A program made the position numbers and the translations under genes. Positions 1-64,000 of a DNA stretch of 64,000 nucleotides are shown here, one piece after another. The first letter of the stretch is position 1, and every line of letters begins with the position of its first letter. This DNA is from a virus. The stretch is from positions 6,438 through 70,437 of IMG/VR virus record IMGVR_UViG_3300028283_000002, one strand, 5' to 3'. Under the pieces are notes generated by a model. It did not search any database. It was not told the origin of the DNA and saw only the letters and a list, made by a program, of their open reading frames with translations.

Positions 1-688
1 TAAGTCCTGTAAGAGGATTGTAGAATTCTATTTTATATGGTGTGTCTTTCTTTAATCTTCTAATTCTATCTCCAACGTAATAAACGGTATCACCAGATTT
101 AAATTTCTTAACAAATGAATCGTAATTACTAACAGTTGGTTTATTTGAAGCAGATCTAGACACAGTGCCAGATTTTTTCTTTTCTTTATATTCTTCCTCT
201 GATATAAAATCTCTATTAATCACACTAACTGGTATTTGACCCCATTCATTATTAGCAAAAATATCAAATACGTCTGTGTTTCTATTTGCCCATAACCTGA
301 AAGCGTGGTCGTGATCAAATTGATCGTCGTCACCGTTATAATAAACTACGTCACCATTTCTAAAATCATTCTTCTTTATTGGTGTTGCTATGCCAGATTC
401 TTTCCAAAATTCTTTTCTTTTTCCTTCTTTATATTCAATTTCAGAAATAAAATCATCTACCGAAAAATACGGAGCTCTACCGTCTGGTAATCTAATAGAA
501 AGACCGTAATATGATTCAGATTTTGGGCGACACTCAACAACTTTATAAGGAGTATCGTGTTTTACCGTCGCTACTGGACCTGCTCCTTTTCCACCACCAG
601 TTACACCAGTATAATATATAGTATCACCACGTTTAAATTTTGATTTATAAAGTGGAGTTTTATTAGGTCTATTAGCTACAGTGGTCAT
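1..688 (-). CDS. Partial (runs off window) protein with three tandem SH3/KOW-like repeats
   Basis: Not in the ORF track. Manual translation from ATG 688 (ATGA overlap with the upstream stop) gives MTTVANRPNK..., with FKRGDTIYY, FRNGDVVYY and FKSGDTVYY repeats; frame open to position 1. Confidence 0.75.
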   Translation of the reverse strand, partial: MTTVANRPNKTPLYKSKFKRGDTIYYTGVTGGGKGAGPVATVKHDTPYKVVECRPKSESYYGLSIRLPDGRAPYFSVDDFISEIEYKEGKRKEFWKESGIATPIKKNDFRNGDVVYYNGDDDQFDHDHAFRLWANRNTDVFDIFANNEWGQIPVSVINRDFISEEEYKEKKKSGTVSRSASNKPTVSNYDSFVKKFKSGDTVYYVGDRIRRLKKDTPYKIEFYNPLTGL

Positions 689-1092
689 TTCTTATCTGAT
701 TTTTTTCGTAGATCTGGTAATACTATTTCAAGTAGATTAGATAACTTTAATTGTCCTATCGATATTCTTCTACAAAATATTTCTTTTTTACCGTTTTTAC
801 TCATGTAAATATCCAAAGTGATCACATTTGAAAACATATCCTGAAACTCGTAACCAAACATTTCGTTCTCACCGTATTCATCTTCCATTAGTTGATCAGA
901 TATTTTAAAGATAGTATCTATTTTAGTTTCACCGTAATTTTTAGTTACTTTTGTATATATCATGTCGTCTTCACCGTACCATTCAAGTTTGTTTTTCTTG
1001 GTGTCTTCCATTAAAAGATCAATAATATCACTATCAGATTTTTTAAATCTGATATCTGGACCATTTTTAATTAATTCGGCAATTCTGGGCAT
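685..1092 (-). CDS. Hypothetical protein
   Basis: 135-aa ORF with an AATATATA motif about 24 nt upstream. Confidence 0.7.
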   Translation of the reverse strand: MPRIAELIKNGPDIRFKKSDSDIIDLLMEDTKKNKLEWYGEDDMIYTKVTKNYGETKIDTIFKISDQLMEDEYGENEMFGYEFQDMFSNVITLDIYMSKNGKKEIFCRRISIGQLKLSNLLEIVLPDLRKKSDKK

Positions 1093-1127
1093 GAAATTTC
1101 AATTTAGTTTAAGACTATATATTAAAA

Positions 1128-1922
1128 CTAAATTTCAATAAAATTTATAGGAATCTCCTGATGGCAGGAAATGTTTTCAAATCCTTCAAACGGAGTTAAA
1201 TCTATTTTTTTACCTGATAAAAATTGTTCATTTAAGTACTCAGCAGTTACGTTACCGTGAACGTTCTCGTTCCAATCCTGAACTTTATTCACGGGGTTAT
1301 TTACTATTATAGATTTATCGTAACAAATAAGTTTTGGATGATATAAAGGATTCATAGCCATTTGAGACTCTAAAGAATTTGGACCGTCATATCTTATATT
1401 TAAAAGATAATAATAAATATCTCTACTCCTAAAGAAATGTCCATCTAAAGACATAGGATAACCGTAATCCCCAGTTTGACCTTTCCATAAAAAAACATTA
1501 TTCTCATTAAATTGTGGGGGAATTTGTTTTAAGTTGGCTGCGTAACAATAAGTTAATCTCGGGTGAAGTCTTAAAGATAAAGCTAAGACGTCACCGTGAG
1601 TATCAAAGAATTTAAATTTATCGTCGTTAATGGAGAAAGGTTCTTTGAATACAATATCATCAACAAAAAAAACAGTATATTTTTCTTTCTTATCGAAAAT
1701 ATTTATAAGGCAATTTTGAAATCCTATTTCGTTCTGCCATATAATATTCTTATCTGGATGAATCTCTTTTAGTTTTTCGTAACCTTTTTCGAATTCGAAA
1801 CCAACTCCTTTATATAATATTTTGATTTGGTGTTGTTCGAACTCCTTAAAATACTTTTTCATAGAACGAATAAAGAGTTCTAATTGGCAGGCTCTATTCT
1901 TACTGAAAACTATAATATTCAT
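1128..1922 (-). CDS. GT-A fold glycosyltransferase (GT2-like)
   Basis: N-terminal IIVFSKNRACQL strand-helix, and FFVDDIVF DxD-like motif. Confidence 0.7.
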   Translation of the reverse strand: MNIIVFSKNRACQLELFIRSMKKYFKEFEQHQIKILYKGVGFEFEKGYEKLKEIHPDKNIIWQNEIGFQNCLINIFDKKEKYTVFFVDDIVFKEPFSINDDKFKFFDTHGDVLALSLRLHPRLTYCYAANLKQIPPQFNENNVFLWKGQTGDYGYPMSLDGHFFRSRDIYYYLLNIRYDGPNSLESQMAMNPLYHPKLICYDKSIIVNNPVNKVQDWNENVHGNVTAEYLNEQFLSGKKIDLTPFEGFENISCHQEIPINFIEI

Positions 1923-1973
1923 GTGTATGATTTTTTGAATTATATCACACTAAATTGTATAAGTTTATCGCTA

Positions 1974-2315
1974 TCAAGAAAAAGGTAAAGCTCCACCCAT
2001 AAGATGGTACAATAACCAAGAGCCGTATGTTATAATAGCTAAAGCGTTAATTCCACCCCAGGCCATTGTGCTGAAATCTGGAACGAAATCGTCGTTTCCA
2101 CTCCATAAAGTGTATTGCCAAAATGAAGGACCTTCTTTTATAGTTGGGTAACCGTAATTATATTTCGGTCTTTTAATAAACCATATAATTCCTCTAACAC
2201 TAAATATACCAAAGCATACTAGATTGATTACAATTAACATGGCTAGATAAGCCAATGGATCAGACGGACTCGATCCCGAGTCCACCATAATCGGTAATAA
2301 CATTTGTCCTAACAT
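1974..2315 (-). CDS. Small membrane protein
   Basis: Two hydrophobic segments. Confidence 0.55.
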   Translation of the reverse strand: MLGQMLLPIMVDSGSSPSDPLAYLAMLIVINLVCFGIFSVRGIIWFIKRPKYNYGYPTIKEGPSFWQYTLWSGNDDFVPDFSTMAWGGINALAIITYGSWLLYHLMGGALPFS

Positions 2316-2316
2316 A

Positions 2317-2574
2317 TTAATTTGCGTTTTCTATTATCAATTTACCTGTTTCTCTCTCGGGTACAAACCTCAAATGTTTAACATCAAAATATTTATCAAG
2401 ATAAGTGAGTACAACATTAAGTTCGTTAGTATCAGCAAACATTATCTGTACGTAATCCTGCATCTTAAAATACACAGTTATATAACCACCACCAGCCTTT
2501 TGACTGTAAAAAGTTGGAACGTAACGATGAATATTGTCAGGATCTATCCTATGATTATTAATATTTATCATCAT
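2317..2574 (-). CDS. Hypothetical protein
   Basis: 85-aa ORF in a tight minus-strand operon. Confidence 0.6.
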   Translation of the reverse strand: MMININNHRIDPDNIHRYVPTFYSQKAGGGYITVYFKMQDYVQIMFADTNELNVVLTYLDKYFDVKHLRFVPERETGKLIIENAN

Positions 2575-2580
2575 ATTTAA

Positions 2581-2874
2581 TTATTTAAGATTTTGTAACA
2601 TTCCCATCATATCTGATTGATTAAAACCAAGATATTCATTTGTTTTCTTCATGTCTTCCTCGAGATCACGACCAAACCTGTCTTTATAATCTGTTTTCAA
2701 GTTATTGCTGAATTCCTTGGCTATCTTCAACATTTTTAACATGTTGGCAGTTGCTAGTTTTTCCTGTAGTTCCTGTAACTTAGGTGCCATAAATTCATTA
2801 AGTTCGTCAATGATTTTCTTTACCTCTGGATCTTCGATGTTTTCGAATTTTGCTTTAATTTCTTCTGGTGTCAT
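2581..2874 (-). CDS. Hypothetical helical protein
   Basis: 97-aa ORF in operon. Confidence 0.65.
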   Translation of the reverse strand: MTPEEIKAKFENIEDPEVKKIIDELNEFMAPKLQELQEKLATANMLKMLKIAKEFSNNLKTDYKDRFGRDLEEDMKKTNEYLGFNQSDMMGMLQNLK

Positions 2875-2914
2875 TTTATTTGTTTTTTTTTAATTGTTTA
2901 TAATTTTTTTATTG

Positions 2915-3773
2915 TTAACGTATAACTGGATTATATATCCCTTCATTATTCTTAACCGTATCATCGTCCCATCTCTCTTCACCGTAAGGATCTAAAGCTG
3001 TTATTTTTCTGTTTCTTTTAATAGCCACACAGAACAAATGATTTTCTTGTTGAACTTTAAAAGTTTCTATTTCAAATCCTATTTTCTCTAATTCTTCTTT
3101 TAATTCTGTATCGTAATCCACTTCTGTTGGCTGATTAAAGAAATGGCAATATCCTCTACCTTTATCGTCTTTCAATCCCCACACCCAACTGTCTTTATTT
3201 TCTTCCGTCATAATAAAAGACGAGAACACCATTATACCATCGTCATTCAATCTCTTAAAAGATTTCTTCAAATAGTTAAATCTTTGCTTTTGTGAAAGAT
3301 GTTGAAACACATTCATAGAATAAACTATATCTAAATCTCTAGGTATATCCTTCGGAATTTTCCAACCATCGTTCTCGTATAAATTAGAAAATCTATCTAT
3401 TCTTTTATCAATATCTATGCCAAAATATTCAATTCTTGGCATTACCTTAGCACAAGTACTATGTAACCACTCAGCAAAAGCACCAAACCCGTAACCTATT
3501 TCTAATATCTTTACATTTTTACCACTATTTAAAGTGTTCTGAATTTTTGTAGCCACAGCACTTAAAGCTCCTTGTGTATAAGCGAAACTGTTATTTGCGA
3601 TGTTAGCTGTGTGCTCATCTTTAACTTTTGCACCTGTTACAGCAAGAAGTTTATAACCGTCATCTAATGTTTTCCAAAACGCCTGATTATTTTATCATCA
3701 ATATTCAATGTGTAACCATCATTATAATATTTATAATAAGGGGTTAAAAAGTTCTTTCTGTTACATTTCTTCA
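2915..3773 (-). CDS. Class I SAM-dependent methyltransferase with DPYGEERWDD motif; frameshifted near 3690
   Basis: ILEIGYGFG motif I, GIDID, VYSMNVFQHL. The frame stays open upstream of the track start (3556) to about 3690 and joins an ATG at 3773 (MKKCNRK...) if one A is added to an A4 run. Confidence 0.75.
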
Positions 3774-3784
3774 TTTTATTTGTT

Positions 3785-4168
3785 TTAAGTAATTAATTCT
3801 ATCTTGTATATCATCAAGGCATCGCGATTAGCAGTGAAAGTTATTTTATTCATACAATCCCACCATTTCTTGTATTCTTTATCAATTATATCTTTAGGAG
3901 CTTTTTTTATGAAACTTTCGTTATCTAATCTTTCCTCTGTTTTTTTCAAAAAATCTTTAAGACTTTCTAACTCTTTTTTCTTTTCGTTATATTTTTCCCA
4001 GAAATTTTCTTCTATATCTTCTCTCTTATCATAATTTACGGCCATAGATCTACCACCACTCTGAAACTTTATAGTATTAGCAGTTGGAAGAGCATCGTAC
4101 TCTTCTTCTGTAATATAAGTGATCTTACAGTTACAGAATTTTTCTATCATAAAATCAAATCTATTCAC
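3785..4168 (-). CDS. Small protein containing a valyl-tRNA synthetase C-terminal coiled-coil arm-like segment
   Basis: KKTEERLDNESFIKKAPKDIIDKEYKK matches the ValRS arm consensus KLxNxxFxxKAPxxVVxxE. Confidence 0.6.
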   Translation of the reverse strand: MNRFDFMIEKFCNCKITYITEEEYDALPTANTIKFQSGGRSMAVNYDKREDIEENFWEKYNEKKKELESLKDFLKKTEERLDNESFIKKAPKDIIDKEYKKWWDCMNKITFTANRDALMIYKIELIT

Positions 4169-5189
4169 CGTACTTTTTCTTAAAAGTATTGAAAAAACTA
4201 AGTATATCTTTATTAATAGTATCTTGTGACGAATTTATAATATATTCATTAAAAGGTTGCCTAGCAGTTCTAAAAGAGTCAATAAAAAATTGAAAATCCT
4301 CTTTCTTTAATTCTGGACAAAGTTTCTTAATAACGTTACCGTTAAACTTATCCTTAATACTTACCCTATCGTTCTCCTCTTTCTGGATGGCTTCAAGTTT
4401 TTCTTTAAAATGTGATTCTGGAAAGAACTTATCTACTCTATCATATATTTCTTGCAGATTTCCGTCTTCCCTGAATTTATAATTATCTTCACCAGTCTTC
4501 AATGGCTTTACATATTCTAACCATTCTTGATAAGTCTTTCTCTTTGTGTTTCTCTCCCTATTCATTTTATTGATACGATAAAGAGCAACACCAGCGTCAC
4601 TATACCCATAAGGTTCTAGATCAGAAACATATGGATTAAAATATTTCGATTTAACTATATAATCAAAAACTTCTTTAAGTGTATCAAATCCCTGGTGGAA
4701 TTTAGCTGGGCTTAAATCTAAGAATGATAAGATTTTATCTATATTTTTCGATATGGATATATTACCGAGTTTCTGTCCTTTTATATAGTGGTTATATGAT
4801 AGTCCGTCAAATCCAAATTTAAGATGGTTATATTTAGCCAGTTGACCAATAAGATTACCAAGATCGTTATAACTATAATAGTGAAAAGCGATATTAAAAT
4901 CTTCTGGTTTTATTTTTATAAAGTCTATTTGAAAATCCTTGTAGTTAAATGATATAACAGACTCACCGTTATTATTACATTCACATCTAGCAAAAATTCT
5001 CATTAGTATATCAGTTGGCACGGTGTCTTTGATAAGGACGTCCAAATCTCCAAAGTCCTTTTTATCTTTATAATAAAGAGGAATTTTATATTCTATCTCG
5101 TAGAATTTCATTATAGATTCGATGTTCGCTCTATATTTGTTGAATTCTATCAAAGGTAATCTTGATGTGCCAAAAAGTAATCCACCCAT
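4161..5189 (-). CDS. Pol-beta superfamily nucleotidyltransferase
   Basis: KKDFGDLDVLI (GDxD) and downstream QIDFI third acidic residue. Confidence 0.7.
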   Translation of the reverse strand: MGGLLFGTSRLPLIEFNKYRANIESIMKFYEIEYKIPLYYKDKKDFGDLDVLIKDTVPTDILMRIFARCECNNNGESVISFNYKDFQIDFIKIKPEDFNIAFHYYSYNDLGNLIGQLAKYNHLKFGFDGLSYNHYIKGQKLGNISISKNIDKILSFLDLSPAKFHQGFDTLKEVFDYIVKSKYFNPYVSDLEPYGYSDAGVALYRINKMNRERNTKRKTYQEWLEYVKPLKTGEDNYKFREDGNLQEIYDRVDKFFPESHFKEKLEAIQKEENDRVSIKDKFNGNVIKKLCPELKKEDFQFFIDSFRTARQPFNEYIINSSQDTINKDILSFFNTFKKKYGE

Positions 5190-5205
5190 TTTATTTATTT
5201 ATTTT

Positions 5206-5595
5206 TTAAGGGTTATCTGTAAAACAAATTCTTCCGTCTTCTGTTAAGAAAACCCACGCTTCAAATCTATATTTATCCGAATCAAAATAGAATTCATAAC
5301 ATTCTTCACCACCCAATTCTTTAATACTTACGCCACCACCATCGTGCTTCAATTTTTCTGCATTGATAGTAGCTGTAAAAGGATCATCTGGATTATTTTT
5401 CTTACTATATACAATTGGAAGTTTCCAATTTAAATATTTCACAACAATATCAAATAAATCCATTCTTGGAAAAGTGTCCCAGTACCAGTCTTTACGTGGT
5501 ACGTGTCTAGCGTGATAAAATTTCATCAAACTATTATCTTCCTTGAATTCAGTTGTTCCGATGAATTCTTTAAATTCTCTTATCAAATTATCCAT
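5206..5595 (-). CDS. Hypothetical protein
   Basis: 129-aa ORF with AATATATA motif upstream (5612-5619). Confidence 0.65.
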   Translation of the reverse strand: MDNLIREFKEFIGTTEFKEDNSLMKFYHARHVPRKDWYWDTFPRMDLFDIVVKYLNWKLPIVYSKKNNPDDPFTATINAEKLKHDGGGVSIKELGGEECYEFYFDSDKYRFEAWVFLTEDGRICFTDNP

Positions 5596-5699
5596 ATCGT
5601 TTTTTTTATTCTATATATTAATCTATCCACCAGTGATCTGATCCATAATCATAATGTTCATGGTGTTCCTGTCTACTTAATTCTTGCCTACTTAATTCA

Positions 5700-7034
5700 T
5701 CAGCCTTGTTCTAGTTCAGCTAGGATTTCTGGTCTCATTCTAACTGGATAATCTTCTGGTACTCCAGATTCAGTAGATAATTCTACTGTCTCAACAACAT
5801 CTGGTATCCCAGCTGTTCCAACAACTCCAGTGTATGGATTATAACCCCAATCATAACCATTCCCAGAACTTGATCTTAGACCAGATTTTAGCTCTTCGCC
5901 TTTCTTTCTCTTCTCGGCGTATTCTTTTTTTTTAGCTTCTATAATAGTGTGATCATTATACTGATCATACTTTTCGTTAAATATATAATCTCTTATTTCG
6001 TCACAAAGAACAGCGTGATCTTTCCAAATCCATCTATCTAATGTATAAGACCTCATAGCGTTACCACTATATACATTCATATTCATATAATCTATATAGA
6101 CTATTTCACTAGACATATGAACGTCGTGTTCCATATCACAGAAAACAAAGTAATTATACATAAGATGACCGCCCCTGTGATCACTAACGCAAATCACGTT
6201 AGTATTATCCTTTGGTGTATAATTACTTATTTTCCTTGTTTCTAAATCTAACCACTTAAAAGTATCAAGATAAGGATATAACTCAAAATGAGACTTATCT
6301 AAAATAATATCAAATTCTTTTATAACTTCTTCGTCATTGAAAATCAAATGTTTAGGAGTAGACCAGTTATTAAATTTCTTGTAATAACATTTATTTTCTT
6401 TAGCCCAATTGTAGAAATAGTTAATGTATAAATCATTACATACGTAAATTCTATCCATTAATCTGAAATCTGCTCCGTTCCAAAGAACTGCTCTACCCAT
6501 TACTTTATCATGTTGGTCTAACATTACTAACATGTTAATCTGCTCGGGGTTTTCAACATAGATTTGAAAGAAATTACTGGGTACACAAGCCATACAGGAA
6601 CCACCGAGTGATCCTCTTCTTTCAAAATAATTAACTTGAGCGTAATATTTAGCGACATCTTCACCTTTAACGACTTCCATACGGAAGACAGGTGGATCGA
6701 CGATAGATAAGAATTGAGTAGTAAAATTTTCTAGTTCCCAATCGTGTATTTTAAAAAGTTTTTTAATAACACTACCAGGTCTAGCGTGGTAGCGTTTTTT
6801 AGGTTCCCAAAAATTTTTATCTTCTAATTCAATTTTATCAATTCTATCTTTGGTAAGATAGCTTAGGTGTCCTTTACTTGTATGGGAAAGATCGAAGTAA
6901 TTAAAATTCTTTTCGGGGTGAGATAGTGTATTATCGTCTATATCTTCTTGTAAGAGAAGTCTTGCGATATCACTATTAATCTTTACTAATACGTTTTTTA
7001 ACTCTGGTGTAATTATTAATTTTCTACTTGCCAT
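5700..7034 (-). CDS. SCM/RALLW/YMDR family paralog 1 (uncharacterised)
   Basis: GSLGGSCM, NPEQINML, GRAVLW, LMDRIY, YPYLDTF motifs shared with four other ORFs in the window. Confidence 0.8.
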   Translation of the reverse strand: MASRKLIITPELKNVLVKINSDIARLLLQEDIDDNTLSHPEKNFNYFDLSHTSKGHLSYLTKDRIDKIELEDKNFWEPKKRYHARPGSVIKKLFKIHDWELENFTTQFLSIVDPPVFRMEVVKGEDVAKYYAQVNYFERRGSLGGSCMACVPSNFFQIYVENPEQINMLVMLDQHDKVMGRAVLWNGADFRLMDRIYVCNDLYINYFYNWAKENKCYYKKFNNWSTPKHLIFNDEEVIKEFDIILDKSHFELYPYLDTFKWLDLETRKISNYTPKDNTNVICVSDHRGGHLMYNYFVFCDMEHDVHMSSEIVYIDYMNMNVYSGNAMRSYTLDRWIWKDHAVLCDEIRDYIFNEKYDQYNDHTIIEAKKKEYAEKRKKGEELKSGLRSSSGNGYDWGYNPYTGVVGTAGIPDVVETVELSTESGVPEDYPVRMRPEILAELEQG

Positions 7035-7037
7035 ATT

Positions 7038-7337
7038 TTAATTTATTGAAAATGCGAATGTGACTTTTATTTTAAAATGTATTCTTATACCATATGTTCT
7101 AGGCTCAATAACAGCAGTATATGGGTAATTATCGTAAAAGAATTTTTTAATTTCTACAAATTTTGATTTTGGATAAGTTCCGTATAAATCTACTTTATTT
7201 TCGTTATATGAATATGTTTGTATTTCACAACCGAAATCTCTTAACTTCTCAAACAAAAAACCACCTGATAACTCCATACAATTATCCCACAAGGAATAAA
7301 CTCTTTTACCGTCGTTGTAGTTACAAGTGTAATTCAT
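7038..7337 (-). CDS. Hypothetical protein
   Basis: 99-aa ORF in operon. Confidence 0.6.
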   Translation of the reverse strand: MNYTCNYNDGKRVYSLWDNCMELSGGFLFEKLRDFGCEIQTYSYNENKVDLYGTYPKSKFVEIKKFFYDNYPYTAVIEPRTYGIRIHFKIKVTFAFSIN

Positions 7338-7385
7338 TAAATTGGTATTTTAACAAAATTAACGATAATATCTCGAAAATACAAA

Positions 7386-8039
7386 TTATTTTTCATTTTT
7401 CTTAAATCCTCCTAATTGCCATATAAACATAGCGTTAAGGAGTGTTATCACCAGAGCAATCACTAACCATAAGTACATCCAAAATCCCACTGCTCCACCC
7501 ATTGACTGAGTAAATTGTTGCAAATCACTTTGAGGATGAACGTTGAAATTTAATAGTGCATCTATAAGAGTCATTGCACCAAGGGATATTAAAACGTAAT
7601 TACTGATTATAGCTAACTTCCAACTTACAATTAAAAAGAAAGCCGCAAAAATCAATAAGATTATTGAAGAACCAACAGAATTAAATAACATAATGGCGAA
7701 AAAAGCAAAGAATAAGAATAATAAAAAAGATATTATTCTTGATACTTTATAATTAGTGAACCCAAAAAATATAAATATGTTGGCAAATATAATACTACCA
7801 AGATAACCAGCCATCGTAACAATACCCATATTTCCACCACCTGTTTGAGTAAATCCACCGCCATCAGGCGATATTTCTATAAGAGATACATGTCCACCTG
7901 TTAACCAAGCACCTACAGCGTGTCCGCCTTCGTGTATAATAGTAACAAGATATTCAACTGGGACCATAATAATTCCCATTCCAATAGTGTTCATAAACAG
8001 GAACAATACCGCTGATAATAATAAAACTATAAATTTCAT
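7386..8039 (-). CDS. M50B-like membrane metallopeptidase
   Basis: IIHEGGHA (HExxH), GGG-T, MAGYLG motif and multiple TM helices. Confidence 0.85.
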   Translation of the reverse strand: MKFIVLLLSAVLFLFMNTIGMGIIMVPVEYLVTIIHEGGHAVGAWLTGGHVSLIEISPDGGGFTQTGGGNMGIVTMAGYLGSIIFANIFIFFGFTNYKVSRIISFLLFLFFAFFAIMLFNSVGSSIILLIFAAFFLIVSWKLAIISNYVLISLGAMTLIDALLNFNVHPQSDLQQFTQSMGGAVGFWMYLWLVIALVITLLNAMFIWQLGGFKKNEK

Positions 8040-8042
8040 ATT

Positions 8043-8318
8043 TTAATTGTTAGGGCGTAAATAAAATCTTTTCATATCACACAATACTTGTACAAATGAA
8101 CTAATATCACCAATGCACATTTTCTCATTAATCTTAACCATTGGTTGTTCACTTATACTTTGAATGAAGTCATACATTTCTCCGGGTGTATGTTCCTTTT
8201 CTTTGAATCTAATACAATTATCTTTGACGTGTTTCTCCACTTGTGAATCAGGAGCTTTACACAATACCTTGATGATTTCTTCCATCAACCCAACAGACGC
8301 TTCTCGTTTCTCTTTCAT
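8043..8318 (-). CDS. Hypothetical protein
   Basis: 91-aa ORF in operon. Confidence 0.6.
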   Translation of the reverse strand: MKEKREASVGLMEEIIKVLCKAPDSQVEKHVKDNCIRFKEKEHTPGEMYDFIQSISEQPMVKINEKMCIGDISSFVQVLCDMKRFYLRPNN

Positions 8319-8320
8319 AA

Positions 8321-9205
8321 TTAATAAATTATATTAGTACTACTAAATCCGTTAGTTAAATTCTCGCCATCAAAATTCAAATTGATATTTATACACTCTG
8401 GCTTATAAGTGTTCTTGTAATAAACTTTTATTATTCTCTCGTAATTCTTTGGAATATAAACATAATTGTTACACTTACAAATATCTTCGTACTTCCACTC
8501 TGTCGTCATTCTGAAATTTTCATCTAATAAATCTAACCCATTAAAATCAATAAAATTGTCTTTACAGAAATCATTAATCGGCATAAGAGATACAAAACCT
8601 ACACTCTTAATTTTCATATAGTTAGCGTACTCTAAGAACTTAAATATTTCTTCTTTACTATCAATATAACCTTTAACCAGGTTACAAGATAAATGGAATA
8701 TACTTTTCTTTCTGATATTCTTTCTAAGTTTTCTTAGGTCTTCGCTTGATATTGTTTTATTTCCAAAGATTTCGTTATTTTTATCGTCGTCGTAATGATG
8801 TCGACTAATTGAAAAGTTATCTATAATTCCTATTAAACTTTTATCTTTAAAAACTTTTTTAAGATTAACACCGTTTGTATTAACTACTATGTAAGATCCA
8901 GGTAGGATTGTTCTAGTTTTCTTTATGATTCTACTTAATTTATCTAAATGGAGTGTTGGTTCACCACCACTAAACGCAACCTTTTTAACTCTGACTTTAT
9001 CTTCGAGTTCTTCTAGAATTTGGTAAAATTTATCTTCGTTGAATGTTTGAGCGTCGTCTTGGTATTCACAGAATAGACATTTAGCGTTGCAACCTTTTTG
9101 TCTAACATATAGTAAAGCGTAAGGTTCTTCTACTTCTTGGGCGTCGTTTTCGAAATATTTACAGTAATGGGTACGGAGATTGATTTCTTTTCCGAATAGT
9201 TCCAT
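8321..9205 (-). CDS. Radical SAM protein
   Basis: CNAKCLFC (CxxxCxxC), FSGGEPTL, NTNG. Confidence 0.92.
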   Translation of the reverse strand: MELFGKEINLRTHYCKYFENDAQEVEEPYALLYVRQKGCNAKCLFCEYQDDAQTFNEDKFYQILEELEDKVRVKKVAFSGGEPTLHLDKLSRIIKKTRTILPGSYIVVNTNGVNLKKVFKDKSLIGIIDNFSISRHHYDDDKNNEIFGNKTISSEDLRKLRKNIRKKSIFHLSCNLVKGYIDSKEEIFKFLEYANYMKIKSVGFVSLMPINDFCKDNFIDFNGLDLLDENFRMTTEWKYEDICKCNNYVYIPKNYERIIKVYYKNTYKPECININLNFDGENLTNGFSSTNIIY

Positions 9206-9468
9206 TAGTTCCTCCAGAATTTCTTTATTATATAACTAGCGATAAAAACGCCTAATATCGTAAAAGTCATCCATCCAATGATGGCTAAATCACGATAATA
9301 GGGATTATTTAATAAAAATACGGGTATGATTCCTATGCCAGATAAACATGAAGATAATATAAACATTTTCTTATTCCATCTATCTTCTTGTTTACTATGA
9401 GTAGCGTTAAATGGTTTTCTTAAATAGTGCCCAAAGGCGTTATAATCGTTATTGTTTAATTTTTCCAT
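9205..9468 (-). CDS. Small two-TM membrane protein
   Basis: Two hydrophobic segments. Confidence 0.55.
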   Translation of the reverse strand: MEKLNNNDYNAFGHYLRKPFNATHSKQEDRWNKKMFILSSCLSGIGIIPVFLLNNPYYRDLAIIGWMTFTILGVFIASYIIKKFWRN

Positions 9469-9803
9469 TATTCAAATAATTTAAATTCTATACCGTCTGT
9501 ATCTGCTGTATCTTTAATAGATAGAATAAGATTGTCTCCAAAATCATTAGAAGTACCGAAAAATTTACTGATGGAACAATACTCTTCGGGTGATATTTCT
9601 TGGAAAGATATTTCGTCTAACAACTCCTTTCCGTTATCGTATTCAACGTAATCACCGAAACCAAGACTAACTGATATAGGTGTCTTATATTTTCTTAAAA
9701 AAGTAGAAAGATAAGTCATTTCCTTTTTGTTCATTATAACAAAACCATCAACGTCAATCTCTTCGTTCCAATTGCCTGAGTAAACCATCATAAAATTCTT
9801 CAT
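9468..9803 (-). CDS. Hypothetical acidic protein (start probably ATG 9803)
   Basis: ORF track gives 9468..9836 from TTG; ATGA overlap at 9800-9803 with AAGGAGG upstream. Confidence 0.6.
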   Translation of the reverse strand: MKNFMMVYSGNWNEEIDVDGFVIMNKKEMTYLSTFLRKYKTPISVSLGFGDYVEYDNGKELLDEISFQEISPEEYCSISKFFGTSNDFGDNLILSIKDTADTDGIEFKLFE

Positions 9804-10072
9804 ACCATTACTTCCTCCTTTTTTATATATTTCCAAAACATGGACCTCTTTACCAATTCTTTGATTATAATATCATCTTTTACCGTTTTCCCTTTATTTG
9901 TGAGACTTTCCTTTGTTTTTTCAAGGAATTTTTTACATTTTAAAAAAGAGTCTATAATAAAATCATTTCTATCTTCTGACGTGTAAGTGTTACCAGTCAA
10001 TTTTATTTTTACTTGTAACATTAACTGATCAATATACAAAATACATTTATTAAAAATTTCCTTATCAGTCAT
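9800..10072 (-). CDS. Hypothetical protein
   Basis: Track ORF 9800..10087; ATG 10072 overlaps the upstream stop as ATGA. Confidence 0.55.
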   Translation of the reverse strand: MTDKEIFNKCILYIDQLMLQVKIKLTGNTYTSEDRNDFIIDSFLKCKKFLEKTKESLTNKGKTVKDDIIIKELVKRSMFWKYIKKEEVMV

Positions 10073-10438
10073 ACCTGTTCTATCCATTTATCACCAATTA
10101 GTTTGTACATCACAAAATATTTCTTATAGTAAGGAAACGTTGATCCCCACCTTCTTTCCTCATTGAAATAAATATCTCCTTCTACTGGTTCTTTATCTAC
10201 CCATTCTATATGGGCAATATTATCACCGTTAGTATCTTTATGATAAAACCATTTATCCTGTATTGAAATCTGCTATTATTTCTTTTTTTGTTTTTATCTT
10301 AACATATTCTTGCCAAGACATTCCAATATATTCAATGTAGTCCAAGAACATACTTCTTAGTATATCGTAATTCAAAGCGAAATTATCAATCTCTTGAATT
10401 ATATCACCAAACTCCTCTACTTGTTTGTTCTTTTCCAT
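10069..10438 (-). CDS. Hypothetical protein split by a frameshift near 10255
   Basis: 61-aa track ORF ends FNTG*; a start-less open frame continues DKWFYHKDTNG...EQV* and ends in an ATGA overlap with the next gene. Confidence 0.55.
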
Positions 10439-10986
10439 TATCTTAAATTTAAAACAGTTAACTGATTACCAGTGTTAGGATCAATTATAAACAAATTTAA
10501 ATCATCATGTCTAAATAGTCTTACACCGACTTCATTATCTGGAGTATCCAATAATCTGAGTTCTACCACATTTTCACCTATATTTAGAGGAATTATTTTA
10601 TTATATAGAATAGTTGTGGCCCAATCAATTTGTTCTTGTCCCATATCAATATCTCTAAAAACTTCCATTATAAGAGTTCTTAAAGTCATGCGTAAATGTT
10701 CCCCTTCAAATTGCCCGCGTGTACTAACTTGTCTTATTTGATCTGCTGGCACTCCATAGGGTCTTGCTTGGAACAGATCAGCATTTCCACCGTAGAACGA
10801 GCTTTTCTTTTTTGCTGAAATTCCACATCTTTCTTCAAAATAATTTTTAGATTTTGCATCTAGTGTGATAGCACCTTCTTTCATTAACTTCTGAATATAA
10901 TTAGGATCACCTTTGATCAAATCAGAGACCCTAGCACCTTTATGCTTACCAAACCATAATCTATCGTTAAACCTTACTTCTTTCAT
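10438..10986 (-). CDS. Protein with N-terminal FGK(H/Y)xG small domain (ExoX C-terminal/DUF3820-like), paralog A
   Basis: MKEVRFNDRLWFGKHKGARVSDL. Confidence 0.6.
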   Translation of the reverse strand: MKEVRFNDRLWFGKHKGARVSDLIKGDPNYIQKLMKEGAITLDAKSKNYFEERCGISAKKKSSFYGGNADLFQARPYGVPADQIRQVSTRGQFEGEHLRMTLRTLIMEVFRDIDMGQEQIDWATTILYNKIIPLNIGENVVELRLLDTPDNEVGVRLFRHDDLNLFIIDPNTGNQLTVLNLR

Positions 10987-11363
10987 TCCGCGTCATTATT
11001 TGATAAGCTTTGGTTAACATTTGCAAAATCCATATCTATCGTAATAGTTGTTCTTCCTATATTTCCACTACCATTTGATGCTACAACTGGATCGTTAAAT
11101 ATAGGTTCCCAGTTATTATCACTCCAATCAGAATATCTCTGTGATGTTGATGTGTAACCTCCTCCGCTACCGTAACCAGAAAAACCAGAATTATTTGATT
11201 TTGGTTTACTTACAAAATCTAATACGTTTTGATGATATGTTATCTTACCTTTGTCCAAAAGAGTATCGAGGAAGCACCTATCATACTCTAGTATGTCTTT
11301 GATAGTCCTTCCTCGATATTTACCGAACCATATCTTATCATTAAGTCTTACTTCTTTGGGCAT
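10983..11363 (-). CDS. Protein with N-terminal FGK(H/Y)xG small domain, paralog B
   Basis: MPKEVRLNDKIWFGKYRGRTIKDI, a tandem duplicate of the N-terminus of the adjacent gene. Confidence 0.6.
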   Translation of the reverse strand: MPKEVRLNDKIWFGKYRGRTIKDILEYDRCFLDTLLDKGKITYHQNVLDFVSKPKSNNSGFSGYGSGGGYTSTSQRYSDWSDNNWEPIFNDPVVASNGSGNIGRTTITIDMDFANVNQSLSNNDAE

Positions 11364-11403
11364 TTTTTACATTTTAAGAAGCAAATGTAAGCAATTTTTT
11401 CCT

Positions 11404-12273
11404 TTAAGAAAAATTTCTCACACCATTTTCATTGATATTATCGAACTTTTTCTTTACTTTCTTTTGTATTAATTCTCTACCTTTCTTAATTTGAGATTTT
11501 ATAGTAGATAAATTTGTTGTTGTTATATACAACCCCTGTGTAGTAGTCAACGTACTATCCACAACAAAACTATCATTCATACCCCTTTCCCACTCTATAT
11601 CATCACGTGTGATAGTTACGTTGTCTTGTGGTAATATAACTCTTTCATATTTACTTTCACCGTCCTCTGATACAAAATTGATTTTAATATCACCAGATCC
11701 AATATTTTCTAAATCCAAACTGAAAAAATCTTCTGGATTTTCTAACATCGCAGTATCTTCGTTAAGATCTAATCTTATTTCTTTCTTAATAGAGTCTGCT
11801 ATATCTTTATAAGCCATGTGATTGAGTTCTCTCATCACCATTACCTTCTTATATTTATCTGGTAGATTTTCAATAACATCGTACACTATTTCACATTTCC
11901 TTTTATTCTCTTCTTCTTGTATAGAAAAATCTCCACCGTCGTCAGATTTAAGTATATTCAATATACTTGGAGCTTCCGCTGTATCTCTTTCTAAGGATAT
12001 GAAATTATATCTATGATTATCTTTCCACTCTTTAATTACAAGATTTATAGCAATCTTTGTTAACCACGTTTTAAATAAACTCTTTTCCTTATTATATGTT
12101 TCTATTTTCTCGAGTGACTGCATAAAGGCCTGGTTAGCAAATTCTTCAGCCCTTTCCATATCAACCCTGTAACTTTTTGCTATATACCAAGTTAATGAGG
12201 GCTTGTTTTCGTTATAATAATTTTCAAAATCGTGCCCTGTAATGTCTTTAAATAATTTTTCATATTTATTCAT
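11404..12273 (-). CDS. ECF-like sigma-70 factor with ~90-aa insertion in region 4
   Basis: Region 2: AEEFANQAF...SLFKTWLTKIAINL. Region 4: LPDKYKKVMVMRELNHMAYKDIA...[insert]...STIKSQIKKGRELI. Confidence 0.85.
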   Translation of the reverse strand: MNKYEKLFKDITGHDFENYYNENKPSLTWYIAKSYRVDMERAEEFANQAFMQSLEKIETYNKEKSLFKTWLTKIAINLVIKEWKDNHRYNFISLERDTAEAPSILNILKSDDGGDFSIQEEENKRKCEIVYDVIENLPDKYKKVMVMRELNHMAYKDIADSIKKEIRLDLNEDTAMLENPEDFFSLDLENIGSGDIKINFVSEDGESKYERVILPQDNVTITRDDIEWERGMNDSFVVDSTLTTTQGLYITTTNLSTIKSQIKKGRELIQKKVKKKFDNINENGVRNFS

Positions 12274-12357
12274 ATTTTAGTTCTTTATTTTTGATTCAAT
12301 TTATATAATTGAATTCCAACGCATGAGGTAAATCATGCAAAATCATGATATAATAAC

Positions 12358-12792
12358 TTATAACTTACTAATTAAATCTTTTTGTGTTTCTTTTATTCGC
12401 TCAATTTTTTTCTTATCGCCTTGTCCCTGATAAATATCATCCGGTATGTTCTCGTTGAGCACTCTATTAATATTCATTGCGTATTCAAATAATATAGAAT
12501 TAGTTTCATCCATTTCAGTATAATCATATTTCAATTGCTGTAATGGTGTTGTTAAATCTACGTCGTGTTTATAAAGCCATGATATAAGTTCTGGATTACT
12601 GAATGAAACCAAACACTTCTCGTTGTGACACGGTGTTACATCATCCTTAGCATTATATTCTATTCCACAACTCTCAATTTCATCGGCCTCATGTATTGTT
12701 TTAGTGTACTCTACACTATTATCAAACATCTCATTTAGAAATTCTTGACAGTCTTCTCTTGTTAAATCTTCTATTCGCTTCATACCGTTCAT
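12358..12792 (-). CDS. Hypothetical protein
   Basis: 144-aa ORF. Confidence 0.6.
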   Translation of the reverse strand: MNGMKRIEDLTREDCQEFLNEMFDNSVEYTKTIHEADEIESCGIEYNAKDDVTPCHNEKCLVSFSNPELISWLYKHDVDLTTPLQQLKYDYTEMDETNSILFEYAMNINRVLNENIPDDIYQGQGDKKKIERIKETQKDLISKL

Positions 12793-12850
12793 TTTATAGT
12801 AAATGTTATATATTAATTATTTATTGTCATTTTTATCATTTTTGTCATTA

Positions 12851-13093
12851 TTAAAACCCATCCATTACGCCTTTGTGGAAATTGTCGAAGTTTCTATATA
12901 GGTTCCAGTCATCGTGTGTACCATGGCACAGTTCTCTAGCTGCGTTAAAAGCTTGTTTAGCGTATATCTTCATTACTTCTTTAGTGTACTCTATTTGAGT
13001 ATGTTCGTGTGTATCGTACATTAGTTCGCCCCATGAATTGTATGAATGTTCATTAGCAAATTCTTTCATTATCTGTTCAGGTGTTTTTCTCAT
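12851..13093 (-). CDS. Hypothetical protein
   Basis: 80-aa ORF with ATGA overlap. Confidence 0.55.
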   Translation of the reverse strand: MRKTPEQIMKEFANEHSYNSWGELMYDTHEHTQIEYTKEVMKIYAKQAFNAARELCHGTHDDWNLYRNFDNFHKGVMDGF

Positions 13094-13554
13094 ACCAATT
13101 CTGTTAATAAGGTTAGTTCTCTTTTTTTAATTTTGATTATGTCATCTAGTAATTCTACTGTGAACATTCTGTCAGTTTTATCAAATACCCATAGATTAAC
13201 ATCACTCACGTGCGCAACAAAAGACCACCCCTCTTTGATCTTTATAATATCATCGGGATAGTCTTTCAATTCATAGTACCTGATAAACTCGTCAATAATT
13301 TTATCACTTAATTTTTTAATGTGAACTAGATGACAATAAGTAGTATGGCCAAAATTGAGACCATATTCTTCTGGGTCGATATGTCTTAATTTATACTTCT
13401 TTTCAAAGTATGACAAAAAATCCAATTGTTCGTCGTGTTTTAAACACTCTTCCTCTGTATCAAAAATTGTGCCATCTTTCGATACGAAAATGTCCATTTC
13501 GACTTCTTCTTCAATCGTTTTAACGATTACTCTTCGTGTAGTTATTTTTTCCAT
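13090..13554 (-). CDS. Hypothetical phage protein
   Basis: FVSKDGTIFDTEEECLKHDE, a motif common in small phage proteins. Confidence 0.6.
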   Translation of the reverse strand: MEKITTRRVIVKTIEEEVEMDIFVSKDGTIFDTEEECLKHDEQLDFLSYFEKKYKLRHIDPEEYGLNFGHTTYCHLVHIKKLSDKIIDEFIRYYELKDYPDDIIKIKEGWSFVAHVSDVNLWVFDKTDRMFTVELLDDIIKIKKRELTLLTELV

Positions 13555-13555
13555 A

Positions 13556-13786
13556 TTAATATTGTTCTGTTTTTCCTTTTCTTGGTCCTGATATATGATT
13601 CATCAATCTTCTATCGGAGTCTACATATACAACAATACTGGACATTTTAACTTGCTCAGATAATTTATCAATGCTCACACCTGGTTTGAGGAACATTTTG
13701 ATATTAACATCTTTTGGGTGTATTTCACGAAGGTCTGGCACGAGATCCTTTTTAAATAAGAAAAGACAGTTATTTTCGAAAATCAT
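13556..13786 (-). CDS. Hypothetical protein
   Basis: 76-aa ORF. Confidence 0.5.
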   Translation of the reverse strand: MIFENNCLFLFKKDLVPDLREIHPKDVNIKMFLKPGVSIDKLSEQVKMSSIVVYVDSDRRLMNHISGPRKGKTEQY

Positions 13787-13910
13787 AAATATTAGTTTTT
13801 GGATGTTTATGTAATCATTTACAAATGTAACAAAATATATCGGTCTGGCAAAATTAATTTTGAAATTTTAACATTTAAATTTTTATATATAAGAATAAAT
13901 ACAGTTCTGG

Positions 13911-14465
13911 ATGGTTCAAATATCAAAATATGAAGATTTTAAGAAAATGAATCCTTTGTTTTCCAGAGAACACGATAGAATAGTTAAAAAATATAACATT
14001 GAGTTTATTTCGTTAAAGGGCGTAAAAATCCCTCTTATATGTTTATATGAAATTGTTTCCACTTTGTTTGAAAATAACGATCTAAATCTTAAAATTTCTG
14101 ATGTAATATTACTAACACTTTCAGCTATAGGCCTACTCTCAAAAGAGAATAAAGACCAAGTTAAAATTTTACTAGATTTATGCAAAGATAAAAAGATTTT
14201 AGGACATTTCATATTAGTTAAAAATACGATTAAATCTTTAAAAAATTTATTAAATATCATCTTCAAAAAAGAAGGAGCTGTAATTCAGAATATTGAACAA
14301 GCTTTAAAATATAGATATTCAGTAGATGCTTTAAGTTTAGCCAATTCATATATAAGAATAGATAGGATTAAAATAAAAGATTTTTGTTACTGGTATATAG
14401 TTGATAAACGCAGTAAAGAGTCAAAAGAATTGATTGATTATATTAACATTAACTATTATATTTGA
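13911..14465 (+). CDS. Hypothetical protein with CTS-like N-terminus
   Basis: MVQISKYEDFKK; TTATATATA about 18 nt upstream. Confidence 0.65.
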   Translation: MVQISKYEDFKKMNPLFSREHDRIVKKYNIEFISLKGVKIPLICLYEIVSTLFENNDLNLKISDVILLTLSAIGLLSKENKDQVKILLDLCKDKKILGHFILVKNTIKSLKNLLNIIFKKEGAVIQNIEQALKYRYSVDALSLANSYIRIDRIKIKDFCYWYIVDKRSKESKELIDYININYYI

Positions 14466-15214
14466 ATCCCCAATTCATCAAAATTTGAACTACCAAAACC
14501 ACCATGAGATTTTATCACTTTAAATTTAAAATCATCATCGTCAAATAAATCATCGTAAGCACCATATAAATCAGATATAGTATAATTACCGTATTTAGAT
14601 AATATCTTTTCAACAGCACTTCTTTTTATAATAAAAGTTTTATTTATCATACTATACTCTTTTAAATCAGCTATAAATTCATCCACATATTTATAAAATT
14701 TAGCGGCAAATCCTATACCTTTTAATTTTTCAAATTCATTAATATCATTATAAGTAACACCATCCATTTTTATTTTTTCGCCTTCTATTTTAATAGATAT
14801 ATGATCTTTAAGAGCAAATGGTGTTCCTCTATCATTTAGTACTGGTTTTGGTTCAGCTATTAAGCCTCTAACCTTTTCAAATTCACCTATTACTAATTTA
14901 TCGTTAAAAGAAGAATTAATATATGTCTTCTTATAACCAAAGTATTCCATATACTCTTCAACAATATTAAATAGATCTTTCCCTCTTTTCTTAACAAAAG
15001 ATTTATAATTAAATAATCCAAGATTTGGTTTAGTCTTTTGGTTTTCTTTTCTAGATAATCTATCTTTAATTCTCTGTATTTCAGCCCCTATCTCGTCTTT
15101 TGTCTGAGGTATAGGTTTACCACTAACATTGAAATCTTTATAGGATTTCGTAGCTCTTGATGATGAATAACCCCATAATCTACCAGTGTGTTTTTTAACT
15201 CTGAATGTCTCTGC
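14456..15214 (-). CDS. Hypothetical protein or C-terminal extension of the upstream peptidase
   Basis: The track ORF 14456..14950 frame is open for 88 further codons upstream (to 15214) with no ATG, directly after the peptidase stop. Confidence 0.5.
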   Translation of the reverse strand, partial: AETFRVKKHTGRLWGYSSSRATKSYKDFNVSGKPIPQTKDEIGAEIQRIKDRLSRKENQKTKPNLGLFNYKSFVKKRGKDLFNIVEEYMEYFGYKKTYINSSFNDKLVIGEFEKVRGLIAEPKPVLNDRGTPFALKDHISIKIEGEKIKMDGVTYNDINEFEKLKGIGFAAKFYKYVDEFIADLKEYSMINKTFIIKRSAVEKILSKYGNYTISDLYGAYDDLFDDDDFKFKVIKSHGGFGSSNFDELGIQI

Positions 15215-15219
15215 TTAGT

Positions 15220-15988
15220 TCATTCTTGGCCATAAAGGATGATTCGTGTTTCTTTGGCTGGTACTCTTACAGTTGGTAATCCTTCCCAATTTATCTTAAC
15301 TGTAGCGTTTGCTACTCTTTCAAGATAATTTAAGTTTTGAAATTCGTCTGTATTATGTTCTCTAAAACCACCACAAGATAAATTACTAACTTCTGGAATA
15401 ACAGGCATAAATACTGCTGAATCAGTATAATAACCACCTGGATCAGATTTAAATTCCATTTCATTAGATTTAAATTCAGATACTAAGGCTTCAACAAATT
15501 CTCTGGAGCAACATTGACCAGTATTCATACGTGATATAATTGATCCGTAACCTCTTCTATCAAAAGCTATACATCTATCGAATTGTTTGAACCAATCAGG
15601 TTTTTTAGAAAATATGCCTCTTGAACCTTTACAACCACCACCAGTAACTGGTTCTTCACCAATGAAAAAATAATAACAACCAGGCACATTATGTTCTATC
15701 ATATTTAACATAATAACCACACCAGCCTTATCATCTGAACCAAGAACAGTTTTACCGTCAGTTTTAACGTATTTACCGTCTTCGTAAAATACGTGATTAA
15801 CTTTATCTGCTTTTCTAATAATTATCAAGATGTGAGGTGAACATTGTCTTTGTTTCACCTATTATAATATAATAATTTCCAACTTCGTCTTTTTGAATAT
15901 TTTCTGGTAAGTACGGTTCCAGCATATCTTCTTGTTTATAAGGGGTAAGATATTCCGTAATTTCTATAAATATTTTTCTAACATCCAT
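15220..15988 (-). CDS. M28/M20/M42-like zinc peptidase, frameshifted near 15815
   Basis: ATG 15988 MDVRKIF...TMFTSHLDNY* then +1 frame: LGSDDKAG, FIGEE, AFDRRG, YTD, EHNTDE; AATATATA at 16011-16018 supports this start. Confidence 0.8.
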
Positions 15989-16077
15989 TAAGTGTGGAAT
16001 TATTTTTCTTTATATATTAATTTATAAAAATAGAATTAAATAAACTTAATCTATAATGATCATATATAATAAGTTGT

Positions 16078-16977
16078 ATGATCAATTATTACGAACAATT
16101 CATCAAACCCAAAGAGATAATTAAAGATATTAATTATTTCTACGATCAAATAAGAGATCTTATTTGTAACGAATTATTTGGTCAACAATTATATAATAAA
16201 CGCAAAAAATTAAAAGTGGATAATTACATTGTGAATAATTATCTATCAGGTGTAAATAATACTAGACTGAGATTTAGTAACGATACGATAGTTGTAACAT
16301 TCAAAGTTAGTAAATTTGAAAAAGGTAAAACTACTATCACAAAACCAATATATAGTAAGTATAACATAGAAGGAATAACTATAAATGTAGATATAGTTAT
16401 AACACCACAAGAAGAAAGAAATAAAATCATACATTCTGAAAATTCAGCTCTTAAAGAATTAAGAAAAAATATTCATATAATAAATGAATATTACGTAAAG
16501 AAATTTAGAGACGACGAAGAATCTAAATATAAGGTAATATATGATAGATTAATAAAATTAGATAAAAGTTATTATAACGATTGGAATAGATTGATAAATT
16601 TATTAATAGAATGCACTAACCCCACATTTAACGAAACATTATACAAATTCAGAGAAATAATAGAAGGTACTAATTTTGATGTGATGATCAATGTATATAA
16701 GATGATACACCAGACACAATTTTTTCAAAAATACGCACACCATAAACAAATAAGATTTAAGAAATTCTTAATATCATTAAGAAAAGACTGTCTTGACGAA
16801 AATGAAATATTATATTTAGGAAACAACCTAGCCAAGTGTTTCAGACACACAATAAAAGATTATAATGATTGTATATCATTTATTGAGAATGTTATAAATC
16901 ATTTCAACACAATATGTTATGTAAAGGAGACGAAAATAAATACGTTTGCGTCTAAAGTTTGGGAAAGAGATCTATAA
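16078..16977 (+). CDS. Hypothetical protein with CTS-like N-terminus
   Basis: MINYYEQFIKPKE; ATATATA upstream. Confidence 0.7.
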   Translation: MINYYEQFIKPKEIIKDINYFYDQIRDLICNELFGQQLYNKRKKLKVDNYIVNNYLSGVNNTRLRFSNDTIVVTFKVSKFEKGKTTITKPIYSKYNIEGITINVDIVITPQEERNKIIHSENSALKELRKNIHIINEYYVKKFRDDEESKYKVIYDRLIKLDKSYYNDWNRLINLLIECTNPTFNETLYKFREIIEGTNFDVMINVYKMIHQTQFFQKYAHHKQIRFKKFLISLRKDCLDENEILYLGNNLAKCFRHTIKDYNDCISFIENVINHFNTICYVKETKINTFASKVWERDL

Positions 16978-17081
16978 AATCTTTTTTAATTTTATTAATT
17001 ACTCTTTCGAAGTGAATCTTTGTAAATTCACTCTCTTCGAATTCTAATGTCTTTTCGCTTTCAACGTAGACACCTTCTTTC

Positions 17082-17438
17082 TTAATTTTCATTTTTGATT
17101 TCTTCTTCATCAGTCCACATATTTTTTAATATCTTGTAAGATTCTGTTAAAAACTTTTTTGGTAATAAAATCTTATCAGTGTTCTTTTTTGAATATATCC
17201 TGTAATAATCTGGATTGTCTTTAATCGTAAAATCTTTAAAATCTTGTTCAATTAATTTCTGGCAGTTCATTAGATCCCTTATAGTTGGGAAGTCCATTAT
17301 TAATCCCGCTATAACGTCCATATTATTTTCTTGTTTTATAATATGTGTAAAGCATACCTGATCTTCTTCGTTTATTGAACAATCATATATGAAGTCAACG
17401 TCATTCTTATTAGTTACCTGTGAAAATATACTTATCAT
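17082..17438 (-). CDS. Hypothetical protein
   Basis: 118-aa ORF. Confidence 0.6.
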   Translation of the reverse strand: MISIFSQVTNKNDVDFIYDCSINEEDQVCFTHIIKQENNMDVIAGLIMDFPTIRDLMNCQKLIEQDFKDFTIKDNPDYYRIYSKKNTDKILLPKKFLTESYKILKNMWTDEEEIKNEN

Positions 17439-17453
17439 ATTCTTTTTTTATTT

Positions 17454-18776
17454 TTACTCTTCAAATAATTCTTGAAATAAATCACTTAAATCATCATCCA
17501 TTTCTTTTTGAGTTGGTTTACATTTAGATGCTATGTAACCTGGTTTACCTTTTTTTAGTTGATCAGAATCTGGTCTGCAATGAAAATTCTCGTCACCGTT
17601 TCCCCACACTGGTGTTGAAGTCATAGTTTTAGTTGGTTTTTCATATTTAACTTCATCTCTACCGTCTTTACCACGTGTAGTTACTATTGTATCATATTTA
17701 CTTGGATCAAAATAAATTACATTTGAAGTAGATGGTTTAACCTTAGTTAAGTCTAAACCAATTGTTTGTGCTGCTATTTTCATTGATACTGGATTTAATC
17801 CATCCATTGGCGTAACTGGTGAATCACCATCTATGGTGTGAGTTGGATATAGTTCAGAATTATCTATTTCTCTAACGAATACTCCAGGTGATTTATATTT
17901 TCTTTCTTGGAATTCTTCTTTTCTCTTTTGTAATCTTTCGTTTTGTTCTCTTAAATTAGTAATGATATTATGGCAACCGTGCACTTTAATTTCGTGTTCG
18001 GATATGATATAATCTTTATTATTAAAAGGAATTAAATATGCGTGAAATTCTACATCAAATGGAATACCTATTTCAAATATTTTATTTTCTAATTGATTTC
18101 TTATCTCATCAAAAGCTGAGAAAAAGATAGTATCGTAATCAATACTAATAATGTGTTCTGGGAATTCTTCTAAAATTGATTGTAAAATATTTCTTCCTGT
18201 TTCAGCCACAGCATCCGTGTTCCAACAAGTAAATAAAGAATGTCTAGAATTGACTGCTCCCCAAGTAAAATTAAGAAGTCTTCTTATCAATAAATCAACT
18301 CTCTCATTATTATATTTTTTAAATTCATCTTTGTTATTTAATAAGAACTTATATAGAATTGGAAACTTATCTGTGTTCCATTGAAGTTCTTGTTTGAAAA
18401 AACTCCTCTCTTCCCAATTCTCTTCACCGTAAGGATCTATATCTTTATGTGGTTTCTCTATTAAAGACAATTTTGATATAATCGTAGGATAAAAATCTTT
18501 GAAGGATAGTTCAGTAACACCCTTAAATATTCTATGCCTGTGTATTTCTTTTAATACGCTGAGTCCACCTCTGGTTGGTTCTTTTTCTGTTTTGAATTTT
18601 TTAATCTTGTATCCTGGCCACATTGTATCAAGAATGAGTTTCATTGTGTCTGTCCAGTCATCTAAAGAAAATTTAGGGGGGTTGTTGAAAGATTGTAATT
18701 TCTCGGGAGTGAGAAATTCGATAGAGTATTCGGTGCTATCCAGCAGGCGATATACATTTTCTATTGTTAATTCCAT
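17454..18776 (-). CDS. Degenerate family B DNA polymerase palm-like protein with internal DPYGEENW and C-terminal tail
   Basis: SFKDFYPTII (motif A-like), RRLLNFTWGAV (motif B-like), SIDYDTIFF (motif C-like). Confidence 0.6.
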   Translation of the reverse strand: MELTIENVYRLLDSTEYSIEFLTPEKLQSFNNPPKFSLDDWTDTMKLILDTMWPGYKIKKFKTEKEPTRGGLSVLKEIHRHRIFKGVTELSFKDFYPTIISKLSLIEKPHKDIDPYGEENWEERSFFKQELQWNTDKFPILYKFLLNNKDEFKKYNNERVDLLIRRLLNFTWGAVNSRHSLFTCWNTDAVAETGRNILQSILEEFPEHIISIDYDTIFFSAFDEIRNQLENKIFEIGIPFDVEFHAYLIPFNNKDYIISEHEIKVHGCHNIITNLREQNERLQKRKEEFQERKYKSPGVFVREIDNSELYPTHTIDGDSPVTPMDGLNPVSMKIAAQTIGLDLTKVKPSTSNVIYFDPSKYDTIVTTRGKDGRDEVKYEKPTKTMTSTPVWGNGDENFHCRPDSDQLKKGKPGYIASKCKPTQKEMDDDLSDLFQELFEE

Positions 18777-18840
18777 AGTTGAAGTTATCTTTTAAATTGT
18801 TATTGAAGTTATCTCTAAAACTTATAGGAGTGAAAAGAAA

Positions 18841-18868
18841 AAAAGTTGAAGATTTCTCTCCAACTTTT
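18841..18868 (-). terminator. Rho-independent terminator, copy B
   Basis: Minus strand AAAAGTTG-GAGA-GAAA-TCTT-CAACTTTT followed by TTTCTTTT. Confidence 0.7.
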
Positions 18869-18921
18869 TATCGTCATGGGTGCCTAAAAGTAACATTTGA
18901 AGTTATATAACATAAAAAGAA

Positions 18922-18949
18922 AAAAGTTGATAATTTCTTATCAACTTTT
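18922..18949 (-). terminator. Rho-independent terminator, copy A
   Basis: Minus strand AAAAGTTGATAA-GAAA-TTATCAACTTTT followed by TTCTTTTT. Confidence 0.75.
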
Positions 18950-19039
18950 AACCGGCCCGTTACGTCTACCACCCTATTTAGTTTAACATGAAACAGGGAA
19001 AAATGTTTCTGACTTTCGTATATATTAAAAATATAAGGC

Positions 19040-19471
19040 CTAATCTTCTAAAAATTCAGGCTTTACTATCATATCTAAAAAAGGTAATTTTTCTTCCATC
19101 GTTGTGTAAATCATCATTTTATAATTTGATTGTACACAAGGATAATCTAATCCGTATTTTTTTATTTTACTTTCAGCTCTATCTAAATCAAATTGATCTA
19201 TATTAGTAAAGGCGTCTTCACCCATTGTCTCCCACATTTCCTCGGGTGTTAATAAAACTGCTTTGTAAATATATTCTTCTGGGGCGTGATAAAAATTATC
19301 AAGAAACATAGTAGATATATCTTTTTTGAGTTTTTTTGGTAAATTTTCGTACTCGTATTCTTTACCCACTTCAAAATCGAATTTATTACATTTCTGTAAA
19401 TCTATATCATTAACTCTTCTAATTCTTGGCATATTAGTATTTAGTTTTAATTCTTGCTCTTGTTTCTTCAA
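19040..19471 (-). CDS. Hypothetical protein
   Basis: 143-aa ORF; likely start MPRIRRVND. Confidence 0.6.
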   Translation of the reverse strand: MKKQEQELKLNTNMPRIRRVNDIDLQKCNKFDFEVGKEYEYENLPKKLKKDISTMFLDNFYHAPEEYIYKAVLLTPEEMWETMGEDAFTNIDQFDLDRAESKIKKYGLDYPCVQSNYKMMIYTTMEEKLPFLDMIVKPEFLED

Positions 19472-19835
19472 CTGTTAGTTTCTGCGAATCAATATACGCT
19501 AAATCAACTTTATGTAATTTACCTTTTTCTAAATCAACTTCGTAACCGTCACAACCTCTACTCATCATTTCTTTTGCTTCAAACCAAGCTCCTGCTCCAA
19601 TTCTTTTATCTCTAAAAGGTAGATAAGCCACTATATCACATTTACTTACTAAATCTTTAAAGAAGTCCATATAACTATCTGGGTGCTCTAATCTATATTT
19701 AGCAAAGGTACTTTGATAAAAATCATCACCAGGATTGATAACTTTATCACCAAGTTCAGCTTTGATGATATTTAAAGCAGCGTCTTCTATTTCTGTTTTA
19801 TATGTATTTATTGGATGTGCAAAATATACATTCAT
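19434..19835 (-). CDS. Nucleoside 2-deoxyribosyltransferase-like protein
   Basis: VYFAHP, CDIVAYLP, IGAGAWFEA (GxxxE) pattern of the NDT/Rcl fold. Confidence 0.65.
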   Translation of the reverse strand: MNVYFAHPINTYKTEIEDAALNIIKAELGDKVINPGDDFYQSTFAKYRLEHPDSYMDFFKDLVSKCDIVAYLPFRDKRIGAGAWFEAKEMMSRGCDGYEVDLEKGKLHKVDLAYIDSQKLTVEETRARIKTKY

Positions 19836-19851
19836 TCATTAATATTATTTT

Positions 19852-20232
19852 TTATTCACTAATATCTTCTTCACCGTATGGATCTAATTCGTTTACATTT
19901 CTATTAATTGTTCTAGTCCAAGTTATTGTTGATTTTTCAGGAATAAGAAAATCCTCTTCGTGACCGTTACTAACTCTACCAATAAAATGAAATTCATATT
20001 TTCTTTCATCTAGCACAACTTCACTAACTTTTATAGTCGCTCTGGCGTGCCATGTTCTAAGAGGCATTTTAAGATACTCAGAAACATTAACTGTTCTGCC
20101 TATCATTTCTTTTTTTAAATATTCAAATATATTATAGTAGGTTAAAAACTCATCACCCATTTCCCAAATAGATCTGGATATGGTTATATCTTCAACTGAT
20201 TCTTTAACGTAAGATGAAAAATTAATGATCAT
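19852..20232 (-). CDS. CTS-like N-terminus, putative beta-barrel, DPYGEE tail protein
   Basis: MIINFSSYVKES ... NELDPYGEEDISE*. Confidence 0.75.
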   Translation of the reverse strand: MIINFSSYVKESVEDITISRSIWEMGDEFLTYYNIFEYLKKEMIGRTVNVSEYLKMPLRTWHARATIKVSEVVLDERKYEFHFIGRVSNGHEEDFLIPEKSTITWTRTINRNVNELDPYGEEDISE

Positions 20233-20698
20233 CCCAATCCTCCTCTCCGTAAGGATCATGTTTAGATACTATGACTTTTGGTTGAATAAATGTAAATTCA
20301 TACATTTCTTTTGTAGATAAGATAAACAGAGAATCATCTGCTTTCACATTGATAACAATAGAATCATCTATAATTTCTACACCGTGATTTTTACCTACCG
20401 TGACTTTATGACCAGCCTTTGCCCCAAAAACTAAGAAAGGCTCGTTTTGACTGATTAAAATGGTGCTAGTACCAATATGTCTTAATCTAATATATCTTCC
20501 ACTAGATTCACATATTGCCTTGATTCTATTACCACAAGCAATTATATCTTTGTGATCTAAATTGTACAACTCTTTTAAAGACATAACCATAGGTTTATTC
20601 TTTCTTTCATCTTCTGTTTCGTGTGGGGGAAGAGCCAAAGGGGCATTCTTAAAAAGACTAGCATCAGATTGATCGAATTGTTCGTAAGTTTTTATCAT
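20222..20698 (-). CDS. CTS-like N-terminus plus DPYGEE tail protein
   Basis: MIKTYEQFDQS ... HDPYGEEDWDDH*. Confidence 0.8.
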   Translation of the reverse strand: MIKTYEQFDQSDASLFKNAPLALPPHETEDERKNKPMVMSLKELYNLDHKDIIACGNRIKAICESSGRYIRLRHIGTSTILISQNEPFLVFGAKAGHKVTVGKNHGVEIIDDSIVINVKADDSLFILSTKEMYEFTFIQPKVIVSKHDPYGEEDWDDH

Positions 20699-20726
20699 GA
20701 TTCTATATATAAAATTTTAATTTTAA

Positions 20727-21131
20727 TTAATCGTCCCACTCCTCTTCACCGTACGGATCTTCTATCGTATAAATTCTTTTCGCTAACGCAACCTTAACTG
20801 GAAACTCTAAATTAACCATTATATCGGCATTTCTAATATCAAACCATATTTTGTGAATAGTTTTATTAGTGTGCCTATCGTATCTCTCGCTATATTTTAT
20901 TCTCTCGACCGTAACGGTCATTGGTTCAACCATTTTAATTATTTCTCCCGATGTATCACTATACATCCAATGAAATTGTACTATCTTATTTAAAAATAAT
21001 TTATCCAGATATCTAGTAAGAAGTCCGTTATCATTTAGTTCCCACATTTCAATTGTATCAATATAATCATCACATATTTTTAGAAGATCATACGATTTGT
21101 AACTTGAAAAATTTTCAAATATCTTAATCAT
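20727..21131 (-). CDS. CTS-like N-terminus, putative beta-barrel, DPYGEE tail protein
   Basis: MIKIFENFSSY ... EDPYGEEEWDD*. Confidence 0.8.
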   Translation of the reverse strand: MIKIFENFSSYKSYDLLKICDDYIDTIEMWELNDNGLLTRYLDKLFLNKIVQFHWMYSDTSGEIIKMVEPMTVTVERIKYSERYDRHTNKTIHKIWFDIRNADIMVNLEFPVKVALAKRIYTIEDPYGEEEWDD

Positions 21132-21570
21132 CCCACTCCTCCTCTCCATATGGATCTAAGGTCTTATCAACAACTATCTTTTTCCTTTCTTCTTTTAAAT
21201 GTACTATTACTGGTTCTAACGGGTAAACTTCATATGTATCAATATGACCAGACACCATAAAACTTATCGTAACATCAAAATCAAAAAAAGTAGTTACATC
21301 TACACTCAATATAACTCCAGTGATCTTCATCCCCTTCTTTTTTTCAATGTTACCTCGTGGATTTACATATTCCTCATCTTTATAAAATGTGCAAAGTTTA
21401 TTTAACACTTTCCTTTTTAATATCTCTTCAAATTGTTGGCAATCAACGTAATCGTCGTCTGGATTACAACATTTTTGACCTATATCAACAAGACTAACTT
21501 CTTCCGTGAATGGATATTCTAATAGAAGATCATCTATTTTATTTTCAAATATTTCAAATTTAGTTATCAT
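21124..21570 (-). CDS. CTS-like N-terminus, putative beta-barrel, DPYGEE tail protein
   Basis: MITKFEIFENK ... LDPYGEEEWDD*. Confidence 0.8.
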   Translation of the reverse strand: MITKFEIFENKIDDLLLEYPFTEEVSLVDIGQKCCNPDDDYVDCQQFEEILKRKVLNKLCTFYKDEEYVNPRGNIEKKKGMKITGVILSVDVTTFFDFDVTISFMVSGHIDTYEVYPLEPVIVHLKEERKKIVVDKTLDPYGEEEWDD

Positions 21571-22112
21571 AAAAAGGCTTTCATTGTGCTAGAAAAAAGT
21601 CTTGCTCTTACTCTATCTAGTACTATTTCTTTTTCTAAAAACCAACCCCAAGTATCTTTTATATAAGGGCGTTTATGTGGACCTATAACTAATAAATTAT
21701 CACTTGATTCCCCTAATGTAAATAAGAACGGTGGAAGTTTACTTTCATCTAATAAGTGTAGGGCGTAACTGCATATTACTAAAGAATAAGAACGATTACG
21801 TAACGATCCCTTCATAATATCTTCAAACTTCATACTTAAACAAGGTCTTCCTGTTTCTTTAGTATATTCAGTAGAAAGGAAACCGTCTACAGCTTCTATA
21901 TTATGTACTCCTAATTCCTCAAGAATTTTAGTTACTTCACCTTTGCCAGCAGCCAGATCAAGCACACTAGTGAAATCTAAATCCCAATAATTATAAATAT
22001 AATTAATTGTTTTTTTAATAGCTTCTTCGTGTGGGTTTTGATAATCACCAGCGTGGAAAGCGTAGAAATTTTTAACTCCGAATTTTTGATATTGATCTCT
22101 TATAGAATCCAT
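21567..22112 (-). CDS. Class I SAM-dependent methyltransferase
   Basis: SVLDLAAGKGEVT, EAVDGF, VICSYALHL. Confidence 0.75.
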   Translation of the reverse strand: MDSIRDQYQKFGVKNFYAFHAGDYQNPHEEAIKKTINYIYNYWDLDFTSVLDLAAGKGEVTKILEELGVHNIEAVDGFLSTEYTKETGRPCLSMKFEDIMKGSLRNRSYSLVICSYALHLLDESKLPPFLFTLGESSDNLLVIGPHKRPYIKDTWGWFLEKEIVLDRVRARLFSSTMKAFL

Positions 22113-22144
22113 GTGACTATATATAAAATATTAGTCCCAGTTTT

Positions 22145-22474
22145 CTATTCATCCCAATCCTCCTCCCCGTAAGGATCTGCTTCACTAAATATAATTTTAG
22201 GTTCTTTATGACGTTTGAAATTATTATTATCAGTTGTTACTCCATTAATATCACCTGTTAATCTGTAAAAAACATCAGTATCATCGTCGTAAGTGAAAGC
22301 CTCAGCCATTTTATGGCAAGTTTTACAAAGGTTAATACCGTGAGTTTTAAGGTATTCTTTTTCGTATAATTTTTTAAATTTTTTATTTGAATGTAGAGTT
22401 ACAGGAATATAGTGATGAAAAGTTGATTCCATCTCCCTACCACATATTTCACATATCCCCATAATTATATTCAT
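22145..22474 (-). CDS. Zn-binding HNH-like domain fused to DPYGEE tail
   Basis: CEICG...FHHYIP...LCKTCH, then ADPYGEEDWDE*. Confidence 0.6.
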   Translation of the reverse strand: MNIIMGICEICGREMESTFHHYIPVTLHSNKKFKKLYEKEYLKTHGINLCKTCHKMAEAFTYDDDTDVFYRLTGDINGVTTDNNNFKRHKEPKIIFSEADPYGEEDWDE

Positions 22475-23384
22475 TTATCAATCCAACAGTTTTACTCAAA
22501 ATGTATCTATTTCTACGTCTCATTTGATTCATAAGAGCACCTATTTTTTTCAACGGTTTTTTATCTTCTTGTTTTAAATTTCTAAGAAATTGTTTAGTCC
22601 TCTCAGTTCCTATGTCTCTTAAATTTATAGTGTCTGATAAAGTTAAACACCTTCTGTAAAGTTCTTCCCTTTCTTTGTAAACGTTACTAATGAGTATTTC
22701 GTCTTTTAACGTTTGGTAATCAGGATCATCTATTTTACTAATTTCTTCTTTTAATTTTTTCAATTTTAATAAATAACTATCATCCATAGTTTTTAACAAA
22801 ATATCTAAAAATCTATCCCACTCAAAAAATGTGTTATCTTCTTTAAGAGTTTCCACGTGATTTTTTATTTTGAGAAACTCGTATCCCATTATATACATTA
22901 TCTCATCAAAATAATATCTATGAACTTTATTGAATTCGTTGGTTAAATTATCGAACAATGGTGAGTCTGCTAAAAACTTATCACCTGTATCTGAAAGCGG
23001 TGAAGTTCTAGATATTATTACTATTAATCTGTAATTTTTTAATTTACCGTCGTCGCCAAGTATTACATTACCATGTGTGTCTAACCATTCAGAAGTTGTT
23101 AATATATCACGCTCTTCAATGTTAGATATTATACAATCATCGTAATTCATTCTTTTAGTTGATAATAATATAGAGTCGTTAGAAAAAATACCACTTTCTC
23201 TCACAAACCCCTTAGCGTTCCTACATCTTCCAAGAATGTTTTTGTAATGGAATTCGAAATTCTTATTCTCTTTAAATTTTTTAATGAAATATTTATTTAG
23301 ATAATTTCTGAGCACGAAAGTATATTCGTTTGGTTTATACGCCAAACCAACATCACTTCTGTTACAAGCTTCCCAGAAATTCAT
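22449..23384 (-). CDS. Hypothetical protein
   Basis: 311-aa ORF. Confidence 0.65.
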   Translation of the reverse strand: MNFWEACNRSDVGLAYKPNEYTFVLRNYLNKYFIKKFKENKNFEFHYKNILGRCRNAKGFVRESGIFSNDSILLSTKRMNYDDCIISNIEERDILTTSEWLDTHGNVILGDDGKLKNYRLIVIISRTSPLSDTGDKFLADSPLFDNLTNEFNKVHRYYFDEIMYIMGYEFLKIKNHVETLKEDNTFFEWDRFLDILLKTMDDSYLLKLKKLKEEISKIDDPDYQTLKDEILISNVYKEREELYRRCLTLSDTINLRDIGTERTKQFLRNLKQEDKKPLKKIGALMNQMRRRNRYILSKTVGLINEYNYGDM

Positions 23385-23659
23385 CGTCCAACAAAATTAA
23401 TCAAACAATATTCTTCTTCTATGTTGTTTTCTATCACAAATGATATAACATCAGCAACTTCTTGTTCTTCTAAATATCTATCACCAGCCACTACCCAAGT
23501 ACAGTCTGATTCGTAATCGTCCCACGTACTGAATATAACCTGATCAAGAGGAATACCTTTATCCAAAAGAGCTTCATGAAGTTCGCTCATATCTATTTCT
23601 GAAAATTCATCTATAAATGAAAATCCATAAATTGTCGCGTTATCTGGTAATTCAGCCAT
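23381..23659 (-). CDS. Hypothetical acidic protein
   Basis: 92-aa ORF with overlapping start and stop codons. Confidence 0.55.
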   Translation of the reverse strand: MAELPDNATIYGFSFIDEFSEIDMSELHEALLDKGIPLDQVIFSTWDDYESDCTWVVAGDRYLEEQEVADVISFVIENNIEEEYCLINFVGR

Positions 23660-24009
23660 TATTTTAGTCTTAAATATTTAACCCAAGCGTAGGGCTTTCT
23701 TTTCTTCAAATAATTTAATTCGTACTGATTCTTGTAAGCTTCTCTCTCAAAGGACATACAAGTATAAGCAGTATCTTTATCTCTTATAGTTTTAATTATC
23801 AATTCAACTATATACCAAATATAAAATGGCAATATTAGCATTTCTAATTGTTGACGCCAATGTATCTTCTCGTGGTTTAATACACATTCGTTCTTGATAT
23901 CTCTTGGATCAATGTATATAGCGAAAGGACATAAAGATATACCAGTGAAAGGACCGAATATGAAACTAAATGTAAATCTAACGAATTTATTGATCGGACG
24001 TATTCTCAT
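23659..24009 (-). CDS. HExxH-containing conserved protein (Bacteroidota-type)
   Basis: GISLCPF...NHEKIHWRQQLEML...FYIWY...SFEREAY. Confidence 0.6.
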   Translation of the reverse strand: MRIRPINKFVRFTFSFIFGPFTGISLCPFAIYIDPRDIKNECVLNHEKIHWRQQLEMLILPFYIWYIVELIIKTIRDKDTAYTCMSFEREAYKNQYELNYLKKRKPYAWVKYLRLK

Positions 24010-25024
24010 CTTTTAAAAGATTATATTGATCATCAAGTGTACTAAAAAATCCAATTCCCATATATTCTTCCGTGTTCTTATTGAAGAGTCTGGCAGTATT
24101 CTTATATACTTCTATAACTACGTGATTAGTATAATATTCTTTGTATGTTCCTTGTGAGATGAACTCAAACATATTAGATGAGAGATCATCATTGAAGAAT
24201 GTCTCATCTAATGTATTAAGTGGTTCTTTCTGTTCCCAATGTCTTTGTAGTATCATATCTTTTAATGACTTTCAGCGTGAATTATTCCTCTAATAAATGG
24301 TATCTCTTCAATATCACAGATTTGACCATATTCACCATTCCAAACGTATTTTAAATCACCGTCTTCAACAATATAATTATCGTCGTCTTCAATCATAAGA
24401 TTAAAGAGATCTTCTTTGTTCTTGGCTAAGGCTGTAATAGTAATGGTGTCGTAACACACTTGATAAATTTTTAGTTTTTCCATATTAGTCGCCCCAATTT
24501 TCTTCCCCGTAAGGGTCTTCACTATTTATTTTTATAATTCCTTTTTCTAAAAGTTTCCTTCTATACGCCACTTTATTATTTTTATTGGTTTTTCTATAAG
24601 TTCAAAATATATTTGGAATAAAAATTCACAAACAAGAATTAAGACTAAAATTAGTATTGTAAAAACAACAAAAAATATACTAACTGGTGTATAAACAGCG
24701 ATCTTAGATAATATATCCATATTCCTATTATCTTCGGGATCGGATATGTAATAAGCAGCTAAACTACTCAGGAAATATAATAATAAAAAACCAATTAACC
24801 AAATCATAAATTTAATTTTTAGAAATCTGGTTTATATCGTCAACTATATGTTTAATACCATTTCTCATTAATATCATCACCAACTTCGCTTTATCTTGAT
24901 CGTTATCAACATTCAAATTAAAAGGAGTCTTCTCACTTATTACTGTGATAGTGTGCGGAGTATCTCTCTTCTCTTTAAACCATCCTGAAATTGCTTTTGC
25001 TCCTGCTTCGTCTATAATTGGCAT
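23987..25024 (-). CDS. Run of four small hypothetical genes (23987-24256, 24262-24522, 24547-24807 membrane, 24812-25024)
   Basis: Contiguous co-oriented ORFs of 70-89 aa. Confidence 0.5.
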
Positions 25025-25038
25025 ACCTTATATTTATT

Positions 25039-25857
25039 TCAATAATTATATATTAATACTTCTTGTGAGTTTTTAGTGTTTTTATTTCTCGCCACCTTTT
25101 CGTAATCCCCCTCAAGTATAGTGTATTTGTAACCATCTGAAATTAACTTATCTATTATCTCTGATCTCTTACCGTTCTTATGTTCACCTAAAACACCAGA
25201 TAAAGCAAATGAGTTACCATTTTTACCAGAGTTAACAAGGTATTCATACAACTTCTTTTCTAATTCAACAGACCAGAAAGCGTTATAACCCGCTTCTGTA
25301 TTAGTGTAAGGAGGATCTGCGTAAATCATAGAAGGTTCGTACAATTTAACGTCGTAAAAATTACCACTTCTATAATCTACTTTCTTCATATATTTTTGAA
25401 TATGGTTCACAAATTCAAATACTTTCTTTTGTGTGTTATCGTTCCATCCGCGTTTACCCCAAGTCTGATTAAATCCACCCTTCTTGTTAAATCGCATCAT
25501 ATTGTTTGTACAAGACAACATAAGAGCCCATAAAACATCAGATCCTCCAATTTCGTTATAATGATCTCTCAATTTATTGTACATACCTTGGTCATTTTTA
25601 CAAATGGCAAGCGTTTTAACATCTTCTATGACTCCATTTGGACGAAGCATAAGTTCTCTATGTATTCCGACTAGATCATCTATTACGTCATTGATTACGA
25701 CCTCATCGTATTTATCTAAAACATTAACGTAGACAGATCCTCCACCAACGAAAAGGTCAACGAATGTTTTCTTACTATAATCAAATAAAGGTAGTAATTG
25801 TTCCAGTAAAGGGAATTTACTACCAGTGAAATTAAACGGTGGATTTATCATCGTCAT
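25039..25857 (-). CDS. dam: Dam-like (D12 class) DNA adenine methyltransferase
   Basis: PFNFTGSK, FVDLFVGGGSV, INDV, MRFNKKGGFN, IYADPPY. Confidence 0.88.
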   Translation of the reverse strand: MTMINPPFNFTGSKFPLLEQLLPLFDYSKKTFVDLFVGGGSVYVNVLDKYDEVVINDVIDDLVGIHRELMLRPNGVIEDVKTLAICKNDQGMYNKLRDHYNEIGGSDVLWALMLSCTNNMMRFNKKGGFNQTWGKRGWNDNTQKKVFEFVNHIQKYMKKVDYRSGNFYDVKLYEPSMIYADPPYTNTEAGYNAFWSVELEKKLYEYLVNSGKNGNSFALSGVLGEHKNGKRSEIIDKLISDGYKYTILEGDYEKVARNKNTKNSQEVLIYNY

Positions 25858-26599
25858 AGTCTTTCTTCTTTCTCACTTTACCAGCAACTACATTATCAGT
25901 TGCTAATTTTACGTACTCCGCTGAAATATCGAAACCAATATATTTTCTACCCAATTTACTAGCCACTACAGCAGTAGTACCAATACCCATGAAAGGATCA
26001 AGTACAACGTCACCAGGTAATGTAGTAGCCATAATACAATGCTCTACTAATTCTTCTGGGAATGGAGCTGGATGTGGAAGATTAACTTTGGGTGAAATTC
26101 TCCATATACTCTGTTGTTCAACGAGTTGTTTCTTGTAAAACTTGGGTGCTAACTTATTATCTTTTGTTAACCAATATACTAATTCATATACAGGTTGAAA
26201 GAAATATTTTGAGTTATTAACATCAGCTTTCCTGTCCCATATAATAGTTTGATATAGATTTAATTTAGATTTACTAACCCAAACGTAAGGAGAGTATTCT
26301 GTTTTATCATATCTTCTATTCTTATGGTTATAGAAAAACGAACCACCTGGTTTTAAAACTCTCTGTATCTCATCCAGAATAGATATTTGCCACACTTGGT
26401 ATTCTTCTTCTGGCATGTTATCGTCAAAACTTTCGTAAGTGATATAACCGTTCCAGTCTCCACCTTTTTGTTTTTTTCCCTTTAAGAGTCCAAGTTTATT
26501 GTATGGCGGCGAACTTATTCCACAATCTACACTATTATCGTCTATAGATCTTAGTCCATCTAATACGTCCATATAATATATCTTATTCGGTTCAAGCAT
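25832..26599 (-). CDS. Beta-class N4/N6 DNA methyltransferase
   Basis: SSPPYN, HPAPFPEELV, VVLDPFMGIGTT. Confidence 0.9.
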   Translation of the reverse strand: MLEPNKIYYMDVLDGLRSIDDNSVDCGISSPPYNKLGLLKGKKQKGGDWNGYITYESFDDNMPEEEYQVWQISILDEIQRVLKPGGSFFYNHKNRRYDKTEYSPYVWVSKSKLNLYQTIIWDRKADVNNSKYFFQPVYELVYWLTKDNKLAPKFYKKQLVEQQSIWRISPKVNLPHPAPFPEELVEHCIMATTLPGDVVLDPFMGIGTTAVVASKLGRKYIGFDISAEYVKLATDNVVAGKVRKKKDYDDDKSTV

Positions 26600-26985
26600 T
26601 TTTTAATATCCTTTCAAATTCTTCTTTTTTCCTATTCAAATATATAGTTGAATTATCATAAAAATAATGATATATAGATTTGATATCATCTATAGTCCAC
26701 CAATCAATATAACCAAATTTATTATCATTGTATTTATAAATTTTTCTCTCTTTTGTTTTATAATTCTCCGATATAATTTGTCCGAGTGAATTTAACATAT
26801 CATCTGACCCAGACACAAAATTAACTATATTTGTTTTTTGATTGGTTCTATATCACCATTCCATTTTCTTATCTGTGATGCTGAAATAGATCCGTCTCCA
26901 TCAAAATACCCTCTTATAAAATGTTTAGTATTTCTTTGATGAGTTTTTTGGCTTTTATTGACATAACTACTTGTTCTATACCAAA
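26592..26985 (-). pseudogene. Degenerate or frameshifted LAGLIDADG homing endonuclease
   Basis: Unannotated frame HFIRGYFDGDGSI (about 26885-26925); +1 A at the A6 run near 26838 joins to NIVNFVSGSDDML...IYLNRKKEEF; no upstream start in frame. Confidence 0.7.
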
Positions 26986-27144
26986 ATCAGTATCATCTTC
27001 AACTTCTTTTATGCAATCAGTTATTGAATAGACATCGACTCCAGCGTATATTTTAACAGTATTAGGATTTTTAATCCCTCTTAGATTTTTTAGAACCTCA
27101 GATTTCTCCATCTGATATTCTTCTTTATAATTTAATTTTTCCAT
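26914..27144 (-). CDS. Hypothetical protein overlapping the LAGLIDADG remnant
   Basis: 76-aa ORF. Confidence 0.45.
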   Translation of the reverse strand: MEKLNYKEEYQMEKSEVLKNLRGIKNPNTVKIYAGVDVYSITDCIKEVEDDTDFGIEQVVMSIKAKKLIKEILNIL

Positions 27145-27148
27145 ATTT

Positions 27149-28030
27149 TTATTCTTTTGGGATTTCTACTTTACTTACTAAAGTCATATAATTCTTGTTA
27201 ATAAATGAACAGTTTGAACCAAAACGTTTGGACATTTTTTCGTCCCATCCTCTTTGTGAAAGAATATAAATACATTCAGCTCCATCATAGAAGTTGAAGA
27301 ATATATAACCTTTATCGTCAATATGTAATTTAACTTCTACAAAAGTAAATTTGATATTCTTTGAGAAGTCAACCACTTTAAATTCAACAGTATCTTCCAC
27401 TTTTGAGAAGAAACCTTTAATTGGTTTTACACCAGCGTATTCGTAGGCGTAACCACATTCATTAAAACAGAAGAAACTTGCAAAATTTGATGGGGTCATG
27501 AAAGCAATGGTTTTACTTTCATTATAGAGTGGTTGCATATAAGTCTTATACCACTCAATGTCCTTGTCTTTAGAAAAAAGAAAATCTCTTATTGATTCGA
27601 CATTCATGTGATGAAAGTCGAGAAAATCAAATTTATCCAACTGGTAAAAAAGGAAGTATTTAATGTTAGAATCGAAACCTTTGATATAGTCCTCGAGTTT
27701 GAGGTCTTTGAGTTTCATAGTGCCTTGTACACTGGCGTAATTTTTAATATCAATTATGATACCAAGTAAGGCACAGAGAATATCACCACGTAACGCGGAA
27801 GCGTCTCTGATACCTACCATTTTCTCGTTCTTTTCAAGAAAGAGTTTAGCTAAATTCTTTTTGATTGTTTTATTGTTTTCGTTATCCCCGTCTTTAGAAT
27901 CGATATTGGTGAGATCGTCAATAGAAATATTGGCTTGAATTAAATCTTTTCTAAATCCTGGATATTTAAGGAGGTAGTACCATAACATGACTTCCCAATC
28001 CTTACCATTTTGTGTAGCATTCTTTCCCAT
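27149..28030 (-). CDS. Putative PD-(D/E)XK restriction endonuclease-like protein
   Basis: N-terminal QNGKDWE helix, RGDILC...IDIKN catalytic-like pattern; upstream of two MTases. Confidence 0.45.
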   Translation of the reverse strand: MGKNATQNGKDWEVMLWYYLLKYPGFRKDLIQANISIDDLTNIDSKDGDNENNKTIKKNLAKLFLEKNEKMVGIRDASALRGDILCALLGIIIDIKNYASVQGTMKLKDLKLEDYIKGFDSNIKYFLFYQLDKFDFLDFHHMNVESIRDFLFSKDKDIEWYKTYMQPLYNESKTIAFMTPSNFASFFCFNECGYAYEYAGVKPIKGFFSKVEDTVEFKVVDFSKNIKFTFVEVKLHIDDKGYIFFNFYDGAECIYILSQRGWDEKMSKRFGSNCSFINKNYMTLVSKVEIPKE

Positions 28031-28093
28031 AACAGTTTTGTGTTAGTTATAACTAATACAAATATAATAAAAATTATTTGGAATAAAAAATTA

Positions 28094-28414
28094 TTAAGGT
28101 TTTTCTTTAGTAGCACATGTGACTTTATACCAGTCACTAACCATGTTGGGTTTAAAACACATAAAACCGCCTTTTTCTTCTAGATCTTTAACTACACCCA
28201 TTGATCTATTTATATCACATTTGGAATTTTTAAAATTACCCACGTTAACTGATGAATTACCATTATATATAGCTCCAACTGGATTTTTCATATATACTGT
28301 ATCACCTATTTCAAAATCACCTGTATTTGGTTCGAAATCAGCTCTCTCTGGTGGTAATAAAGCACCACTCGTGTACCATCTAACAGCCTCAAATTGTTTG
28401 AATTTAGTCTCCAT
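28094..28414 (-). CDS. CTS-like N-terminus plus SH3-like protein
   Basis: METKFKQFEAVRWY; FEIGDTVYMK. Confidence 0.65.
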   Translation of the reverse strand: METKFKQFEAVRWYTSGALLPPERADFEPNTGDFEIGDTVYMKNPVGAIYNGNSSVNVGNFKNSKCDINRSMGVVKDLEEKGGFMCFKPNMVSDWYKVTCATKEKP

Positions 28415-29756
28415 CTGTTACTATATTCTTTATATCTTCTACGTATTTATAGAGTCTCTTTTGGTAATCTTTCTCTCTATATTCTTTATTCGTCATTAAA
28501 TATACAACGTAACAGAAATATAAAATCTTATCTTTGAATAATTCTTTACCAACTTCGCCACCAACATATCTAAATTCCACGTAACCAGGACTATGATCTA
28601 ATTCTACTAATTTAATACCAAACTCTTTAATATAGAAATCTTTATTGGCTTTGATTAGGTATGGGTTTAAGAAATCTTCCACTTGTTCAATATTATGAAT
28701 ATCTAATTTTTCTATATTTTGTTTAATATAATCTTTGTGTGTGGCTAATCTGTCCTTGTGTCTGAAACCAAGGTTCCATAGTTTTTCTTTATTTCTTGTT
28801 TTATAATCTTGTTTAATTTCACCAGTGAGGTTTCTTCTTATACCGTCAAGTAAACTTTGTGTGAATCTATTATTTGCTCTCCACATTATATCACTAAATA
28901 CAAATGGTGTTCTTTGATCTCTGTTCATATCACCCATTAATACCAACCCCTTCAAAGGATTCCATTTGATTTTTTTATCGTTAACACCAATATTAACGTG
29001 TAAAGCTGTTCTTTTCTTATCCATTTTCCAGAAATCTTGTTGATCAAATTCTTCGTAAAAATCATCGAGTTGTTCGAAACATTCATTCAAACTCTTAATG
29101 TAAGTTTTACTTGAAAATTCAAGAATTCTCTGTTTATCCATATCCCCCTCTAATTCGTATTTGAAAGTATCTCCGTACTTAGCGTAGAATTTTGGCATAT
29201 GTTCTTTGAAATTATCAACGAGATAACCCATATTCTGTCCGTAGACAAACATAGTCAAGTTCTTTAACATCAATGTAGCGATGTAATCATCTACATCAGT
29301 TTCCCAAGCTCTATTAATCTTTCTATCTGTTCTATCCTCGTCATCTGGATCAACTTTGGATAAAAGGAAATCTATAAAAAAATTAACCCAAGTCCAAGTA
29401 ACATATTGTTGATGAAGTTTTTGTAAAGCTTTCTTACCTAGTTTGGCTGTTTCGTTCTCAGCAAACATCTTTTTCTCGTTTTCTTCTAATCTCTTCTTTG
29501 GTAATTTATAACTATCATCAAATCTGTAACCTATCTTACCTCTAGACATATCTAAAAGAATCTGGTCCTTAACAAAACCAAATGTCCTATTAATCTCCTC
29601 TTCTGTTTCTAGATAAGGTTCGTCGTCGAGATCGAAGTCAGCAACTAGTTCGTACTCAATGGATAACGTGAAATGATCAGACATTGATTGAACAAAGTCC
29701 TTATCTTTTCTATTGAATTCGTTTAAGAAATTGAAATAATTGTTAAGTAAGTCCAC
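28404..29756 (-). CDS. Putative amidoligase (COOH-NH2 ligase, Amidoligase_2-like)
   Basis: SIEYEL, YELEGD, LEFSS, TALHVNIG, YVEFRYVGG. Start reassigned to GTG 29756 (VDLLNNYFNFLNE) behind a TTATATATA motif. Confidence 0.7.
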   Translation of the reverse strand: MDLLNNYFNFLNEFNRKDKDFVQSMSDHFTLSIEYELVADFDLDDEPYLETEEEINRTFGFVKDQILLDMSRGKIGYRFDDSYKLPKKRLEENEKKMFAENETAKLGKKALQKLHQQYVTWTWVNFFIDFLLSKVDPDDEDRTDRKINRAWETDVDDYIATLMLKNLTMFVYGQNMGYLVDNFKEHMPKFYAKYGDTFKYELEGDMDKQRILEFSSKTYIKSLNECFEQLDDFYEEFDQQDFWKMDKKRTALHVNIGVNDKKIKWNPLKGLVLMGDMNRDQRTPFVFSDIMWRANNRFTQSLLDGIRRNLTGEIKQDYKTRNKEKLWNLGFRHKDRLATHKDYIKQNIEKLDIHNIEQVEDFLNPYLIKANKDFYIKEFGIKLVELDHSPGYVEFRYVGGEVGKELFKDKILYFCYVVYLMTNKEYREKDYQKRLYKYVEDIKNIVTDGD

Positions 29757-29808
29757 TTTATATAGAAGGTTTTTTCTTCTATATATAAAAAAAGAAAATC
29801 TAATCTTT

Positions 29809-30012
29809 TTAATCGAAGATTCTATAAAGAATTTCATCAGGTTTTCTGTCCTTACAGGTATCGTCAAGACAGTACAATCCAGATCCACCGTTATCGTATT
29901 CTATATAAACATTATGAATACTAATAACATTTTTTATTTCGCCTGTATCGCCATCAGTATCTACTATTCTGGTGCCAATTACGATGTCTTCGGGTTTAAG
30001 TAACTCTTTCAT
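29809..30012 (-). CDS. Small SH3-like hypothetical protein
   Basis: IVIGTRIVDTDGDTGEIK. Confidence 0.55.
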   Translation of the reverse strand: MKELLKPEDIVIGTRIVDTDGDTGEIKNVISIHNVYIEYDNGGSGLYCLDDTCKDRKPDEILYRIFD

Positions 30013-30536
30013 AATTTTGCGATTTCTTTTAGGAAAAATTCTTTAATTTTTATTGAATTATCAGTCATCTCTGGGTGTCCTTGAAAAGCAAGAATGGGTT
30101 TAGATTTGTGTCGCATAAAGGTAAGAATATTATTCTTTACTTCACCGACAAAGTTTTCTGGGATTTTATCAAAGTAATAAGAATGGTTATAAAACATATT
30201 ATAATCACCATTAACAAAATGAAAGCCTTCGTTTAATTTTCTGTTGTAATTATTTGGAAATTTATTGTATATTAAAGTTTCGTCATAAACAAGACAAAGA
30301 ATTTGAAGACCTAAACAAACTCCAAGTATAGGTTTATTAGTAATTTTCAACCACTCTTTTTCTTCTTTTATGTTATCACCAGTAATATCAATTGGTCCAC
30401 CTGAAAGAACGATATAGTCGTAAGTCTCACATCTCTCAGCGTTAAAATTAGCGTAGTTCATCACGTCACAACCTTTAAAAAGTTGGATGAGTCTACCAAT
30501 GTATTTCGTGTTGTGGTTTATAATAAGTCCTGCCAT
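30009..30536 (-). CDS. Class I glutamine amidotransferase (stand-alone)
   Basis: IVLSGGP, PILGVCLGLQ (catalytic Cys), HSY, FQGHPE. Confidence 0.9.
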   Translation of the reverse strand: MAGLIINHNTKYIGRLIQLFKGCDVMNYANFNAERCETYDYIVLSGGPIDITGDNIKEEKEWLKITNKPILGVCLGLQILCLVYDETLIYNKFPNNYNRKLNEGFHFVNGDYNMFYNHSYYFDKIPENFVGEVKNNILTFMRHKSKPILAFQGHPEMTDNSIKIKEFFLKEIAKL

Positions 30537-30537
30537 A

Positions 30538-30897
30538 TTAAAAATAAATTATTTCTTCTGGAAAATATTGAATCAATGTTGAGTACAAATAAGCTCTACA
30601 TTGTCCTTCGCCTTTATTATTAGTCAAATATATTGTTCCATTTTTTACCAAATCAAATTCTTCTTGTGAGAACTCAATATCATTACTTGATTTATGTGCT
30701 ACAAAAGTACCTTTAAATGGATCATCTAATAATGTCGAATCATCTTTATTGATTACCCAGTACCTATGTCCTTTATACGAATACATATCTGTATAAGCGT
30801 ACTTCACTATTTTCAAATAAGGATCAATTTTCATTTCTTCATCTGTAAATTGACCTTTTGAGTACCATCTAACTCTCGTTGAAGCCGCCTGTTTCAC
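30538..30897 (-). CDS. Hypothetical protein with VRWY N-terminal motif
   Basis: TRVRWYSKGQF. Confidence 0.6.
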   Translation of the reverse strand: MKQAASTRVRWYSKGQFTDEEMKIDPYLKIVKYAYTDMYSYKGHRYWVINKDDSTLLDDPFKGTFVAHKSSNDIEFSQEEFDLVKNGTIYLTNNKGEGQCRAYLYSTLIQYFPEEIIYF

Positions 30898-31253
30898 TGG
30901 TAGAATTCTATTTTATCTTCTTCTAAAAACTTTTTTAAATCTGAATACTTCCATTTATATTCATTATGATGGCAAGTTATCCAAACGTTATTCAATTTTA
31001 TATTGATAATATCTTTATGTGTTAAAGGTTCAAATCTTTTCAGATATACATTATATCCAAATGTAATAGGATCAGTTTTACTTAAAGAATTAACTATATC
31101 AATAGTTTCACCGTTTATAACACCTATAAAAAATCTATGCCTTTCAAAAGAACGAGGATCAAAACTTCTGACTTTTACGATAGTGAATACACCAATAGCA
31201 TCAGAATTTTCATCTGGAACTAATTTACCGTGTTCATACCATTTTATTGCCAT
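30894..31253 (-). CDS. Hypothetical protein with IKWY N-terminal motif
   Basis: MAIKWYEHGKLVPDE. Confidence 0.6.
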   Translation of the reverse strand: MAIKWYEHGKLVPDENSDAIGVFTIVKVRSFDPRSFERHRFFIGVINGETIDIVNSLSKTDPITFGYNVYLKRFEPLTHKDIINIKLNNVWITCHHNEYKWKYSDLKKFLEEDKIEFYQ

Positions 31254-31460
31254 TTACTCCCAATATTTTTCACTCAACTGTTGTAATTCACCAACATTCA
31301 ATTCTTTATCAGTTATAATAAATCCATAAGTATCAGTTCCTTCTGTTTGTGGATCTTCGTAAATGAAAAGACCAAAGTGTTCAATAGCTTTTTCAAAACC
31401 ATTTATTAAACCGTTCATGTCTTTCCAGTCCGCATATACAAATTTAACGTTTTTTTCCAT
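31254..31460 (-). CDS. Hypothetical protein
   Basis: 68-aa ORF in operon. Confidence 0.5.
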   Translation of the reverse strand: MEKNVKFVYADWKDMNGLINGFEKAIEHFGLFIYEDPQTEGTDTYGFIITDKELNVGELQQLSEKYWE

Positions 31461-31462
31461 AA

Positions 31463-32137
31463 TTAAACATTTTTTATTAAAATAGTTTTTATAATATCAG
31501 ACACATCTTCAGCAGCGTCCGCACACTTTTCGAGAGTTTGGAATATGTCTTTATTCTTTATAATCTCGAGAAAATTTTCATCAGCCTTGTTCTCAAATAA
31601 AGCACTCATATAAGCGTAAAATATTCTATCTGCTTCGTTCTCAAGTGAATTGAGATTGATACAAGATTGTAAAATAAGTTCCTTATTTTTACCAGCGTCT
31701 CTTAAATGAAATACAGCAACTTCAACTTCTTCTGCCATTTTACCGATAACAGTAACAAAGTTTTTGAATTCTTCACTTATCTTTTTTGGTTTTGGTTTGT
31801 ACCATTGAATACGTTGACTAACAGCGTAAATGTAATCAAGTACGTCGTCCAAGTGTGAAGCTAAAGCGTGAACGTCCTCTCTATCGAAAGGAGTTAAGAA
31901 TGATACATTAAGTTGTTCATATACTTTATGTGTATAGTTGTCAGCTTCACTTTCGAGTTCTTTTATCTTATTAAAAATGGCTTCTCTTTCCTGATCTGTT
32001 TTTTGGTAGATTAGATCGTTTAAAAGCTTTGACGCTTCTAAAGTGCATCTGGCTTGGTTTTCGAATAGAGGAAAGAAAGATTCGTCTTTTGGCACGAAGA
32101 ATTTCAGTCCTGCGTTTATTTTATCAATTATACTCAT
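31463..32137 (-). CDS. DUF47/PhoU-like phosphate transport regulator
   Basis: LESEAD...FLTPFDREDVHALASHLDDVLD...LENEAD; adjacent to PiT. Confidence 0.9.
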   Translation of the reverse strand: MSIIDKINAGLKFFVPKDESFFPLFENQARCTLEASKLLNDLIYQKTDQEREAIFNKIKELESEADNYTHKVYEQLNVSFLTPFDREDVHALASHLDDVLDYIYAVSQRIQWYKPKPKKISEEFKNFVTVIGKMAEEVEVAVFHLRDAGKNKELILQSCINLNSLENEADRIFYAYMSALFENKADENFLEIIKNKDIFQTLEKCADAAEDVSDIIKTILIKNV

Positions 32138-32170
32138 ATATTTTTTTATTTTTTTAATTCTTTGTTGTTT

Positions 32171-33157
32171 TTACAATATTGCGTTTAATCCTAAATAAAT
32201 TAACATTCCTAATATAGCTGATATGGGTATGGTTAAAATCCAAGCCCACATAATCTTTGCTGTAACAGTCCATTTTACAGACTGTAAACCCTTTCTCAAC
32301 CCAGTTCCCATAATAGCTCCAGTAATTGTGTGAGTTGTGCTCACAGGAATACCTAATTCGGTTGCTCCAAACAATGTTAAAGCACCAGCGGTTTCTGCAC
32401 ATACTCCCTCAAAGGGTTTAAGTTTAGCAATTTTCTGTCCCATTGTTTTAATAATTCTCCAACCACCCATTATAGTGCCTAAAGAAATCGCAGCGTAACA
32501 AGAAAAAACTATCCACATAGCAATTGGATCAGCTTTAGTTGCGTGACCAGTAACAATCAAAGCTACCCATATAATACCCATAGACTTCTGAGCGTCATTA
32601 CCACCGTGGCCCAAACTAAATAAAGAAGCTGAAGCCAATTGTAATCTTCTAAACCATTTATCAGCTTTAGTATGTGGTACATTTTTAAAAGCGTTTAATA
32701 CCGCAACTGAAATAATATAAGATAATATCATACCTACAATTGGTGATATAAAAATGAAAGCCACAATCTTTAAAAATCCACTTAACACAATAGCACCAAA
32801 CCCCGCTTTAATTATAGTCGCACCAACTAATCCACCAACAAGAGTGTGAGAAGAACTAGATGGTAATCCAAGCCACCAAGTAACTAAATTCCAAATGATT
32901 GCTGCACCTAAAGCCGCAGCTATTACAGTCAAATTTATAACTTCTGCGTGTACAACACCTTTACCCATTGTTGTAGCAACATGTAAACTGAAAATCCACA
33001 CAGCAGCGAAGTTGAAAACAGCTGCCATCATAACAGCTTTAAATGGTGATAACACTTTTGTGGACACCACTGTTGCTATAGAGTTCGCTGAGTCGTGAAA
33101 ACCGTTAATGAAATCAAAAATCAGAACTAAAGCAATAACAATATAAAGAAATTCCAT
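32171..33157 (-). CDS. pit: PiT family inorganic phosphate transporter
   Basis: GFHDSANSIAT, GLPSSSSH, HGGNDAQK, GIPVSTTH signature motifs. Confidence 0.93.
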   Translation of the reverse strand: MEFLYIVIALVLIFDFINGFHDSANSIATVVSTKVLSPFKAVMMAAVFNFAAVWIFSLHVATTMGKGVVHAEVINLTVIAAALGAAIIWNLVTWWLGLPSSSSHTLVGGLVGATIIKAGFGAIVLSGFLKIVAFIFISPIVGMILSYIISVAVLNAFKNVPHTKADKWFRRLQLASASLFSLGHGGNDAQKSMGIIWVALIVTGHATKADPIAMWIVFSCYAAISLGTIMGGWRIIKTMGQKIAKLKPFEGVCAETAGALTLFGATELGIPVSTTHTITGAIMGTGLRKGLQSVKWTVTAKIMWAWILTIPISAILGMLIYLGLNAIL

Positions 33158-33160
33158 ATA

Positions 33161-33682
33161 TTACCTTAATTTAATTTTTAAACCCATTTTATCCCTCATG
33201 TATAAAACGGCTTCTGCGTTCCCCATAGCGTCATTCAACGGGTTGTGGTCGTGTTTAGTTTTCCTAATCTGTTTCCACCTTGATTGTGCGTCTTTAGTTA
33301 ACCCACAGTACAAGTCTCCAATTCTCCTTGAAGACCATCCAAATGGATTAGAGCCGTAATAAACGTGGAAATAATAATTCATCCAAGAAGCATCATATCC
33401 ATTATTATCAGATATGAGGATAGGAGGACCATCTGAATTTGCGGCCAACCAACCAGCACATTCTCTCATAACATTTTCTGGTTCATCAAAAGTCAAATGT
33501 TGATCTCTTGAAAAACCACTAATTGCTAATGCTTCCTGAATATAGAAATCTGATATGGGTTTAAGTTTCCCATAAAATGTTCTATCTAATTTTGGTTCTA
33601 TAAGAACTATACCAAAACAGACCATAGAGTTTTTCCCTATGATTGGACCGTCTGATTCTACGTCGATCGAGATGTATGACAT
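33161..33682 (-). CDS. DEDDh 3'-5' exonuclease (Rv2179c-like)
   Basis: IDVESDG, NNGYD, HNPLNDA. Confidence 0.8.
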   Translation of the reverse strand: MSYISIDVESDGPIIGKNSMVCFGIVLIEPKLDRTFYGKLKPISDFYIQEALAISGFSRDQHLTFDEPENVMRECAGWLAANSDGPPILISDNNGYDASWMNYYFHVYYGSNPFGWSSRRIGDLYCGLTKDAQSRWKQIRKTKHDHNPLNDAMGNAEAVLYMRDKMGLKIKLR

Positions 33683-33717
33683 ATTTAATTTTTTAAATTT
33701 ATTTACAAATATAGTTA

Positions 33718-34665
33718 TTATTTTTCATTGAAAAAATAATTTTCATTTAAATAATTTTTGAACTGAACTTCAATCATTATCCCTTTTTTATTATTAGCCC
33801 ATCTTGAACATATAGATAAGTTTTCTATTTTTCCTACATTTTTTGGATCTATATTATTAGAAAACCCGTAAAATACACTTATTTTATGATCTACTGATGG
33901 ATAATTTTCATTATTATAATCAAGATTCTTGTCTAATTTCATTTGGGTATAATAACATTTACCATCCCAAGCGCCAAAAAGTTTTTTCTTATGTTTTTTT
34001 GTTTCATTCCAAACTTTTCTGCTATAGATTTCGAAATCTGTTTTTAATTCCAGTGGTATCCATTCTTTCAATCTTTCTTTTAGAAGTCTATATTCTCTAC
34101 TAGTTGAATAATTGTATACTCCATATTTTTCAAAAATTGTTTGAGTTCTCTTATCTTTAAATTCTTTATATTTAGATGGATTGTCGACGTTATATTTTTT
34201 TAAACAAGTTTCTTTAACTCTATTTTTACATTCTTCCGTTTTTGTGTAATTATCTACACCATGATTTTTCAAACATGTAATCGTCTTTTGTAATTTTATT
34301 TGTTTGGATTTTGAGATGTTTGTGACTCCATAAATTTTTAAACATGTATTTTTTGCTGATTCTCTATTATTAAAATTTTCATCATCATATTTTAACTTTT
34401 TTGTAATTCTAGATTTATTTATTGTTAGTGGATCACTACAGCTGCAATCATAACTACAATGTTTAGAATATCCATTTTTAAATGAAATATATTTAGTTAA
34501 TTTTCCACAATATTCGCATATATCTTCATTTTGTTTTTTGAAATACTTATCGTAATATTCTTTAGATTTAATATTGTGTATTTTAGCTAGATGTAATCTA
34601 AAAAAAGATTGTTCTCCTTTCACGTTAAATTCACCGCCGCAAATTCTACATTCTGTTTTTATCAT
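33718..34665 (-). mobile_element. Putative HNH-type homing endonuclease with Zn fingers and KYGVxN repeats
   Basis: CRICG..HLAKIH, CEYCGK...CSYDC, repeated TCLKxYGVxN, C-terminal CYYT...SVDHKIS...N. Confidence 0.7.
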
Positions 34666-34740
34666 ATTTTCTTTTAATTTTATATATTAAAAGAAAATGA
34701 TGGTTTATTTCCAATTTTACTATATCAACAGACATAAAAC

Positions 34741-35157
34741 TTATTTTATTACGTCACCAACTTGATAATTAGCTAATGTAACATCATCAATGGTAACAAT
34801 TTTACCTTTTCTATCTTTTACTTTTATAACCTGACCATACCTTCCACCTTTACCGATAACTGTAACTGGTGATTTCAACCTCATTAAAGTTTTATCTATT
34901 GCTCTAAATGTTGGTCTAATCTCTGGAACTATAACAGTGCCAGGGATAACAGAACTTAAAGAATTATCTCTACAAGTATAGGTAATTCCGTTTCCATCTC
35001 TCACCTTATATACGCGATTTCCGTTAATGTTTGGAGCCGATCTCGAAACGAGAGTAACAGGCGGAGTTAATCTATTTACTGTATCATCAATTGTAATGTA
35101 TTTACTACAAGACGATAAAGTTAGCAACGCTACAAATAATACAAATAATTTTTTCAT
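34741..35157 (-). CDS. Lipoprotein with two repeated small beta domains
   Basis: MKKLFVLFVALLTLSSC lipobox; duplicated xPVTxxxx...KVxDxxG unit. Confidence 0.7.
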   Translation of the reverse strand: MKKLFVLFVALLTLSSCSKYITIDDTVNRLTPPVTLVSRSAPNINGNRVYKVRDGNGITYTCRDNSLSSVIPGTVIVPEIRPTFRAIDKTLMRLKSPVTVIGKGGRYGQVIKVKDRKGKIVTIDDVTLANYQVGDVIK

Positions 35158-35162
35158 GTTTT

Positions 35163-35755
35163 TTATTTATTAAATGATATCGTATCTTTTATCGAATAGG
35201 TTGGTTTAATTGAGTCCTCTATTTTAGCTCCCAATTTAGGAAGTTCAAGGTTGTGAGCAATTGTGTAGAAATAACCATTGTCTGTATAAATATTATCAAC
35301 TATCCACTTTTGGGATCTTTCCACCATAGCGTTATTAACACTATCACATACTAACTGAACAGCAGTTTGTTTATCACGATTGATTTTATCTTTAATAAGA
35401 AATACTGAAAGAAAGACAAATGCTACTCCACATATAGTCAATAAGATAATTGTAGCAATACATTTGAATCTCTGGTACATTGTTTTTGGGAAATACAATT
35501 GACTCATGCTAAAGCAAGTTTAAAAGGTGAATAATTAAAATTGAATAACCAAGAAAGAAGTCGCCTACTACCCTCATCGTCCTTTTTCTCTAAAGCATTT
35601 TCCATTCTTTCTACAATAATATCAAGTTTGAAATTATCACAGTAAAGATTGTAAACGTCTGAGATTTTAGATCTTAAAACAGCACACATGTTATCTTTCT
35701 TTGGTCTGATGTAAATACAATGATTACAGTTCTTTTTCTTGAAATCGCTCATCAT
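35163..35755 (-). CDS. Two small hypothetical genes (35163-35507 membrane-anchored; 35504-35755 Cys-rich)
   Basis: ORF track; TM helix; CxxC...C...C. Confidence 0.5.
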
Positions 35756-35793
35756 TTTCTACATAAATTATTTTTAGTTCGACACTATATATA

Positions 35794-35842
35794 AACAAAA
35801 ATCTTCTTACTTTTCAAATACAAAAGTAAGAAGATTTTTGTT
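35794..35842. terminator. Long bidirectional terminator hairpin
   Basis: About 21-bp perfect inverted repeat AACAAAAATCTTCTTACTTTT / AAAAGTAAGAAGATTTTTGTT with a 7-nt loop. Confidence 0.8.
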
Positions 35843-35863
35843 AAAATAAAAATAAAATTGGAA

Positions 35864-37312
35864 TTAACTCTTCAAATTGAAACTAAAATAGCTCCACTCT
35901 GGATGTTGTCCAAAAGAGTAAAAGTCAAAACTCAAATTAATACCAGATATATCATCATCTGAGTATTCAAAGTTAGTTAGTGTGTTCTTGTTTATTACCA
36001 AATTAATACCAACTTCACTTTCTTGGGGTGTTCTACCTATAATGACTGTATCACCAAGATCGTTATTAGCAACTAAATCGAAATTGAAACTGTCTAATGT
36101 TTTGTTATATTTGAAAGTTTTACCATCTTTTCTCCATTGACCACTTGATGCTTCAACTATAAGATCAATGTTTTTCTTTGATGCTAAAACGAATGTAGCT
36201 GGTCCTCTTCTATTTTTAACATGTATATAATTAGAAATCATCGATATTCTATTACATATTTTAGAGAATGAATCTTTAGTTCTAGTATCAGAAGATAAAT
36301 CAGCAACTAATTCTGATTTGAGATGAGTCTTCGAATCTTCAATATTCTTATCAGATAATTCATGTACCTTTTTAACAAATTCATCGTTTATAAAATCTTT
36401 TATTCCAATTTCAATTCTTTTATCAGCCAACGGTATAAATCTTTCTTTCATTCTACCCACAGCATTAAATAATTTAACTTCTATTGTAGGTGTAGATACA
36501 TTTACTAAATCATCTGGGAATTTATTTATTGGATCACTGGCGGCTACCGAATCCCCTTCATTTAATACAAAATCTAAATAAGCAGCGTTAAATTTATTAT
36601 CACTAATAGAATAAACACCATATAAACCAAGTTTTTGTAAATCTTTAGCGATTGGAGGCATATCATTCACCACTTGCTCTTTACTTTTTTCAATGATGGT
36701 TTTAGTTAGTTCCTTACCAACGTATTCGTTGCCAAAATTATTTACAAATTTATCTATACTGTTTTCGTAATATTTATCACCAGCCAGTTGTGTTCTCTTT
36801 GTTTCAATTTTCTTCCTAGATAATTCATCGTGATATTTTTGATCAAATACAAACTTATTTCCATCAAATTGATTCCATATATTCTTTTTTGCTATTTCAT
36901 CCATTTCTTCTAAAACTTGATCACCACTCATCATTGGTGATCTTCCCATTTTTTCATAATCGGGTATCTGATTGAAACAGGAAACAAAATCCTTACTCTT
37001 TTCTTTTGGTTTATTTAAAGAATCTAAAACACAATCTCTACCAGGACTATCTACGCAATTTTCTATTATCATTTTTCTCAGATCTTCAGCCAGGTAATCT
37101 TTATGTGGCTTCTCACCAGGTTTAACTGTTTTCTTACTTCTATCAGAATAATCAACTTCTGTTACACTACAATCTGGTTCTAACTGGTAACTTTTTACAC
37201 AAGAAGGGTTATTTTTCAATATTCTGGCTGTTAATTCATTCAACTCAGATATATCTTTCTTATACTGTTCAAAATTAGTCTCATCTATTTCGTAACTACT
37301 TACTTTTCCCAT
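35864..37312 (-). CDS. Protein with C-terminal T4 gp23/gp24-like capsid-fold segment
   Basis: RISMISNYIHVKNRRGPATFVLAS resembles the gp23 RRGxGNFxIxS motif. Confidence 0.5.
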   Translation of the reverse strand: MGKVSSYEIDETNFEQYKKDISELNELTARILKNNPSCVKSYQLEPDCSVTEVDYSDRSKKTVKPGEKPHKDYLAEDLRKMIIENCVDSPGRDCVLDSLNKPKEKSKDFVSCFNQIPDYEKMGRSPMMSGDQVLEEMDEIAKKNIWNQFDGNKFVFDQKYHDELSRKKIETKRTQLAGDKYYENSIDKFVNNFGNEYVGKELTKTIIEKSKEQVVNDMPPIAKDLQKLGLYGVYSISDNKFNAAYLDFVLNEGDSVAASDPINKFPDDLVNVSTPTIEVKLFNAVGRMKERFIPLADKRIEIGIKDFINDEFVKKVHELSDKNIEDSKTHLKSELVADLSSDTRTKDSFSKICNRISMISNYIHVKNRRGPATFVLASKKNIDLIVEASSGQWRKDGKTFKYNKTLDSFNFDLVANNDLGDTVIIGRTPQESEVGINLVINKNTLTNFEYSDDDISGINLSFDFYSFGQHPEWSYFSFNLKS

Positions 37313-37342
37313 AATCTTAATTTATTTTTACGTATATATAAA

Positions 37343-37376
37343 GAACATTATGTCATAAATGTTAAAAATGATATTT
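37343..37376 (-). promoter_or_regulatory. Duplicated upstream element (second copy about 38306-38348)
   Basis: Minus strand ATATCATTTTTAACATTTxTGACAT...TTCT..T(T/A)ATATATA precedes both genes. Confidence 0.55.
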
Positions 37377-37380
37377 ATTT

Positions 37381-38283
37381 TTAACCTAAGATGCCGTCAC
37401 CAATTATTTTTACACTTTTGACTTTTGAAAGAATATTACTACCTCCAAAATTTTTGAATATAGTGGCTGGATCTTCTGTTAATATAAACATAGGATCGCT
37501 ATCAACGAATTTAACTTTACATATTACTCTGTGTAAATTCCCTGTTGTTTCTTTAACCACTTTTTTCTCTTCCACTTTTTCTTTTGGTTGTTCAACTGGT
37601 TGTTCTTCTTTATTTTTTTTCTTTTTCTTATCAATAATTTCGATCATTAGGTTATCAAATTTGATAGGTTTTTCATTAATTCTATGTAATCCTATATTAA
37701 TTCCCAATCCAAAAGAACATTTATTACTTTCGATATATTCTTTGAATTTATTTATATCATTGTTAAAGAAAAATACTAAATTTTGTCTATTGAAACTAAA
37801 AACTGGAAAATCTTCTTTATCAAAGTATTCAAAAAATAAATCACAATCCCCTATGTTTATGTATATAGGTCTTCTTTTTTCACCCGACGATACTAACTTG
37901 TCTTTAAATAATCTTCTCTCTCTTTCGTCACTAGGTGCCAATTTTAAAAATATATTTGGATCTTCCTCATCTTCAATGTCTTCGTATTTCTTCGCTTGTG
38001 AAGTGAATGACTCAGCTTCTTTATTTAAGAAAAAATTGAAATTTTTCATTGCCTCGTTTAATGACGCTATGTCCTCTATTTTTTCTTTTAGATCTTTTTC
38101 TGTGTAAATTTTATCTGAGACTGGTTTTAAGTTTCTTAAATCTTCCAAAATAGATTTTTCATTATTGGATAAATCTCTTACTATCGTATTTTGAGATTCA
38201 AATTCTTTTAAAATCTCATCTGTGTCTTTTTCAATTTTATCAATTTTTGCTTCAACACTATTTGGTTTTACTCTCTTTTTCAT
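37381..38283 (-). CDS. Hypothetical protein
   Basis: 300-aa charged ORF; its upstream element is nearly identical to that of 35864..37312. Confidence 0.65.
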   Translation of the reverse strand: MKKRVKPNSVEAKIDKIEKDTDEILKEFESQNTIVRDLSNNEKSILEDLRNLKPVSDKIYTEKDLKEKIEDIASLNEAMKNFNFFLNKEAESFTSQAKKYEDIEDEEDPNIFLKLAPSDERERRLFKDKLVSSGEKRRPIYINIGDCDLFFEYFDKEDFPVFSFNRQNLVFFFNNDINKFKEYIESNKCSFGLGINIGLHRINEKPIKFDNLMIEIIDKKKKKNKEEQPVEQPKEKVEEKKVVKETTGNLHRVICKVKFVDSDPMFILTEDPATIFKNFGGSNILSKVKSVKIIGDGILG

Positions 38284-38366
38284 AATAATCTGATTATTTT
38301 TCTATTATATATTAATAGAAAAATGTCAAAAATGTTAAAAATGATATAGTTAATATTTAGGGCGTA

Positions 38367-38402
38367 AAAAAGTGCAGCAATCTGTGACCGCTAGCACTTT
38401 TG
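38367..38402 (-). terminator. Terminator-like hairpin after the 89-aa gene
   Basis: AAAAGTGC(T)AGC...GCT-GCACTTTT stem with a T6 tract. Confidence 0.6.
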
Positions 38403-38418
38403 TTTAGCGATGATACGC

Positions 38419-38688
38419 TTAGGCTTCAGTTATTGACGTAACTAATGCGTCATACCCGAAGTAGTTTGTCCAGTATGTTGTTCCTGATACGAGTTGATAA
38501 CAATTCATCAATCTTCCACCGTCGTTTGACCAGTGTCCAGCGTCTTGTGTATATGAAGCAGGTGTTCCATAACCTTTATCTGTGCAAAACTGAGTAACTG
38601 TAGCTTGGTCTGCTCTGAGTGGAAGGTCACTGAAATACCAACTTCCATATGAAGATGTGATTGTTAATCCTGTTGTAATTACTGACAT
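38419..38688 (-). CDS. Small Thr/Ser/Gly-rich, probably highly expressed or structural protein
   Basis: Elevated GC, biased codons (TTC, AAC, TAC), two Cys. Confidence 0.65.
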   Translation of the reverse strand: MSVITTGLTITSSYGSWYFSDLPLRADQATVTQFCTDKGYGTPASYTQDAGHWSNDGGRLMNCYQLVSGTTYWTNYFGYDALVTSITEA

Positions 38689-38773
38689 AATTTTATATTT
38701 TATTTTTTCATTGTATGGCTTACGTACAATTGGCTCAAGAAATGAGATTTATTCCGTCTCTGATTCGAAATAA

Positions 38774-39268
38774 TTATCTCTTCCAGTTCTTGAAGTTTTT
38801 AACTGTTTCCTGAACGCCTTCGCCTTCTTCGTCATCGATGATTTCATCACCATCCATGATTTCATCGTCGTCAATATCGTCAACGATTTCTTCGTCATCG
38901 TCATCTAGATCAACTTCTTCCCCTTCTTCGTCGCCTTCGAAACCATCAAAATAATCTTCGATGAATTCTTGTACTTCTTCTGGTTCTTCACCATCTTCGA
39001 TGATTTGATCAATCAAAGCTTTCAGTTGTTCTTGCCAATCTGAGTCTTCGATTCCATCACCTTCGTCTTCAACCTCTTCTATATCGTCATCGATAATTTC
39101 ATCATCTTCAATGATTTCATCGTCATCGAGAAGTTCGTCTTCGTCTTGAATATATTTCTTTTCAAGAACATCAACACCTATTTCTGTTCTTTTCGTTTTC
39201 TTTGGTTCTTTAGCTTTCCAGCTTTTATCAAAATCAGAGAAACTTAATAAATTTTGTACTTTTTCCAT
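38774..39268 (-). CDS. Extremely acidic protein with CTS-like N-terminus (core/scaffold-like or DNA mimic)
   Basis: LLSFSDFDKS; D/E-dominated body with DDEII repeats. Confidence 0.7.
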   Translation of the reverse strand: MEKVQNLLSFSDFDKSWKAKEPKKTKRTEIGVDVLEKKYIQDEDELLDDDEIIEDDEIIDDDIEEVEDEGDGIEDSDWQEQLKALIDQIIEDGEEPEEVQEFIEDYFDGFEGDEEGEEVDLDDDDEEIVDDIDDDEIMDGDEIIDDEEGEGVQETVKNFKNWKR

Positions 39269-39284
39269 TTTTATTTTTTTATTT

Positions 39285-39719
39285 TTATATTAACCCATAT
39301 GAATAGGCTAAAGCATTGATTTTTTCTTCATTTGGTATCTTAATACCATTAATGACTTCTTCTTTATCATCTGGATTCGACCAATCCAAATATCCGTTAT
39401 ATATTAATTCACATAAGTCTTTTTCTGGCATTTCTAAATATAATGATAAATTATATAAACTTGATATAGCTTGTTCGAATTTATAATCTCCATCTTTCTG
39501 TGGAAATGGTTGTGTTAACTCATTCACCTTATCTAAACAAACAGGTCTATCTGGTTTTGGTTTAGGTTTAGATGGTGGTCCTAATGGGCGTCCAGGTTTA
39601 CCAGGTCTTCCTGGTAATGGTCTTTGTGGTCCAATTCTTCTAGGCCCACCTATATTTCTAATACCCTCACTCTTCATTCCAGAAGCTACAAATTGATCGT
39701 ATGATTGTATGTTTCCCAT
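39285..39719 (-). CDS. Pro/Gly-rich protein with CTS-like N-terminus
   Basis: Likely start MGNIQSYDQFV behind AATATATA; the track's longer start is implausible. Confidence 0.6.
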   Translation of the reverse strand: MGNIQSYDQFVASGMKSEGIRNIGGPRRIGPQRPLPGRPGKPGRPLGPPSKPKPKPDRPVCLDKVNELTQPFPQKDGDYKFEQAISSLYNLSLYLEMPEKDLCELIYNGYLDWSNPDDKEEVINGIKIPNEEKINALAYSYGLI

Positions 39720-39830
39720 TAATAAGACACTATTTTTTATGTATATATTAAACTTTTTTTCTTGTTTTTTGCGGGCATAAAATGGAATAAAAAGACATTT
39801 TTGTTTTAATATATAAAAATAAAAGTTACA

Positions 39831-39974
39831 ATGGAAACAACGAAAAACATTAAAATATGTGAAGATATTCACAGAGAACTGAAAATATATTGTGCAATTA
39901 ATGGTTTTAAAATAAACGACTTCGTGGAAGAATTAATTTTAAAAAATATTAAAAAACATGAAGAAAGAAATTAA
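39831..39974 (+). CDS. Ribbon-helix-helix (Arc/ParG-like) protein, 47 aa
   Basis: Manual translation METTKNIKICEDIHRELKIYCAINGFKINDFVEELILKNIKKHEERN; AATATATA at 39808-39815. Confidence 0.7.
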   Translation: METTKNIKICEDIHRELKIYCAINGFKINDFVEELILKNIKKHEERN

Positions 39975-40539
39975 ATTGGGAACAAAATTTGGATCATTAA
40001 CAGTTATAAAATATTTAGGATCTATAAAATATCAAAATTCTTATTTATGTGAATGTGATTGTGGGAAAGATCGAAAAGTTAGTTTAACTCATTTATTAAA
40101 CGGAATTGTTGAGCACTGTGGATGTAGAAACTTTTTAAACGTTCACGGTAATAAAAAATACAACGAAACAGAATCAAGTTATAGGGCGAAAGCTTCCAAT
40201 TACAGAGCTATCGCTAAAATTAGAAAACTGGAATTTACACTAACTACTTTAGATGTGATAGAATTATTAAAAGGAAATTGTTTTTATTGCGGTAAGGTGC
40301 CATCAAATGAATTTAATGTTTTATTAAATAGGCGCAATACTTATTACGTGAACGATATTGATAAATATAATATATTATACAATGGTATAGATAGAATAGA
40401 TAATAATATTGGATATGTGAAAAATAATGTAGTTTCATGTTGCGATCAATGCAATACAGCTAAATTGGATAACACAATAGAAGAATTTAAAAATTGGATT
40501 AAAAGAGTTTACGAAAATCTAATTGATAATAAATCATAA
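39958..40539 (+). mobile_element. HNH homing endonuclease
   Basis: GTKFGSLTV...CECDCG...HCGC N-domain; CFYCG...GIDRIDNNIGYVKNNVVSCCDQCN. Confidence 0.85.
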
Positions 40540-41742
40540 ATTATTCCAATCTTTATTTAGTTTAATAACATCGTTACATAGTATAAACTTACCAAAAAAT
40601 AATATCCAATATTCTTCCATACGTCTAAAATCCAATCTCCAACGATCTTCTTTTAGATATATGATAGTCCATTTAGACCAGAATATCCAATATTTTTTGT
40701 CTCCGTTCATATCATCCAAAAATCCAAAACCCTAACCCTATAAATAATATAAATATAATAATAACTAGTATTACTGCAACAGGGGTGAATTCTTCTAATT
40801 CTTTATCTGTTCCGTAAAAATTGAACATCATCATGTTTTTCAATTTTTCACCGTCTTCACCGTCAAACCATCCCATATTAAATAAATATTTTTAATATTA
40901 AGTAAACACCTAATGATATTCCAGTATAATGAAACCATAATCTCATCCAATTAAATTGGAGAACTTTTGGTATTTCTCTACCTTTCTTTATATAAAGAGC
41001 TAACTCTTGTGTAAAAAACATAGCAACCATAAAAAGTAACATACCAGTACAACTGATTATAGTGAAAAGAGTTTCCATATTACATATCTTTAATTTGTTC
41101 TAAATCATCGTCACTTGGATAATACTCCACTAATACCCTAACAATACCTGAAAATTCAGAAGGTACTTTATTCTTATTTTCAAATGTTAGTAATTCAGAC
41201 ATATCCCTATCTAAATCAAACATATCTTCAAATCCGTAATAATCTTTCTCGAAAAGTAAAACTCCCTGATTACTGGTTTGCTGTTCCATTATTTTTAAAA
41301 GAACATCAGATTTATCACCAATTACCTTTTTAGCTAATTCGATTTTATCTTGACCAAATGTTTCATCAAAAGCAACTCTTTTATCTTTATTTTCAAAAGA
41401 AACTACTGTCTTTTTAGATTCAAGTTTTTCTTTCAATAACTCTTTTTTGGTCATTTTTAACCTTTTGTAATCAATAGGAATTTTTGTTTCAAAATACTTA
41501 TCTAAAATATCAGATGCGTAGTACTCTTTAATAGTCATTCCAAATTGGTTCTCAATGAGAAATTCAAAAATTTCTTCTCTTACACAAGTATCACCAAATC
41601 CCCACTGCAAAGCCTCGCCCTGTAAGTGGTCTGGTAAACAGTTAAAAAATTCTAATCCTTGTGTATCAAATGGAAGGTCATCTAAATAGATGCCTTTATC
41701 ACCATCTAGTATTTTCTCAAATTGTTCTTCTGTGAATATCAT
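40534..41742 (-). CDS. Run of small hypothetical genes (40534-40719, 40714-40875, 40878-41078, 41080-41742)
   Basis: ORF track plus a manually translated 53-aa membrane peptide. Confidence 0.5.
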
Positions 41743-41944
41743 ACTTCTCTTACATTTCTTGGTGGAACAGTATAAAAGTCTCCGTATTCGTCAACTAAAT
41801 AAGCCATGCCACCTTTGGTTAATTTGACTATTGTTAATTCTGTTTTATTATCTTTTGTGGAAATAATTTTCCTTAATCCACCACGTCTCCAGTGACGTAA
41901 ACTTTATGACCAATGTTTTCTTTTATAAAATCGTGGTTTTTCAT
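41741..41944 (-). CDS. Small SH3-like protein split by a frameshift near 41885
   Basis: MKNHDFIKENIGHKVYVTG / GGLRKIISTK...FYTVPPRNVREV* in two frames. Confidence 0.5.
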
Positions 41945-42393
41945 TTTGAGTGATGTGTTTTATTAGCACTAATATAAATAAATTCCAAAATTGAAAATAA
42001 ATGAACTGTTATAAATTGTAACTCCCCCTCACCATTTTCAAGAAAGGATATTTTATATCTATCTCTAGATAAGGTATCGACTTCTGTTATTTGTGGGTTA
42101 ACAACTCCCTCTTTAAAAACCAAATAGTCTTTAAGTAATACTCCGCTTAAGGAGTTAGAAAATGTTTGTATGTTTAACATATTTCTTCAAATTTTAAATT
42201 ATCAACTTCCTGTTTAGCAATATCGTGCTTATCAAACCTTCTAACTTCACCGTCGCCAGTTTTCATATAACCCCAACCGTACCAACGATGTTTCATAATA
42301 GCAAAATACCACGTGTTATAATGTTTATACTTCACGATCTTGTACAAGTTTTCTTCTCCCTTGTCTTTATTTTTGTATAGAAAATTCAACATA

Positions 42394-43161
42394 TTATTTG
42401 CTTTCGTTAAATTCTTTTTCCGTTACTTTCATTATAGGTACAAATAAATCGTACCCGTTATCCATTTCAAAATGGTTAATATCTTCTTCAAATACTTCAC
42501 CAAACTTATGACGCCAATAAATAAAAACTTGTTTATCTGCGTGCCATTGAGCCACATCAGCGTTTCTACACTCCCCAAAATAACACCCACCGTCAACTAA
42601 ATCTTTTAATGGAATTGCCCCAGCTTTAACTAATCTTGGAGCGTAAAAATTATCCATAAGAGCTTTATCACAACGAGGAGGAAGTGGAATATGTTGCTTT
42701 CCATTTTTAACATCTTCCTTATCAAATGGTTTAAGATTATTCCAAAAATCAAGATGATCTCTTCTAGTTTTAGTTATAGCGTCAACAAAAACTTGTGGTA
42801 AATAAACATTATCAAAATGTATAAATTGCTTGAACATAGGGGCAATTGCACATGGATCATATCCAGCTAAACCACAACCAATTGGAGTGACCATAAAAGT
42901 AAGTTCTGGATGTTCTCTTACGAACAACACAAACTTTTTAACTGCATCGTGTATGAAATCTATTCTAAGTCTTTTAATACCTTCGTCTTTAGTTGGGATA
43001 GCGTAAGTTTGACCCATAATACCTTCGCCTTGTCCGTAGGCAGCTCCCCATTTCACAGCTTGTTTAGCTGCACCCTTTCCGTGCCTACCCGCAGTGTTCG
43101 ATCCAAACACAAATACCTCATTATCTTTTAGATCTGTTATTTTTTCAGGTGTGATTTTCAT
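42394..43161 (-). CDS. Macrodomain-like protein (A1S_2505-type) fused to a second domain
   Basis: VFVFGSNTAGRHGKGAA, GQTYAIPT, VTPIGCGLAGY. Confidence 0.8.
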   Translation of the reverse strand: MKITPEKITDLKDNEVFVFGSNTAGRHGKGAAKQAVKWGAAYGQGEGIMGQTYAIPTKDEGIKRLRIDFIHDAVKKFVLFVREHPELTFMVTPIGCGLAGYDPCAIAPMFKQFIHFDNVYLPQVFVDAITKTRRDHLDFWNNLKPFDKEDVKNGKQHIPLPPRCDKALMDNFYAPRLVKAGAIPLKDLVDGGCYFGECRNADVAQWHADKQVFIYWRHKFGEVFEEDINHFEMDNGYDLFVPIMKVTEKEFNESK

Positions 43162-43943
43162 AGTACTCCGATCTCTTTCAATTTCTTATTATCGTATATT
43201 TCAATATTTATATCTTTATATTTTTCTATAAACTTATCATACTTAATTTTAGCATCTTCTCTCCACCATCCTTTTATTTCAATGTATTTATTATCGTCTA
43301 TTAAATAGAAGTCTGGCGTGTATGTTTCATTATCGTTTATTGAAAAGGGTTTAATTTCATATCCCCATTTTATTTTATTTCTATCAAGGTATTCAGCAAA
43401 TTTAATTTCCCATGAGCTTCTCATCCATATTTTTTCTTCGTTTAAGATATACCACTGACCCTTCCCGTGATATGACTTTCCATAAAAATTACTATCCTCA
43501 CCTTTTCTAACATTCAATTTTGATTTTTCTCTCATCTTTTCCAAACTATCCTCTGTGTGTTTTTTCCCATGAAAGGGGTTACCGTCACCTGAGAATTTTA
43601 TACTCAATGTTTTTTTAACATCATCTGGACATTTAGTTCCAGTTCTAGCTTTTCTAATAGCGTCTTTAACATATTGAGGTCTCTCTTTCCCTTCTAATGG
43701 GTGTTTATGAGTTTTATGCCATTCCACTAATTTTTTATTTCTAATATCTTTATTCACATTAGCATTTACTTCATTGGAACATTGTAAACATAAATTTATT
43801 CTTTTGGCATCTCTATATTTTTTTTCAACAACAATCCCACATTTATTACATTTCCATATTACTAATTTACAACTACACGGTTTTAAATCTTTTATATCGT
43901 ATCCATATTCATCTAATGTTTCATTTTCTAAAATTTTTCCCAT
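43158..43943 (-). mobile_element. NUMOD3-motif PD-(D/E)XK putative homing endonuclease
   Basis: NPFHGKKHTEDS NUMOD3 repeats; MRSSWE...YTPDFYL...IEIKG. Confidence 0.8.
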
Positions 43944-44005
43944 ATTATTTTTATATTTTTATGTATATATAAAAATAATTCAGTCACATTACTTCCAAAT
44001 ACAAA

Positions 44006-44194
44006 TTATATACCTTTCCCCATTCTTACTAATTCGTCATAAATTGGTTTAATCTTTCCAGTTTCCCAAATGGTCATAGGTTTACATCCCATAGGAATGC
44101 TCTCAGTATTTAACCACATGTTGAAGTTTTGAAGATTTCCAAAAACCTCTTTTCCTTTTTTAATAGTGATAGGTTTTGTTACTTTTGCTTTCAT
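44006..44194 (-). CDS. Orphan Xre/MbcA/ParS antitoxin C-terminal (toxin-binding) domain
   Basis: GKEVFGNLQNFNMWLNTESIPMGCKPM...DELVRMGKGI matches the EVFG..WL..P..L.RI..G consensus. Confidence 0.65.
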   Translation of the reverse strand: MKAKVTKPITIKKGKEVFGNLQNFNMWLNTESIPMGCKPMTIWETGKIKPIYDELVRMGKGI

Positions 44195-44635
44195 TCGTGT
44201 TCGAATATAGTGTCCACTTTATCTGTAATTACCAAATCAAATCCTTCAAACTCGCTTGGTATATCACCAATATCATTAACATCTTTTACTTGAATGGCTA
44301 TTGCTAGTTTACCGTTATACTTTTCAAAATAAATATTTTGAATGTTTTTATTATGATTAAATAAATTCCTTAATTTTTCTATTACTCCTACCATATTACA
44401 ATTTATTATTTTTTCTAATTTTTTTAACAATAAAATATGTTGGTACAATCATACCTATAATATAAATTATAATCGCTAATGTCGAACTATACTGTTGAAC
44501 CTCTCTTGCTATAACTATTGCCACAATAGCAATTGAAAACATAATAGGAAGAAACATAACTTTCTTGTCCCTAAAAGCAATTATTAAAAAAGATAGGCAT
44601 ATTAAACCACCTATTATAAATAAAACATTCAACAT
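44191..44635 (-). CDS. Two small hypothetical genes (44191-44448; 44396-44635 membrane)
   Basis: ORF track. Confidence 0.45.
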
Positions 44636-44735
44636 CGCAATATTTTTATTCTAAATACAAAGATAAATATATTTTTTCGAATTAAAAACTTTATCAGTAA
44701 AAAAATATAGAACCACAAAAAGAATAATATCCCCA

Positions 44736-45929
44736 ATGGGTTCTACAAAATACTTATATCAATTTATACCAGATAAGTTTGAATATCTCACTAAAACCAA
44801 AGTAATTGAATTCAAGGAAGTTAATCTCAAAACAGCTTACCTTATTAATATAATTCACGAACTCATTCTTAAATTTTATTTTTCTAATAGAAACTATATT
44901 GATCTTGAACCAAATGAAGATATAAAATTTAATCTTTGGAGCTCTATCTTACGTAAGAAGTACGGAATGCACTACAATATTTACATGGAATATCTTGTAA
45001 ATATTGGTTTTATATCTATGACTTCTGATTATTACGTTGGTAAGAAAGCCAAGACATATAAGATAAACCCATTTGAGATAAATACTATAAAGAAAGTAAA
45101 AACTAACGACACCATACTAGCCAAGAAAAGCACTAAAGAATATTTAATGCAATCAATTACAAGCTATTGTAACAGCCCAATTAATCCAAAGATAAGAAAG
45201 AAACTCGTTGACGACCTTTATCACGTTCAAATAGATTACGAAAAATCTATTAATCTACTCAACGACTTAAAGAAGAACGGTAAAATAGAAATTAATAAAT
45301 TTTATAAAAATCTTCATAGTGTTGAAAGTATTAAATCCAATAACCTATTTTTCAAATTTGACGAGTACGGTAGATTCCATACGAACTTCACAATTCTTAA
45401 AAGAGAAATAAGACAAAATTTCTTAAAGATTGATAACGAAGAAATTGTAGAGATTGATATTGGCAACTCACAACCTTTATTCTTAGCCTTATTATTACAA
45501 GAAGAAATGCAACCAGATGATCCAGAAATCAATAATTACATATGGTTGGCAAGACAAGGATTATTTTACGAACACATATTAAATAATTTCACCAACTTAA
45601 CTAGGAGTGATGTTAAACTATTAACCTACAAAGTATTATTTGGTCATAACGGTATAAACTCAACAGAAAATAAAATATTTCAAAGTTTATTTCCAAAAAT
45701 ATATGACTATATAATTGAATATAAGAAGGTTAATGATAATTATAAATCAATGGCGCATATACTTCAAAAGATGGAGAGTGATTTCATATTTGGTAAAGTT
45801 GTAACTGAGATATATGATAAGATACCAGGTATAAGGTTATTCACTGTACATGACTCAATTTTATTTCCTATTAAATACGAGAAGCAGGTGAGAGAAATAT
45901 TTGAAAGAAATAAGAAGGAAATATTTTAA
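44736..45929 (+). CDS. PolA-palm-like protein with N-terminal putative wHTH
   Basis: GRFHT, EIDIGNSQP (motif A-like), LQKMES, TVHDSIL (motif C). Confidence 0.6.
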   Translation: MGSTKYLYQFIPDKFEYLTKTKVIEFKEVNLKTAYLINIIHELILKFYFSNRNYIDLEPNEDIKFNLWSSILRKKYGMHYNIYMEYLVNIGFISMTSDYYVGKKAKTYKINPFEINTIKKVKTNDTILAKKSTKEYLMQSITSYCNSPINPKIRKKLVDDLYHVQIDYEKSINLLNDLKKNGKIEINKFYKNLHSVESIKSNNLFFKFDEYGRFHTNFTILKREIRQNFLKIDNEEIVEIDIGNSQPLFLALLLQEEMQPDDPEINNYIWLARQGLFYEHILNNFTNLTRSDVKLLTYKVLFGHNGINSTENKIFQSLFPKIYDYIIEYKKVNDNYKSMAHILQKMESDFIFGKVVTEIYDKIPGIRLFTVHDSILFPIKYEKQVREIFERNKKEIF

Positions 45930-46570
45930 TCATCATCCCATTCTTCTTCACCGTATGGATCGAAAGGATTTATTCCTCCAATGATCTTTATTGGTTTTCT
46001 ATGATCTATGTAGAAAGATTTACCGTCTTCTGTATAAATTTTTAACAGATCTCCTTGATGAATAGCATCCAGTGAAATTGTAATTTTTACTGGAACACAT
46101 TTAGCTATTTTTTTAATATTTGGATTAGAAGCATTAAAATTCGATAAAGCATCAGCGTTTTTACTTCCTGTAAAAGTAATTTCTTTTCCAAAATATTTCT
46201 CAAATTCTTTCATAAACGTATCTATGAAAAAGAATCTACCTGTTGGTGATATATCAAAATATACACTATGTCTTCTATCACTTGATCTAACTAAATAAGG
46301 TGTACAGTATTGACTTTCACTGGCTCTGTGATATATTACGTCTTCAACATTCATTATAGCGTTATGAGAAGTACTCATATTACATTTAAAAGTTTCAGAC
46401 ATGAAGTTATTTGTGTGGAAAGACACTATTCTACCAACAAGATGGTCTCTGAAAATTTCAGCCATTTTTTCACCAGCTTCAGTATCAATTCTTCTAATAT
46501 CATCAGAGAAACTAATAACTTTATCAGTTTTCATAGCCTCATTTAAAAAATTATTGAATTTAGTTCTCAT
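45926..46570 (-). CDS. CTS-like N-terminus, two putative beta-barrels, DPYGEE tail
   Basis: MRTKFNNFLNEAMK ... FDPYGEEEWDDD*. Confidence 0.75.
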   Translation of the reverse strand: MRTKFNNFLNEAMKTDKVISFSDDIRRIDTEAGEKMAEIFRDHLVGRIVSFHTNNFMSETFKCNMSTSHNAIMNVEDVIYHRASESQYCTPYLVRSSDRRHSVYFDISPTGRFFFIDTFMKEFEKYFGKEITFTGSKNADALSNFNASNPNIKKIAKCVPVKITISLDAIHQGDLLKIYTEDGKSFYIDHRKPIKIIGGINPFDPYGEEEWDDD

Positions 46571-46914
46571 TTTTCCCAAACTTCTTCACCGTAAGGATCT
46601 AACTCAGAGTGAGGATTAATTTTTCTTTTCTTTTTAATTTCAATAGCCTCTTTGTACGTCTTTGGACATTCACCTCCAACCATATCAAACTCTTTTTCTG
46701 TTAATACTATCGCTTTATAAGTATATCCTAAAGCAAATATAGCGTCTTTGGCTGATAGATTATGGTTTTGACGTTTTAATTTACCGTCAACATACATACC
46801 AATCCAATCACCGTCTGTACTTTCTACAAATCTTATAACTGGATCTGGTCTTTCATAAGAAGATTCATCACTTAGATTTACACCTATTGCTTCATTAAAT
46901 TTTTTAATTTTCAT
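46567..46914 (-). CDS. CTS-like N-terminus plus DPYGEE tail protein
   Basis: MKIKKFNEAI ... ELDPYGEEVWEK*. Confidence 0.8.
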   Translation of the reverse strand: MKIKKFNEAIGVNLSDESSYERPDPVIRFVESTDGDWIGMYVDGKLKRQNHNLSAKDAIFALGYTYKAIVLTEKEFDMVGGECPKTYKEAIEIKKKRKINPHSELDPYGEEVWEK

Positions 46915-46960
46915 ACTCTTATATATTATTTTTTAAATTGAAGTTTTAATATATAGTTTT

Positions 46961-48055
46961 ATGATTAAAGATTATTTAAAGTTTAACGAATCCACAAAAC
47001 CTATATGGTATTACGATAGAATCATAGCTCACGGAGGGCTTAGATTTTGGGGCGACGACGGACAGTATAACGTAGACATAGAAGGTCAAACTGGTAGGGT
47101 TGCTTCTATTAAAGGGGGTGGGTATAAGATGGTTGGAATAGTCTTTGATAATTATTTTTTTAACCAACTCACAGACTTAGATAAGATTTTAAAATTTAAA
47201 AGAGGTTTATGGGTAGGTATGGATCAACTTGAAAAAGTTGTAATTGAAAAACCAAAAATAGAAAGAAGACCACTATCTTTTTCAGATAAAGCTAAAAAGG
47301 TCATTGAATATTGTGAATACGTAGATTGCCCATTATTCCTAGATATAGATTATATAGATATTACTGAAAAGAACGACACTGTATCTTATATAACAAGAGA
47401 TAGATTAGAAAGATTGAGTTACGACGATGATCAATGGGATAATAATTTAAGACAAGAAATGAAGGTTAGTAAACTAATCATGATGATAACACCCTATACT
47501 AATCAAGTTAGTTTAGAAAAGAAAGTAAATTTATTTAAATCTGCACATAACTCTATTATTACAAATAAAGCAACTTTTAAAATAGTAAAAGGTGACGAAA
47601 TAGGTAAATGGTATAACGAAGACTCTTATCAAGAAGGAACAGGACAATTAAACAAATCTTGTATGAGAGATAAAATGGACAGACTATCAGTTTATTATAC
47701 CAATCCAGATAAAATAAGTATGTTAATATTATTAAACGAAGACAATAAACTAGTTGGTAGAGCACTTGTTTGGAAAGTAGATGAGCCAGAAGGTGTTACC
47801 TATATGGATAGAACATATACAGTATATTCAGAAGACGTGCATAGATTTGAAGACTACGCTAGACAACACGGTTGGAAATATTTTGAAATGTATAGATATA
47901 CAGGAATGAAAGTATATTTTGATTACGATTTGGGGTCAGACGAAGAAAACCCCTACATGGACACATTTACAAATTATTACTCTGATATTAAATGTTTAAC
48001 AAATAAATATATTGATGGGCATCAAGATGAGTTAATAGACTTTACATACGTATAA
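46961..48055 (+). CDS. SCM/RALLW/YMDR family paralog 2
   Basis: MIKDYLKFNES; GQLNKSCM, NPDKI, GRALVW, YMDRTY, NPYMDTF. Confidence 0.8.
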   Translation: MIKDYLKFNESTKPIWYYDRIIAHGGLRFWGDDGQYNVDIEGQTGRVASIKGGGYKMVGIVFDNYFFNQLTDLDKILKFKRGLWVGMDQLEKVVIEKPKIERRPLSFSDKAKKVIEYCEYVDCPLFLDIDYIDITEKNDTVSYITRDRLERLSYDDDQWDNNLRQEMKVSKLIMMITPYTNQVSLEKKVNLFKSAHNSIITNKATFKIVKGDEIGKWYNEDSYQEGTGQLNKSCMRDKMDRLSVYYTNPDKISMLILLNEDNKLVGRALVWKVDEPEGVTYMDRTYTVYSEDVHRFEDYARQHGWKYFEMYRYTGMKVYFDYDLGSDEENPYMDTFTNYYSDIKCLTNKYIDGHQDELIDFTYV

Positions 48056-48079
48056 TAAAATATTTATATATAGAAGACA

Positions 48080-49501
48080 ATGGAAAATATGTTAAAATAT
48101 CAAGAATTTATAAATGAGTCTAAGATAGACTCCACTTACGCTGATAACGAGAATAAGCATAGATTATTATTTTCTGAAACTATAAGTAAAGATTTTTCTG
48201 AAAGGAGAAACGAATTTCCTCTATTTTATCAATTCTATTTAGATTCTGACGTATTTTACGGTCTTAGATTTATTACAGATAATGATGATATAGATAGAAT
48301 TGTAGATGATTACGAAAATATTAGATTCACTCTACTTCTATCTAGATCTTATAGAGATACAGAAGACGAACTCCCTGGTGATCATAAACACCTTTTAACA
48401 TACGAAGGCGGTAGATTTAATCTTTCACAAATTATAGAAAATAAAGAAAATTATTATTTTTATAAAATAGTTGAAGGGCCTAGAAATAATAATATACCGA
48501 ATTGGGATGAAGCTGTTGATTTTGAACAAATTAACGAAAAGAGATGGATATTTGTTATAAGAAAAGAATCGACTTGTTCTTTGGTTAAAACTGAATCAAG
48601 AGAGAGTAGTGGCACTTGGGCTGAAAGACATTTATCTAAATTGTATGGTTGGAAAGAAGATCCAAAAAAAATAAAATTAAATTTCACTTATAACGGTGCT
48701 GCTATTACAAGGGCTAATGGTTTAATAAATACAGTTTTTAATTCGACTGATGCTGATATATTTGAAATAGAAGATAATCCAGAAACTTGTTTCAAATACG
48801 ATCTAGTTATGCCGGATGGTAAAAAAATAGAAGTGAAAAAATATAATATAAAAGAAATTTGGAAAAATAACGCACCTGTTCCTATCTTACTAGCTCAACA
48901 AATTAGAATGGCTAGTAGAGAAACACTTGTTAAAATTGTGAGAATGTACAGAGATTTATTAGAAGAAGACACACCCGAATATGACGCAGTAAATGATTTA
49001 GTAGAAATGCAACCAAGAGAACTTCAAGATTATTTCGATGTTAGAAAACAACCAGGCGGAAGATTAAATCCAATATGTACAACTATAAAAGCCTATTATA
49101 ATTCAAGAATAAGAAGACTTGTGGAAAAATTTAACGCGATGAACCAAAATCTTTGGATGCAAGGCATTTACGGTATTTATTTTTGCGATGAAGATAGAAC
49201 TACTAGAAAAAGAGATTTCCTTGTTAAAGTTGGTGAAAACGGTGTTAGGAATTTCAATTATTTCTGGAGAGAATTTAATAGTTGGTTGGGGTTCAACGAA
49301 TTAAAATTATTTATGACTGTAAAAGGTGAAGCGTGGGAATACATCTTATCTGAATGGGACACTTTTGTTAGGACTTTTCAAGTAGAGAATCACGAAGAAT
49401 ATCTTGCTGATATTGAAAATGGTGAAATAGATATAGATGATAAGACGTATAAATATAACGATATGGATCACTATTGGGTAGAAGAGCCAAAAGAAGATTA
49501 A
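48080..49501 (+). CDS. CTS-bearing protein with PD-(D/E)XK-like nuclease motif
   Basis: MLKYQEFINESK; WAERHL...FKYDLVMPDGKKIEVKK. Confidence 0.55.
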   Translation: MENMLKYQEFINESKIDSTYADNENKHRLLFSETISKDFSERRNEFPLFYQFYLDSDVFYGLRFITDNDDIDRIVDDYENIRFTLLLSRSYRDTEDELPGDHKHLLTYEGGRFNLSQIIENKENYYFYKIVEGPRNNNIPNWDEAVDFEQINEKRWIFVIRKESTCSLVKTESRESSGTWAERHLSKLYGWKEDPKKIKLNFTYNGAAITRANGLINTVFNSTDADIFEIEDNPETCFKYDLVMPDGKKIEVKKYNIKEIWKNNAPVPILLAQQIRMASRETLVKIVRMYRDLLEEDTPEYDAVNDLVEMQPRELQDYFDVRKQPGGRLNPICTTIKAYYNSRIRRLVEKFNAMNQNLWMQGIYGIYFCDEDRTTRKRDFLVKVGENGVRNFNYFWREFNSWLGFNELKLFMTVKGEAWEYILSEWDTFVRTFQVENHEEYLADIENGEIDIDDKTYKYNDMDHYWVEEPKED

Positions 49502-50665
49502 TTACAAATACATATCATTACTTACCTGGTTAACATTACTTGTATTTCTTACTTGAAAATTAGTATTTGCTGATATAAAACCAGAACCAACTGGGCTTCT
49601 TATTGGTTTATAAGGAGATATAATATCAGAATTCTTTATAGTGGCATCAGGAGCACCTCTAGCCACACTTCCCTCAACGTCAAAACTAACTAGATAAGTA
49701 TTATTAGGATAAACTTTTAATATTTTAACAGGAGCTGGTTCACCTGTTAGATTGTGGGTGATCATAACATAATCGTCTTTAATTGGATCAAATCTTTTTT
49801 CGTAGAGTTGATAACTCATAACGTGATTAAACCCTTCATTTCTTGCGTTTTCCATAGCTCTTATCCTTCCTTTTATTGTCTCTATTTCGTTCGAGAGAGT
49901 TTCGTAATCTTTTGTACCTTTTTTGGTTCTTGCCAGTGTAGCCTCGTAACCTTCGAGTGTTTGTCTTAGTAGAGCAAGTCTTCTTAATCTATTTTGAATT
50001 GGATCTTTTTCTGCTTGTTGATTGGGTCTCGCTGCTCTCCTAGCTCTTGGTGGTGCTTGATAATTGTAATCTTTATCTTTTGAAGAAGACTGTTTTTTCT
50101 CTGGTCTTGTTTTAGCTTTACCACTTTGGATGAATGGATAAACTGTATCTAAAATAAATATTTTAAAATCTGCGTAATTTAATCCAGATACCTTGTAATC
50201 GTAATCTTTTTCACCATATTTTATATTAACATGAAAAACAGGCATACGGATAGTATTATCGAAAGTGACCACAAAATCTAAATTCACGTGACTTATATGT
50301 AAATTATCACATTCTATTTTTATATAATTACGATTAGGAATAGATAGATAACAGTCTCTATAATTCCTATATATGAATTGAACAACAGCGTTCCAAGTAT
50401 CTTGAAATTCTTGTTTTTGTCTTTCTTCTTCTTGTTTTTGTCTTTCTTCTCTTTCTTCGGTCTCTCTTCTCTGTCTTTCAGCTCTTTCTTCTCTTTCTCT
50501 TTTTTCTTTTTCTGCTTTTTCTTTAGCCATTTTTTCTTTAGTTCTCAAAGAAGGTTCACCCTTGATATCTTTACCAGTGGCAACTTCGTAATCTAAAAAA
50601 TTTCTCATCCATTTTGGACTTCTATAAATCGCTTCATTCGCCTTCTGGTTTCTCATTCTTACCAC
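49502..50665 (-). CDS. Multi-module protein with coiled coils and C-terminal Tudor/SH3-like domain
   Basis: E/R/K-rich coil; internal NEGFNHVMSYQLYEK followed by VKILKVYPNNTYLVSF. Confidence 0.65.
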   Translation of the reverse strand: MVRMRNQKANEAIYRSPKWMRNFLDYEVATGKDIKGEPSLRTKEKMAKEKAEKEKREREERAERQRRETEEREERQKQEEERQKQEFQDTWNAVVQFIYRNYRDCYLSIPNRNYIKIECDNLHISHVNLDFVVTFDNTIRMPVFHVNIKYGEKDYDYKVSGLNYADFKIFILDTVYPFIQSGKAKTRPEKKQSSSKDKDYNYQAPPRARRAARPNQQAEKDPIQNRLRRLALLRQTLEGYEATLARTKKGTKDYETLSNEIETIKGRIRAMENARNEGFNHVMSYQLYEKRFDPIKDDYVMITHNLTGEPAPVKILKVYPNNTYLVSFDVEGSVARGAPDATIKNSDIISPYKPIRSPVGSGFISANTNFQVRNTSNVNQVSNDMYL

Positions 50666-50999
50666 TAATTATTTTTATGCCATATTTATCTGCCCAATCA
50701 TATATCTTATCTAAATATGGTAATATATTCTTCTCATTCTTTTCCTTTACCAACTTAACCAAATCATTCCAACACTCTTTACCTATACCAACTAAATTAT
50801 CTTTCTTACCAAGTAAAGCGTCTTTATATTTTTTAATGAACTCATTTACGTTCTTATCCTGCGAATATTTATTCCAAATATCAGTAACATCATACTCTAG
50901 TTCCCAATTAACTTCTTGAACGTCAAAATCATCCATAGAGTCTTCAATGGTAAGAGTAGATTGTTCGTTAACAAAGTCTTTGTAACTAGTTTTTATCAT
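50634..50999 (-). CDS. Hypothetical protein with CTS-like N-terminus
   Basis: MIKTSYKDFVNEQ. Confidence 0.7.
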   Translation of the reverse strand: MIKTSYKDFVNEQSTLTIEDSMDDFDVQEVNWELEYDVTDIWNKYSQDKNVNEFIKKYKDALLGKKDNLVGIGKECWNDLVKLVKEKNEKNILPYLDKIYDWADKYGIKIISGKNEKPEGE

Positions 51000-51015
51000 G
51001 TGTCTATAATTCTTT

Positions 51016-52188
51016 TTAGTCATGGTCTACGTAATTATAATATTGAAATGATTTCGCTTTATAATCTATATTCAAAGCGTCTGGTGTTAATAATTGGTTT
51101 GTATCTCTATTAAAATATTTGAAAGTGTCCATAAAAGGATTGTTTTGAGGAACACCGTAATCTCTTTTCACAGTAACTCTCTTCACACCGTTACGATCTC
51201 TTACCCAAGGACCTATCATATTATTCTTTTTACAATATTCAACCATCTTTAGTTCACTTGTATTATCTACTGAATAAATCCTATCCATGTAAACAGTACC
51301 GTCATCTAATTTCCAAATAAGTACTCTAGCCATCAACATCCCCTTATCATCTGTTAATATACCCATTGCGCATTTATCTGGATTTTCACAATAAATATCA
51401 AATCTTTTTTGCGATCTAGATGATCTCATACAAGAACCACCGATAGATCCTTGATGACCAGTTTCGCCTTTTCCGTAGGTAGTGCCAAGGTACCATTTTC
51501 TTATGTCCTCACCAACAACTACTTTCAAATTATCTTCTACGTTCTTTATTGTTTTTTCCCACAATAATTTAAATTGGGGAATAAGTGCGTCTATTTCTTT
51601 ATCAGTTAGATCTGGATCTAATTTTCTGAAAAATTTACCAATTTTCATAGTTTGTCTAAAACTGGCTTTATATGGATCTACTGCTTTATTTTTAATTTCT
51701 GATTTGAATTTGGATATAGGTACAAAAGAAATTAAATCACTTTTTTCAAAATCAACATTAACAAAACAAATATCGATATATTTTTTCTTTATTTTAAATT
51801 TTAGTTCAGCCAGAATATCTTTAATAAATTTACTACAATCAAATTCGACTAGATTTCCTCTAAGAAAATCTTTAGCTTCTTCTGGTGTAATTTTTATAAG
51901 ACTTCTGCCTTGACTTTTTGTGATAGTAAATGTATCTGTAAGTCTATATTTATGATAAGGCATCCATTGATAATCCCTTAATTTATTTTCTGGATCATCT
52001 GGTTTTTGTACTTTGATAGTATAAAAAGTTATTTTATCAACATCTGTAATAGTTTCAACTATAGCTAGTTTACCGTTAAGTTGTTGAACGCCACGAAAAT
52101 TCTTATCACAGATAACGTAGTCACCCTCTTTTATCTCTTCCTTTTTAACTGCTTCATTCAAAACTAAAAACTCATCATATTTGATCAT
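51016..52188 (-). CDS. SCM/RALLW/YMDR family paralog 3
   Basis: MIKYDEFLVLNEAVKK; GSIGGSCM, NPDKC, ARVLIW, YMDRIY, NPFMDTF, YVDHD*. Confidence 0.8.
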   Translation of the reverse strand: MIKYDEFLVLNEAVKKEEIKEGDYVICDKNFRGVQQLNGKLAIVETITDVDKITFYTIKVQKPDDPENKLRDYQWMPYHKYRLTDTFTITKSQGRSLIKITPEEAKDFLRGNLVEFDCSKFIKDILAELKFKIKKKYIDICFVNVDFEKSDLISFVPISKFKSEIKNKAVDPYKASFRQTMKIGKFFRKLDPDLTDKEIDALIPQFKLLWEKTIKNVEDNLKVVVGEDIRKWYLGTTYGKGETGHQGSIGGSCMRSSRSQKRFDIYCENPDKCAMGILTDDKGMLMARVLIWKLDDGTVYMDRIYSVDNTSELKMVEYCKKNNMIGPWVRDRNGVKRVTVKRDYGVPQNNPFMDTFKYFNRDTNQLLTPDALNIDYKAKSFQYYNYVDHD

Positions 52189-52206
52189 TAATTAGTTAAT
52201 TCTTTT

Positions 52207-52932
52207 TTACCATTTATCTCCTGGCCCATCTGGTCCATCTGAATCATATGCGCCGTATGCACCGTATGGAGCAACTATTCTTTTCTTCTTCTCTTCTCTT
52301 TCTTTCTTTTCTTCTCTTTCTCTTATCTCAATTGATTTTCTAGCCGTTTCTTCAGCTAATTTTCTTTCTTTTGCCAACGCAATAGCACCCCCATCAGGAT
52401 CTAAATCAATACCCATTACGTCTTTAGCACTTTTCATTTTCTTAATAATTTCTGGTTCAGGTTCAGCTTTTTGAATAGGAGCTATTCCGTCTTTTAATTC
52501 AAACCTATTTGGTGAAAAGTAATATTGGTTTCCGTTTTCAGCTAGTCTGTGACCTATATCGATATTAAGTTTATCGTTAACGTCAAGAACTTTGAAATAT
52601 TTATAAGTTACTAAAAAATCAATACAATCTGGTGGCATAGTCTTACTTGGTTTAGGATCTATACAAACGATCTTATCTCCAACCTTAAAGATTTTCTTAT
52701 CCTTTGGTTTCTTTTTCTTGCCACCTTTAATCATATCGTGGGCAGCTTGTAAATCCCAACCACAATCAGAAAGAGCTTCTTCGGCCATATCTTCGTCGAT
52801 GTTACAAGCTCTACTAAGCTTAGCAATTTTATCTCTACGTGAAGCAGATTTTGTTGAAGATGGAGAAGGCGAAGGACCTTCAGCTCCACACTCTTCGTAT
52901 AATTTTTTGTAACCATAAATATTACTTTTCAT
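52207..52932 (-). CDS. UBA/EF-Ts N-domain-like helical bundle plus SH3-like domain protein
   Basis: IAKLSRACNIDEDMAEEALSDCGWDLQAAHDMI; FKVGDKIVC. Confidence 0.55.
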   Translation of the reverse strand: MKSNIYGYKKLYEECGAEGPSPSPSSTKSASRRDKIAKLSRACNIDEDMAEEALSDCGWDLQAAHDMIKGGKKKKPKDKKIFKVGDKIVCIDPKPSKTMPPDCIDFLVTYKYFKVLDVNDKLNIDIGHRLAENGNQYYFSPNRFELKDGIAPIQKAEPEPEIIKKMKSAKDVMGIDLDPDGGAIALAKERKLAEETARKSIEIREREEKKEREEKKKRIVAPYGAYGAYDSDGPDGPGDKW

Positions 52933-52973
52933 ATCTTTTCAATTTTATTTTTATTAACTCTATATATTAAAAT

Positions 52974-53843
52974 TTATTCCCATACATATAATCCATTTCC
53001 CCAATTCCTGGAATTTAATCCACACTTTCTACAAATCCAACCTCCACCATGTTCTCTTTCCACCTTTGATTTTTTGTTACATTTAGGACAAGTATATATT
53101 TGAGTATCATCGTTATAAAAATCACTCAAAGGTAAAACCCCAGCGTCTAAAGGATTATTATAGTCTTCTAAAGGTCCATCAAAACCAAACACCTCATGGT
53201 CTGTGTCGTCAAATTCTTCTCCAAAAGAACAAACGTGCTTATCTCCTAAAATTTTCCCAATAAATTTATTTTGACCGTACCTGTTATTATTAGCACGCCA
53301 CTCAGCTAACAATTCATCACCTCTAGCCATTTGTTGGTGATATAGTTCTATCTCTCTATCCCATCTACCTGGTTGCCTTGCTAACTCTCTATCATCCCAA
53401 ATCTCTTCCCCGTATGGATCTAGTTCTCCCCTTGGATCACCAGCTTTATATTTAGTATTTTCATCAACCTCCCACAACTCTTCACCGTAAGGATCTAGAT
53501 ATGGGTCAAAAATTTGTTTAATAGAGGACATCACTTCTATTTTATCGTTAAATGAAATGGAAGTGAAATTTTGATCTTGTGGGTTCTTTGTAGAAAATAA
53601 TTTAAAATAATCTCTATTTGGCCAAACAACTACTCTCATTGGTACGATGTTTGTATTCTTAACTCTTCCTCTAAAATCTTTTTGTACTATATTTAATCTT
53701 CTACCTAATAACATTTTTTTAAATTGAGGTATAGCTCTCTTTCTATCGTTGGCGCATTGTAACAACACTTCATTGAAAGAAAAAACGTCCCCAATTTTAA
53801 CTGTAACAGCTTCATTTATATATGTAGAAAAATTAGTTATCAT
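52974..53843 (-). CDS. CTS-like N-terminus, two internal DPYGEExW motifs, C-terminal Zn ribbon
   Basis: MITNFSTYINEAV; LDPYGEELW; LDPYGEEIW; CPKC...CRKC. Confidence 0.75.
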   Translation of the reverse strand: MITNFSTYINEAVTVKIGDVFSFNEVLLQCANDRKRAIPQFKKMLLGRRLNIVQKDFRGRVKNTNIVPMRVVVWPNRDYFKLFSTKNPQDQNFTSISFNDKIEVMSSIKQIFDPYLDPYGEELWEVDENTKYKAGDPRGELDPYGEEIWDDRELARQPGRWDREIELYHQQMARGDELLAEWRANNNRYGQNKFIGKILGDKHVCSFGEEFDDTDHEVFGFDGPLEDYNNPLDAGVLPLSDFYNDDTQIYTCPKCNKKSKVEREHGGGWICRKCGLNSRNWGNGLYVWE

Positions 53844-54808
53844 GCTAGTTCAAAAAATTCTTTTATAACAGATTTTTTAAGTTTTACTCCACCCTTATCG
53901 TCTTCGTCATTTTTACCACCTTTAAACCTCTTAGCTAAAATATTTATATCACCTACCATAGTTACAATATAAACTAAATGTGTTGCACTTTTTGGTCTAA
54001 TTCTATCACCTTCTTCTAAATCTTTTGTCCAGTCATCGTCCTCTTCCTCTGGTTGTACAACTTTAGTAAAATCATCAGCACTTTTTATAACTCCTTGATG
54101 ATCAGCCCATGTTTTATAATCATATTTAACATATTTCTTTCTCGGTGAAAATCTATAAGCCGAATTAAATTCTACTCCTGTTTTACCAAAATCTCTTTCC
54201 AATACTTCAAGTATATATCTCTTTGGTTCAAAATTTGCGAGTGCCTTTAACTCTGGTGAAACTTGTAAATGATCAATAGGTGGAAATAGAGGGAAATCAG
54301 CTCTTTCTACACCCATAACCCAAAATCTTGGTATAGTGTGATCTCTTGCCCCGTCTCTAAGAGGTTCTCTATCTGTGTAGATTATACCACTACCATATTT
54401 CTTTAAAACAGATTTGTATATAGCTTCTTGTGGTATCGGCATATGGGAACCGTAATAACCGTAAAGATATTTAACTTCGTCACCTTTCTTAATAGGTACA
54501 GTGAATTCTTCGTCATTTATCATAGACTCACCTTTGTAAAACATTCTTCTTCCCCATATCTTGCCCTCATTGTTATAACAGACAAAACAAGATATATTTT
54601 TGGTGTTCATTGTGTAGAAATCAAATGATTCTGGAGTATTTTCATCACCTGATCCAAAACCAACTTCTTCAAAGAAACGCCAATTTTGACCTCCACCGAA
54701 AGAATTCTTCACATTGAAGTTAGCACAAGAGTAACCGAAATCTTTTGCTAGATAGTTTCCGTCGTATGCCATCATTATATCTTTACCTACTAATTCTTTT
54801 ACTTTCAT
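53840..54808 (-). CDS. Divergent SCM-family-like protein
   Basis: VGKDIMMAY, GYSCANF, NTKNISC, WGRRMFY, FPPIDHL occur in the same order as the family motifs. Confidence 0.5.
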   Translation of the reverse strand: MKVKELVGKDIMMAYDGNYLAKDFGYSCANFNVKNSFGGGQNWRFFEEVGFGSGDENTPESFDFYTMNTKNISCFVCYNNEGKIWGRRMFYKGESMINDEEFTVPIKKGDEVKYLYGYYGSHMPIPQEAIYKSVLKKYGSGIIYTDREPLRDGARDHTIPRFWVMGVERADFPLFPPIDHLQVSPELKALANFEPKRYILEVLERDFGKTGVEFNSAYRFSPRKKYVKYDYKTWADHQGVIKSADDFTKVVQPEEEDDDWTKDLEEGDRIRPKSATHLVYIVTMVGDINILAKRFKGGKNDEDDKGGVKLKKSVIKEFFELA

Positions 54809-54824
54809 ATTTTTATTTTATTTT

Positions 54825-55136
54825 TTATTCATCTTCCCATACTTCTTCACCATATGGATCTAATTCTCCTCTTGGGTTTCCACCGATATCTTCGAACGCG
54901 GATCTAAGTTCATTTAGAATAGTAAACAAAGCGTTCGAAAAATCACCAATAGTAACGTTTTCAATTATTTTTTTACTATCGTGTTTAGAAAGCTCTTTTT
55001 TAGTTTCATCCCTCAATGATCTCAATATGTTGATTATATCAGTTTTAGAAATCCAAATATCGCCATCGATCTCTTTCCATTTACTAGATCTCAACCCTTT
55101 ATGTTCATCAGATTCGTTAAATCTTTTAATTCTCAT
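54825..55136 (-). CDS. CTS-like N-terminus plus DPYGEE tail protein
   Basis: MRIKRFNES ... PRGELDPYGEEVWEDE*. Confidence 0.8.
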   Translation of the reverse strand: MRIKRFNESDEHKGLRSSKWKEIDGDIWISKTDIINILRSLRDETKKELSKHDSKKIIENVTIGDFSNALFTILNELRSAFEDIGGNPRGELDPYGEEVWEDE

Positions 55137-55171
55137 AAATAAAAAAGTTTTATTTTATACCGCTATATATA

Positions 55172-55210
55172 AAATAAAAATCCCAGACTTTCGATCTGGG
55201 ATTTTTATTT
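55172..55210. terminator. Bidirectional rho-independent terminator after rtcB
   Basis: AAATAAAAATCCCAGA-CTTTCGA-TCTGGGATTTTTATTT perfect 16-bp stem. Confidence 0.85.
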
Positions 55211-56699
55211 ATGACTTACCTCTTATTGTTCTTAATATCTTTCGATCTTTTCTAAATTTTTTATTATCTACAAAATCATCATCGCCTATTTGACGTTTCT
55301 TTTCTTTTTCATTCTTTCTCATATCTTTAAAATTTTCATTTTCAGATGATTTTATATTTAATATTGGTTTAATTCTATCTATGATAATAGCTGTTGGACC
55401 AATAGCTTTTTCAATCATTTTAGGATCTTTATAAACTCTTGGACTCTCATCCAATGTTGATTTACATACAGAAGTTGAAACTATGTTTTTCATATCAAAT
55501 TTGAATCTTTCTAAATCTAATGTTCTGTTTGCTTGTCCTCTGCTCATAATTCTACCAGCTCCATGATTTGCTGAAAAATTCCATTCGGGGTTAGATTTAC
55601 CTTCACATATTAACATACCATCCTTCATAGAAAGTGGAATAATCATTCTTTGTCCAATGTACGACGTTATGGCCCCTTTACGGATAATCATATTTTCTTC
55701 TTCAAAATTTATATAGTTATGAATAGATTCAATTCTTTCCTCTTCTTTCAAAGATAAGGCTTCAAGTATTCTATTTATAATAGTTTCTCTATTAAATTTA
55801 GAATAAAATTGAGCAAAAATCATATCCGTAAAATAATCTATAGCATATTGACCTTCTAAATATTCAGAGCCATTCATATTAGTTTCAAAATCAATATCCA
55901 ATTCTTTCTTGATATCTTTAATCTTGAAATCAATATCTATTTTTGGAAAATTCCTTTTAATATCTTCTATTTTTTCTTTTAAAATTACTCTTCTCTTGTA
56001 TTCGAGATTTTCTTTGGCTATTTTCATATGATATTCACATATCATTTTTCCGAAATTTCTAGAACCAGTATGAACAGTGATCCAAAAAGTTTTATAAGTA
56101 TCTGATAATCCAATCTCTAGATAATGATTGCCGGACCCGAGCGTTCCTATACCAAATTCAGCATTTTGTCTCATTCCAATTTGTTTGCATTTTTCAATGA
56201 ACCAATCGTATGTAAATTCAATTGAAGTATAATTGGTATTAAATTTTTTATTATAACATAGAATAAATTTCTTAGATTGATCATTAGTTTCTTTCCAATT
56301 AAAATTTTCCTCAAAATAATTAGATGGAACAGAACTTCTATCCATGATATTATTCCCCATAGGTATAATTTTTCTAATTTTTTCATTAATTTTTAAAAGT
56401 TCATCTCTGTTAGTCGTGAGAATTTTACCTACATTAACAGATAAAACTGAACATCCAATGTCTACGCCGATCCAAGCTGGGGATAATTTTTCACCTAATT
56501 CTATGGTCATTCCGATCACAGCATTCCCCGCACCTGCGTGAACGTCTGGCATTACTACTATTTTACAACCCCTTGTCGCAATATTACTCACGATATTGTA
56601 AATCTGTTTCAATGCAGATTCTTCAACATCATCTATCATAATCTTAGCAGTTGTGTATTTTCCCTTAATTTCTAACATAATTTTTATGTATTTATACAA
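55209..56699 (-). CDS. rtcB: RtcB RNA ligase
   Basis: MPDVHAG, GVDIGC, GTLGSGNHYLE, HTGSR, IHNY, RKGA, HGAGR.MSR, DESP..YK. Confidence 0.95.
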   Translation of the reverse strand: MYKYIKIMLEIKGKYTTAKIMIDDVEESALKQIYNIVSNIATRGCKIVVMPDVHAGAGNAVIGMTIELGEKLSPAWIGVDIGCSVLSVNVGKILTTNRDELLKINEKIRKIIPMGNNIMDRSSVPSNYFEENFNWKETNDQSKKFILCYNKKFNTNYTSIEFTYDWFIEKCKQIGMRQNAEFGIGTLGSGNHYLEIGLSDTYKTFWITVHTGSRNFGKMICEYHMKIAKENLEYKRRVILKEKIEDIKRNFPKIDIDFKIKDIKKELDIDFETNMNGSEYLEGQYAIDYFTDMIFAQFYSKFNRETIINRILEALSLKEEERIESIHNYINFEEENMIIRKGAITSYIGQRMIIPLSMKDGMLICEGKSNPEWNFSANHGAGRIMSRGQANRTLDLERFKFDMKNIVSTSVCKSTLDESPRVYKDPKMIEKAIGPTAIIIDRIKPILNIKSSENENFKDMRKNEKEKKRQIGDDDFVDNKKFRKDRKILRTIRGKS

Positions 56700-56792
56700 A
56701 ATTACAACACTTCTTCAAATAAAAAAAATAAAAACTGAAAAAAATGATATTTTTCTATTTATATATAATGTAATACAAAATAAGACAAAATT

Positions 56793-56954
56793 ATGACAAA
56801 ACAAGAAAGAAAAATGATAAGTTTTAGACTTCACGCAGATTTATATGAATTTATTAAAAAAAATTCAGAAATTGATTATGCGTCGATTTCTAGATATATT
56901 ATAAATTTGATAATAGAAGATAAAAAAAATAAAGAAAAAAATGAAAAGAATTAA
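56793..56954 (+). CDS. Ribbon-helix-helix protein, 53 aa
   Basis: Manual translation MTKQERKMISFRLHADLYEFIKKNSEIDYASISRYIINLIIEDKKNKEKNEKN; TTATATATA at 56759-56767. Confidence 0.75.
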   Translation: MTKQERKMISFRLHADLYEFIKKNSEIDYASISRYIINLIIEDKKNKEKNEKN

Positions 56955-58101
56955 AAAACCTAATGGATATTGGTCCTTTGAAAGATGTCAAAAAGAGGCC
57001 TTAAAATATAATACCAGAAAAGAATTTTTTCTAAAAAACTCAGGGTGTTATGATAAATCTATTAAACAGGGTTGGATGGAACAAATATGTGGACACATGG
57101 TCATGGGTAGTGTTTTTTGGACTAAAGAAAAATGTCAAGAAGAATCCTTGAAATACAAAACTAGAAATGAATTTAGATTAAATAGTTTGGCTTACGCTTC
57201 ATCATTAAGAAACAAATGGTTAGATGAAATTTGTTCACACATGTCAGAAATTAGGAAACCGACTGGGTATTGGACAAAAGAAAGATGTAAAGAAGTAGCA
57301 GAAAAATGTGATTCAAAAATAGAATTCAATAGAAAATATAGAGGAGCATATTTATCTTCATGTAAAAATAATTGGTTAAATGAGATTTGTTCAAATATGA
57401 TAGGACCAAACAGGAAAAATAAAAAATGGTTGATATATTCCTTTATAATTTTAGATAAATATGTATATATTGGATTAACAAGTGATGAAAAATCGAGAAA
57501 TCACTTTCATTTAACTAATAAAAAAAGTGCAGTTTATCAATTCACAACAGAAAATAAAATTGAAAAAGAAAAAATTAAATATAAGATCGAAATAGATAAT
57601 ATAGTAGATGAAAATCTATCAGCTTCATTAGAAAAATTTTATTTAAATTCATATTTGAAAAAAGGATATATTAAGTTGAATAAGAATGAAACTGGCGGTT
57701 TGGGCGGAATGATTTTGAAATGGACGAAAGAAAGATGTGAAGATGCAGCCAAATCTTGTAAAACTAGATCGGAATTTAGTAATAAATTCGAAGGCGCGTA
57801 TAGTTCATCTAGAAAAAATAAATGGTTAGAAGAAATATGTTTTCATATGAAACCGATTAATAGAAAACCAAATAATTACTGGACAAAAGAACTATGTTTT
57901 GATATAGCTAAGAATTACAAAACTAAATATGAATTTGAAAAAAAATCTAAAGGCGCCTATAAATATGCTTTAAGAAATAATTTATTGCGTTCCGTGATAA
58001 GTAACACCTGGTTTATTTGGTGTTCTATTACTCAAGTAATACCTTTTATTCTTCTCATCTACACAAGAGTACCTCATTGTGTCCATGAATGGATTTCCTG
58101 A
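56941..58101 (+). mobile_element. GIY-YIG homing endonuclease with tandem helical repeats
   Basis: LIYSF...VYIGLT...R...E...N core flanked by about five YWTxExC...YxxRxEF...WL repeats. Confidence 0.85.
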
Positions 58102-59109
58102 TGATGGTTTGTGTTTACCACCCCAGTCTTTAGGTAATGTTACTTCCAGGAGACCAGCGTCTCCTATATTGTAACTTTTCATACCATTTTTCTTGGCGTA
58201 ATCCATTAAAATAGTTTTTTCTTCTGGTCCTATTGCATATACTCTATCCATGTAAACTTGCCCGTCATCTAATCTCCATACAACTGCTCTAGCCATTAAT
58301 TTATCGTCTTCGTTTGTATATGTACAAAGAGCAATTTTATCTGGATTTTCACAATATAAATTAAAATAAACAGAACAACTTGAGCTACTCATACAAGAAT
58401 TCCAAAGTTCTGACGAACCATAAGAACTCTTAGCGTAATGTTCGTTACTATACCAATATCTAATATCTTCACCTGTAACTACATCAAGATTTTTACCTTC
58501 ACCGAGTACGATGACTTTAAAAGCCGCCCTATAAAGAGTAACTAATTCCTCAACTTGTTTATCAGATAATGTTGGAATAAGTTTTTTAAGAGTTCTACCA
58601 ACCTTCATAGCTTGTCTACCTTTTTTAAGGTCTGGGTCGCCTTCAAATTTCTTTGCTGGAAGATATGTTATAACTTCCATATTATCTTTATCAATATCAA
58701 AGAATGATACGTCAATATATTCTTCTGTTGGTTCGAATTTCATTCTTCTAAAAATTCTTAATAATTCAGTAGATGCTTTATAAGGTACAACTTCTCTATT
58801 TTGAATTTTCTTTGCTAAATCTTCTGGAATTATTTCATAAATATTATCTATTGGTACGTACAAACAATGTTTTGGTTTGCCTATGTCTTTGTGACCAGAG
58901 TGTAATCTAGGAGAAAAAGAAACAAGAAATTCGATAAGAATATAACCATATTCCTTCATTTCGATAACGTTACCAAGTTGGGAACTAACATCAATACCGT
59001 CCCATTGACCCATGGTTCTCACCATTTTACCAATAGCTAGGTCTGCTCTTGTTGGTTTCTTAGGTGTTTTTTTCACAGCTTCATTTATAAAATTGTTATA
59101 AGTTATCAT
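57982..59109 (-). CDS. SCM/RALLW/YMDR family paralog 4
   Basis: MITYNNFINEAVKK; SELWNSCM, NPDKI, ARAVVW, YMDRVY, NPFMDTM. Confidence 0.8.
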   Translation of the reverse strand: MITYNNFINEAVKKTPKKPTRADLAIGKMVRTMGQWDGIDVSSQLGNVIEMKEYGYILIEFLVSFSPRLHSGHKDIGKPKHCLYVPIDNIYEIIPEDLAKKIQNREVVPYKASTELLRIFRRMKFEPTEEYIDVSFFDIDKDNMEVITYLPAKKFEGDPDLKKGRQAMKVGRTLKKLIPTLSDKQVEELVTLYRAAFKVIVLGEGKNLDVVTGEDIRYWYSNEHYAKSSYGSSELWNSCMSSSSCSVYFNLYCENPDKIALCTYTNEDDKLMARAVVWRLDDGQVYMDRVYAIGPEEKTILMDYAKKNGMKSYNIGDAGLLEVTLPKDWGGKHKPSSGNPFMDTMRYSCVDEKNKRYYLSNRTPNKPGVTYHGTQ

Positions 59110-59126
59110 TTCTTTATCAGATTCTT

Positions 59127-59849
59127 TTAATTTTCCCAATTCTCTTCACCGTAAGGGTCTAGGGTCTTTAATCTCATATCCATTATTTTAATTGGTTGTG
59201 TATGAATTAATAATTGTGAAGTTTTATCGTCACATTCAACTATGATAAAATCTTGTGTTGTACCATTATGTACACCAATTCTAATAACATGTTTAGTGTA
59301 TTTTATTTGATCTCCGCCTTTTATCGGTTTACCCTGATAGGTTAAGAGTTGATCAAGAAAATGTTCTTCAAAGAAATCTAAAAATTTACCAACATCAAAT
59401 AACTTCGATTTTCCTTCGTCTTGCCAATTATATCTTACCTTTCTTTCCTTATCTTCAAATATAACAGGGTAATAATCACCCTTATTGTTACCAAGTATTA
59501 CGTCATTTACTTCTAAAATCTTTTGTCTTCCATTTTCATCCACCACACCAATTATCTTACCATTTATGGATTTTTTCAATTCTTCTATCATTAACTCAGC
59601 AGATTCTTTCTTTGCGCTCTCAACTGCGACCTTTTTTTCTTTTTCTAGGTCACTCATTTTTTTCTTAAGTTCAGCCAGAGCCTTCTCTATATCTCTAGTG
59701 TTCTTATTAGTGGTATTGGTCAAAATATTTTGAAAATCATTATAAAATGACTTAGTATCGTATATTTTCTTAGCTCCTGGTGGATCTGGTTTTATCATAT
59801 CTTCATTTAAGACTTCAAGATTTAAATAAGAATTATATTTCTTTAACAT
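59127..59849 (-). CDS. CTS-like N-terminus, two putative beta-barrels, DPYGEE tail
   Basis: MLKKYNSYLNLEVLNE ... LDPYGEENWEN*. Confidence 0.75.
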   Translation of the reverse strand: MLKKYNSYLNLEVLNEDMIKPDPPGAKKIYDTKSFYNDFQNILTNTTNKNTRDIEKALAELKKKMSDLEKEKKVAVESAKKESAELMIEELKKSINGKIIGVVDENGRQKILEVNDVILGNNKGDYYPVIFEDKERKVRYNWQDEGKSKLFDVGKFLDFFEEHFLDQLLTYQGKPIKGGDQIKYTKHVIRIGVHNGTTQDFIIVECDDKTSQLLIHTQPIKIMDMRLKTLDPYGEENWEN

Positions 59850-59945
59850 GATACTATATATAATTTTTTAAATCTTATTTTTTGAATTACAAAGTTAGAA
59901 AAATTTTTCAAAATATCTATTTTATTTTTCTTATATATTAATTTT

Positions 59946-61016
59946 TTAATCGTGATCTACATATTCCCAATACTCTCCAGCTTTGAAATTTCTAAATCTA
60001 TTAGTTAAATAATCTCCCGTTGTGATAAAAAATTTAAACGTGTCCATGAAAGGATTATCATGTGGTGTTCCGTAATCCATACCCATATTGACTCTTAGAA
60101 GTATTCCCTTCTTATCTACTTCAGCCTTAGTTAAAAACCCTTTCTTCTTGGCGTAGTCTAAAAATAATTTCTCAATAAAATCTTCAGTACAATAAATTCT
60201 ATCCATATAGATAACACCCTTTGGTTCGTCTAATTTCCATAATAAAGCCCTACCTAATAATCTACTCATTGGATTTAATATGTATAACAATTTCACTTTC
60301 TCTGGGTTGTTAGTGTAGATGGGTAATCTTCTTTGTGAACGAACGTGTTTCATACAAGATTGGTGTAAAGAACCACCTCCTTCAGCGTAAAACATTTCGA
60401 GGTACCATTTGGCCATATCAATGCCTTTTGCTATTTTAAATCTACCGAAATCATCTTTATTAAGATTAAATGAAAATTTATAATCGTTAATATAATCTTC
60501 TATTATCATATCAGTATCGTTAATAATTTTCTTTAGAAATCTTCCCACTCTAATATTTTGACGCATAGTTGAAGTCCAAGGATCTTCACCTTTATCTAAT
60601 CTTTTAAAATTATCAGCACTTAAACAAGACACTGTATCGTTTCTTTGTGTTACGTCAATATAAGATACGTCACAGAAAAATATTTTTTCGTAATCTAAAA
60701 GAAATTTTAAACTATAAGCAGAGATGTCTTTGAATTTTCTAGAATACATTAAAGGTATATTATCATCACTCTTATTATTAATGAATAAATCTGTCCATTT
60801 TGGATCTCTTATAAACCAACCGTTATTATTATATATCTCGCCTCCTAAATCGTGTAATTTATCGTTAAATCTATTTAAAAATTGTACACCACTCTTTTTT
60901 AATACTCCTATATGGTTATGTGTTTTCAAGTCATCGATGTCCCCGTTAACAACTACAAGGTCGCCAACTTTGGGTACAATAACAGATTCTTCAAATAGTT
61001 TATAGGATAACATCAT
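59946..61016 (-). CDS. SCM/RALLW/YMDR family paralog 5
   Basis: MMLSYKLFEES; GSLHQSCM, NPEKV, GRALLW, YMDRIY, NPFMDTF, YVDHD*. Confidence 0.8.
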   Translation of the reverse strand: MMLSYKLFEESVIVPKVGDLVVVNGDIDDLKTHNHIGVLKKSGVQFLNRFNDKLHDLGGEIYNNNGWFIRDPKWTDLFINNKSDDNIPLMYSRKFKDISAYSLKFLLDYEKIFFCDVSYIDVTQRNDTVSCLSADNFKRLDKGEDPWTSTMRQNIRVGRFLKKIINDTDMIIEDYINDYKFSFNLNKDDFGRFKIAKGIDMAKWYLEMFYAEGGGSLHQSCMKHVRSQRRLPIYTNNPEKVKLLYILNPMSRLLGRALLWKLDEPKGVIYMDRIYCTEDFIEKLFLDYAKKKGFLTKAEVDKKGILLRVNMGMDYGTPHDNPFMDTFKFFITTGDYLTNRFRNFKAGEYWEYVDHD

Positions 61017-61117
61017 AAATTGATGATAAATTTTTCGTTATATATTAATTTTTAAATCTTAAATTTTAAAACTTTATTCACTATTGATTATATATCTATG
61101 AAAATAAAGACTATGGA

Positions 61118-62320
61118 ATGATAAAAGTTTTAGTACTCACCTCAGATGTTGACGGAATAGGTTACTACCGTAATTTTATGCCACACCTTACAATTAATGA
61201 CCCAGAGTTTGAAGTTGATATAAGAATGTTACAAGACGGCACACTCAACTTATTAGACCCCAATTTCATGGGACAATACAAAATATTATTTTACAATAAA
61301 TCAATACCATTTGCTAAACCCGAGTTTTTTGAATCATTTAATCAAAATCTCAAAAATCTAAACATTAAAGTTGTCTACGACATTGATGATTATTGGGTTT
61401 TAAGCTCTTCACATTTAAATTACGATATGTGGAAAAAATCAAAAGCAGATGAAGTGATTACTAGGGCTTTAAGAGAAGCTGATCACGTTACTACTACAAC
61501 TCCATTATTCGCCAACAGAATATCAGAAATCAATCCTAATGTTTCAGTTATGGCTAACGCTGTGAACTTGGAAGAACAACAATGGACATTTAATCGTAGA
61601 CCGTCAGATAAAATAAGATTTTTGTGGGGTGGTGGTATTAGTCATATGGTTGATCTTAGATTATTGAAGACTTCATTTGAAATGTTTGATAAGGACTTTT
61701 TAAAGAATGCTCAATTATTTATGTGTGGTTACGATCTTAGAGTTAGAACACCAAAAGGTATGATACAAAAGAGTGATCCTAGAACTAATCAATGGAGTTT
61801 CTTCGAAGATATATTTACAAATAGAGGTAAATATATTACTGGCGTAGAACATAGGAAATATCTTCAAACATACGATGATAAAGGTTACGGAATAAATGAA
61901 GAACATATTAATGAATTTTACCAAAGAAGATGGACACGTCCTATTTTAAATTACGGACATATGTACAATGAGGCTGATGTTTGTTTATCACCTTTAAAAA
62001 ATAACCAGATGTTTAACTTTTATAAATCTAATCTTAAAGTTATTGAAGCTGGTGCTCATCATTGTCCACTTATTGCTAGTAATTACGGCCCTTATACGGT
62101 AGATGATATTGAAGGTAAGAAAGACGGTAAACAGAAAGGATTTTTGATTGACGAAGATAAACCGAAAATGTGGTACGAAAAAATGAAATTCTACGTTGAA
62201 AATCCAGATGTTATGAGAGAACACGGTGAGAATTTATTTAATTACGTTAAAGAAAATTTATGCATTAAAGTTGTTGGTGAAAAAAGAAAACAACTTTATA
62301 AAAAAGTAGTGGAGGCATAA
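61118..62320 (+). CDS. GT-B fold glycosyltransferase (GT4-like)
   Basis: DGIGYYRN..PH, VVYDIDDYW, N.V, WGGG.SH..D, KSNLKVIEAG, ASNYGPY. Confidence 0.8.
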   Translation: MIKVLVLTSDVDGIGYYRNFMPHLTINDPEFEVDIRMLQDGTLNLLDPNFMGQYKILFYNKSIPFAKPEFFESFNQNLKNLNIKVVYDIDDYWVLSSSHLNYDMWKKSKADEVITRALREADHVTTTTPLFANRISEINPNVSVMANAVNLEEQQWTFNRRPSDKIRFLWGGGISHMVDLRLLKTSFEMFDKDFLKNAQLFMCGYDLRVRTPKGMIQKSDPRTNQWSFFEDIFTNRGKYITGVEHRKYLQTYDDKGYGINEEHINEFYQRRWTRPILNYGHMYNEADVCLSPLKNNQMFNFYKSNLKVIEAGAHHCPLIASNYGPYTVDDIEGKKDGKQKGFLIDEDKPKMWYEKMKFYVENPDVMREHGENLFNYVKENLCIKVVGEKRKQLYKKVVEA

Positions 62321-62321
62321 T

Positions 62322-62818
62322 ATGAAAACAGAAGAAGTTAAAATGAAAACAGACGAAATATTAAAATCCATAGACGAAGTAAGAAAGAATTGGGTAAAAT
62401 ATATGACGTCAATATCGAAAAAGTGAAAAAAGAACTAGAAGAAGTGGCTATACCAAATTTCGAGAAATTAACAAAAAAATTAAACGATACAGTAGCACAA
62501 GTATTTGGATGGAGCGCTGACTATCACTTTGTTGAAATATCAAATATAGACGTTATCGATAATTACCAAACGTATAATATCGTTGAGGTTAAACAGATTA
62601 AAGTTTTGATACCAGAGGAATCAGCAGATAAAACAGATAATTTTATTGTATTGGTGCCTAAAAATCAATTTGGTGTGAGAGAACCTAATATGATGGATAT
62701 AATTTATTTTAGAAATACATTGTATATGGTTAATAGTGTCTTCAAAAGCGAAGATACAAACTCTTACGAGTTAACTATATCGAAATATCAACAATATAGT
62801 GTACTAAAAGGATTATAA
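62322..62818 (+). CDS. Hypothetical protein, frameshifted near 62383
   Basis: MKTEEVKMKTDEILKSIDEVR (ATG 62322) joins KELGKIYDVNIEK with one added base; the track starts at TTG 62390. Confidence 0.55.
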
Positions 62819-62833
62819 AAATAAGTTATTTAT

Positions 62834-63400
62834 ATGAAACTAGAAGATAAAATTAAAGAATTAGAAGATAAGAAAAAGTCTATAATGACTTCTATTATGG
62901 ATGAAAAAGTCGAAAAAGAAGTAGTTGGCGATCTTCTCGATGAAATCATTAATATAAAATACGCTATATCACAATTGAAAGAAGTTGATAATATTGAGGA
63001 AGAAGAAGACGATTATCATCTTAACGTGGACGCTTATATCGAAAAGATTAAAACAGAAAGTGCTCATCATACTATGGGATCAACCACTTATGATATTCAA
63101 AGAAAATTGGTCACTAAAATAGAAGTTCTTAAAAATAAAACTTTAGCTACAAAATTAATTACAAATGGTAATATGGCTGCTGTTTTAGGAGACGTCGCTG
63201 GTTATACTCTAACCCCAATAAACGCTGGTAGATTAAATCAAGTTGATCCAAGAATACCATACCCTATGGGGCAAATAGGTAATTTACAGATATTTGTAGA
63301 CGCTTTTCAGAGATGGGATGATAATAGAATTGTATTATACGCGAATGAAAACGAGGTAGCCACTTTAATAGTAAAGGACACACAAGGTGTACTTATATAA
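62834..63400 (+). CDS. Truncated gp23-like capsid-fold paralog with N-terminal coiled coil
   Basis: LITNGNMAAVL...PYPMGQIGNLQIFVDAF resembles the gp23 segment (F/V)GxLxGxxKVYIDPY. Confidence 0.5.
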   Translation: MKLEDKIKELEDKKKSIMTSIMDEKVEKEVVGDLLDEIINIKYAISQLKEVDNIEEEEDDYHLNVDAYIEKIKTESAHHTMGSTTYDIQRKLVTKIEVLKNKTLATKLITNGNMAAVLGDVAGYTLTPINAGRLNQVDPRIPYPMGQIGNLQIFVDAFQRWDDNRIVLYANENEVATLIVKDTQGVLI

Positions 63401-63422
63401 TTTAATATATAGCAATAAAAAC

Positions 63423-63430
63423 AAAGGAGG
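63423..63430 (+). promoter_or_regulatory. Strong Shine-Dalgarno sequence of rpsU
   Basis: AAAGGAGG 4 nt before ATG 63435. Confidence 0.7.
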
Positions 63431-63434
63431 ATAA

Positions 63435-63635
63435 ATGTTAATAGTAGAATTAAAAAATGGTTTAACAATAGACAGAGCACTTAAAATACTTAAAGGTAAA
63501 GTAGCTAAAACTAAAATGGTCAAGCAGTTAAGAGATAGACAAGCCTATGTTAAACCATCTGTGGCTAGAAGAGCTGAAATACAGAAAGCAATTTACATAC
63601 AAGGATTAAGAAAGGAAGAAGAGGATGATAAATAA
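63435..63635 (+). CDS. rpsU: Ribosomal protein bS21
   Basis: IDRALKILKGKV.KT..VKQLRDRQAYVKPSVARRAEIQKA, Bacteroidota-type S21. Confidence 0.92.
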   Translation: MLIVELKNGLTIDRALKILKGKVAKTKMVKQLRDRQAYVKPSVARRAEIQKAIYIQGLRKEEEDDK

Positions 63636-63831
63636 ATTAAAGTATAAAATCACTTATAGATGTCCTACTCCTCACACACCTGAGGCTGATAGTGAAGAGA
63701 TTTTTATCGATGCTTATAACGATAAAAGAGCAGTAGATAAATTTTATTCTATGTTCAAAAGTAGAACATTTGTATTTGAAAAGGTGGAAGAAGTAATAGT
63801 AGAAAAAACACATAAAGTAGATGCCAAATAA
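63625..63831 (+). CDS. Hypothetical protein
   Basis: 68-aa ORF overlapping both neighbours. Confidence 0.55.
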   Translation: MINKLKYKITYRCPTPHTPEADSEEIFIDAYNDKRAVDKFYSMFKSRTFVFEKVEEVIVEKTHKVDAK

Positions 63832-64000
63832 AGTAGATCAACAACACAAAGAATTAATCAGAAAAATTTTAAGATACGGTTCCACTAAGAAAGATAGAAC
63901 AGGAGTTGGAACAAAATCTATTTTCGCTCACCAACTGGTGTACGATATGGAAGATGGATTCCCTTTGCTCACATTAAGGAAAATTCATTCTAAATCATTC
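63821..64000 (+). CDS. thyA: Thymidylate synthase ThyA (5' part, runs off window)
   Basis: Manual translation MPNKVDQQHKELIRKILRYG..K.DRTGVGTKSIF...DMEDGFPLLTLRK. Confidence 0.93.
   Translation, partial: MPNKVDQQHKELIRKILRYGSTKKDRTGVGTKSIFAHQLVYDMEDGFPLLTLRKIHSKSF

Follow-up and report, generated by a model that had tools for sequence, protein, structure and literature searches.

The window, the whole stretch of 64 kb that was analysed, harbors fourteen copies of an eight-residue acidic peptide, DPYGEExW. It has seven invariant residues and is repeated across the proteins of a group of huge phages. Thirteen copies had been reported in the initial annotation. All of these are found on the minus strand and in frame with ORFs, and their coordinates are correct apart from those of the last copy, which are off by one base (59136-59159). 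Nine of the thirteen had been placed near a stop codon and are indeed located 2-4 residues from it.

The first of the C-terminal copies is a variant in which the Trp is replaced. ORF 19852-20259 ends with DPYGEEDISE (19861-19884), and its counterpart in LR756501, a 735-kb phage (88% identity), is longer and has the standard tag at the same position. ORF 20222-20698 (158 aa) has a start (MIKTYEQF) like the capsid targeting sequence (CTS) of T4 and ends with DPYGEEDWDDH (20234-20257). The peptide DPYGEEEWDD terminates both ORF 20727-21149 (20736-20759) and ORF 21124-21570 (148 aa, 21133-21156). The true start of the former is likely the internal MIKIFENF, and its ATGATTAAA start shares bases with the TGGGATGATTAA that closes the upstream gene; the latter has the CTS-like start MITKFEIFE. 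The Cys-rich ORF 22145-22474 (109 aa) ends with DPYGEEDWDE (22154-22177). Further C-terminal copies are DPYGEEEWDDD in ORF 45926-46579 (217 aa, 45938-45961), DPYGEEVWEK in ORF 46567-46914 (115 aa, 46576-46599), DPYGEEVWEDE in ORF 54825-55136 (103 aa, 54837-54860) and DPYGEENWEN (59136-59159) in ORF 59127-59849 (240 aa), a paralogue of ORF 45926-46579.

The methyltransferase ORF 2915-3556 carries DPYGEERW (2969-2992) near its end, with 17 residues following the Trp. Internal copies are DPYGEENW in ORF 17454-18776 (440 aa; residue 114, 18414-18437) and the pair DPYGEELW (53472-53495) and DPYGEEIW (53397-53420) in ORF 52974-53843 (289 aa). The two tags of this pair are 25 residues apart and lie upstream of a C-terminal zinc ribbon; like all others, they are encoded on the minus strand. 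The additional fourteenth copy, DPYGEENWGD (24494-24517), is frameshifted. It is located on the same strand in a frame of 38 codons, -1 relative to ORF 24547-24807, which encodes a small membrane protein. The LR756501 orthologue has the tag in frame; a GAAAG repeat with an indel of 4 nt accounts for the difference.

Abundance, position and conservation of the tag

DPYGEExW occurs 14 times in the window, 36 times in the 152-kb contig and 103 times in LR756501, where approximately 90 of the ~1,026 ORFs are tagged. This corresponds to ~9% of the proteome of the sub-clade, or about one protein in eleven. The word DPYGE is the most widely shared 5-mer of LR756501 (90 ORFs), and the next unrelated word is found in 13. 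The extended consensus is [DE]-[ILV]-D-P-[Y/L/F]-[G/N/D]-E-E-x-W-[DE]-[DE]. In 100 dinucleotide shuffles of the window the back-translated pattern has no match, compared to 13 in the real sequence, and the reversed pattern has none in LR756501, compared to 103 for the true one. In 596 Gb of cellular genomes there are 72 single matches, which is chance level by our own estimate (~35 expected).

The motif had been regarded as undescribed, and this view stands. A literature search retrieved only unrelated eukaryotic matches and no description. In a Pfam-A scan of ~117 carriers no reported family models the tag; all of them describe domains in the carrier bodies. When a tag-bearing protein or its last 41 residues served as the query of word-based homologue searches, nothing but this protein and a single close relative was retrieved. 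The tag is shown to be confined to one sub-clade of Mahaphage-type huge phages. It is absent from the complete 640- and 675-kb relatives and from the 344 kb of the relative G003 that were searched. The boundary between tagged and tag-free genomes falls at a capsid protein identity of 72-78%. G003 carries K[ML]GLL-COOH on 31 ORFs, and in another relative, G010, the tag DP[L/Y/F]GEE is accompanied by a second one, KEE[DN]IEW, followed by one hydrophobic residue. This turnover of tags between lineages suggests a co-evolving phage receptor.

Selection targets the peptide rather than the DNA. The initial annotation had argued this from synonymous codon variation, and both the codon analysis and the conservation among orthologues bear it out. 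A set of 243 copies comprises 65 distinct 18-mers, among which CCT and GGT are no more than moderately favored, and the synonymous sites of the tag are near background codon usage. Between orthologues, the tag columns are 99.1% identical compared to 85.7% outside the tag. Asp, Pro and both Glu residues are nearly invariant. The observed changes, Tyr to Leu or Phe and Gly to Asp, Asn or Ser, fit a hydrophobic anchor and a turn position, respectively.

The designation as a tail tag is too narrow. Among 468 unique copies, 170 are C-terminal (~36%, with ~5% expected) and 266 are followed by at least 25 residues; a second count yielded 58 C-terminal tags out of 139 (6.5 expected). The remaining copies (64% are not terminal) are N-terminal or lie between domains. 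The tag is shown to be largely position-independent yet to favor the C-terminus. The C-terminal copies end in variable Asp, Glu, Asn or Lys residues.

Carrier proteins

The carriers had been described as otherwise unrelated, which largely holds. With the tag masked, 242 carriers fall into 128 BLAST clusters, and the segments upstream of the tag form 92 phmmer clusters; ORFs 45926-46579 and 59127-59849, on the other hand, are related. The carriers include a methyltransferase, LRR and GNAT proteins, deaminase/CCA enzymes and zinc ribbons, besides enzymes acting on tRNA and nucleotides, proteins of the membrane and pieces of structural proteins. Their earlier label as effectors is an assumption. 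Of the individual assignments, the SAM methyltransferase is confirmed by Pfam. The HNH-like zinc protein (22145-22474) has only a weak match (E 0.0019, below the Pfam cut-off). The degenerate PolB (ORF 17454-18776) finds no support. This ORF matches no Pfam family; instead, its residues 311-362 resemble the major capsid protein of the phage (49% over 57 aa, E 3e-8).

The tag is appended to otherwise complete, unrelated domains. In an alignment of the methyltransferases (A1) the distant homologues stop at the end of the fold, and the closer ones gain a linker and the tag. Non-terminal copies are located outside the Pfam domains of multidomain proteins, one of which (673 aa) has six. AlphaFold models of two unrelated folds, the methyltransferase and an LRR protein, show well-folded domains beside the tag region, the greater part of which has a pLDDT below 50. 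The tag thus sits in low-confidence extensions that are predicted to be flexible. In integral membrane proteins it is on the cytoplasmic side; these proteins make up 7 of 90 carriers and 96 of the 936 proteins in the rest of the proteome, which is a normal rate.

Function of the tag and alternative explanations

Selection on the peptide, its attachment to unrelated domains and its flexible location are properties of a short linear docking motif. With moderate confidence, we regard DPYGEExW as a lineage-specific docking or address motif on flexible segments with a single common partner. The putative partner would offer a pocket that accommodates the D-P-x-G turn, two hydrophobic sites to anchor the Trp and the residue at position 3, and a rim of basic residues facing the two invariant glutamates. 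It is probably phage-encoded and accessible from the cytoplasm, and by binding the tag it would gather ~100 otherwise unrelated clients at a single site or on a single machine. Docking to one hub had been proposed before; the motif properties agree with docking, the hub being a putative one. A ranking of the contig proteins by conservation relative to LR756501, intended to reveal a constrained hub, yielded no clear candidate. A set of 68 proteins is shared by the tag-positive LR756501 and G010 and missing from the tag-free relatives G001, G002 and G003. The SH3-like barrels ('FKVGDKV' mini-proteins, L391) were rejected as self-receptors, their signature being present in only 19 of 1,026 ORFs. 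Seven invariant residues are stricter than most linear motifs, and the tag could also be the substrate site of an enzyme or a small self-contained structure.

As the destination of a docking motif, the head-assembly pathway is the leading candidate, a tentative one, with the tag acting beside CTS-like leaders. T4-like CTS leaders (consensus MIKK[FY]xx[FY][IL]xE) are more frequent among carriers (39%) than among the other ORFs (10%; p 1e-11), and ~14 EYIAE repeats with a CTS-like pattern are present in the protease-scaffold protein. The link between tag and leaders could simply mean that both draw on the same pool of rapidly evolving accessory genes. Carriers are also enriched for diverged pieces of the capsid, portal, protease-scaffold and sheath proteins of the phage (8 of 90, compared to 12 of 931). 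The phage has a gp23-type capsid protein (PF07068, 83 bits, 609-aa frame), and an S77-like domain, at 24 bits below the cut-off, heads the 807-aa protease-scaffold ORF of LR756501. Against capsid loading, the main capsid protein and the protease-scaffold ORF are both without a tag, and no carrier lies within the head-gene region. A complex prediction with the capsid protein (L232:6001-7749), the C-domain of the scaffold (L232:5177-5920) and a 40-residue tag tail scored 0.00 and is evidence neither way. Scaffold and portal are acidic, like the tag, which counts against capsid loading, and so does the proteome-like rate of membrane carriers with a cytoplasmic tag. An upstream motif of the AATATATA type precedes the head genes. 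It was rejected as a discriminating promoter class (63% of carriers, 51% of others), as it also precedes about half of all transcription units.

A more specific version, which we consider rather unlikely, is that a dedicated phage receptor reads the tag and directs ~100 proteins to the head under assembly, to be injected, or to some other compartment that the phage builds, and that sister lineages swapped codes. The cargo would then include LRR adaptors and enzymes as well as pieces of the capsid, portal, scaffold and sheath proteins that look dominant-negative. Tag and receptor would co-evolve as a private postal system, with K[ML]GLL-COOH and KEE[DN]IEW plus one hydrophobic residue as codes.

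The tag may also serve docking with turnover as its purpose, as a degron or as an unfoldase or chaperone handle for an AAA+ machine or protease of phage or host, leading to timed removal, remodelling or unfolding. This is improbable. Exposed termini are typical of degrons, and the tag is also present on cytoplasmic tails of membrane proteins; known C-terminal degrons, however, are hydrophobic and the tag is acidic. In LR756501, a two-ring ClpA/B/C-like Hsp100 directly adjoins a tagged zinc-ribbon ORF, but no ClpP is encoded. The Hsp100 is missing from the complete tag-free relatives G001 and G002, a point in its favor, yet the same protein is present in G003, which is tag-free over 344 kb. It is therefore not a clean correlate of the tag and was rejected as its receptor. 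Furthermore, it is hard to rationalise why methyltransferase, tRNA-repair and acetyltransferase enzymes should be destabilised alike.

A self-contained module that needs no partner is slightly less plausible still. Such a module could be a small turn or ion-binding cap, a tail for solubility, or an acidic flap that would bend back onto an adjacent lysine-rich segment and so mask a nucleic-acid-binding surface. The Gly position accepts only Asn, Asp and Ser, like a fixed turn. In many carriers the 15 residues upstream are lysine-rich, and an intramolecular acidic-basic clasp, of which SSB and HMGB1 are examples, is conceivable; at N-terminal copies, however, the basic neighbor is often missing. 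AlphaFold packs the tag on neither of the two folds, and generic effects of solubility or charge do not require seven invariant residues.

Very improbable is a processing or junction signal at which a phage protease (S77/gp21 type) cuts polyproteins or leaders, the C-terminal copies being remnants of cleavage or gene fission. In its favor, an S77-like protease domain is present along with a gp23-like capsid protein, interdomain tags occur in repeat proteins, for example in L022, with six copies, and in L338, and G-E-E is compatible with the S/A/G-x-E rule of phiKZ-type head proteases. T4-type proteases, however, need far less than an invariant site of eight residues. The pattern [ILMV]-x-E has a frequency of 29% in the 12 residues after internal tags and 15% further downstream, but this two-fold enrichment is modest and in part a composition effect. 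Cutting would be pointless at C-terminal tags, 2-4 residues from the natural stop, where selection is equally strict.

A nucleic-acid element (a recombination junction for cassette shuffling, or translational coupling) with the peptide as a by-product is hardly credible, and the codon analysis has gone most of the way to refuting it. In its favor, the next gene starts within the tag in ~40% of C-terminal copies, TGG GAT GAT TAA includes ATGATTAA as the MIK start of the next cassette and there is the moderate CCT/GGT bias. Against it, synonymous positions vary freely and amino acids do not, the motif never turns up out of frame or on the non-coding strand, and the majority of copies lie away from gene ends.

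The tag is a label, readable from sequence, for a functional class of ~100 orphan proteins per genome. The role of the hundreds of orphan genes in huge phages is otherwise hard to approach in uncultured viruses. If one receptor reads the tag, a single pull-down would reveal the organisation of about a tenth of the proteome of a 735-kb phage, and the turnover of codes between sister lineages is a natural experiment for finding this receptor by co-variation. If the tag is a capsid or compartment address, it could be moved to other proteins as a handle with which to load or co-localise them. On the head-sorting version, peptide address codes would operate proteome-wide in the largest known phages.

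Comparison with known targeting peptides

The encapsulation peptide of bacterial microcompartments is a terminal amphipathic helix of ~18 residues. AlphaFold gives no helix of any confidence at the tag, where the pLDDT is mostly below 50, and D-P and Gly disfavor one. Encapsulin cargo-loading peptides and the C-terminal capsid-targeting tail of the HK97 protease are short extensions, in most cases C-terminal, that dock cargo to the inner face of a shell of the HK97 fold. They resemble the tag in being attached to unrelated proteins, and in those systems they are disordered until bound. These peptides are hydrophobic, rich in Gly, Leu and Ile and nearly always terminal, whereas the tag is acidic, has two aromatic residues and lacks such a hydrophobic consensus.

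The tails of SSB, T7 gp2.5 and T7 gp4 dock partner proteins with an acidic stretch and an aromatic anchor, and the analogy to SSB had been drawn in the initial annotation on these grounds. Both features are shared, but the analogy is loose because the tag is not strictly a C-terminal tail. SSB and T7 tails need a terminal aromatic residue with a free carboxylate and occur on one or two DNA-replication proteins. The Trp of the tag, in contrast, is followed by variable acidic residues, 266 of 468 copies have at least 25 residues after it, and ~100 unrelated proteins carry the tag. Among the reported Pfam matches of the scanned carriers there is no SSB or OB-fold family.

The W-acidic motif of the kinesin light chain system and the DPF, DPW and NPF motifs (AP2, EH domain) are bound by TPR, appendage or EH receptors. 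They share with the tag the D/N-P-aromatic turn, E-x-W-[DE][DE], multiple copies in linkers and many clients per hub. These systems are eukaryotic, and the resemblance is one of form only.

The T4 CTS is found on Alt and on the internal proteins IPI-III (Mullaney and Black 1996, as covered by the reviews PMC9026906 and PMC3012670). It comprises ~10 N-terminal residues from the Met, with positions 4 and 7 for targeting and positions 8 and 10 for processing (PMC9026906). Measured against this definition, the tag differs in sequence and position: the CTS is strictly N-terminal, hydrophobic, amphipathic and cut off, whereas the tag is acidic, unrelated in sequence, located at either end or internally and also present on membrane proteins. 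The likeness lies in the arrangement. In each case one short peptide, a putative address label in the case of the tag, is common to diverse, fast-evolving proteins, both phages combine a capsid protein of the gp23 type with a gp21/S77-type protease, and the separate leaders of many carriers fit the CTS pattern aromatic-x-x-aromatic-[IL]-x-E.

Sequence and abundance of the tag

The window corresponds to bases 6438–70437 of a viral contig of 152,665 bp with 30% G+C. Its DNA is 88% identical to LR756501, an uncultured phage genome of 735,411 bp. LR756501 is taken to be the 735-kb genome that is the largest described by Al-Shayeb et al. 2020, whose largest genomes belong to the Mahaphage clade with predicted Bacteroidetes hosts (PMC7162821). 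Relatives of the capsid protein range from 99% down to 46% identity, with 640- and 675-kb genomes among them.

All 13 copies of the DPYGEExW tag reported in the initial annotation are confirmed, each in frame on the minus strand. A 14th copy (24494–24517, minus strand) lies in frame -1 relative to the ORF of a small membrane protein. The LR756501 orthologue carries the tag in frame and differs by a 4-nt indel in a GAAAG repeat. Through this indel the window ORF (24488–24807, minus strand) has lost the tag, with the -1 frame still encoding it in full; the cause is either an assembly error or a frameshift of recent origin.

The whole contig contains 36 copies. In LR756501 the back-translated pattern gives 103 matches (reversed control, 0), spread over about 90 of the approximately 1,026 ORFs of our own ORF calling. 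No other 5-mer of this proteome is shared as widely as DPYGE, which is present in 90 ORFs versus 13 for the next unrelated word. The shuffled window contains no match. Cellular genomes (596 Gb) yield only 72 matches, all single, where about 35 are expected by our own estimate of chance. Among the matches listed from scans of IMG/VR and JGI metagenomes are many multi-copy stretches.

The 243 copies compared comprise 65 different 18-mers. Codons for the tag Glu follow background usage, whereas those for Asp, Pro, Tyr and Gly depart from it, the largest shifts being to CCT and GGT. When the contig is compared with LR756501, identity is 99.1% in the tag columns and 85.7% in the remainder of the same proteins. 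Together with the synonymous codon variation, this bears out the proposal that selection acts on the peptide and not on a DNA repeat. Variants with one altered residue number only 56 (reversed control, 0) and are limited to Tyr to Leu or Phe, Gly to Asp, Asn or Ser, and the Trp. The Asp, the Pro and both Glu almost never change. In G010, an IMG/VR contig with 78% capsid-protein identity, Leu, Tyr and Phe occupy position 3 in similar numbers. The extended logo, preceded by a lysine-rich stretch, is [DE]-[ILV]-DPYGEE-[DNE]-W-[EDN]-[DE].

Carrier proteins and placement of the tag

With the tag masked, 242 carriers fall into 128 BLAST clusters, and the segments of 110 residues that precede the tag into 92 phmmer clusters. 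Carrier domains include SAM methyltransferase, LRR proteins in tandem arrays, GNAT acetyltransferase, phosphoribosyltransferase, nucleotidyltransferase, zinc ribbons, DUF7919 and DUF6934. A deaminase/CCA-adding/HD fusion of 1,233 aa has four tags, all outside its domains. The tag has been appended to complete, unrelated proteins. The methyltransferase is the cleanest case: homologues at 40–54% identity stop directly after the fold, and all but one of those with at least 58% identity have a linker of about 10 residues and the tag added. AlphaFold models of the methyltransferase and an LRR carrier (mean pLDDT 85 and 92) place the tag outside the fold, in segments mostly below 50.

The methyltransferase gene of the window (2915–3774, minus strand) appears disrupted. 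Positions 3685–3774 encode, in a different frame, the 28 residues with which its homologues begin, and about 59 codons that the homologues possess are absent before the ORF resumes. The LR756501 protein (345 aa) is intact. An RtcB tRNA-splicing ligase (55209–56699, minus strand; E 2e-55) is encoded amid the tagged genes of the window.

Of the 139 tags in the two ORF-called genomes, 58 lie at most six residues from the C-terminus (6.5 expected, p ~1e-39); N-terminal placement shows no overall enrichment in this set. Of 468 unique copies, 170 lie at the C-terminus, and in 266 at least 25 residues follow the tag. Some proteins have several copies: that at L022:3431–5452 contains six tags spaced by about 105–118 residues. 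Metagenome contigs contain arrays of SH3-like mini-proteins of about 80 residues, each of which ends in the tag. Thus, the description as a tail tag is too narrow. The tag is a motif of exposed segments that strongly favors C-termini.

At array junctions, including that in window 20727–21156, the tag end TGG GAT GAT TAA includes ATGATTAA, which encodes the MIK with which the following gene starts. An overlap with the following start is seen for about 40% of C-terminal tags.

Links to the head pathway

LR756501 encodes a gp23-type capsid protein (PF07068, 83 bits) and an 807-aa protease-scaffold fusion (73913–76336, plus strand; L232:3500–5923). The N-terminal part of the fusion is S77/gp21-like and its middle contains some 14 repeats in tandem that end in EYIAE. 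About 110–130 ORFs of this genome (>10%) start with the leader MIKK[FY]xx[FY][IL]xE. The capsid targeting sequence (CTS) of T4 is MKTYQEFIAE. The leader matches the EYIAE repeats, which suggests that a T4-like capsid-targeting leader corresponds to one unit of the scaffold repeat. The spacing of the leader is that of the T4 residues for targeting (4 and 7) and processing (8 and 10) (PMC9026906). CTS-like leaders are present in 39% of carriers versus 10% of other ORFs (Fisher p 1e-11), and in N-terminal carriers the leader directly abuts the tag. In tandem arrays of three to four LRR proteins (PF12799; L086:2619–6608 and L081:8448–12253), each protein has an N-terminal CTS-like leader and the tag.

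Additionally, 20 small ORFs of LR756501 (e.g. 145891–146127, 276342–276932, 542326–542892 and 553796–554218) are diverged pieces of its own capsid, portal, protease-scaffold and sheath proteins. Identity to the parent proteins is 30–65%, with one 13-residue stretch at 85%. Jointly they span the greater part of the capsid protein. Among them is a protease paralogue that, as read from the aligned motifs, has lost the catalytic His and Ser. These fragments are enriched among carriers (8/90 versus 12/931, p 1.4e-4). A 440-aa carrier in the window contains a diverged piece of the capsid protein. The tag-free relative G001 has eight such fragment ORFs without the tag; the fragments are therefore older than the tag. 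They may serve as decoys or modulate assembly.

A 482-aa ORF of the window (35864–37312, minus strand), far from the head module, matches the T4 gp23 family weakly (E 6e-5, just under the cut-off). It may be a vertex-type paralogue.

A role purely in capsid cargo is opposed by several observations. Integral membrane proteins are tagged at the proteome-average rate (7/90 versus 96/936), on the basic, presumably cytoplasmic side. The main capsid protein and the protease-scaffold ORF lack the tag, and the head-gene region contains no carrier.

A AATATATA-type upstream motif, also found at head genes, was rejected as a discriminator of carriers because it precedes about half of all transcription units. 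In LR756501, 230 start codons, including those of the portal, protease-scaffold and capsid genes, are preceded at about 30 nt by the promoter-like (T)AATATATA, which is 20-fold enriched in intergenic regions. The rarer upstream motif TAnnTTTG resembles the Bacteroidota -7 element.

Lineage-specific peptides and possible functions

The tag is present at capsid-protein identities of at least 78%, in G010 and IMG/VR contigs. No copy occurs in the complete 640- and 675-kb genomes, a 344-kb fragment, fragments at 64–72% identity or one 86-kb fragment at 80%; a tag-poor head region may explain the last. Homologues in the 640-kb relative exist for 7/90 carriers versus 183/1,026 ORFs overall.

In the tag-free IMG/VR contig G003 (L243), 31 small ORFs (24 BLAST clusters) terminate precisely in K[ML]GLL, a peptide absent from LR756501 and G001. 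In G010 (L229), KEE[DN]IEW plus one hydrophobic residue ends 14 small ORFs (12 BLAST clusters), alongside DP[L/Y/F]GEE tags. Since both contigs have their own terminal peptides, such peptides are a recurrent trait of this phage family, and their codes are lineage-specific. These codes read as favoring phage-encoded, co-evolving readers.

The tag probably serves as a short linear motif for docking or addressing that a single shared partner reads, although confidence in this is modest. Tentatively, the strongest single candidate for its destination is the head pathway; a cytoplasmic or membrane-proximal phage assembly or a host hub would be other possibilities.

That the tag is a degron or unfoldase handle is unlikely. 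LR756501 encodes a two-ring ClpA/B/C-like Hsp100 (352240–354745, minus strand; 744 aa) directly followed by a tagged zinc-ribbon ORF, and no ClpP. This Hsp100 is present in G003 and G010 and absent from the 640- and 675-kb relatives. A structural or charge module without a partner is rather improbable. A processing signal is decidedly doubtful. A nucleic-acid element is very improbable and largely refuted by the codon data.

In agreement with the initial annotation, no publication of the DPYGEExW motif was found, and none of the Pfam hits reported for carriers is a model of it. The tag belongs with the shared targeting and docking peptides, namely the T4 CTS, the tails of encapsulin and HK97-protease systems and SSB-type tails. 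From each of these it differs in sequence, chemistry or positional rules.

Follow-up and report, generated by a model that had tools for sequence, protein, structure and literature searches.

A large, essentially phage-restricted protein family with a strongly diverged GNAT-like core, multiplied in a giant-phage genome

A giant-phage genome fragment, here called the window (64,000 nucleotides of the virus record IMGVR_UViG_3300028283_000002), encodes five clear members and one distant member of an unnamed, phage-restricted protein family. All six ORFs are open across the coordinates given in Table 1, and no additional family copies were found in the whole 152.7-kb record. By sequence comparison P0001–P0005 are clear paralogs: they match one another by BLASTP with E-values of 6e-11 to 6e-50 (106-ORF database) and match the family HMM with E-values of 1e-71 to 1e-102. 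The earlier claim of several paralogs at these positions is thus borne out for five copies, P0006 being a distant relative recognised by profile–profile comparison. P0004 has an alternative, longer start at a TTG (59139); the ATG at 59109 is the better choice because the ortholog in LR756501, a complete 735-kb relative, begins there. P0004 is located 18 nt downstream of an ORF with a C-terminal DPYGEExW tag, and a predicted complex between this tag and the CAP-Gly-like N-domain of P0005 scored 0.01, which points neither way.

Table 1. Family members and other genes of the window referred to in the text
Feature	Coordinates	Strand	Length (aa)	Description
P0001	5700..7034	-	444	Canonical architecture, without leader or N-terminal barrel; N-subdomain, GNAT-like core (~115-238), PYLDT motif, four 15-residue beta-hairpin repeats (296-352), long helix, disordered tail
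P0002	46961..48055	+	364	Leader MIKDYLKFNES, N-terminal domain, core
P0003	51016..52188	-	390	Leader MIKYDEFLVLNEA, N-terminal domain, core
P0004	57982..59109	-	375 (from ATG at 59109)	Leader MITYNNFINEA, N-terminal barrel, core
P0005	59946..61016	-	356	Leader MMLSYKLFEE; SH3/KOW/CAP-Gly-like barrel (14-79), N-subdomain (~105-190), GNAT-like core (191 to ~310) with NPFMDT motif
P0006	53840..54808	-	322	Distant relative, GNAT-like half only
M20/M28-like zinc peptidase gene	15220..15987	-		Split by frameshift near 15860; family elsewhere adjoins SCM-family genes
RtcB gene	55209..56699			Inside the paralog block
DPYGEE-tagged ORF	59127..59849			Upstream of P0004

Against an HMM built without it, P0006 scores only 12 bits (E-value of 4e-4, in the window), and an E-value of 1e-43 was discounted as circular, the query alignment having included P0006 itself. 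P0006 has a family of its own, of 72 homologs. A profile of 55 P0006 relatives aligns with the family profile over 146 columns (hhalign probability 93.9%, E-value of 1.6e-7), and P0006 is therefore taken to be a true but distant relative of the GNAT-like, C-terminal half. It keeps S-C, Y..N, GR and P..D; the N-terminal subdomain is absent from it, and so are the Trp and MDR.

The conserved region of the family spans about 250 residues and comprises a small alpha/beta N-subdomain (YID..ISYL, RQ..K.G) and a strongly diverged GNAT-like domain. The motifs G.L..SCM, Y..NP.K, (G/A)RA..W, MDR.Y and NP(F/Y)MDT, which had been listed at the outset in a conserved order, are every one of them kept by all five main copies. 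Across 94–97 homologs at about 30% identity the residues S, C, M, Y, R, W, D, R and Y are invariant, while N, P, D and T are invariant or nearly so, varying with the alignment used. Most of the invariant residues are polar or aromatic, as is usual for sites of ligand binding or catalysis. Neither His nor Glu is among the residues invariant in the family, and so a textbook catalytic set cannot be named.

The fold of the core was approached through two independent AlphaFold models, of P0001 (pLDDT 90.2) and P0005 (pLDDT 90.6). For the core, both models retrieve GNAT acyltransferases only (Z 5–6.7, rmsd 2.7–4 Å, 90–120 residues aligned), a modest match with Z below 8, and such scores can reflect a common arrangement only. 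The best match is 1bo4_A (Z 6.7, rmsd 3.5 Å, 107 of 137 residues), GNATs occupy all of the best 50 rows listed for the P0001 model, and Foldseek searches with the core models reach probabilities of 0.99–1.00 at E-values of about 0.01. The GNAT core fold is a mixed sheet with a V-shaped cleft between beta4 and beta5 and with helices alpha1 to alpha4. In the models the elements of the core run beta1-alpha1-alpha2-beta2-beta3-beta4-alpha3-beta5 plus a hairpin, a topology shared with GNATs. At modest Z-scores, the models would place the conserved core in the GNAT acyltransferase fold class as a strongly diverged member. The first-pass annotation had guessed at a GNAT-related fold and had proposed an enzyme-like core; the guess appears to hold at the level of fold, the matches of the core being to an enzyme-type fold and to no known structural family.

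Motif A of GNATs is a pyrophosphate-binding loop, Q/R-x-x-G-x-G/A, lying between beta4 and alpha3. In this family the consensus after beta4 is MDRIYT-x-x-D with no conserved Gly, T-x-x-D replacing the loop, and no helix is predicted in the model at the alpha4 position. With neither this loop nor alpha4 present, binding of the donor probably differs from that of acetyl-CoA in classical GNATs, and, the canonical acetyl-CoA loop being absent, the label 'acetyltransferase' cannot be assumed. AAC(3)-Ia (1bo4), RimI (7n1l) and VipF (7wx5) share the core topology, but no sequence similarity to them can be detected. Features that set the family apart from these GNATs are an invariant Ser-Cys at alpha2, Asp-Arg on beta4, an extra N-subdomain and a P-x-x-D-T motif. 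Neither the Pfam acetyltransferase (GNAT) model nor any other Pfam family matched the six window proteins at E≤1, and PF00583 touches one of 94 homologs (E-value of 0.042). Scans of Pfam, NCBIfam and PHROGs with the window proteins and 20 distant members returned nothing for the core, and comparison of the family profiles with all PDB chains gave chance matches only (antibody light chains, E-value of about 0.4 or worse). In the PHROGs scan P0001 has a weak match, phrog_21169, and residues 37–97 of P0002 match phrog_22041.

A PcfJ-like kinship had been suggested as well, in which the family would be a distant branch of PF14284. PcfJ-like proteins likewise occur on mobile elements and have a conserved Cys motif (x-C-V/M) before a beta-rich segment; the resemblance is one of pattern only (L.HCVGS..Y in PcfJ, L..SCMK..Y in the family), with a single short hhalign segment putting both regions in register. 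Statistical similarity was found neither with the Pfam model nor by hhalign. PF14284 has no match in the genome at E≤10, and hhalign gave a probability of 0.1–0.2% against pCF10 PcfJ and its relatives, a weak test given a shallow PcfJ profile (Neff 1.5, close Enterococcus copies only). The suggestion found no support in these comparisons, and a place in the PcfJ family is considered highly improbable.

The family comprises 6,138 representative clusters at 50% identity (3,034 at E≤1e-30). In the contigs and genomes examined its members lie in phage contexts throughout; among cellular genomes, a pattern scan of 185,579 species genomes gave one element type and one weak match, and none of 400 other sampled genomes from the phylum of that weak match carries the family. 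By these searches it is a very large, essentially phage-restricted family without a name in Pfam or NCBIfam. Canonical members are found in ordinary-sized phages, one or two per contig, leaderless and among non-structural genes. One of these is gp037 of phage phi38:1, encoded on the non-structural arm; the record labels virion proteins as structural but gives gp037 no such label. LR756501 encodes 15 full and 3 half copies, most of which start with M..Y..F(I/L/V)NE(A/S) followed by an SH3/CAP-Gly-like barrel.

The N-terminal parts of the window copies follow these two forms. The canonical form, like P0001, has no N-terminal module and a long C-terminal part, whereas P0002, P0003, P0004 and P0005 carry an M..Y..F..E leader and an SH3/KOW/CAP-Gly-like barrel before the core; a DnaJ-type zinc finger (CxxCxGxG) is often added in the C-terminal part of distant relatives. 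The translated N-termini therefore agree with the earlier observation of capsid-targeting-sequence (CTS)-like starts on four copies and none on the copy at 5700, and with the picture of one core joined to variable modules. The description of the N-terminal SH3-like domains as different from one another stands in part: SH3-like barrels are present, but BLAST alignments run into them, indicating that in at least three copies they are diverged versions of one domain. Both the zinc finger and the barrel are candidate protein-binding fusions.

Split at the Glu, the leaders (MITYNNFINE/A, MIKYDEFLVLNE/A, MMLSYKLFEE/S and MIKDYLKFNE/S) resemble the T4 capsid-targeting sequence, MKTYQEFIAE (PMC8442874), and end like an aliphatic-x-Glu cleavage site. 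Such a leader is about 10-fold enriched at N-termini in the window, and the P0005-type leader MILSYKxLFE is conserved in 35 orthologs with E9 invariant. The internal proteins and Alt of T4 are packaged via a capsid-targeting sequence cleaved by gp21, a leader found on effectors that are injected with the DNA. Like these T4 proteins, the leader-bearing members begin with ten residues in which aromatic, aromatic, aliphatic and Glu positions recur, although the proteins behind the leader are unrelated; there is no homology to IPI–III or Alt. No T4-type prohead protease was found at the Pfam cut-off in this fragment or in LR756501, PF03420 giving below-cut-off matches only in the latter (E-value of about 1e-5) and none in the former. 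By analogy, we infer from the leader that these copies are packaged into the head and delivered at injection. Against a packaged-effector reading, all four copies with a leader lie together with RtcB, not evidently a late or head gene, in a leftward, operon-like block; the non-structural setting of gp037 in phi38:1 also counts against the proposal.

The gene context offers a further lead. Five independent contexts have a gene for an M20/M28-like zinc peptidase, its metal-ligand motifs intact, directly next to a family gene: phi38:1, Thermus phage TSP4, a Cysteiniphilum element (with a 4-nt overlap), the metagenome contig L019/L029 and the LR756501 cluster. A peptidase is absent within 7–10 kb in 6 of 11 independent context types, and in the window the gene is frameshifted and lies 8 kb from the nearest family copy. 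RtcB, RNA ligase and endolysin were considered as fixed operon partners and rejected, none recurring directly.

One explanation is a non-catalytic GNAT-like scaffold, either a binding or adaptor protein or an internal head ('inner body') protein as in the paralog families of phiKZ and SPN3US, whose conserved residues hold the fold or bind a partner. The missing cofactor loop and alpha4, the lack of a match to any Pfam enzyme model and the many diverging copies with a CTS-like leader are consistent with this, as is the conservation of the P0006 branch in 72 homologs despite its loss of MDR and Trp. Giant-phage heads carry large paralog families alongside ejection proteins, the families having up to 20 members and no known function (PMC5694885). 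SPN3US family B (about 20 members) and the phiKZ inner-body family (PF12699) are likewise lineage-specific expansions, here of 15–18 copies with a number that varies between relatives. However, neither PF12699 (phiKZ_IP) nor any other Pfam family matches, so that no sequence relation is seen, and this family has an enzyme-like fold. Moreover, a pure scaffold would not usually keep Ser-Cys, Arg, Asp-Arg and Tyr invariant over thousands of clusters, the canonical members are low-copy, leaderless and set among non-structural genes of ordinary-sized phages, and an intact zinc peptidase that recurs next to the family gene suggests a pathway. A scaffold is judged rather unlikely.

The explanation proposed as the best, and put forward tentatively, is a divergent GNAT-fold transferase that acts on proteins or peptides, is multiplied in megaphages and possibly serves there as packaged effectors. 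We infer both catalysis and the substrate class: the family is probably a protein- or peptide-modifying enzyme, its GNAT-like domain acting as a group transferase on a protein or peptide substrate. Judged by topology only, the invariant polar residues would form the lining of the substrate-binding cleft of GNAT enzymes. They are the Ser-Cys with which alpha2 begins, the Arg and Trp of beta3, the Asp-Arg-x-Tyr of beta4 and the P-x-x-D-T that follows beta5. The donor could conceivably be aminoacyl-tRNA or another activated donor, possibly through a Cys-linked intermediate, and the peptidase beside the family gene would fit a two-step trim-and-modify module on peptide termini. In the megaphage lineage of the window the gene has multiplied, most copies gaining a T4-CTS-like leader and an SH3-like barrel, which suggests that these copies are packaged into the head, cut behind the Glu of the leader and ejected into the host. 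The ejected copies may then form an effector set aimed by their N-terminal modules.

Another reading is that of an RNA- or tRNA-directed enzyme belonging to a phage RNA-repair or translation-takeover set and using or modifying (aminoacyl-)tRNA. FemX, L/F-transferase and the GNAT tRNA-acetylating toxins use or modify (aminoacyl-)tRNA, and the CoA loop is also missing in GNAT-fold aminoacyl-tRNA transferases. The Foldseek rows include FemX, AtaT2 and GmvT, but the scores of FemX and the toxins do not exceed those of ordinary GNATs. The paralog block encloses the RtcB gene, and in phi38:1 gp037 is found at a distance of seven genes from RtcB, on an arm of the genome that also has tRNA genes. In contigs L017, L004/L020, L019 and L028 there are RNA ligases, RNase R, an AAA_33 kinase, Metallophos or HD genes no more than 10 kb away. 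However, none of these RNA-related genes is a direct, repeated neighbour, RNA-repair-type genes are common in accessory regions of large phages, and no tRNA genes were found in the window. An RNA-directed role seems unlikely.

In its boldest form, the protein- or peptide-modifying transferase would be a new GNAT-fold branch that dispenses with acyl-CoA and, paired with an M20/M28 exopeptidase, remodels the ends of proteins or peptides, for example by trimming and then aminoacyl or acyl transfer that creates or masks degrons. The 15–18 copies would then be head-packaged, injected effectors, each with a different host target via its N-terminal barrel; in this complete form the proposal is a long shot. 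Through the expansion of copies with T4-like leaders, the idea that megaphages inject effector sets that are large and diversified can be put to a concrete test. With thousands of clusters, the family is spread over many marine and freshwater phages, those with the largest known genomes among them, and its known annotation is limited to weak matches to unannotated PHROGs. Cellulophaga phage phi38:1, which encodes gp037 and gp038, is cultured, making the question open to bench work. Once worked out, the reaction of this family could reveal a widespread phage modification of host proteins.

The five main open reading frames (ORFs) of the SCM family in the window are paralogs, as the first-pass annotation had claimed: pairwise BLASTP relates them at E 6e-11 to 6e-50, the family HMM matches them at E 1e-71 to 1e-102, and every motif described at first pass is present in all five. 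Reading frames are open in all six ORFs. The sixth, P0006, had been taken for a divergent copy; it is a real relative of the C-terminal half, but lacks the N-subdomain (the small alpha/beta part before the core), the Trp and the MDR motif. By profile comparison P0006 is a distant but real branch of that half, because it scores only 12 bits against an HMM built without it, yet the profile of its own 55 relatives aligns with the family profile along a 146-column stretch that starts at beta1 and reaches the P-x-x-D motif (hhalign probability 93.9%, E 1.6e-7). A strong P0006 score in the genome-wide profile search was discarded as circular, the query alignment having included P0006.

The window covers bases 6438-70437 of its source record, an IMG/VR virus fragment of 152.7 kb whose G+C content is 30% and whose completeness is estimated at ~21%. 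Window proteins are 93–95% identical to those of LR756501, a 735-kb genome labelled ‘uncultured phage’. The window is an accessory-gene region encoding a radical-SAM enzyme, an M50B peptidase, RtcB, a GIY-YIG-like ORF, a glycosyltransferase and a weakly gp23-like ORF. RtcB lies mid-way within the paralog block, and is likewise present in Cellulophaga phage phi38:1, seven genes from the family member. The GIY-YIG-like ORF, which looks like a homing-endonuclease insertion, is convergent with P0004, the 3' ends overlapping by about 120 nt.

Coordinates of the features discussed (window positions unless another sequence is named)
Feature	Coordinates	Strand	Remark
P0001	5700-7034		SCM paralog
P0002	46961-48055		SCM paralog
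P0003	51016-52188		SCM paralog
P0004	57982-59109		SCM paralog
P0005	59946-61016		SCM paralog
P0006	53840-54808		distant relative
P0001 hairpin repeats	about 5980-6150	minus	residues 296-352
P0005 barrel	about 60780-60980	minus	residues 14-79
Gp23-like ORF	35864-37312	minus	482 aa; T4 Gp23 major capsid protein, sub-threshold, E about 6e-5, 23 bits
RtcB tRNA-splicing ligase	55209-56699	minus	Pfam E 2e-55
GIY-YIG-like ORF	56941-58101	plus	phrog_20046, E 3e-54
Peptidase gene	15220-15987	minus	split near 15860
Peptidase gene, LR756501	494995-495732		intact counterpart
M28-like peptidase, L012	1603-3027		LR756501 435605-437026
Leader, non-family ORFs	48080-49501
Probable leader, non-family ORF	50634-51023		from internal Met
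Leader and DPYGEExW(D/E), non-family ORFs	45926-46570; 52974-53843; 59127-59849	minus	leftward block, 61 to 46 kb
DPYGEExW(D/E) ORFs	46567-46914; 54825-55136	minus	leftward block, 61 to 46 kb
Further DPYGEExW(D/E) ORFs	2915-3442; 17454-18776; 20222-20698; 20727-21149; 21124-21570; 22145-22474
N-terminal-half ORFs, LR756501	453031-453699; 454432-455049; 701202-701816		match profile up to about 200
Two-member contigs	L019 6842-9520; L029 10001-12685; L027 6055-11173		smaller phages

Searched with the family profile, 1.84 billion representatives yielded 6,138 family clusters, of which 3,034 reached E<=1e-30. The core sequence has no match in Pfam, NCBIfam or the PDB, and PHROGs returned only weak matches to unannotated families. 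Surroundings were phage-like in every context examined. In 185,579 species genomes scanned for the pattern, the only finds were one element type, in Cysteiniphilum-like genomes, and one weak match; the family was absent from all 400 other sampled genomes of the latter's phylum. The commonest architecture is that of P0001: about 30 residues without a leader precede the core, and behind it comes a long C-terminal part that often terminates in a DnaJ-type CxxCxGxG zinc finger. Kinship with PcfJ, guessed at first pass, is rejected for want of any signal: the Pfam PcfJ model has no match in the genome, and hhalign with pCF10 PcfJ and a small, shallow alignment of PcfJ relatives gave probabilities of 0.1–0.2%.

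The core is best described as a fold like that of the GCN5-related N-acyltransferases (GNATs), albeit with modest scores, because only GNATs were retrieved and two models agree. For P0001 (pLDDT 90.2) all 50 top rows are GNAT enzymes, the best being AAC(3)-Ia (1bo4_A; Z 6.7, rmsd 3.5 A, 107 of 137 residues), with Foldseek probabilities up to 0.99–1.00 at E about 0.01. The P0005 model (pLDDT 90.6) comprises an N-terminal beta-barrel resembling CAP-Gly, KOW and SH3-like domains (Z 6.2–6.6) and a C-terminal core (residues 191 to about 300) whose matches are GNAT enzymes, with Z about 6. The enzyme-type core of the first-pass annotation thus finds support at the level of fold. In the secondary-structure register S-C-M starts alpha2, G-R-A-L-L-W is beta3 and M-D-R-I-Y is beta4. 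The GNAT reaction centre is enclosed by the C-terminal end of beta4, the start of beta3 and the alpha1–alpha2 region, and from this register we infer that the family's invariant residues fall around that position. After beta4, however, where GNATs carry a Q/R-x-x-G-x-G/A loop, the family has T-x-x-D, and no alpha4 helix is predicted; the family therefore lacks the GNAT cofactor motif, despite the fold resemblance. As modelled, it has a GNAT-like fold but no GNAT cofactor site.

In P0001 the model places four tandem 15-residue beta-hairpin repeats with high confidence; a 28-residue helix and then an acidic, disordered tail come after them. In the P0005 barrel C23, H35 and H55, within THNHIG and KLHDL motifs, are nearly invariant among 35 orthologs and may form a metal site.

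LR756501 contains 15 full-length and three half family matches, spread over several clusters. The three half matches cover the N-terminal half of the profile only, so the subdomains also exist apart, the mirror image of P0006. Smaller phage contigs, too, can carry a pair of family members, either in tandem or separated by a few kb; duplication is therefore not limited to megaphages. Four LR756501 copies begin directly at the canonical N-terminus, and most others carry a leader, M..(Y/F)..(F/Y)(I/L/V)NE(A/S), then an extra domain. In the window the leader also heads unrelated ORFs of the 45.9–61 kb block and is enriched about 10-fold at N-termini over internal positions; the 35 P0005 orthologs keep it as MILSYKxLFE, where the Glu is invariant. 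In T4 a similar sequence, MKTYQEFIAE, serves for capsid targeting, and the internal proteins are cleaved just behind it (PMC8442874); giant phages with large families of head paralogs and with ejection proteins are known (PMC5694885). Searches for a prohead protease gave sub-threshold matches in LR756501 and none in this fragment. If the megaphage copies are indeed packaged, this would be a derived state, since the leaderless phi38:1 homolog gp037 sits on a non-structural arm, in a record that labels virion proteins as such. Modular targeting by the N-terminal domains is plausible. A second motif, DPYGEExW(D/E), occurs 12 times, distributed over eleven ORFs and in most cases right at the C-terminal end; five of the ORFs alternate with SCM paralogs in the leftward block, and none of the paralogs bears it.

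The best functional clue is adjacency to an M20/M28-like peptidase, found directly in 5 of 11 context types (Bacteroidota phages, a Thermus phage and a proteobacterial element). In the Cysteiniphilum element the peptidase gene lies downstream of the family gene with a 4-nt overlap; homologs adjoin family members in phi38:1 (gp038, then gp037), Thermus phage TSP4 (‘metal-dependent hydrolase’, then the SCM homolog), metagenome contigs L019/L029, and in and next to the LR756501 434–441 kb cluster. In the six other independent context types no peptidase was found within 7–10 kb. These homologs bear the motifs HxDT, GADDxAG, EE.G..GS and H..E, typical of co-catalytic zinc peptidases, and their Pfam matches (M20, M28, M42) are all weak. 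This adjacency and the DnaJ-type and SH3-like fusions jointly point to peptides or proteins as substrates. LR756501 has five copies of the peptidase family; the L012 copy is extended at its C-terminus, and the final segment, G.G.I..I...V.V.F, resembles an SH3/KOW-type barrel. The window's own peptidase gene is frameshift-split right after the SHLD metal-ligand motif, which marks a pseudogene or else a fault of the assembly.

Catalysis and injection, as proposed at first pass, are hypotheses; the family is noteworthy for its size, its anonymity, its link to a peptidase and its expansion in megaphages.

Follow-up and report, generated by a model that had tools for sequence, protein, structure and literature searches.

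A shared T4-like N-terminal peptide probably targets many proteins of a huge phage lineage to the capsid

The window analysed here, a 64,000-nt piece of a 152.7-kb viral contig, carries a set of genes whose otherwise unrelated products share a peptide at their extreme N-terminus. This peptide (hereafter the tag) begins at the protein start, spans approximately 11 residues and has the consensus M-[IL]-[KT]-x-[FY]-x-x-[FY]-[ILV]-[NK]-E. A sequence-only reading of the window had claimed about 20 such T4-like N-termini, and we confirmed the pattern in 17 genes that start with ATG and one that starts with GTG (29756). The contig is ~90% identical to a close relative, the 735-kb uncultured phage LR756501.1 (89.6% identity across 5.2 kb), in which approximately 80 genes start with the tag pattern.

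Eight window genes encode the full heptad [FY]xx[FY][ILV]xE, or the heptad with a two-residue insertion (strands are given as plus or minus, and minus-strand genes start at the higher coordinate). Among their products are proteins of 470 aa (48089..49501, plus; MLKYQEFINES), 375 aa (57982..59109, minus; MITYNNFINEA), 390 aa (51016..52188, minus; MIKYDEFLVLNEA) and 121 aa (50634..50999, minus; MIKTSYKDFVNEQ). The first had been read from 48080, which is an alternative ATG; the tag begins at the second ATG, 48089. The 289-aa product of 52974..53843 (minus) begins with MITNFSTYINEA, contains two internal copies of a second motif, DPYGEE, and has a C-terminal zinc ribbon. Both the tag and a DPYGEE tail are encoded by 45926..46570 (minus; 214 aa, MRTKFNNFLNEA ... 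DPYGEEEWDDD), whose start overlaps the stop of the upstream gene, and by 19852..20232 (minus; 126 aa, MIINFSSYVKES ... DPYGEEDISE), whose start is preceded by GGAGAGGAGG within the DPYGEE codons of the upstream gene. Finally, 28404..29756 (minus) is a probable member of this class if GTG 29756 is the start, the product then beginning with VDLLNNYFNFLNEF and ATATATAG lying 22 nt upstream; the longest ORF begins at 29888, and Pfam returned no family for 28404..29888 and no confirmation of the label 'amidoligase' that it had been given.

Three genes encode short variants ending in F-N-E-[AS]: 46961..48055 (plus; 364 aa, MIKDYLKFNES), with ATATATAG 4 nt 5' of the ATG, and the two-tag genes 46567..46914 (minus; 115 aa, MKIKKFNEA ... 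DPYGEEVWEK) and 54825..55136 (minus; 103 aa, MRIKRFNES ... DPYGEEVWEDE). Another three end in F-E or have a shifted Glu, namely 59946..61013 (minus; 355 aa, MLSYKLFEES, F-E class) and the two-tag genes 21124..21570 (minus; 148 aa, MITKFEIFEN ... DPYGEEEWDD, F-E class) and 59127..59849 (minus; 240 aa, MLKKYNSYLNLEVLNED ... DPYGEENWEN), the last with ATATATAG 4 nt 5' of the ATG and remotely paralogous to 45926..46570. The remaining four have the aromatic pair only. Two of these carry both tags (20222..20698, minus, 158 aa, MIKTYEQF ... DPYGEEDWDDH, no Glu site, ATATATAG 4 nt 5' of the ATG; and 20727..21131, minus, 134 aa, MIKIFENF ... DPYGEEEWDD), one is a weak member in which the expected Glu is missing (16078..16977, plus, 299 aa, MINYYEQFIKPKE), and one is doubtful (13911..14465, plus, 184 aa, MVQISKYEDFKKMN). 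The window also holds a second Gp23-like shell protein, a capsid-protein paralogue of 482 aa (35864..37312, minus).

The tag is strongly concentrated at protein starts. A strict regular expression matched at 27 of 316 Met positions near ORF starts in the 152-kb contig versus 4 of 612 internal Met, and at 80 of 1361 versus 22 of 3224 in LR756501, an approximately tenfold enrichment. The combined frequency of Phe and Tyr is 0.21 at protein position 5 and 0.19 at position 8, against a background of 0.11, and of the 112 tag heptads in the proteome, 57 lie within the first 21 residues of a protein. An [ILVF]-[NK]-E ending is found in 37 of 78 matches in LR756501 and in ~11 of 18 in the window; [ILV]-[NK]-E is absent from about half of the matches, including four of the N-termini listed in the sequence-only reading, which resemble T4 in the aromatic pair and lack the Glu site. 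The residue that follows the tag Glu varies (A, S, G, Q, E, N or L). Among 1006 called proteins of LR756501 there are 65 sites of the form [ILVFM]NE[AS], 17 of which place the Glu at residues 10–13, where 0.29 per position would be expected. The tag is kept in homologues down to 30% identity.

The proteins that carry the tag have little else in common. Only 4 of 17 tagged window proteins have BLAST-detectable paralogues, and these form one four-paralogue family (starts 46961, 52188, 59109 and 61013). Searches of 20 tagged window proteins against Pfam and PHROGs gave weak matches only (a zinc ribbon, an HNH-like domain and one family of unknown function), and the protein encoded by 48089..49501 matched no family in either. 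Housekeeping enzymes are missing from the 37 full-motif proteins of LR756501, for which Pfam gives no strong domain; CoaE, DeoC, radical SAM, GNAT and HD domains appear there only in regular-expression matches without the Glu site. With a median pI of 5.2, the tagged proteins are acidic. In AlphaFold models the tag is a detached low-confidence helix before a confident core, and both the tag and a DPYGEExW tail lie outside that core. The model of the 390-aa protein (51016..52188), for example, has a mean pLDDT of 92, with residues 1–3 and 6–13 below 50 in a detached helix; Foldseek against the PDB and a wide VIA-align search returned weak matches only, to a Tudor/KOW-like barrel (Z 6–7) and a GNAT-like fold (Z ~6). 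In the protein encoded by 45926..46570 both tags are outside the modelled core, and both are retained in homologues at 30–60% identity.

DPYGEE had been reported on eight or nine tagged genes of the window, and we counted nine. The proposal of a two-tag grammar holds as far as co-occurrence is concerned, which is statistically strong (odds ratio 10); a post-injection partner for DPYGEE found no support. As modelled, this second short motif, DPYGEExW, is disordered and distinct from the tag with which it co-occurs, and it is also found at N-termini and between domains. DPYGEE is carried as well by a catalytically dead paralogue of the protease and by a protein whose repeats are scaffold-like, so that a function in head assembly is no less likely than one after injection. 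DPYGEExW is possibly analogous to C-terminal encapsidation signals such as the HK97 maturation-protease tail and encapsulin cargo-loading peptides, in that it is short, disordered and terminal and is attached to unrelated proteins, here including a protease-fold paralogue, although it has no sequence similarity to either and, unlike them, also occurs at N-termini and between domains. A text search of the literature for DPYGEE returned no relevant paper.

The N-terminal tag closely resembles that of the T4 internal proteins. As had been claimed, IPII and IPIII begin with MKTYQEFIAEA in AF158101, where IPI begins with MKTFKEF, and MLKYQEFINES of the window shares 7 of 10 residues with the former. 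Within the 100 kb of T4 examined, the heptad also covers FGSFLTE/AE of gp23, which we take to be the maturation cleavage site after Glu65. Like the capsid targeting sequence of IPI, IPII and IPIII, which gp21 removes, the tag lies at the extreme N-terminus, is ~10–13 residues long, is found on unrelated proteins and contains an aromatic-x-x-aromatic-aliphatic-x-Glu heptad (PMC3012670, PMC5694885). The two systems differ in scale, with three tagged internal proteins in T4 versus ~80 per 735 kb in this lineage and ~18 in the window, and in the P2 residue, which is Ala in the T4 tag and mostly Asn or Lys here. Moreover, the T4 internal proteins are basic whereas those described here are acidic and co-occur with a second motif, DPYGEExW, and the T4 tag has been defined experimentally whereas the present phage is known from sequence alone. 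A further difference from T4 is the scaffold, here fused to the protease and made up of 13 tag-like repeats.

Our statements about the head rest on LR756501, which shares with T4 a portal, protease and capsid gene module (Portal_T4, 236 bits; Gp23, 83 bits). Between the portal and capsid genes lies an ORF of 807 aa, with 26% identity to T4 gp21 across 149 aa, whose His77 and Ser132/133 are invariant among 49 homologues. LR756501 encodes a prohead protease of the gp21 type (Peptidase_S77) in which the catalytic His and Ser are present. The gp21-like protease that the sequence-only reading had looked to is present in a near-identical complete relative, but no protease or scaffold gene lies on the window's own 152-kb contig. 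That reading had also held that cleavage follows I/L-x-E. The tags do end in hydrophobic-x-Glu, and the 807-aa protein, a protease fused to a scaffold, is the only protein with an internal enrichment of [ILVFM]NE[AS] (six sites where composition-preserving shuffles give 0.24; Poisson P = 1.7e-7). Sites of the [IL]NE[AS] type bracket the protease domain, with Glu20 nearly invariant and N172-E173-S174 invariant. The protein contains 14 tag heptads, and the tag looks like one repeat of the scaffold because 13 of these heptads recur in register every 14 residues in the scaffold part (YSEYIAEN type); homologues have 8–15 such repeats. A complex prediction for scaffold residues 300–490 with a tagged N-terminus (residues 1–45) scored 0.00, which counts neither way on binding. 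In the capsid protein, [MLVI]-N-E is found at residues 41–43 in 117–119 of 119 homologues, within a block that is invariant anyway, and a MAFFT alignment of the capsid N-terminus with T4 gp23 did not place this hydrophobic-N-E on the T4 cleavage site.

We consider it probable that the N-terminus common to these proteins is a T4-type capsid targeting sequence and prohead-protease propeptide used on a very large scale, and that numerous proteins are thereby loaded into the phage head. The tag would be an amphipathic helix of ~11 residues (M-I-K-x-[FY]-x-x-[FY]-[ILV]-[NK]-E), amounting to a single unit of the 14-residue repeat of a scaffold that is itself fused to the gp21-like protease. During shell formation the tag would co-assemble with the scaffold core and draw the fused cargo into the prohead, where the protease would cut after the Glu of hydrophobic-x-Glu (mostly I/L-N-E), freeing the cargo and chopping the scaffold; the cargo would remain in the head and probably exit with the DNA. 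Scaffold binding, cleavage, presence in the virion and injection are all steps that we infer for the tagged proteins. Counting against a capsid role are the variable residue after the Glu, the acidic cargo and the absence of the protease from the contig itself. Eighty different cargo proteins would also be, to our knowledge, far above the number in any phage head, and this likewise counts against it.

Should the tag act as it does in T4, dozens of different proteins, most of them without a known fold or function, would be carried inside the capsids of the largest known phages, and the tag would provide a simple sequence rule for listing the virion cargo of uncultured phages, which may include anti-defence or host-takeover proteins. 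Its likeness to a single scaffold repeat suggests how T4-type tags are recognised, and it could serve as a portable label for loading foreign proteins into the capsids of Bacteroidota phages. A wider proposal, which we regard as possible yet doubtful, is that Mahaphage-type huge phages send about one-tenth of their proteome to the capsid (the ~80 proteins whose N-terminal tag mimics one scaffold repeat and ~90 with DPYGEExW), with DPYGEExW as a second signal for capsid docking, not for a post-injection role, and the virion delivering a large, fast-evolving, ready-made protein set along with the DNA. We found no published description of these tags, and they are not mentioned in a review of jumbo phages (PMC7824862).

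The shortness and helicity of the tag, its co-occurrence with DPYGEE, the acidity and number of the cargo proteins and the presence of a second Gp23-like shell protein in the window would also suit an amphipathic docking helix for a hub other than the prohead, such as a phage-made compartment, a chaperone or an oligomerisation platform, the resemblance to T4 and to the scaffold then reflecting only a common type of helix. We think this unlikely, as it leaves unexplained that the closing tripeptide of the tag is the one found on both sides of the protease domain and enriched only in the protease-scaffold, and that the tag is 7/10 identical to an experimentally defined T4 tag.

That the Glu-site signature is common to the tag and to the borders of the protease domain, and that the cargo proteins are orphans and possibly effectors, would also fit a pro-sequence that holds toxic or regulatory proteins in an inactive state or marks them for timed removal, cut in the cytoplasm by the head protease or another Glu-specific protease without packaging. 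However, T4-type prohead proteases act within the assembled prohead, as is established for T4 (PMC5694885), a detached helix of 11 residues is an improbable inhibitor of so many unrelated folds, and the identity of tag and scaffold repeat points to co-assembly, so that we give this account little credence. Long N-terminal propeptides are known from the phiKZ-like giants (SPN3US, phiKZ and 201phi2-1), in which a protease related to that of T4 cuts ejection and inner-body proteins at [S/A/G]-x-E (PMC5694885). These phages, too, process head-internal proteins after Glu with a gp21-related protease, and their propeptides have been proposed to target cargo to the prohead, but they are mostly 80–160 residues long, have no common sequence and occur on ~8 proteins, in contrast to the short common tag on many proteins described here, which places its Glu at residues 10–13 after an aliphatic or aromatic P3.

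As read from its codons, selection on the tag is at the level of the protein. The longest exact DNA match between tags is 6 nt at the median and never exceeds 13 nt; codon positions 1 and 2 show greater identity than position 3, and synonymous codons vary. An origin of the tags as a DNA repeat or by gene conversion was rejected, the codons for DPYGEE also being varied. It is very improbable that the tag is a nucleic-acid by-product, whether a promoter-plus-start cassette spread by recombination or a leaderless-mRNA or translation-initiation signal in the first codons, since, for all that those codons are A/T-rich and ATATATAG lies exactly 4 nt ahead of the ATG in 31 genes, most of them starting with the tag or a close variant of it, many tagged genes lack such a promoter and sit in arrays with translational coupling, the shared DNA is short, and residues interchange within classes (F/Y and I/L/V) in a tag that persists at 30% identity. 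The octamer ATATATA[GC] is promoter-like and is also found ~20 nt ahead of portal, terminase, tail fibre, adaptor and Gp23-like genes; it lies ahead of the bS21 gene as well, and the label 'late promoter' is therefore not established. In LR756501, the orthologue of the Gp23-like gene at 35864..37312 has ATATATAC 19 nt ahead of its start.

The sequence-only reading had claimed T4-like capsid-targeting N-termini on about 20 proteins of the window, and our analysis bears this out: non-random variants of the consensus M-[IL]-[KT]-x-[FY]-x-x-[FY]-[ILV]-[NK]-E (the N-tag) begin the products of 17 genes that start with ATG and one that probably starts with GTG, which form two clusters (19.8–21.6 kb and 45.9–61.0 kb) apart from isolated ones at 13.9, 16.1 and 29.8 kb. 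The window, with a G+C content of 28–32% and good reading in the standard code, represents bases 6438–70437 of a 152,665-bp viral contig whose completeness CheckV puts at 21%. Over 5.2 kb it shares 89.6% identity with LR756501.1, a 735,411-bp record that lacks annotation and is labelled 'uncultured phage', and we used this whole record as the complete reference for the lineage. The largest phage genome reported by Al-Shayeb et al. is a 735-kb member of the Mahaphage clade with a predicted Bacteroidetes host (PMC7162821). A strict regular expression for the tag matched at 27 of 316 methionines near ORF starts versus 4 of 612 internal methionines in the contig, and at 80 of 1361 versus 22 of 3224 in LR756501; aromatic residues occur at protein positions 5 and 8 at twice the background frequency.

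With the N-tag and a second tag (DPYGEExW, below) deleted, BLAST detected kinship only among the products of the genes starting at 46961, 52188, 59109 and 61013, that is, 4 of the 17 window proteins tested, indicating that the N-tag is a portable module rather than a family trait. In two families the tag is kept in homologues down to ~30% identity. Exact DNA matches between tags are short (median 6 nt, maximum 13), the tag-coding sequences diverge more at third codon positions than at first and second ones, and residues replace one another within F/Y and I/L/V, all of which argues for selection on the peptide.

The T4 record gives MKTYQEFIAEA as the N-terminus of IPII and IPIII and MKTFKEF as that of IPI; MLKYQEFINES of window gene 48089 shares 7 of 10 residues with the T4 tag, and both fit the heptad [FY]xx[FY][ILV]xE. 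In the 100 kb of T4 examined, the heptad also matches FGSFLTE/AE of gp23, the maturation cleavage site of that protein after Glu65. Experiments in T4 have established that the tag brings proteins into the scaffolding core, after which gp21 removes it (PMC3012670, PMC5694885). The T4 internal proteins are basic, whereas the tagged proteins here are acidic (median pI 5.2), and the present system differs further in its scale (~80 tagged proteins per genome), in its mimicry of scaffold repeats and in its coupled second tag.

The head module of LR756501 is of T4 type, comprising Portal_T4 (236 bits), an 807-aa ORF (73913–76336) and a Gp23 capsid protein (83 bits). The 807-aa ORF encodes a gp21-like protease-scaffold protein: residues 1–170 are 26% identical to T4 gp21, and its catalytic His and Ser align with those of gp21 and are invariant in 49 homologues. 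The sequence [ILVFM]NE[AS], with which many tags end, occurs 65 times in the 1006 called proteins of LR756501, with the Glu at residues 10–13 in 17 cases (0.29 expected per position). Only the 807-aa protein has a significant internal excess (6 sites, P = 1.7e-7, where shuffled versions with the same composition give 0.24). Two of the six flank its protease domain, as would be expected of autoprocessing sites, and across homologues N172-E173-S174 is invariant and Glu20 nearly so. Residues 319–473 consist of 13 repeats of 14 residues each, all in register and of the form I-x-Y-S-E-Y-I-A-E-N-L-D-x-x (8–15 per homologue), every one terminating in I-A-E, a T4-type cut site. The LR756501 proteome contains 112 copies of the tag heptad, of which 57 fall within the N-terminal 21 residues of a protein and 14 in the 807-aa protein. 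The tag thus corresponds to a single scaffold repeat; on this model, the tag helix would join the repeats during core assembly and later be cut as they are. Residues 41–43 of the capsid protein read [MLVI]-N-E in 117–119 of 119 homologues, which would fit a propeptide border but does not prove one.

No strong Pfam or PHROG family was found among the 37 LR756501 proteins whose tag includes the Glu site or among the tagged proteins of the window. CoaE, DeoC, radical SAM, GNAT and HD proteins appeared only among LR756501 matches lacking the Glu site; the internal rate predicts ~9 chance matches. The tag is thus not equally common on clearly non-virion genes, because clear housekeeping enzymes are confined to the Glu-less matches. 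For a 390-aa family, AlphaFold (mean pLDDT 92) predicted residues 1–13 as a detached low-confidence helix followed by a confident two-domain core, which weakly matches a GNAT-like fold and a Tudor/KOW-like barrel. The best-supported explanation is that the tag probably serves as capsid-targeting sequence and propeptide, since several independent features of sequence link it to the protease-scaffold protein; tagged proteins would then be packaged, cleaved and injected. A literature search found no published description of such tags.

The contig holds 36 copies of DPYGEExW, and LR756501 has 109. Its codon use differs at every position, which marks it as a protein motif. About 40% of copies lie 8–12 residues from the stop codon; the others directly follow the N-tag or lie between domains. 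The tags are strongly associated (both, 34 proteins; N-tag only, 51; DPYGEE only, 57; neither, 864; odds ratio 10, P = 1e-16), and in a model of a two-tag protein DPYGEExW is predicted to be a disordered tail. Other carriers include a methyltransferase, a CCA-adding or poly(A) polymerase-like enzyme, a deaminase and a catalytically dead, 178-aa paralogue of the prohead protease domain (LR756501:11317–11850, minus strand; 45% identical; His to Tyr, Ser to Pro) ending in DPYGEENWSE. A ~207-aa protein encoded outside the window (contig 148447–149076, plus strand; counterpart at LR756501:619760–620383) combines three 14-residue scaffold-type repeats (YAEYLAEQ, YQEYIAEQ, YSEYVAEH) with a DPYGEE tail. 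The motif had been read as binding a post-injection partner; a partner in head assembly is at least as likely.

In a small-gene array upstream of the window (contig 3326–4926, plus strand; also LR756501:474320–476336), an N-tag of the MIKKFKLFE type is followed 5–8 residues on by DPYGEExW and then a domain, so both tags can adjoin at the N-terminus. Some DPYGEE tails overlap the next start (window 20232–20260 and 21131–21150; many LR756501 sites). There G-E-E is encoded by GGAGAGGAGG, which forms a strong Shine-Dalgarno-like run, and the stop/start overlap is TGGGATGATTAA, read as W-D-D-stop in one frame and M-I-K in the other. Five of the 41 C-terminal copies and none of the 68 internal ones use these GAG-rich codons, which suggests dual coding for translational coupling in an otherwise Shine-Dalgarno-poor genome.

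The octamer ATATATA[GC] lies ~20 nt upstream of the genes for the portal, large terminase, tail fibre, head-tail adaptor and Gp23-like protein. The window has 18 copies against 7.3 from shuffles (2.5-fold). In 31 genes of LR756501, mostly beginning with the tag or a close variant, ATATATAG stands exactly 4 nt 5' of the ATG, as it does at window 20703–20710, 22117–22124, 46949–46956 and 59854–59861. Were ATATATAG to function as a late -10 element of the T4 type, transcription would begin at or beside the AUG and yield leaderless transcripts. The pattern hints at late co-expression, perhaps from leaderless transcripts, and stays a hint because the octamer also precedes the bS21 gene.

An untagged RtcB RNA ligase gene (window 55209–56699, minus strand; 189 bits) lies amid a tagged-gene cluster. 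LR756501:21458–26533 (minus strand) encodes a 1691-aa protein with seven repeats ~60 residues apart, each containing FVKY[LI]IEI, a match to the tag heptad. A second, diverged Gp23-like capsid-protein gene (window 35864–37312, minus strand; 482 aa, 23 bits) is far from the relative's main head module, and a late-type octamer stands 19 nt before its orthologue; this gene may encode a gp24-like vertex protein or a separate shell.
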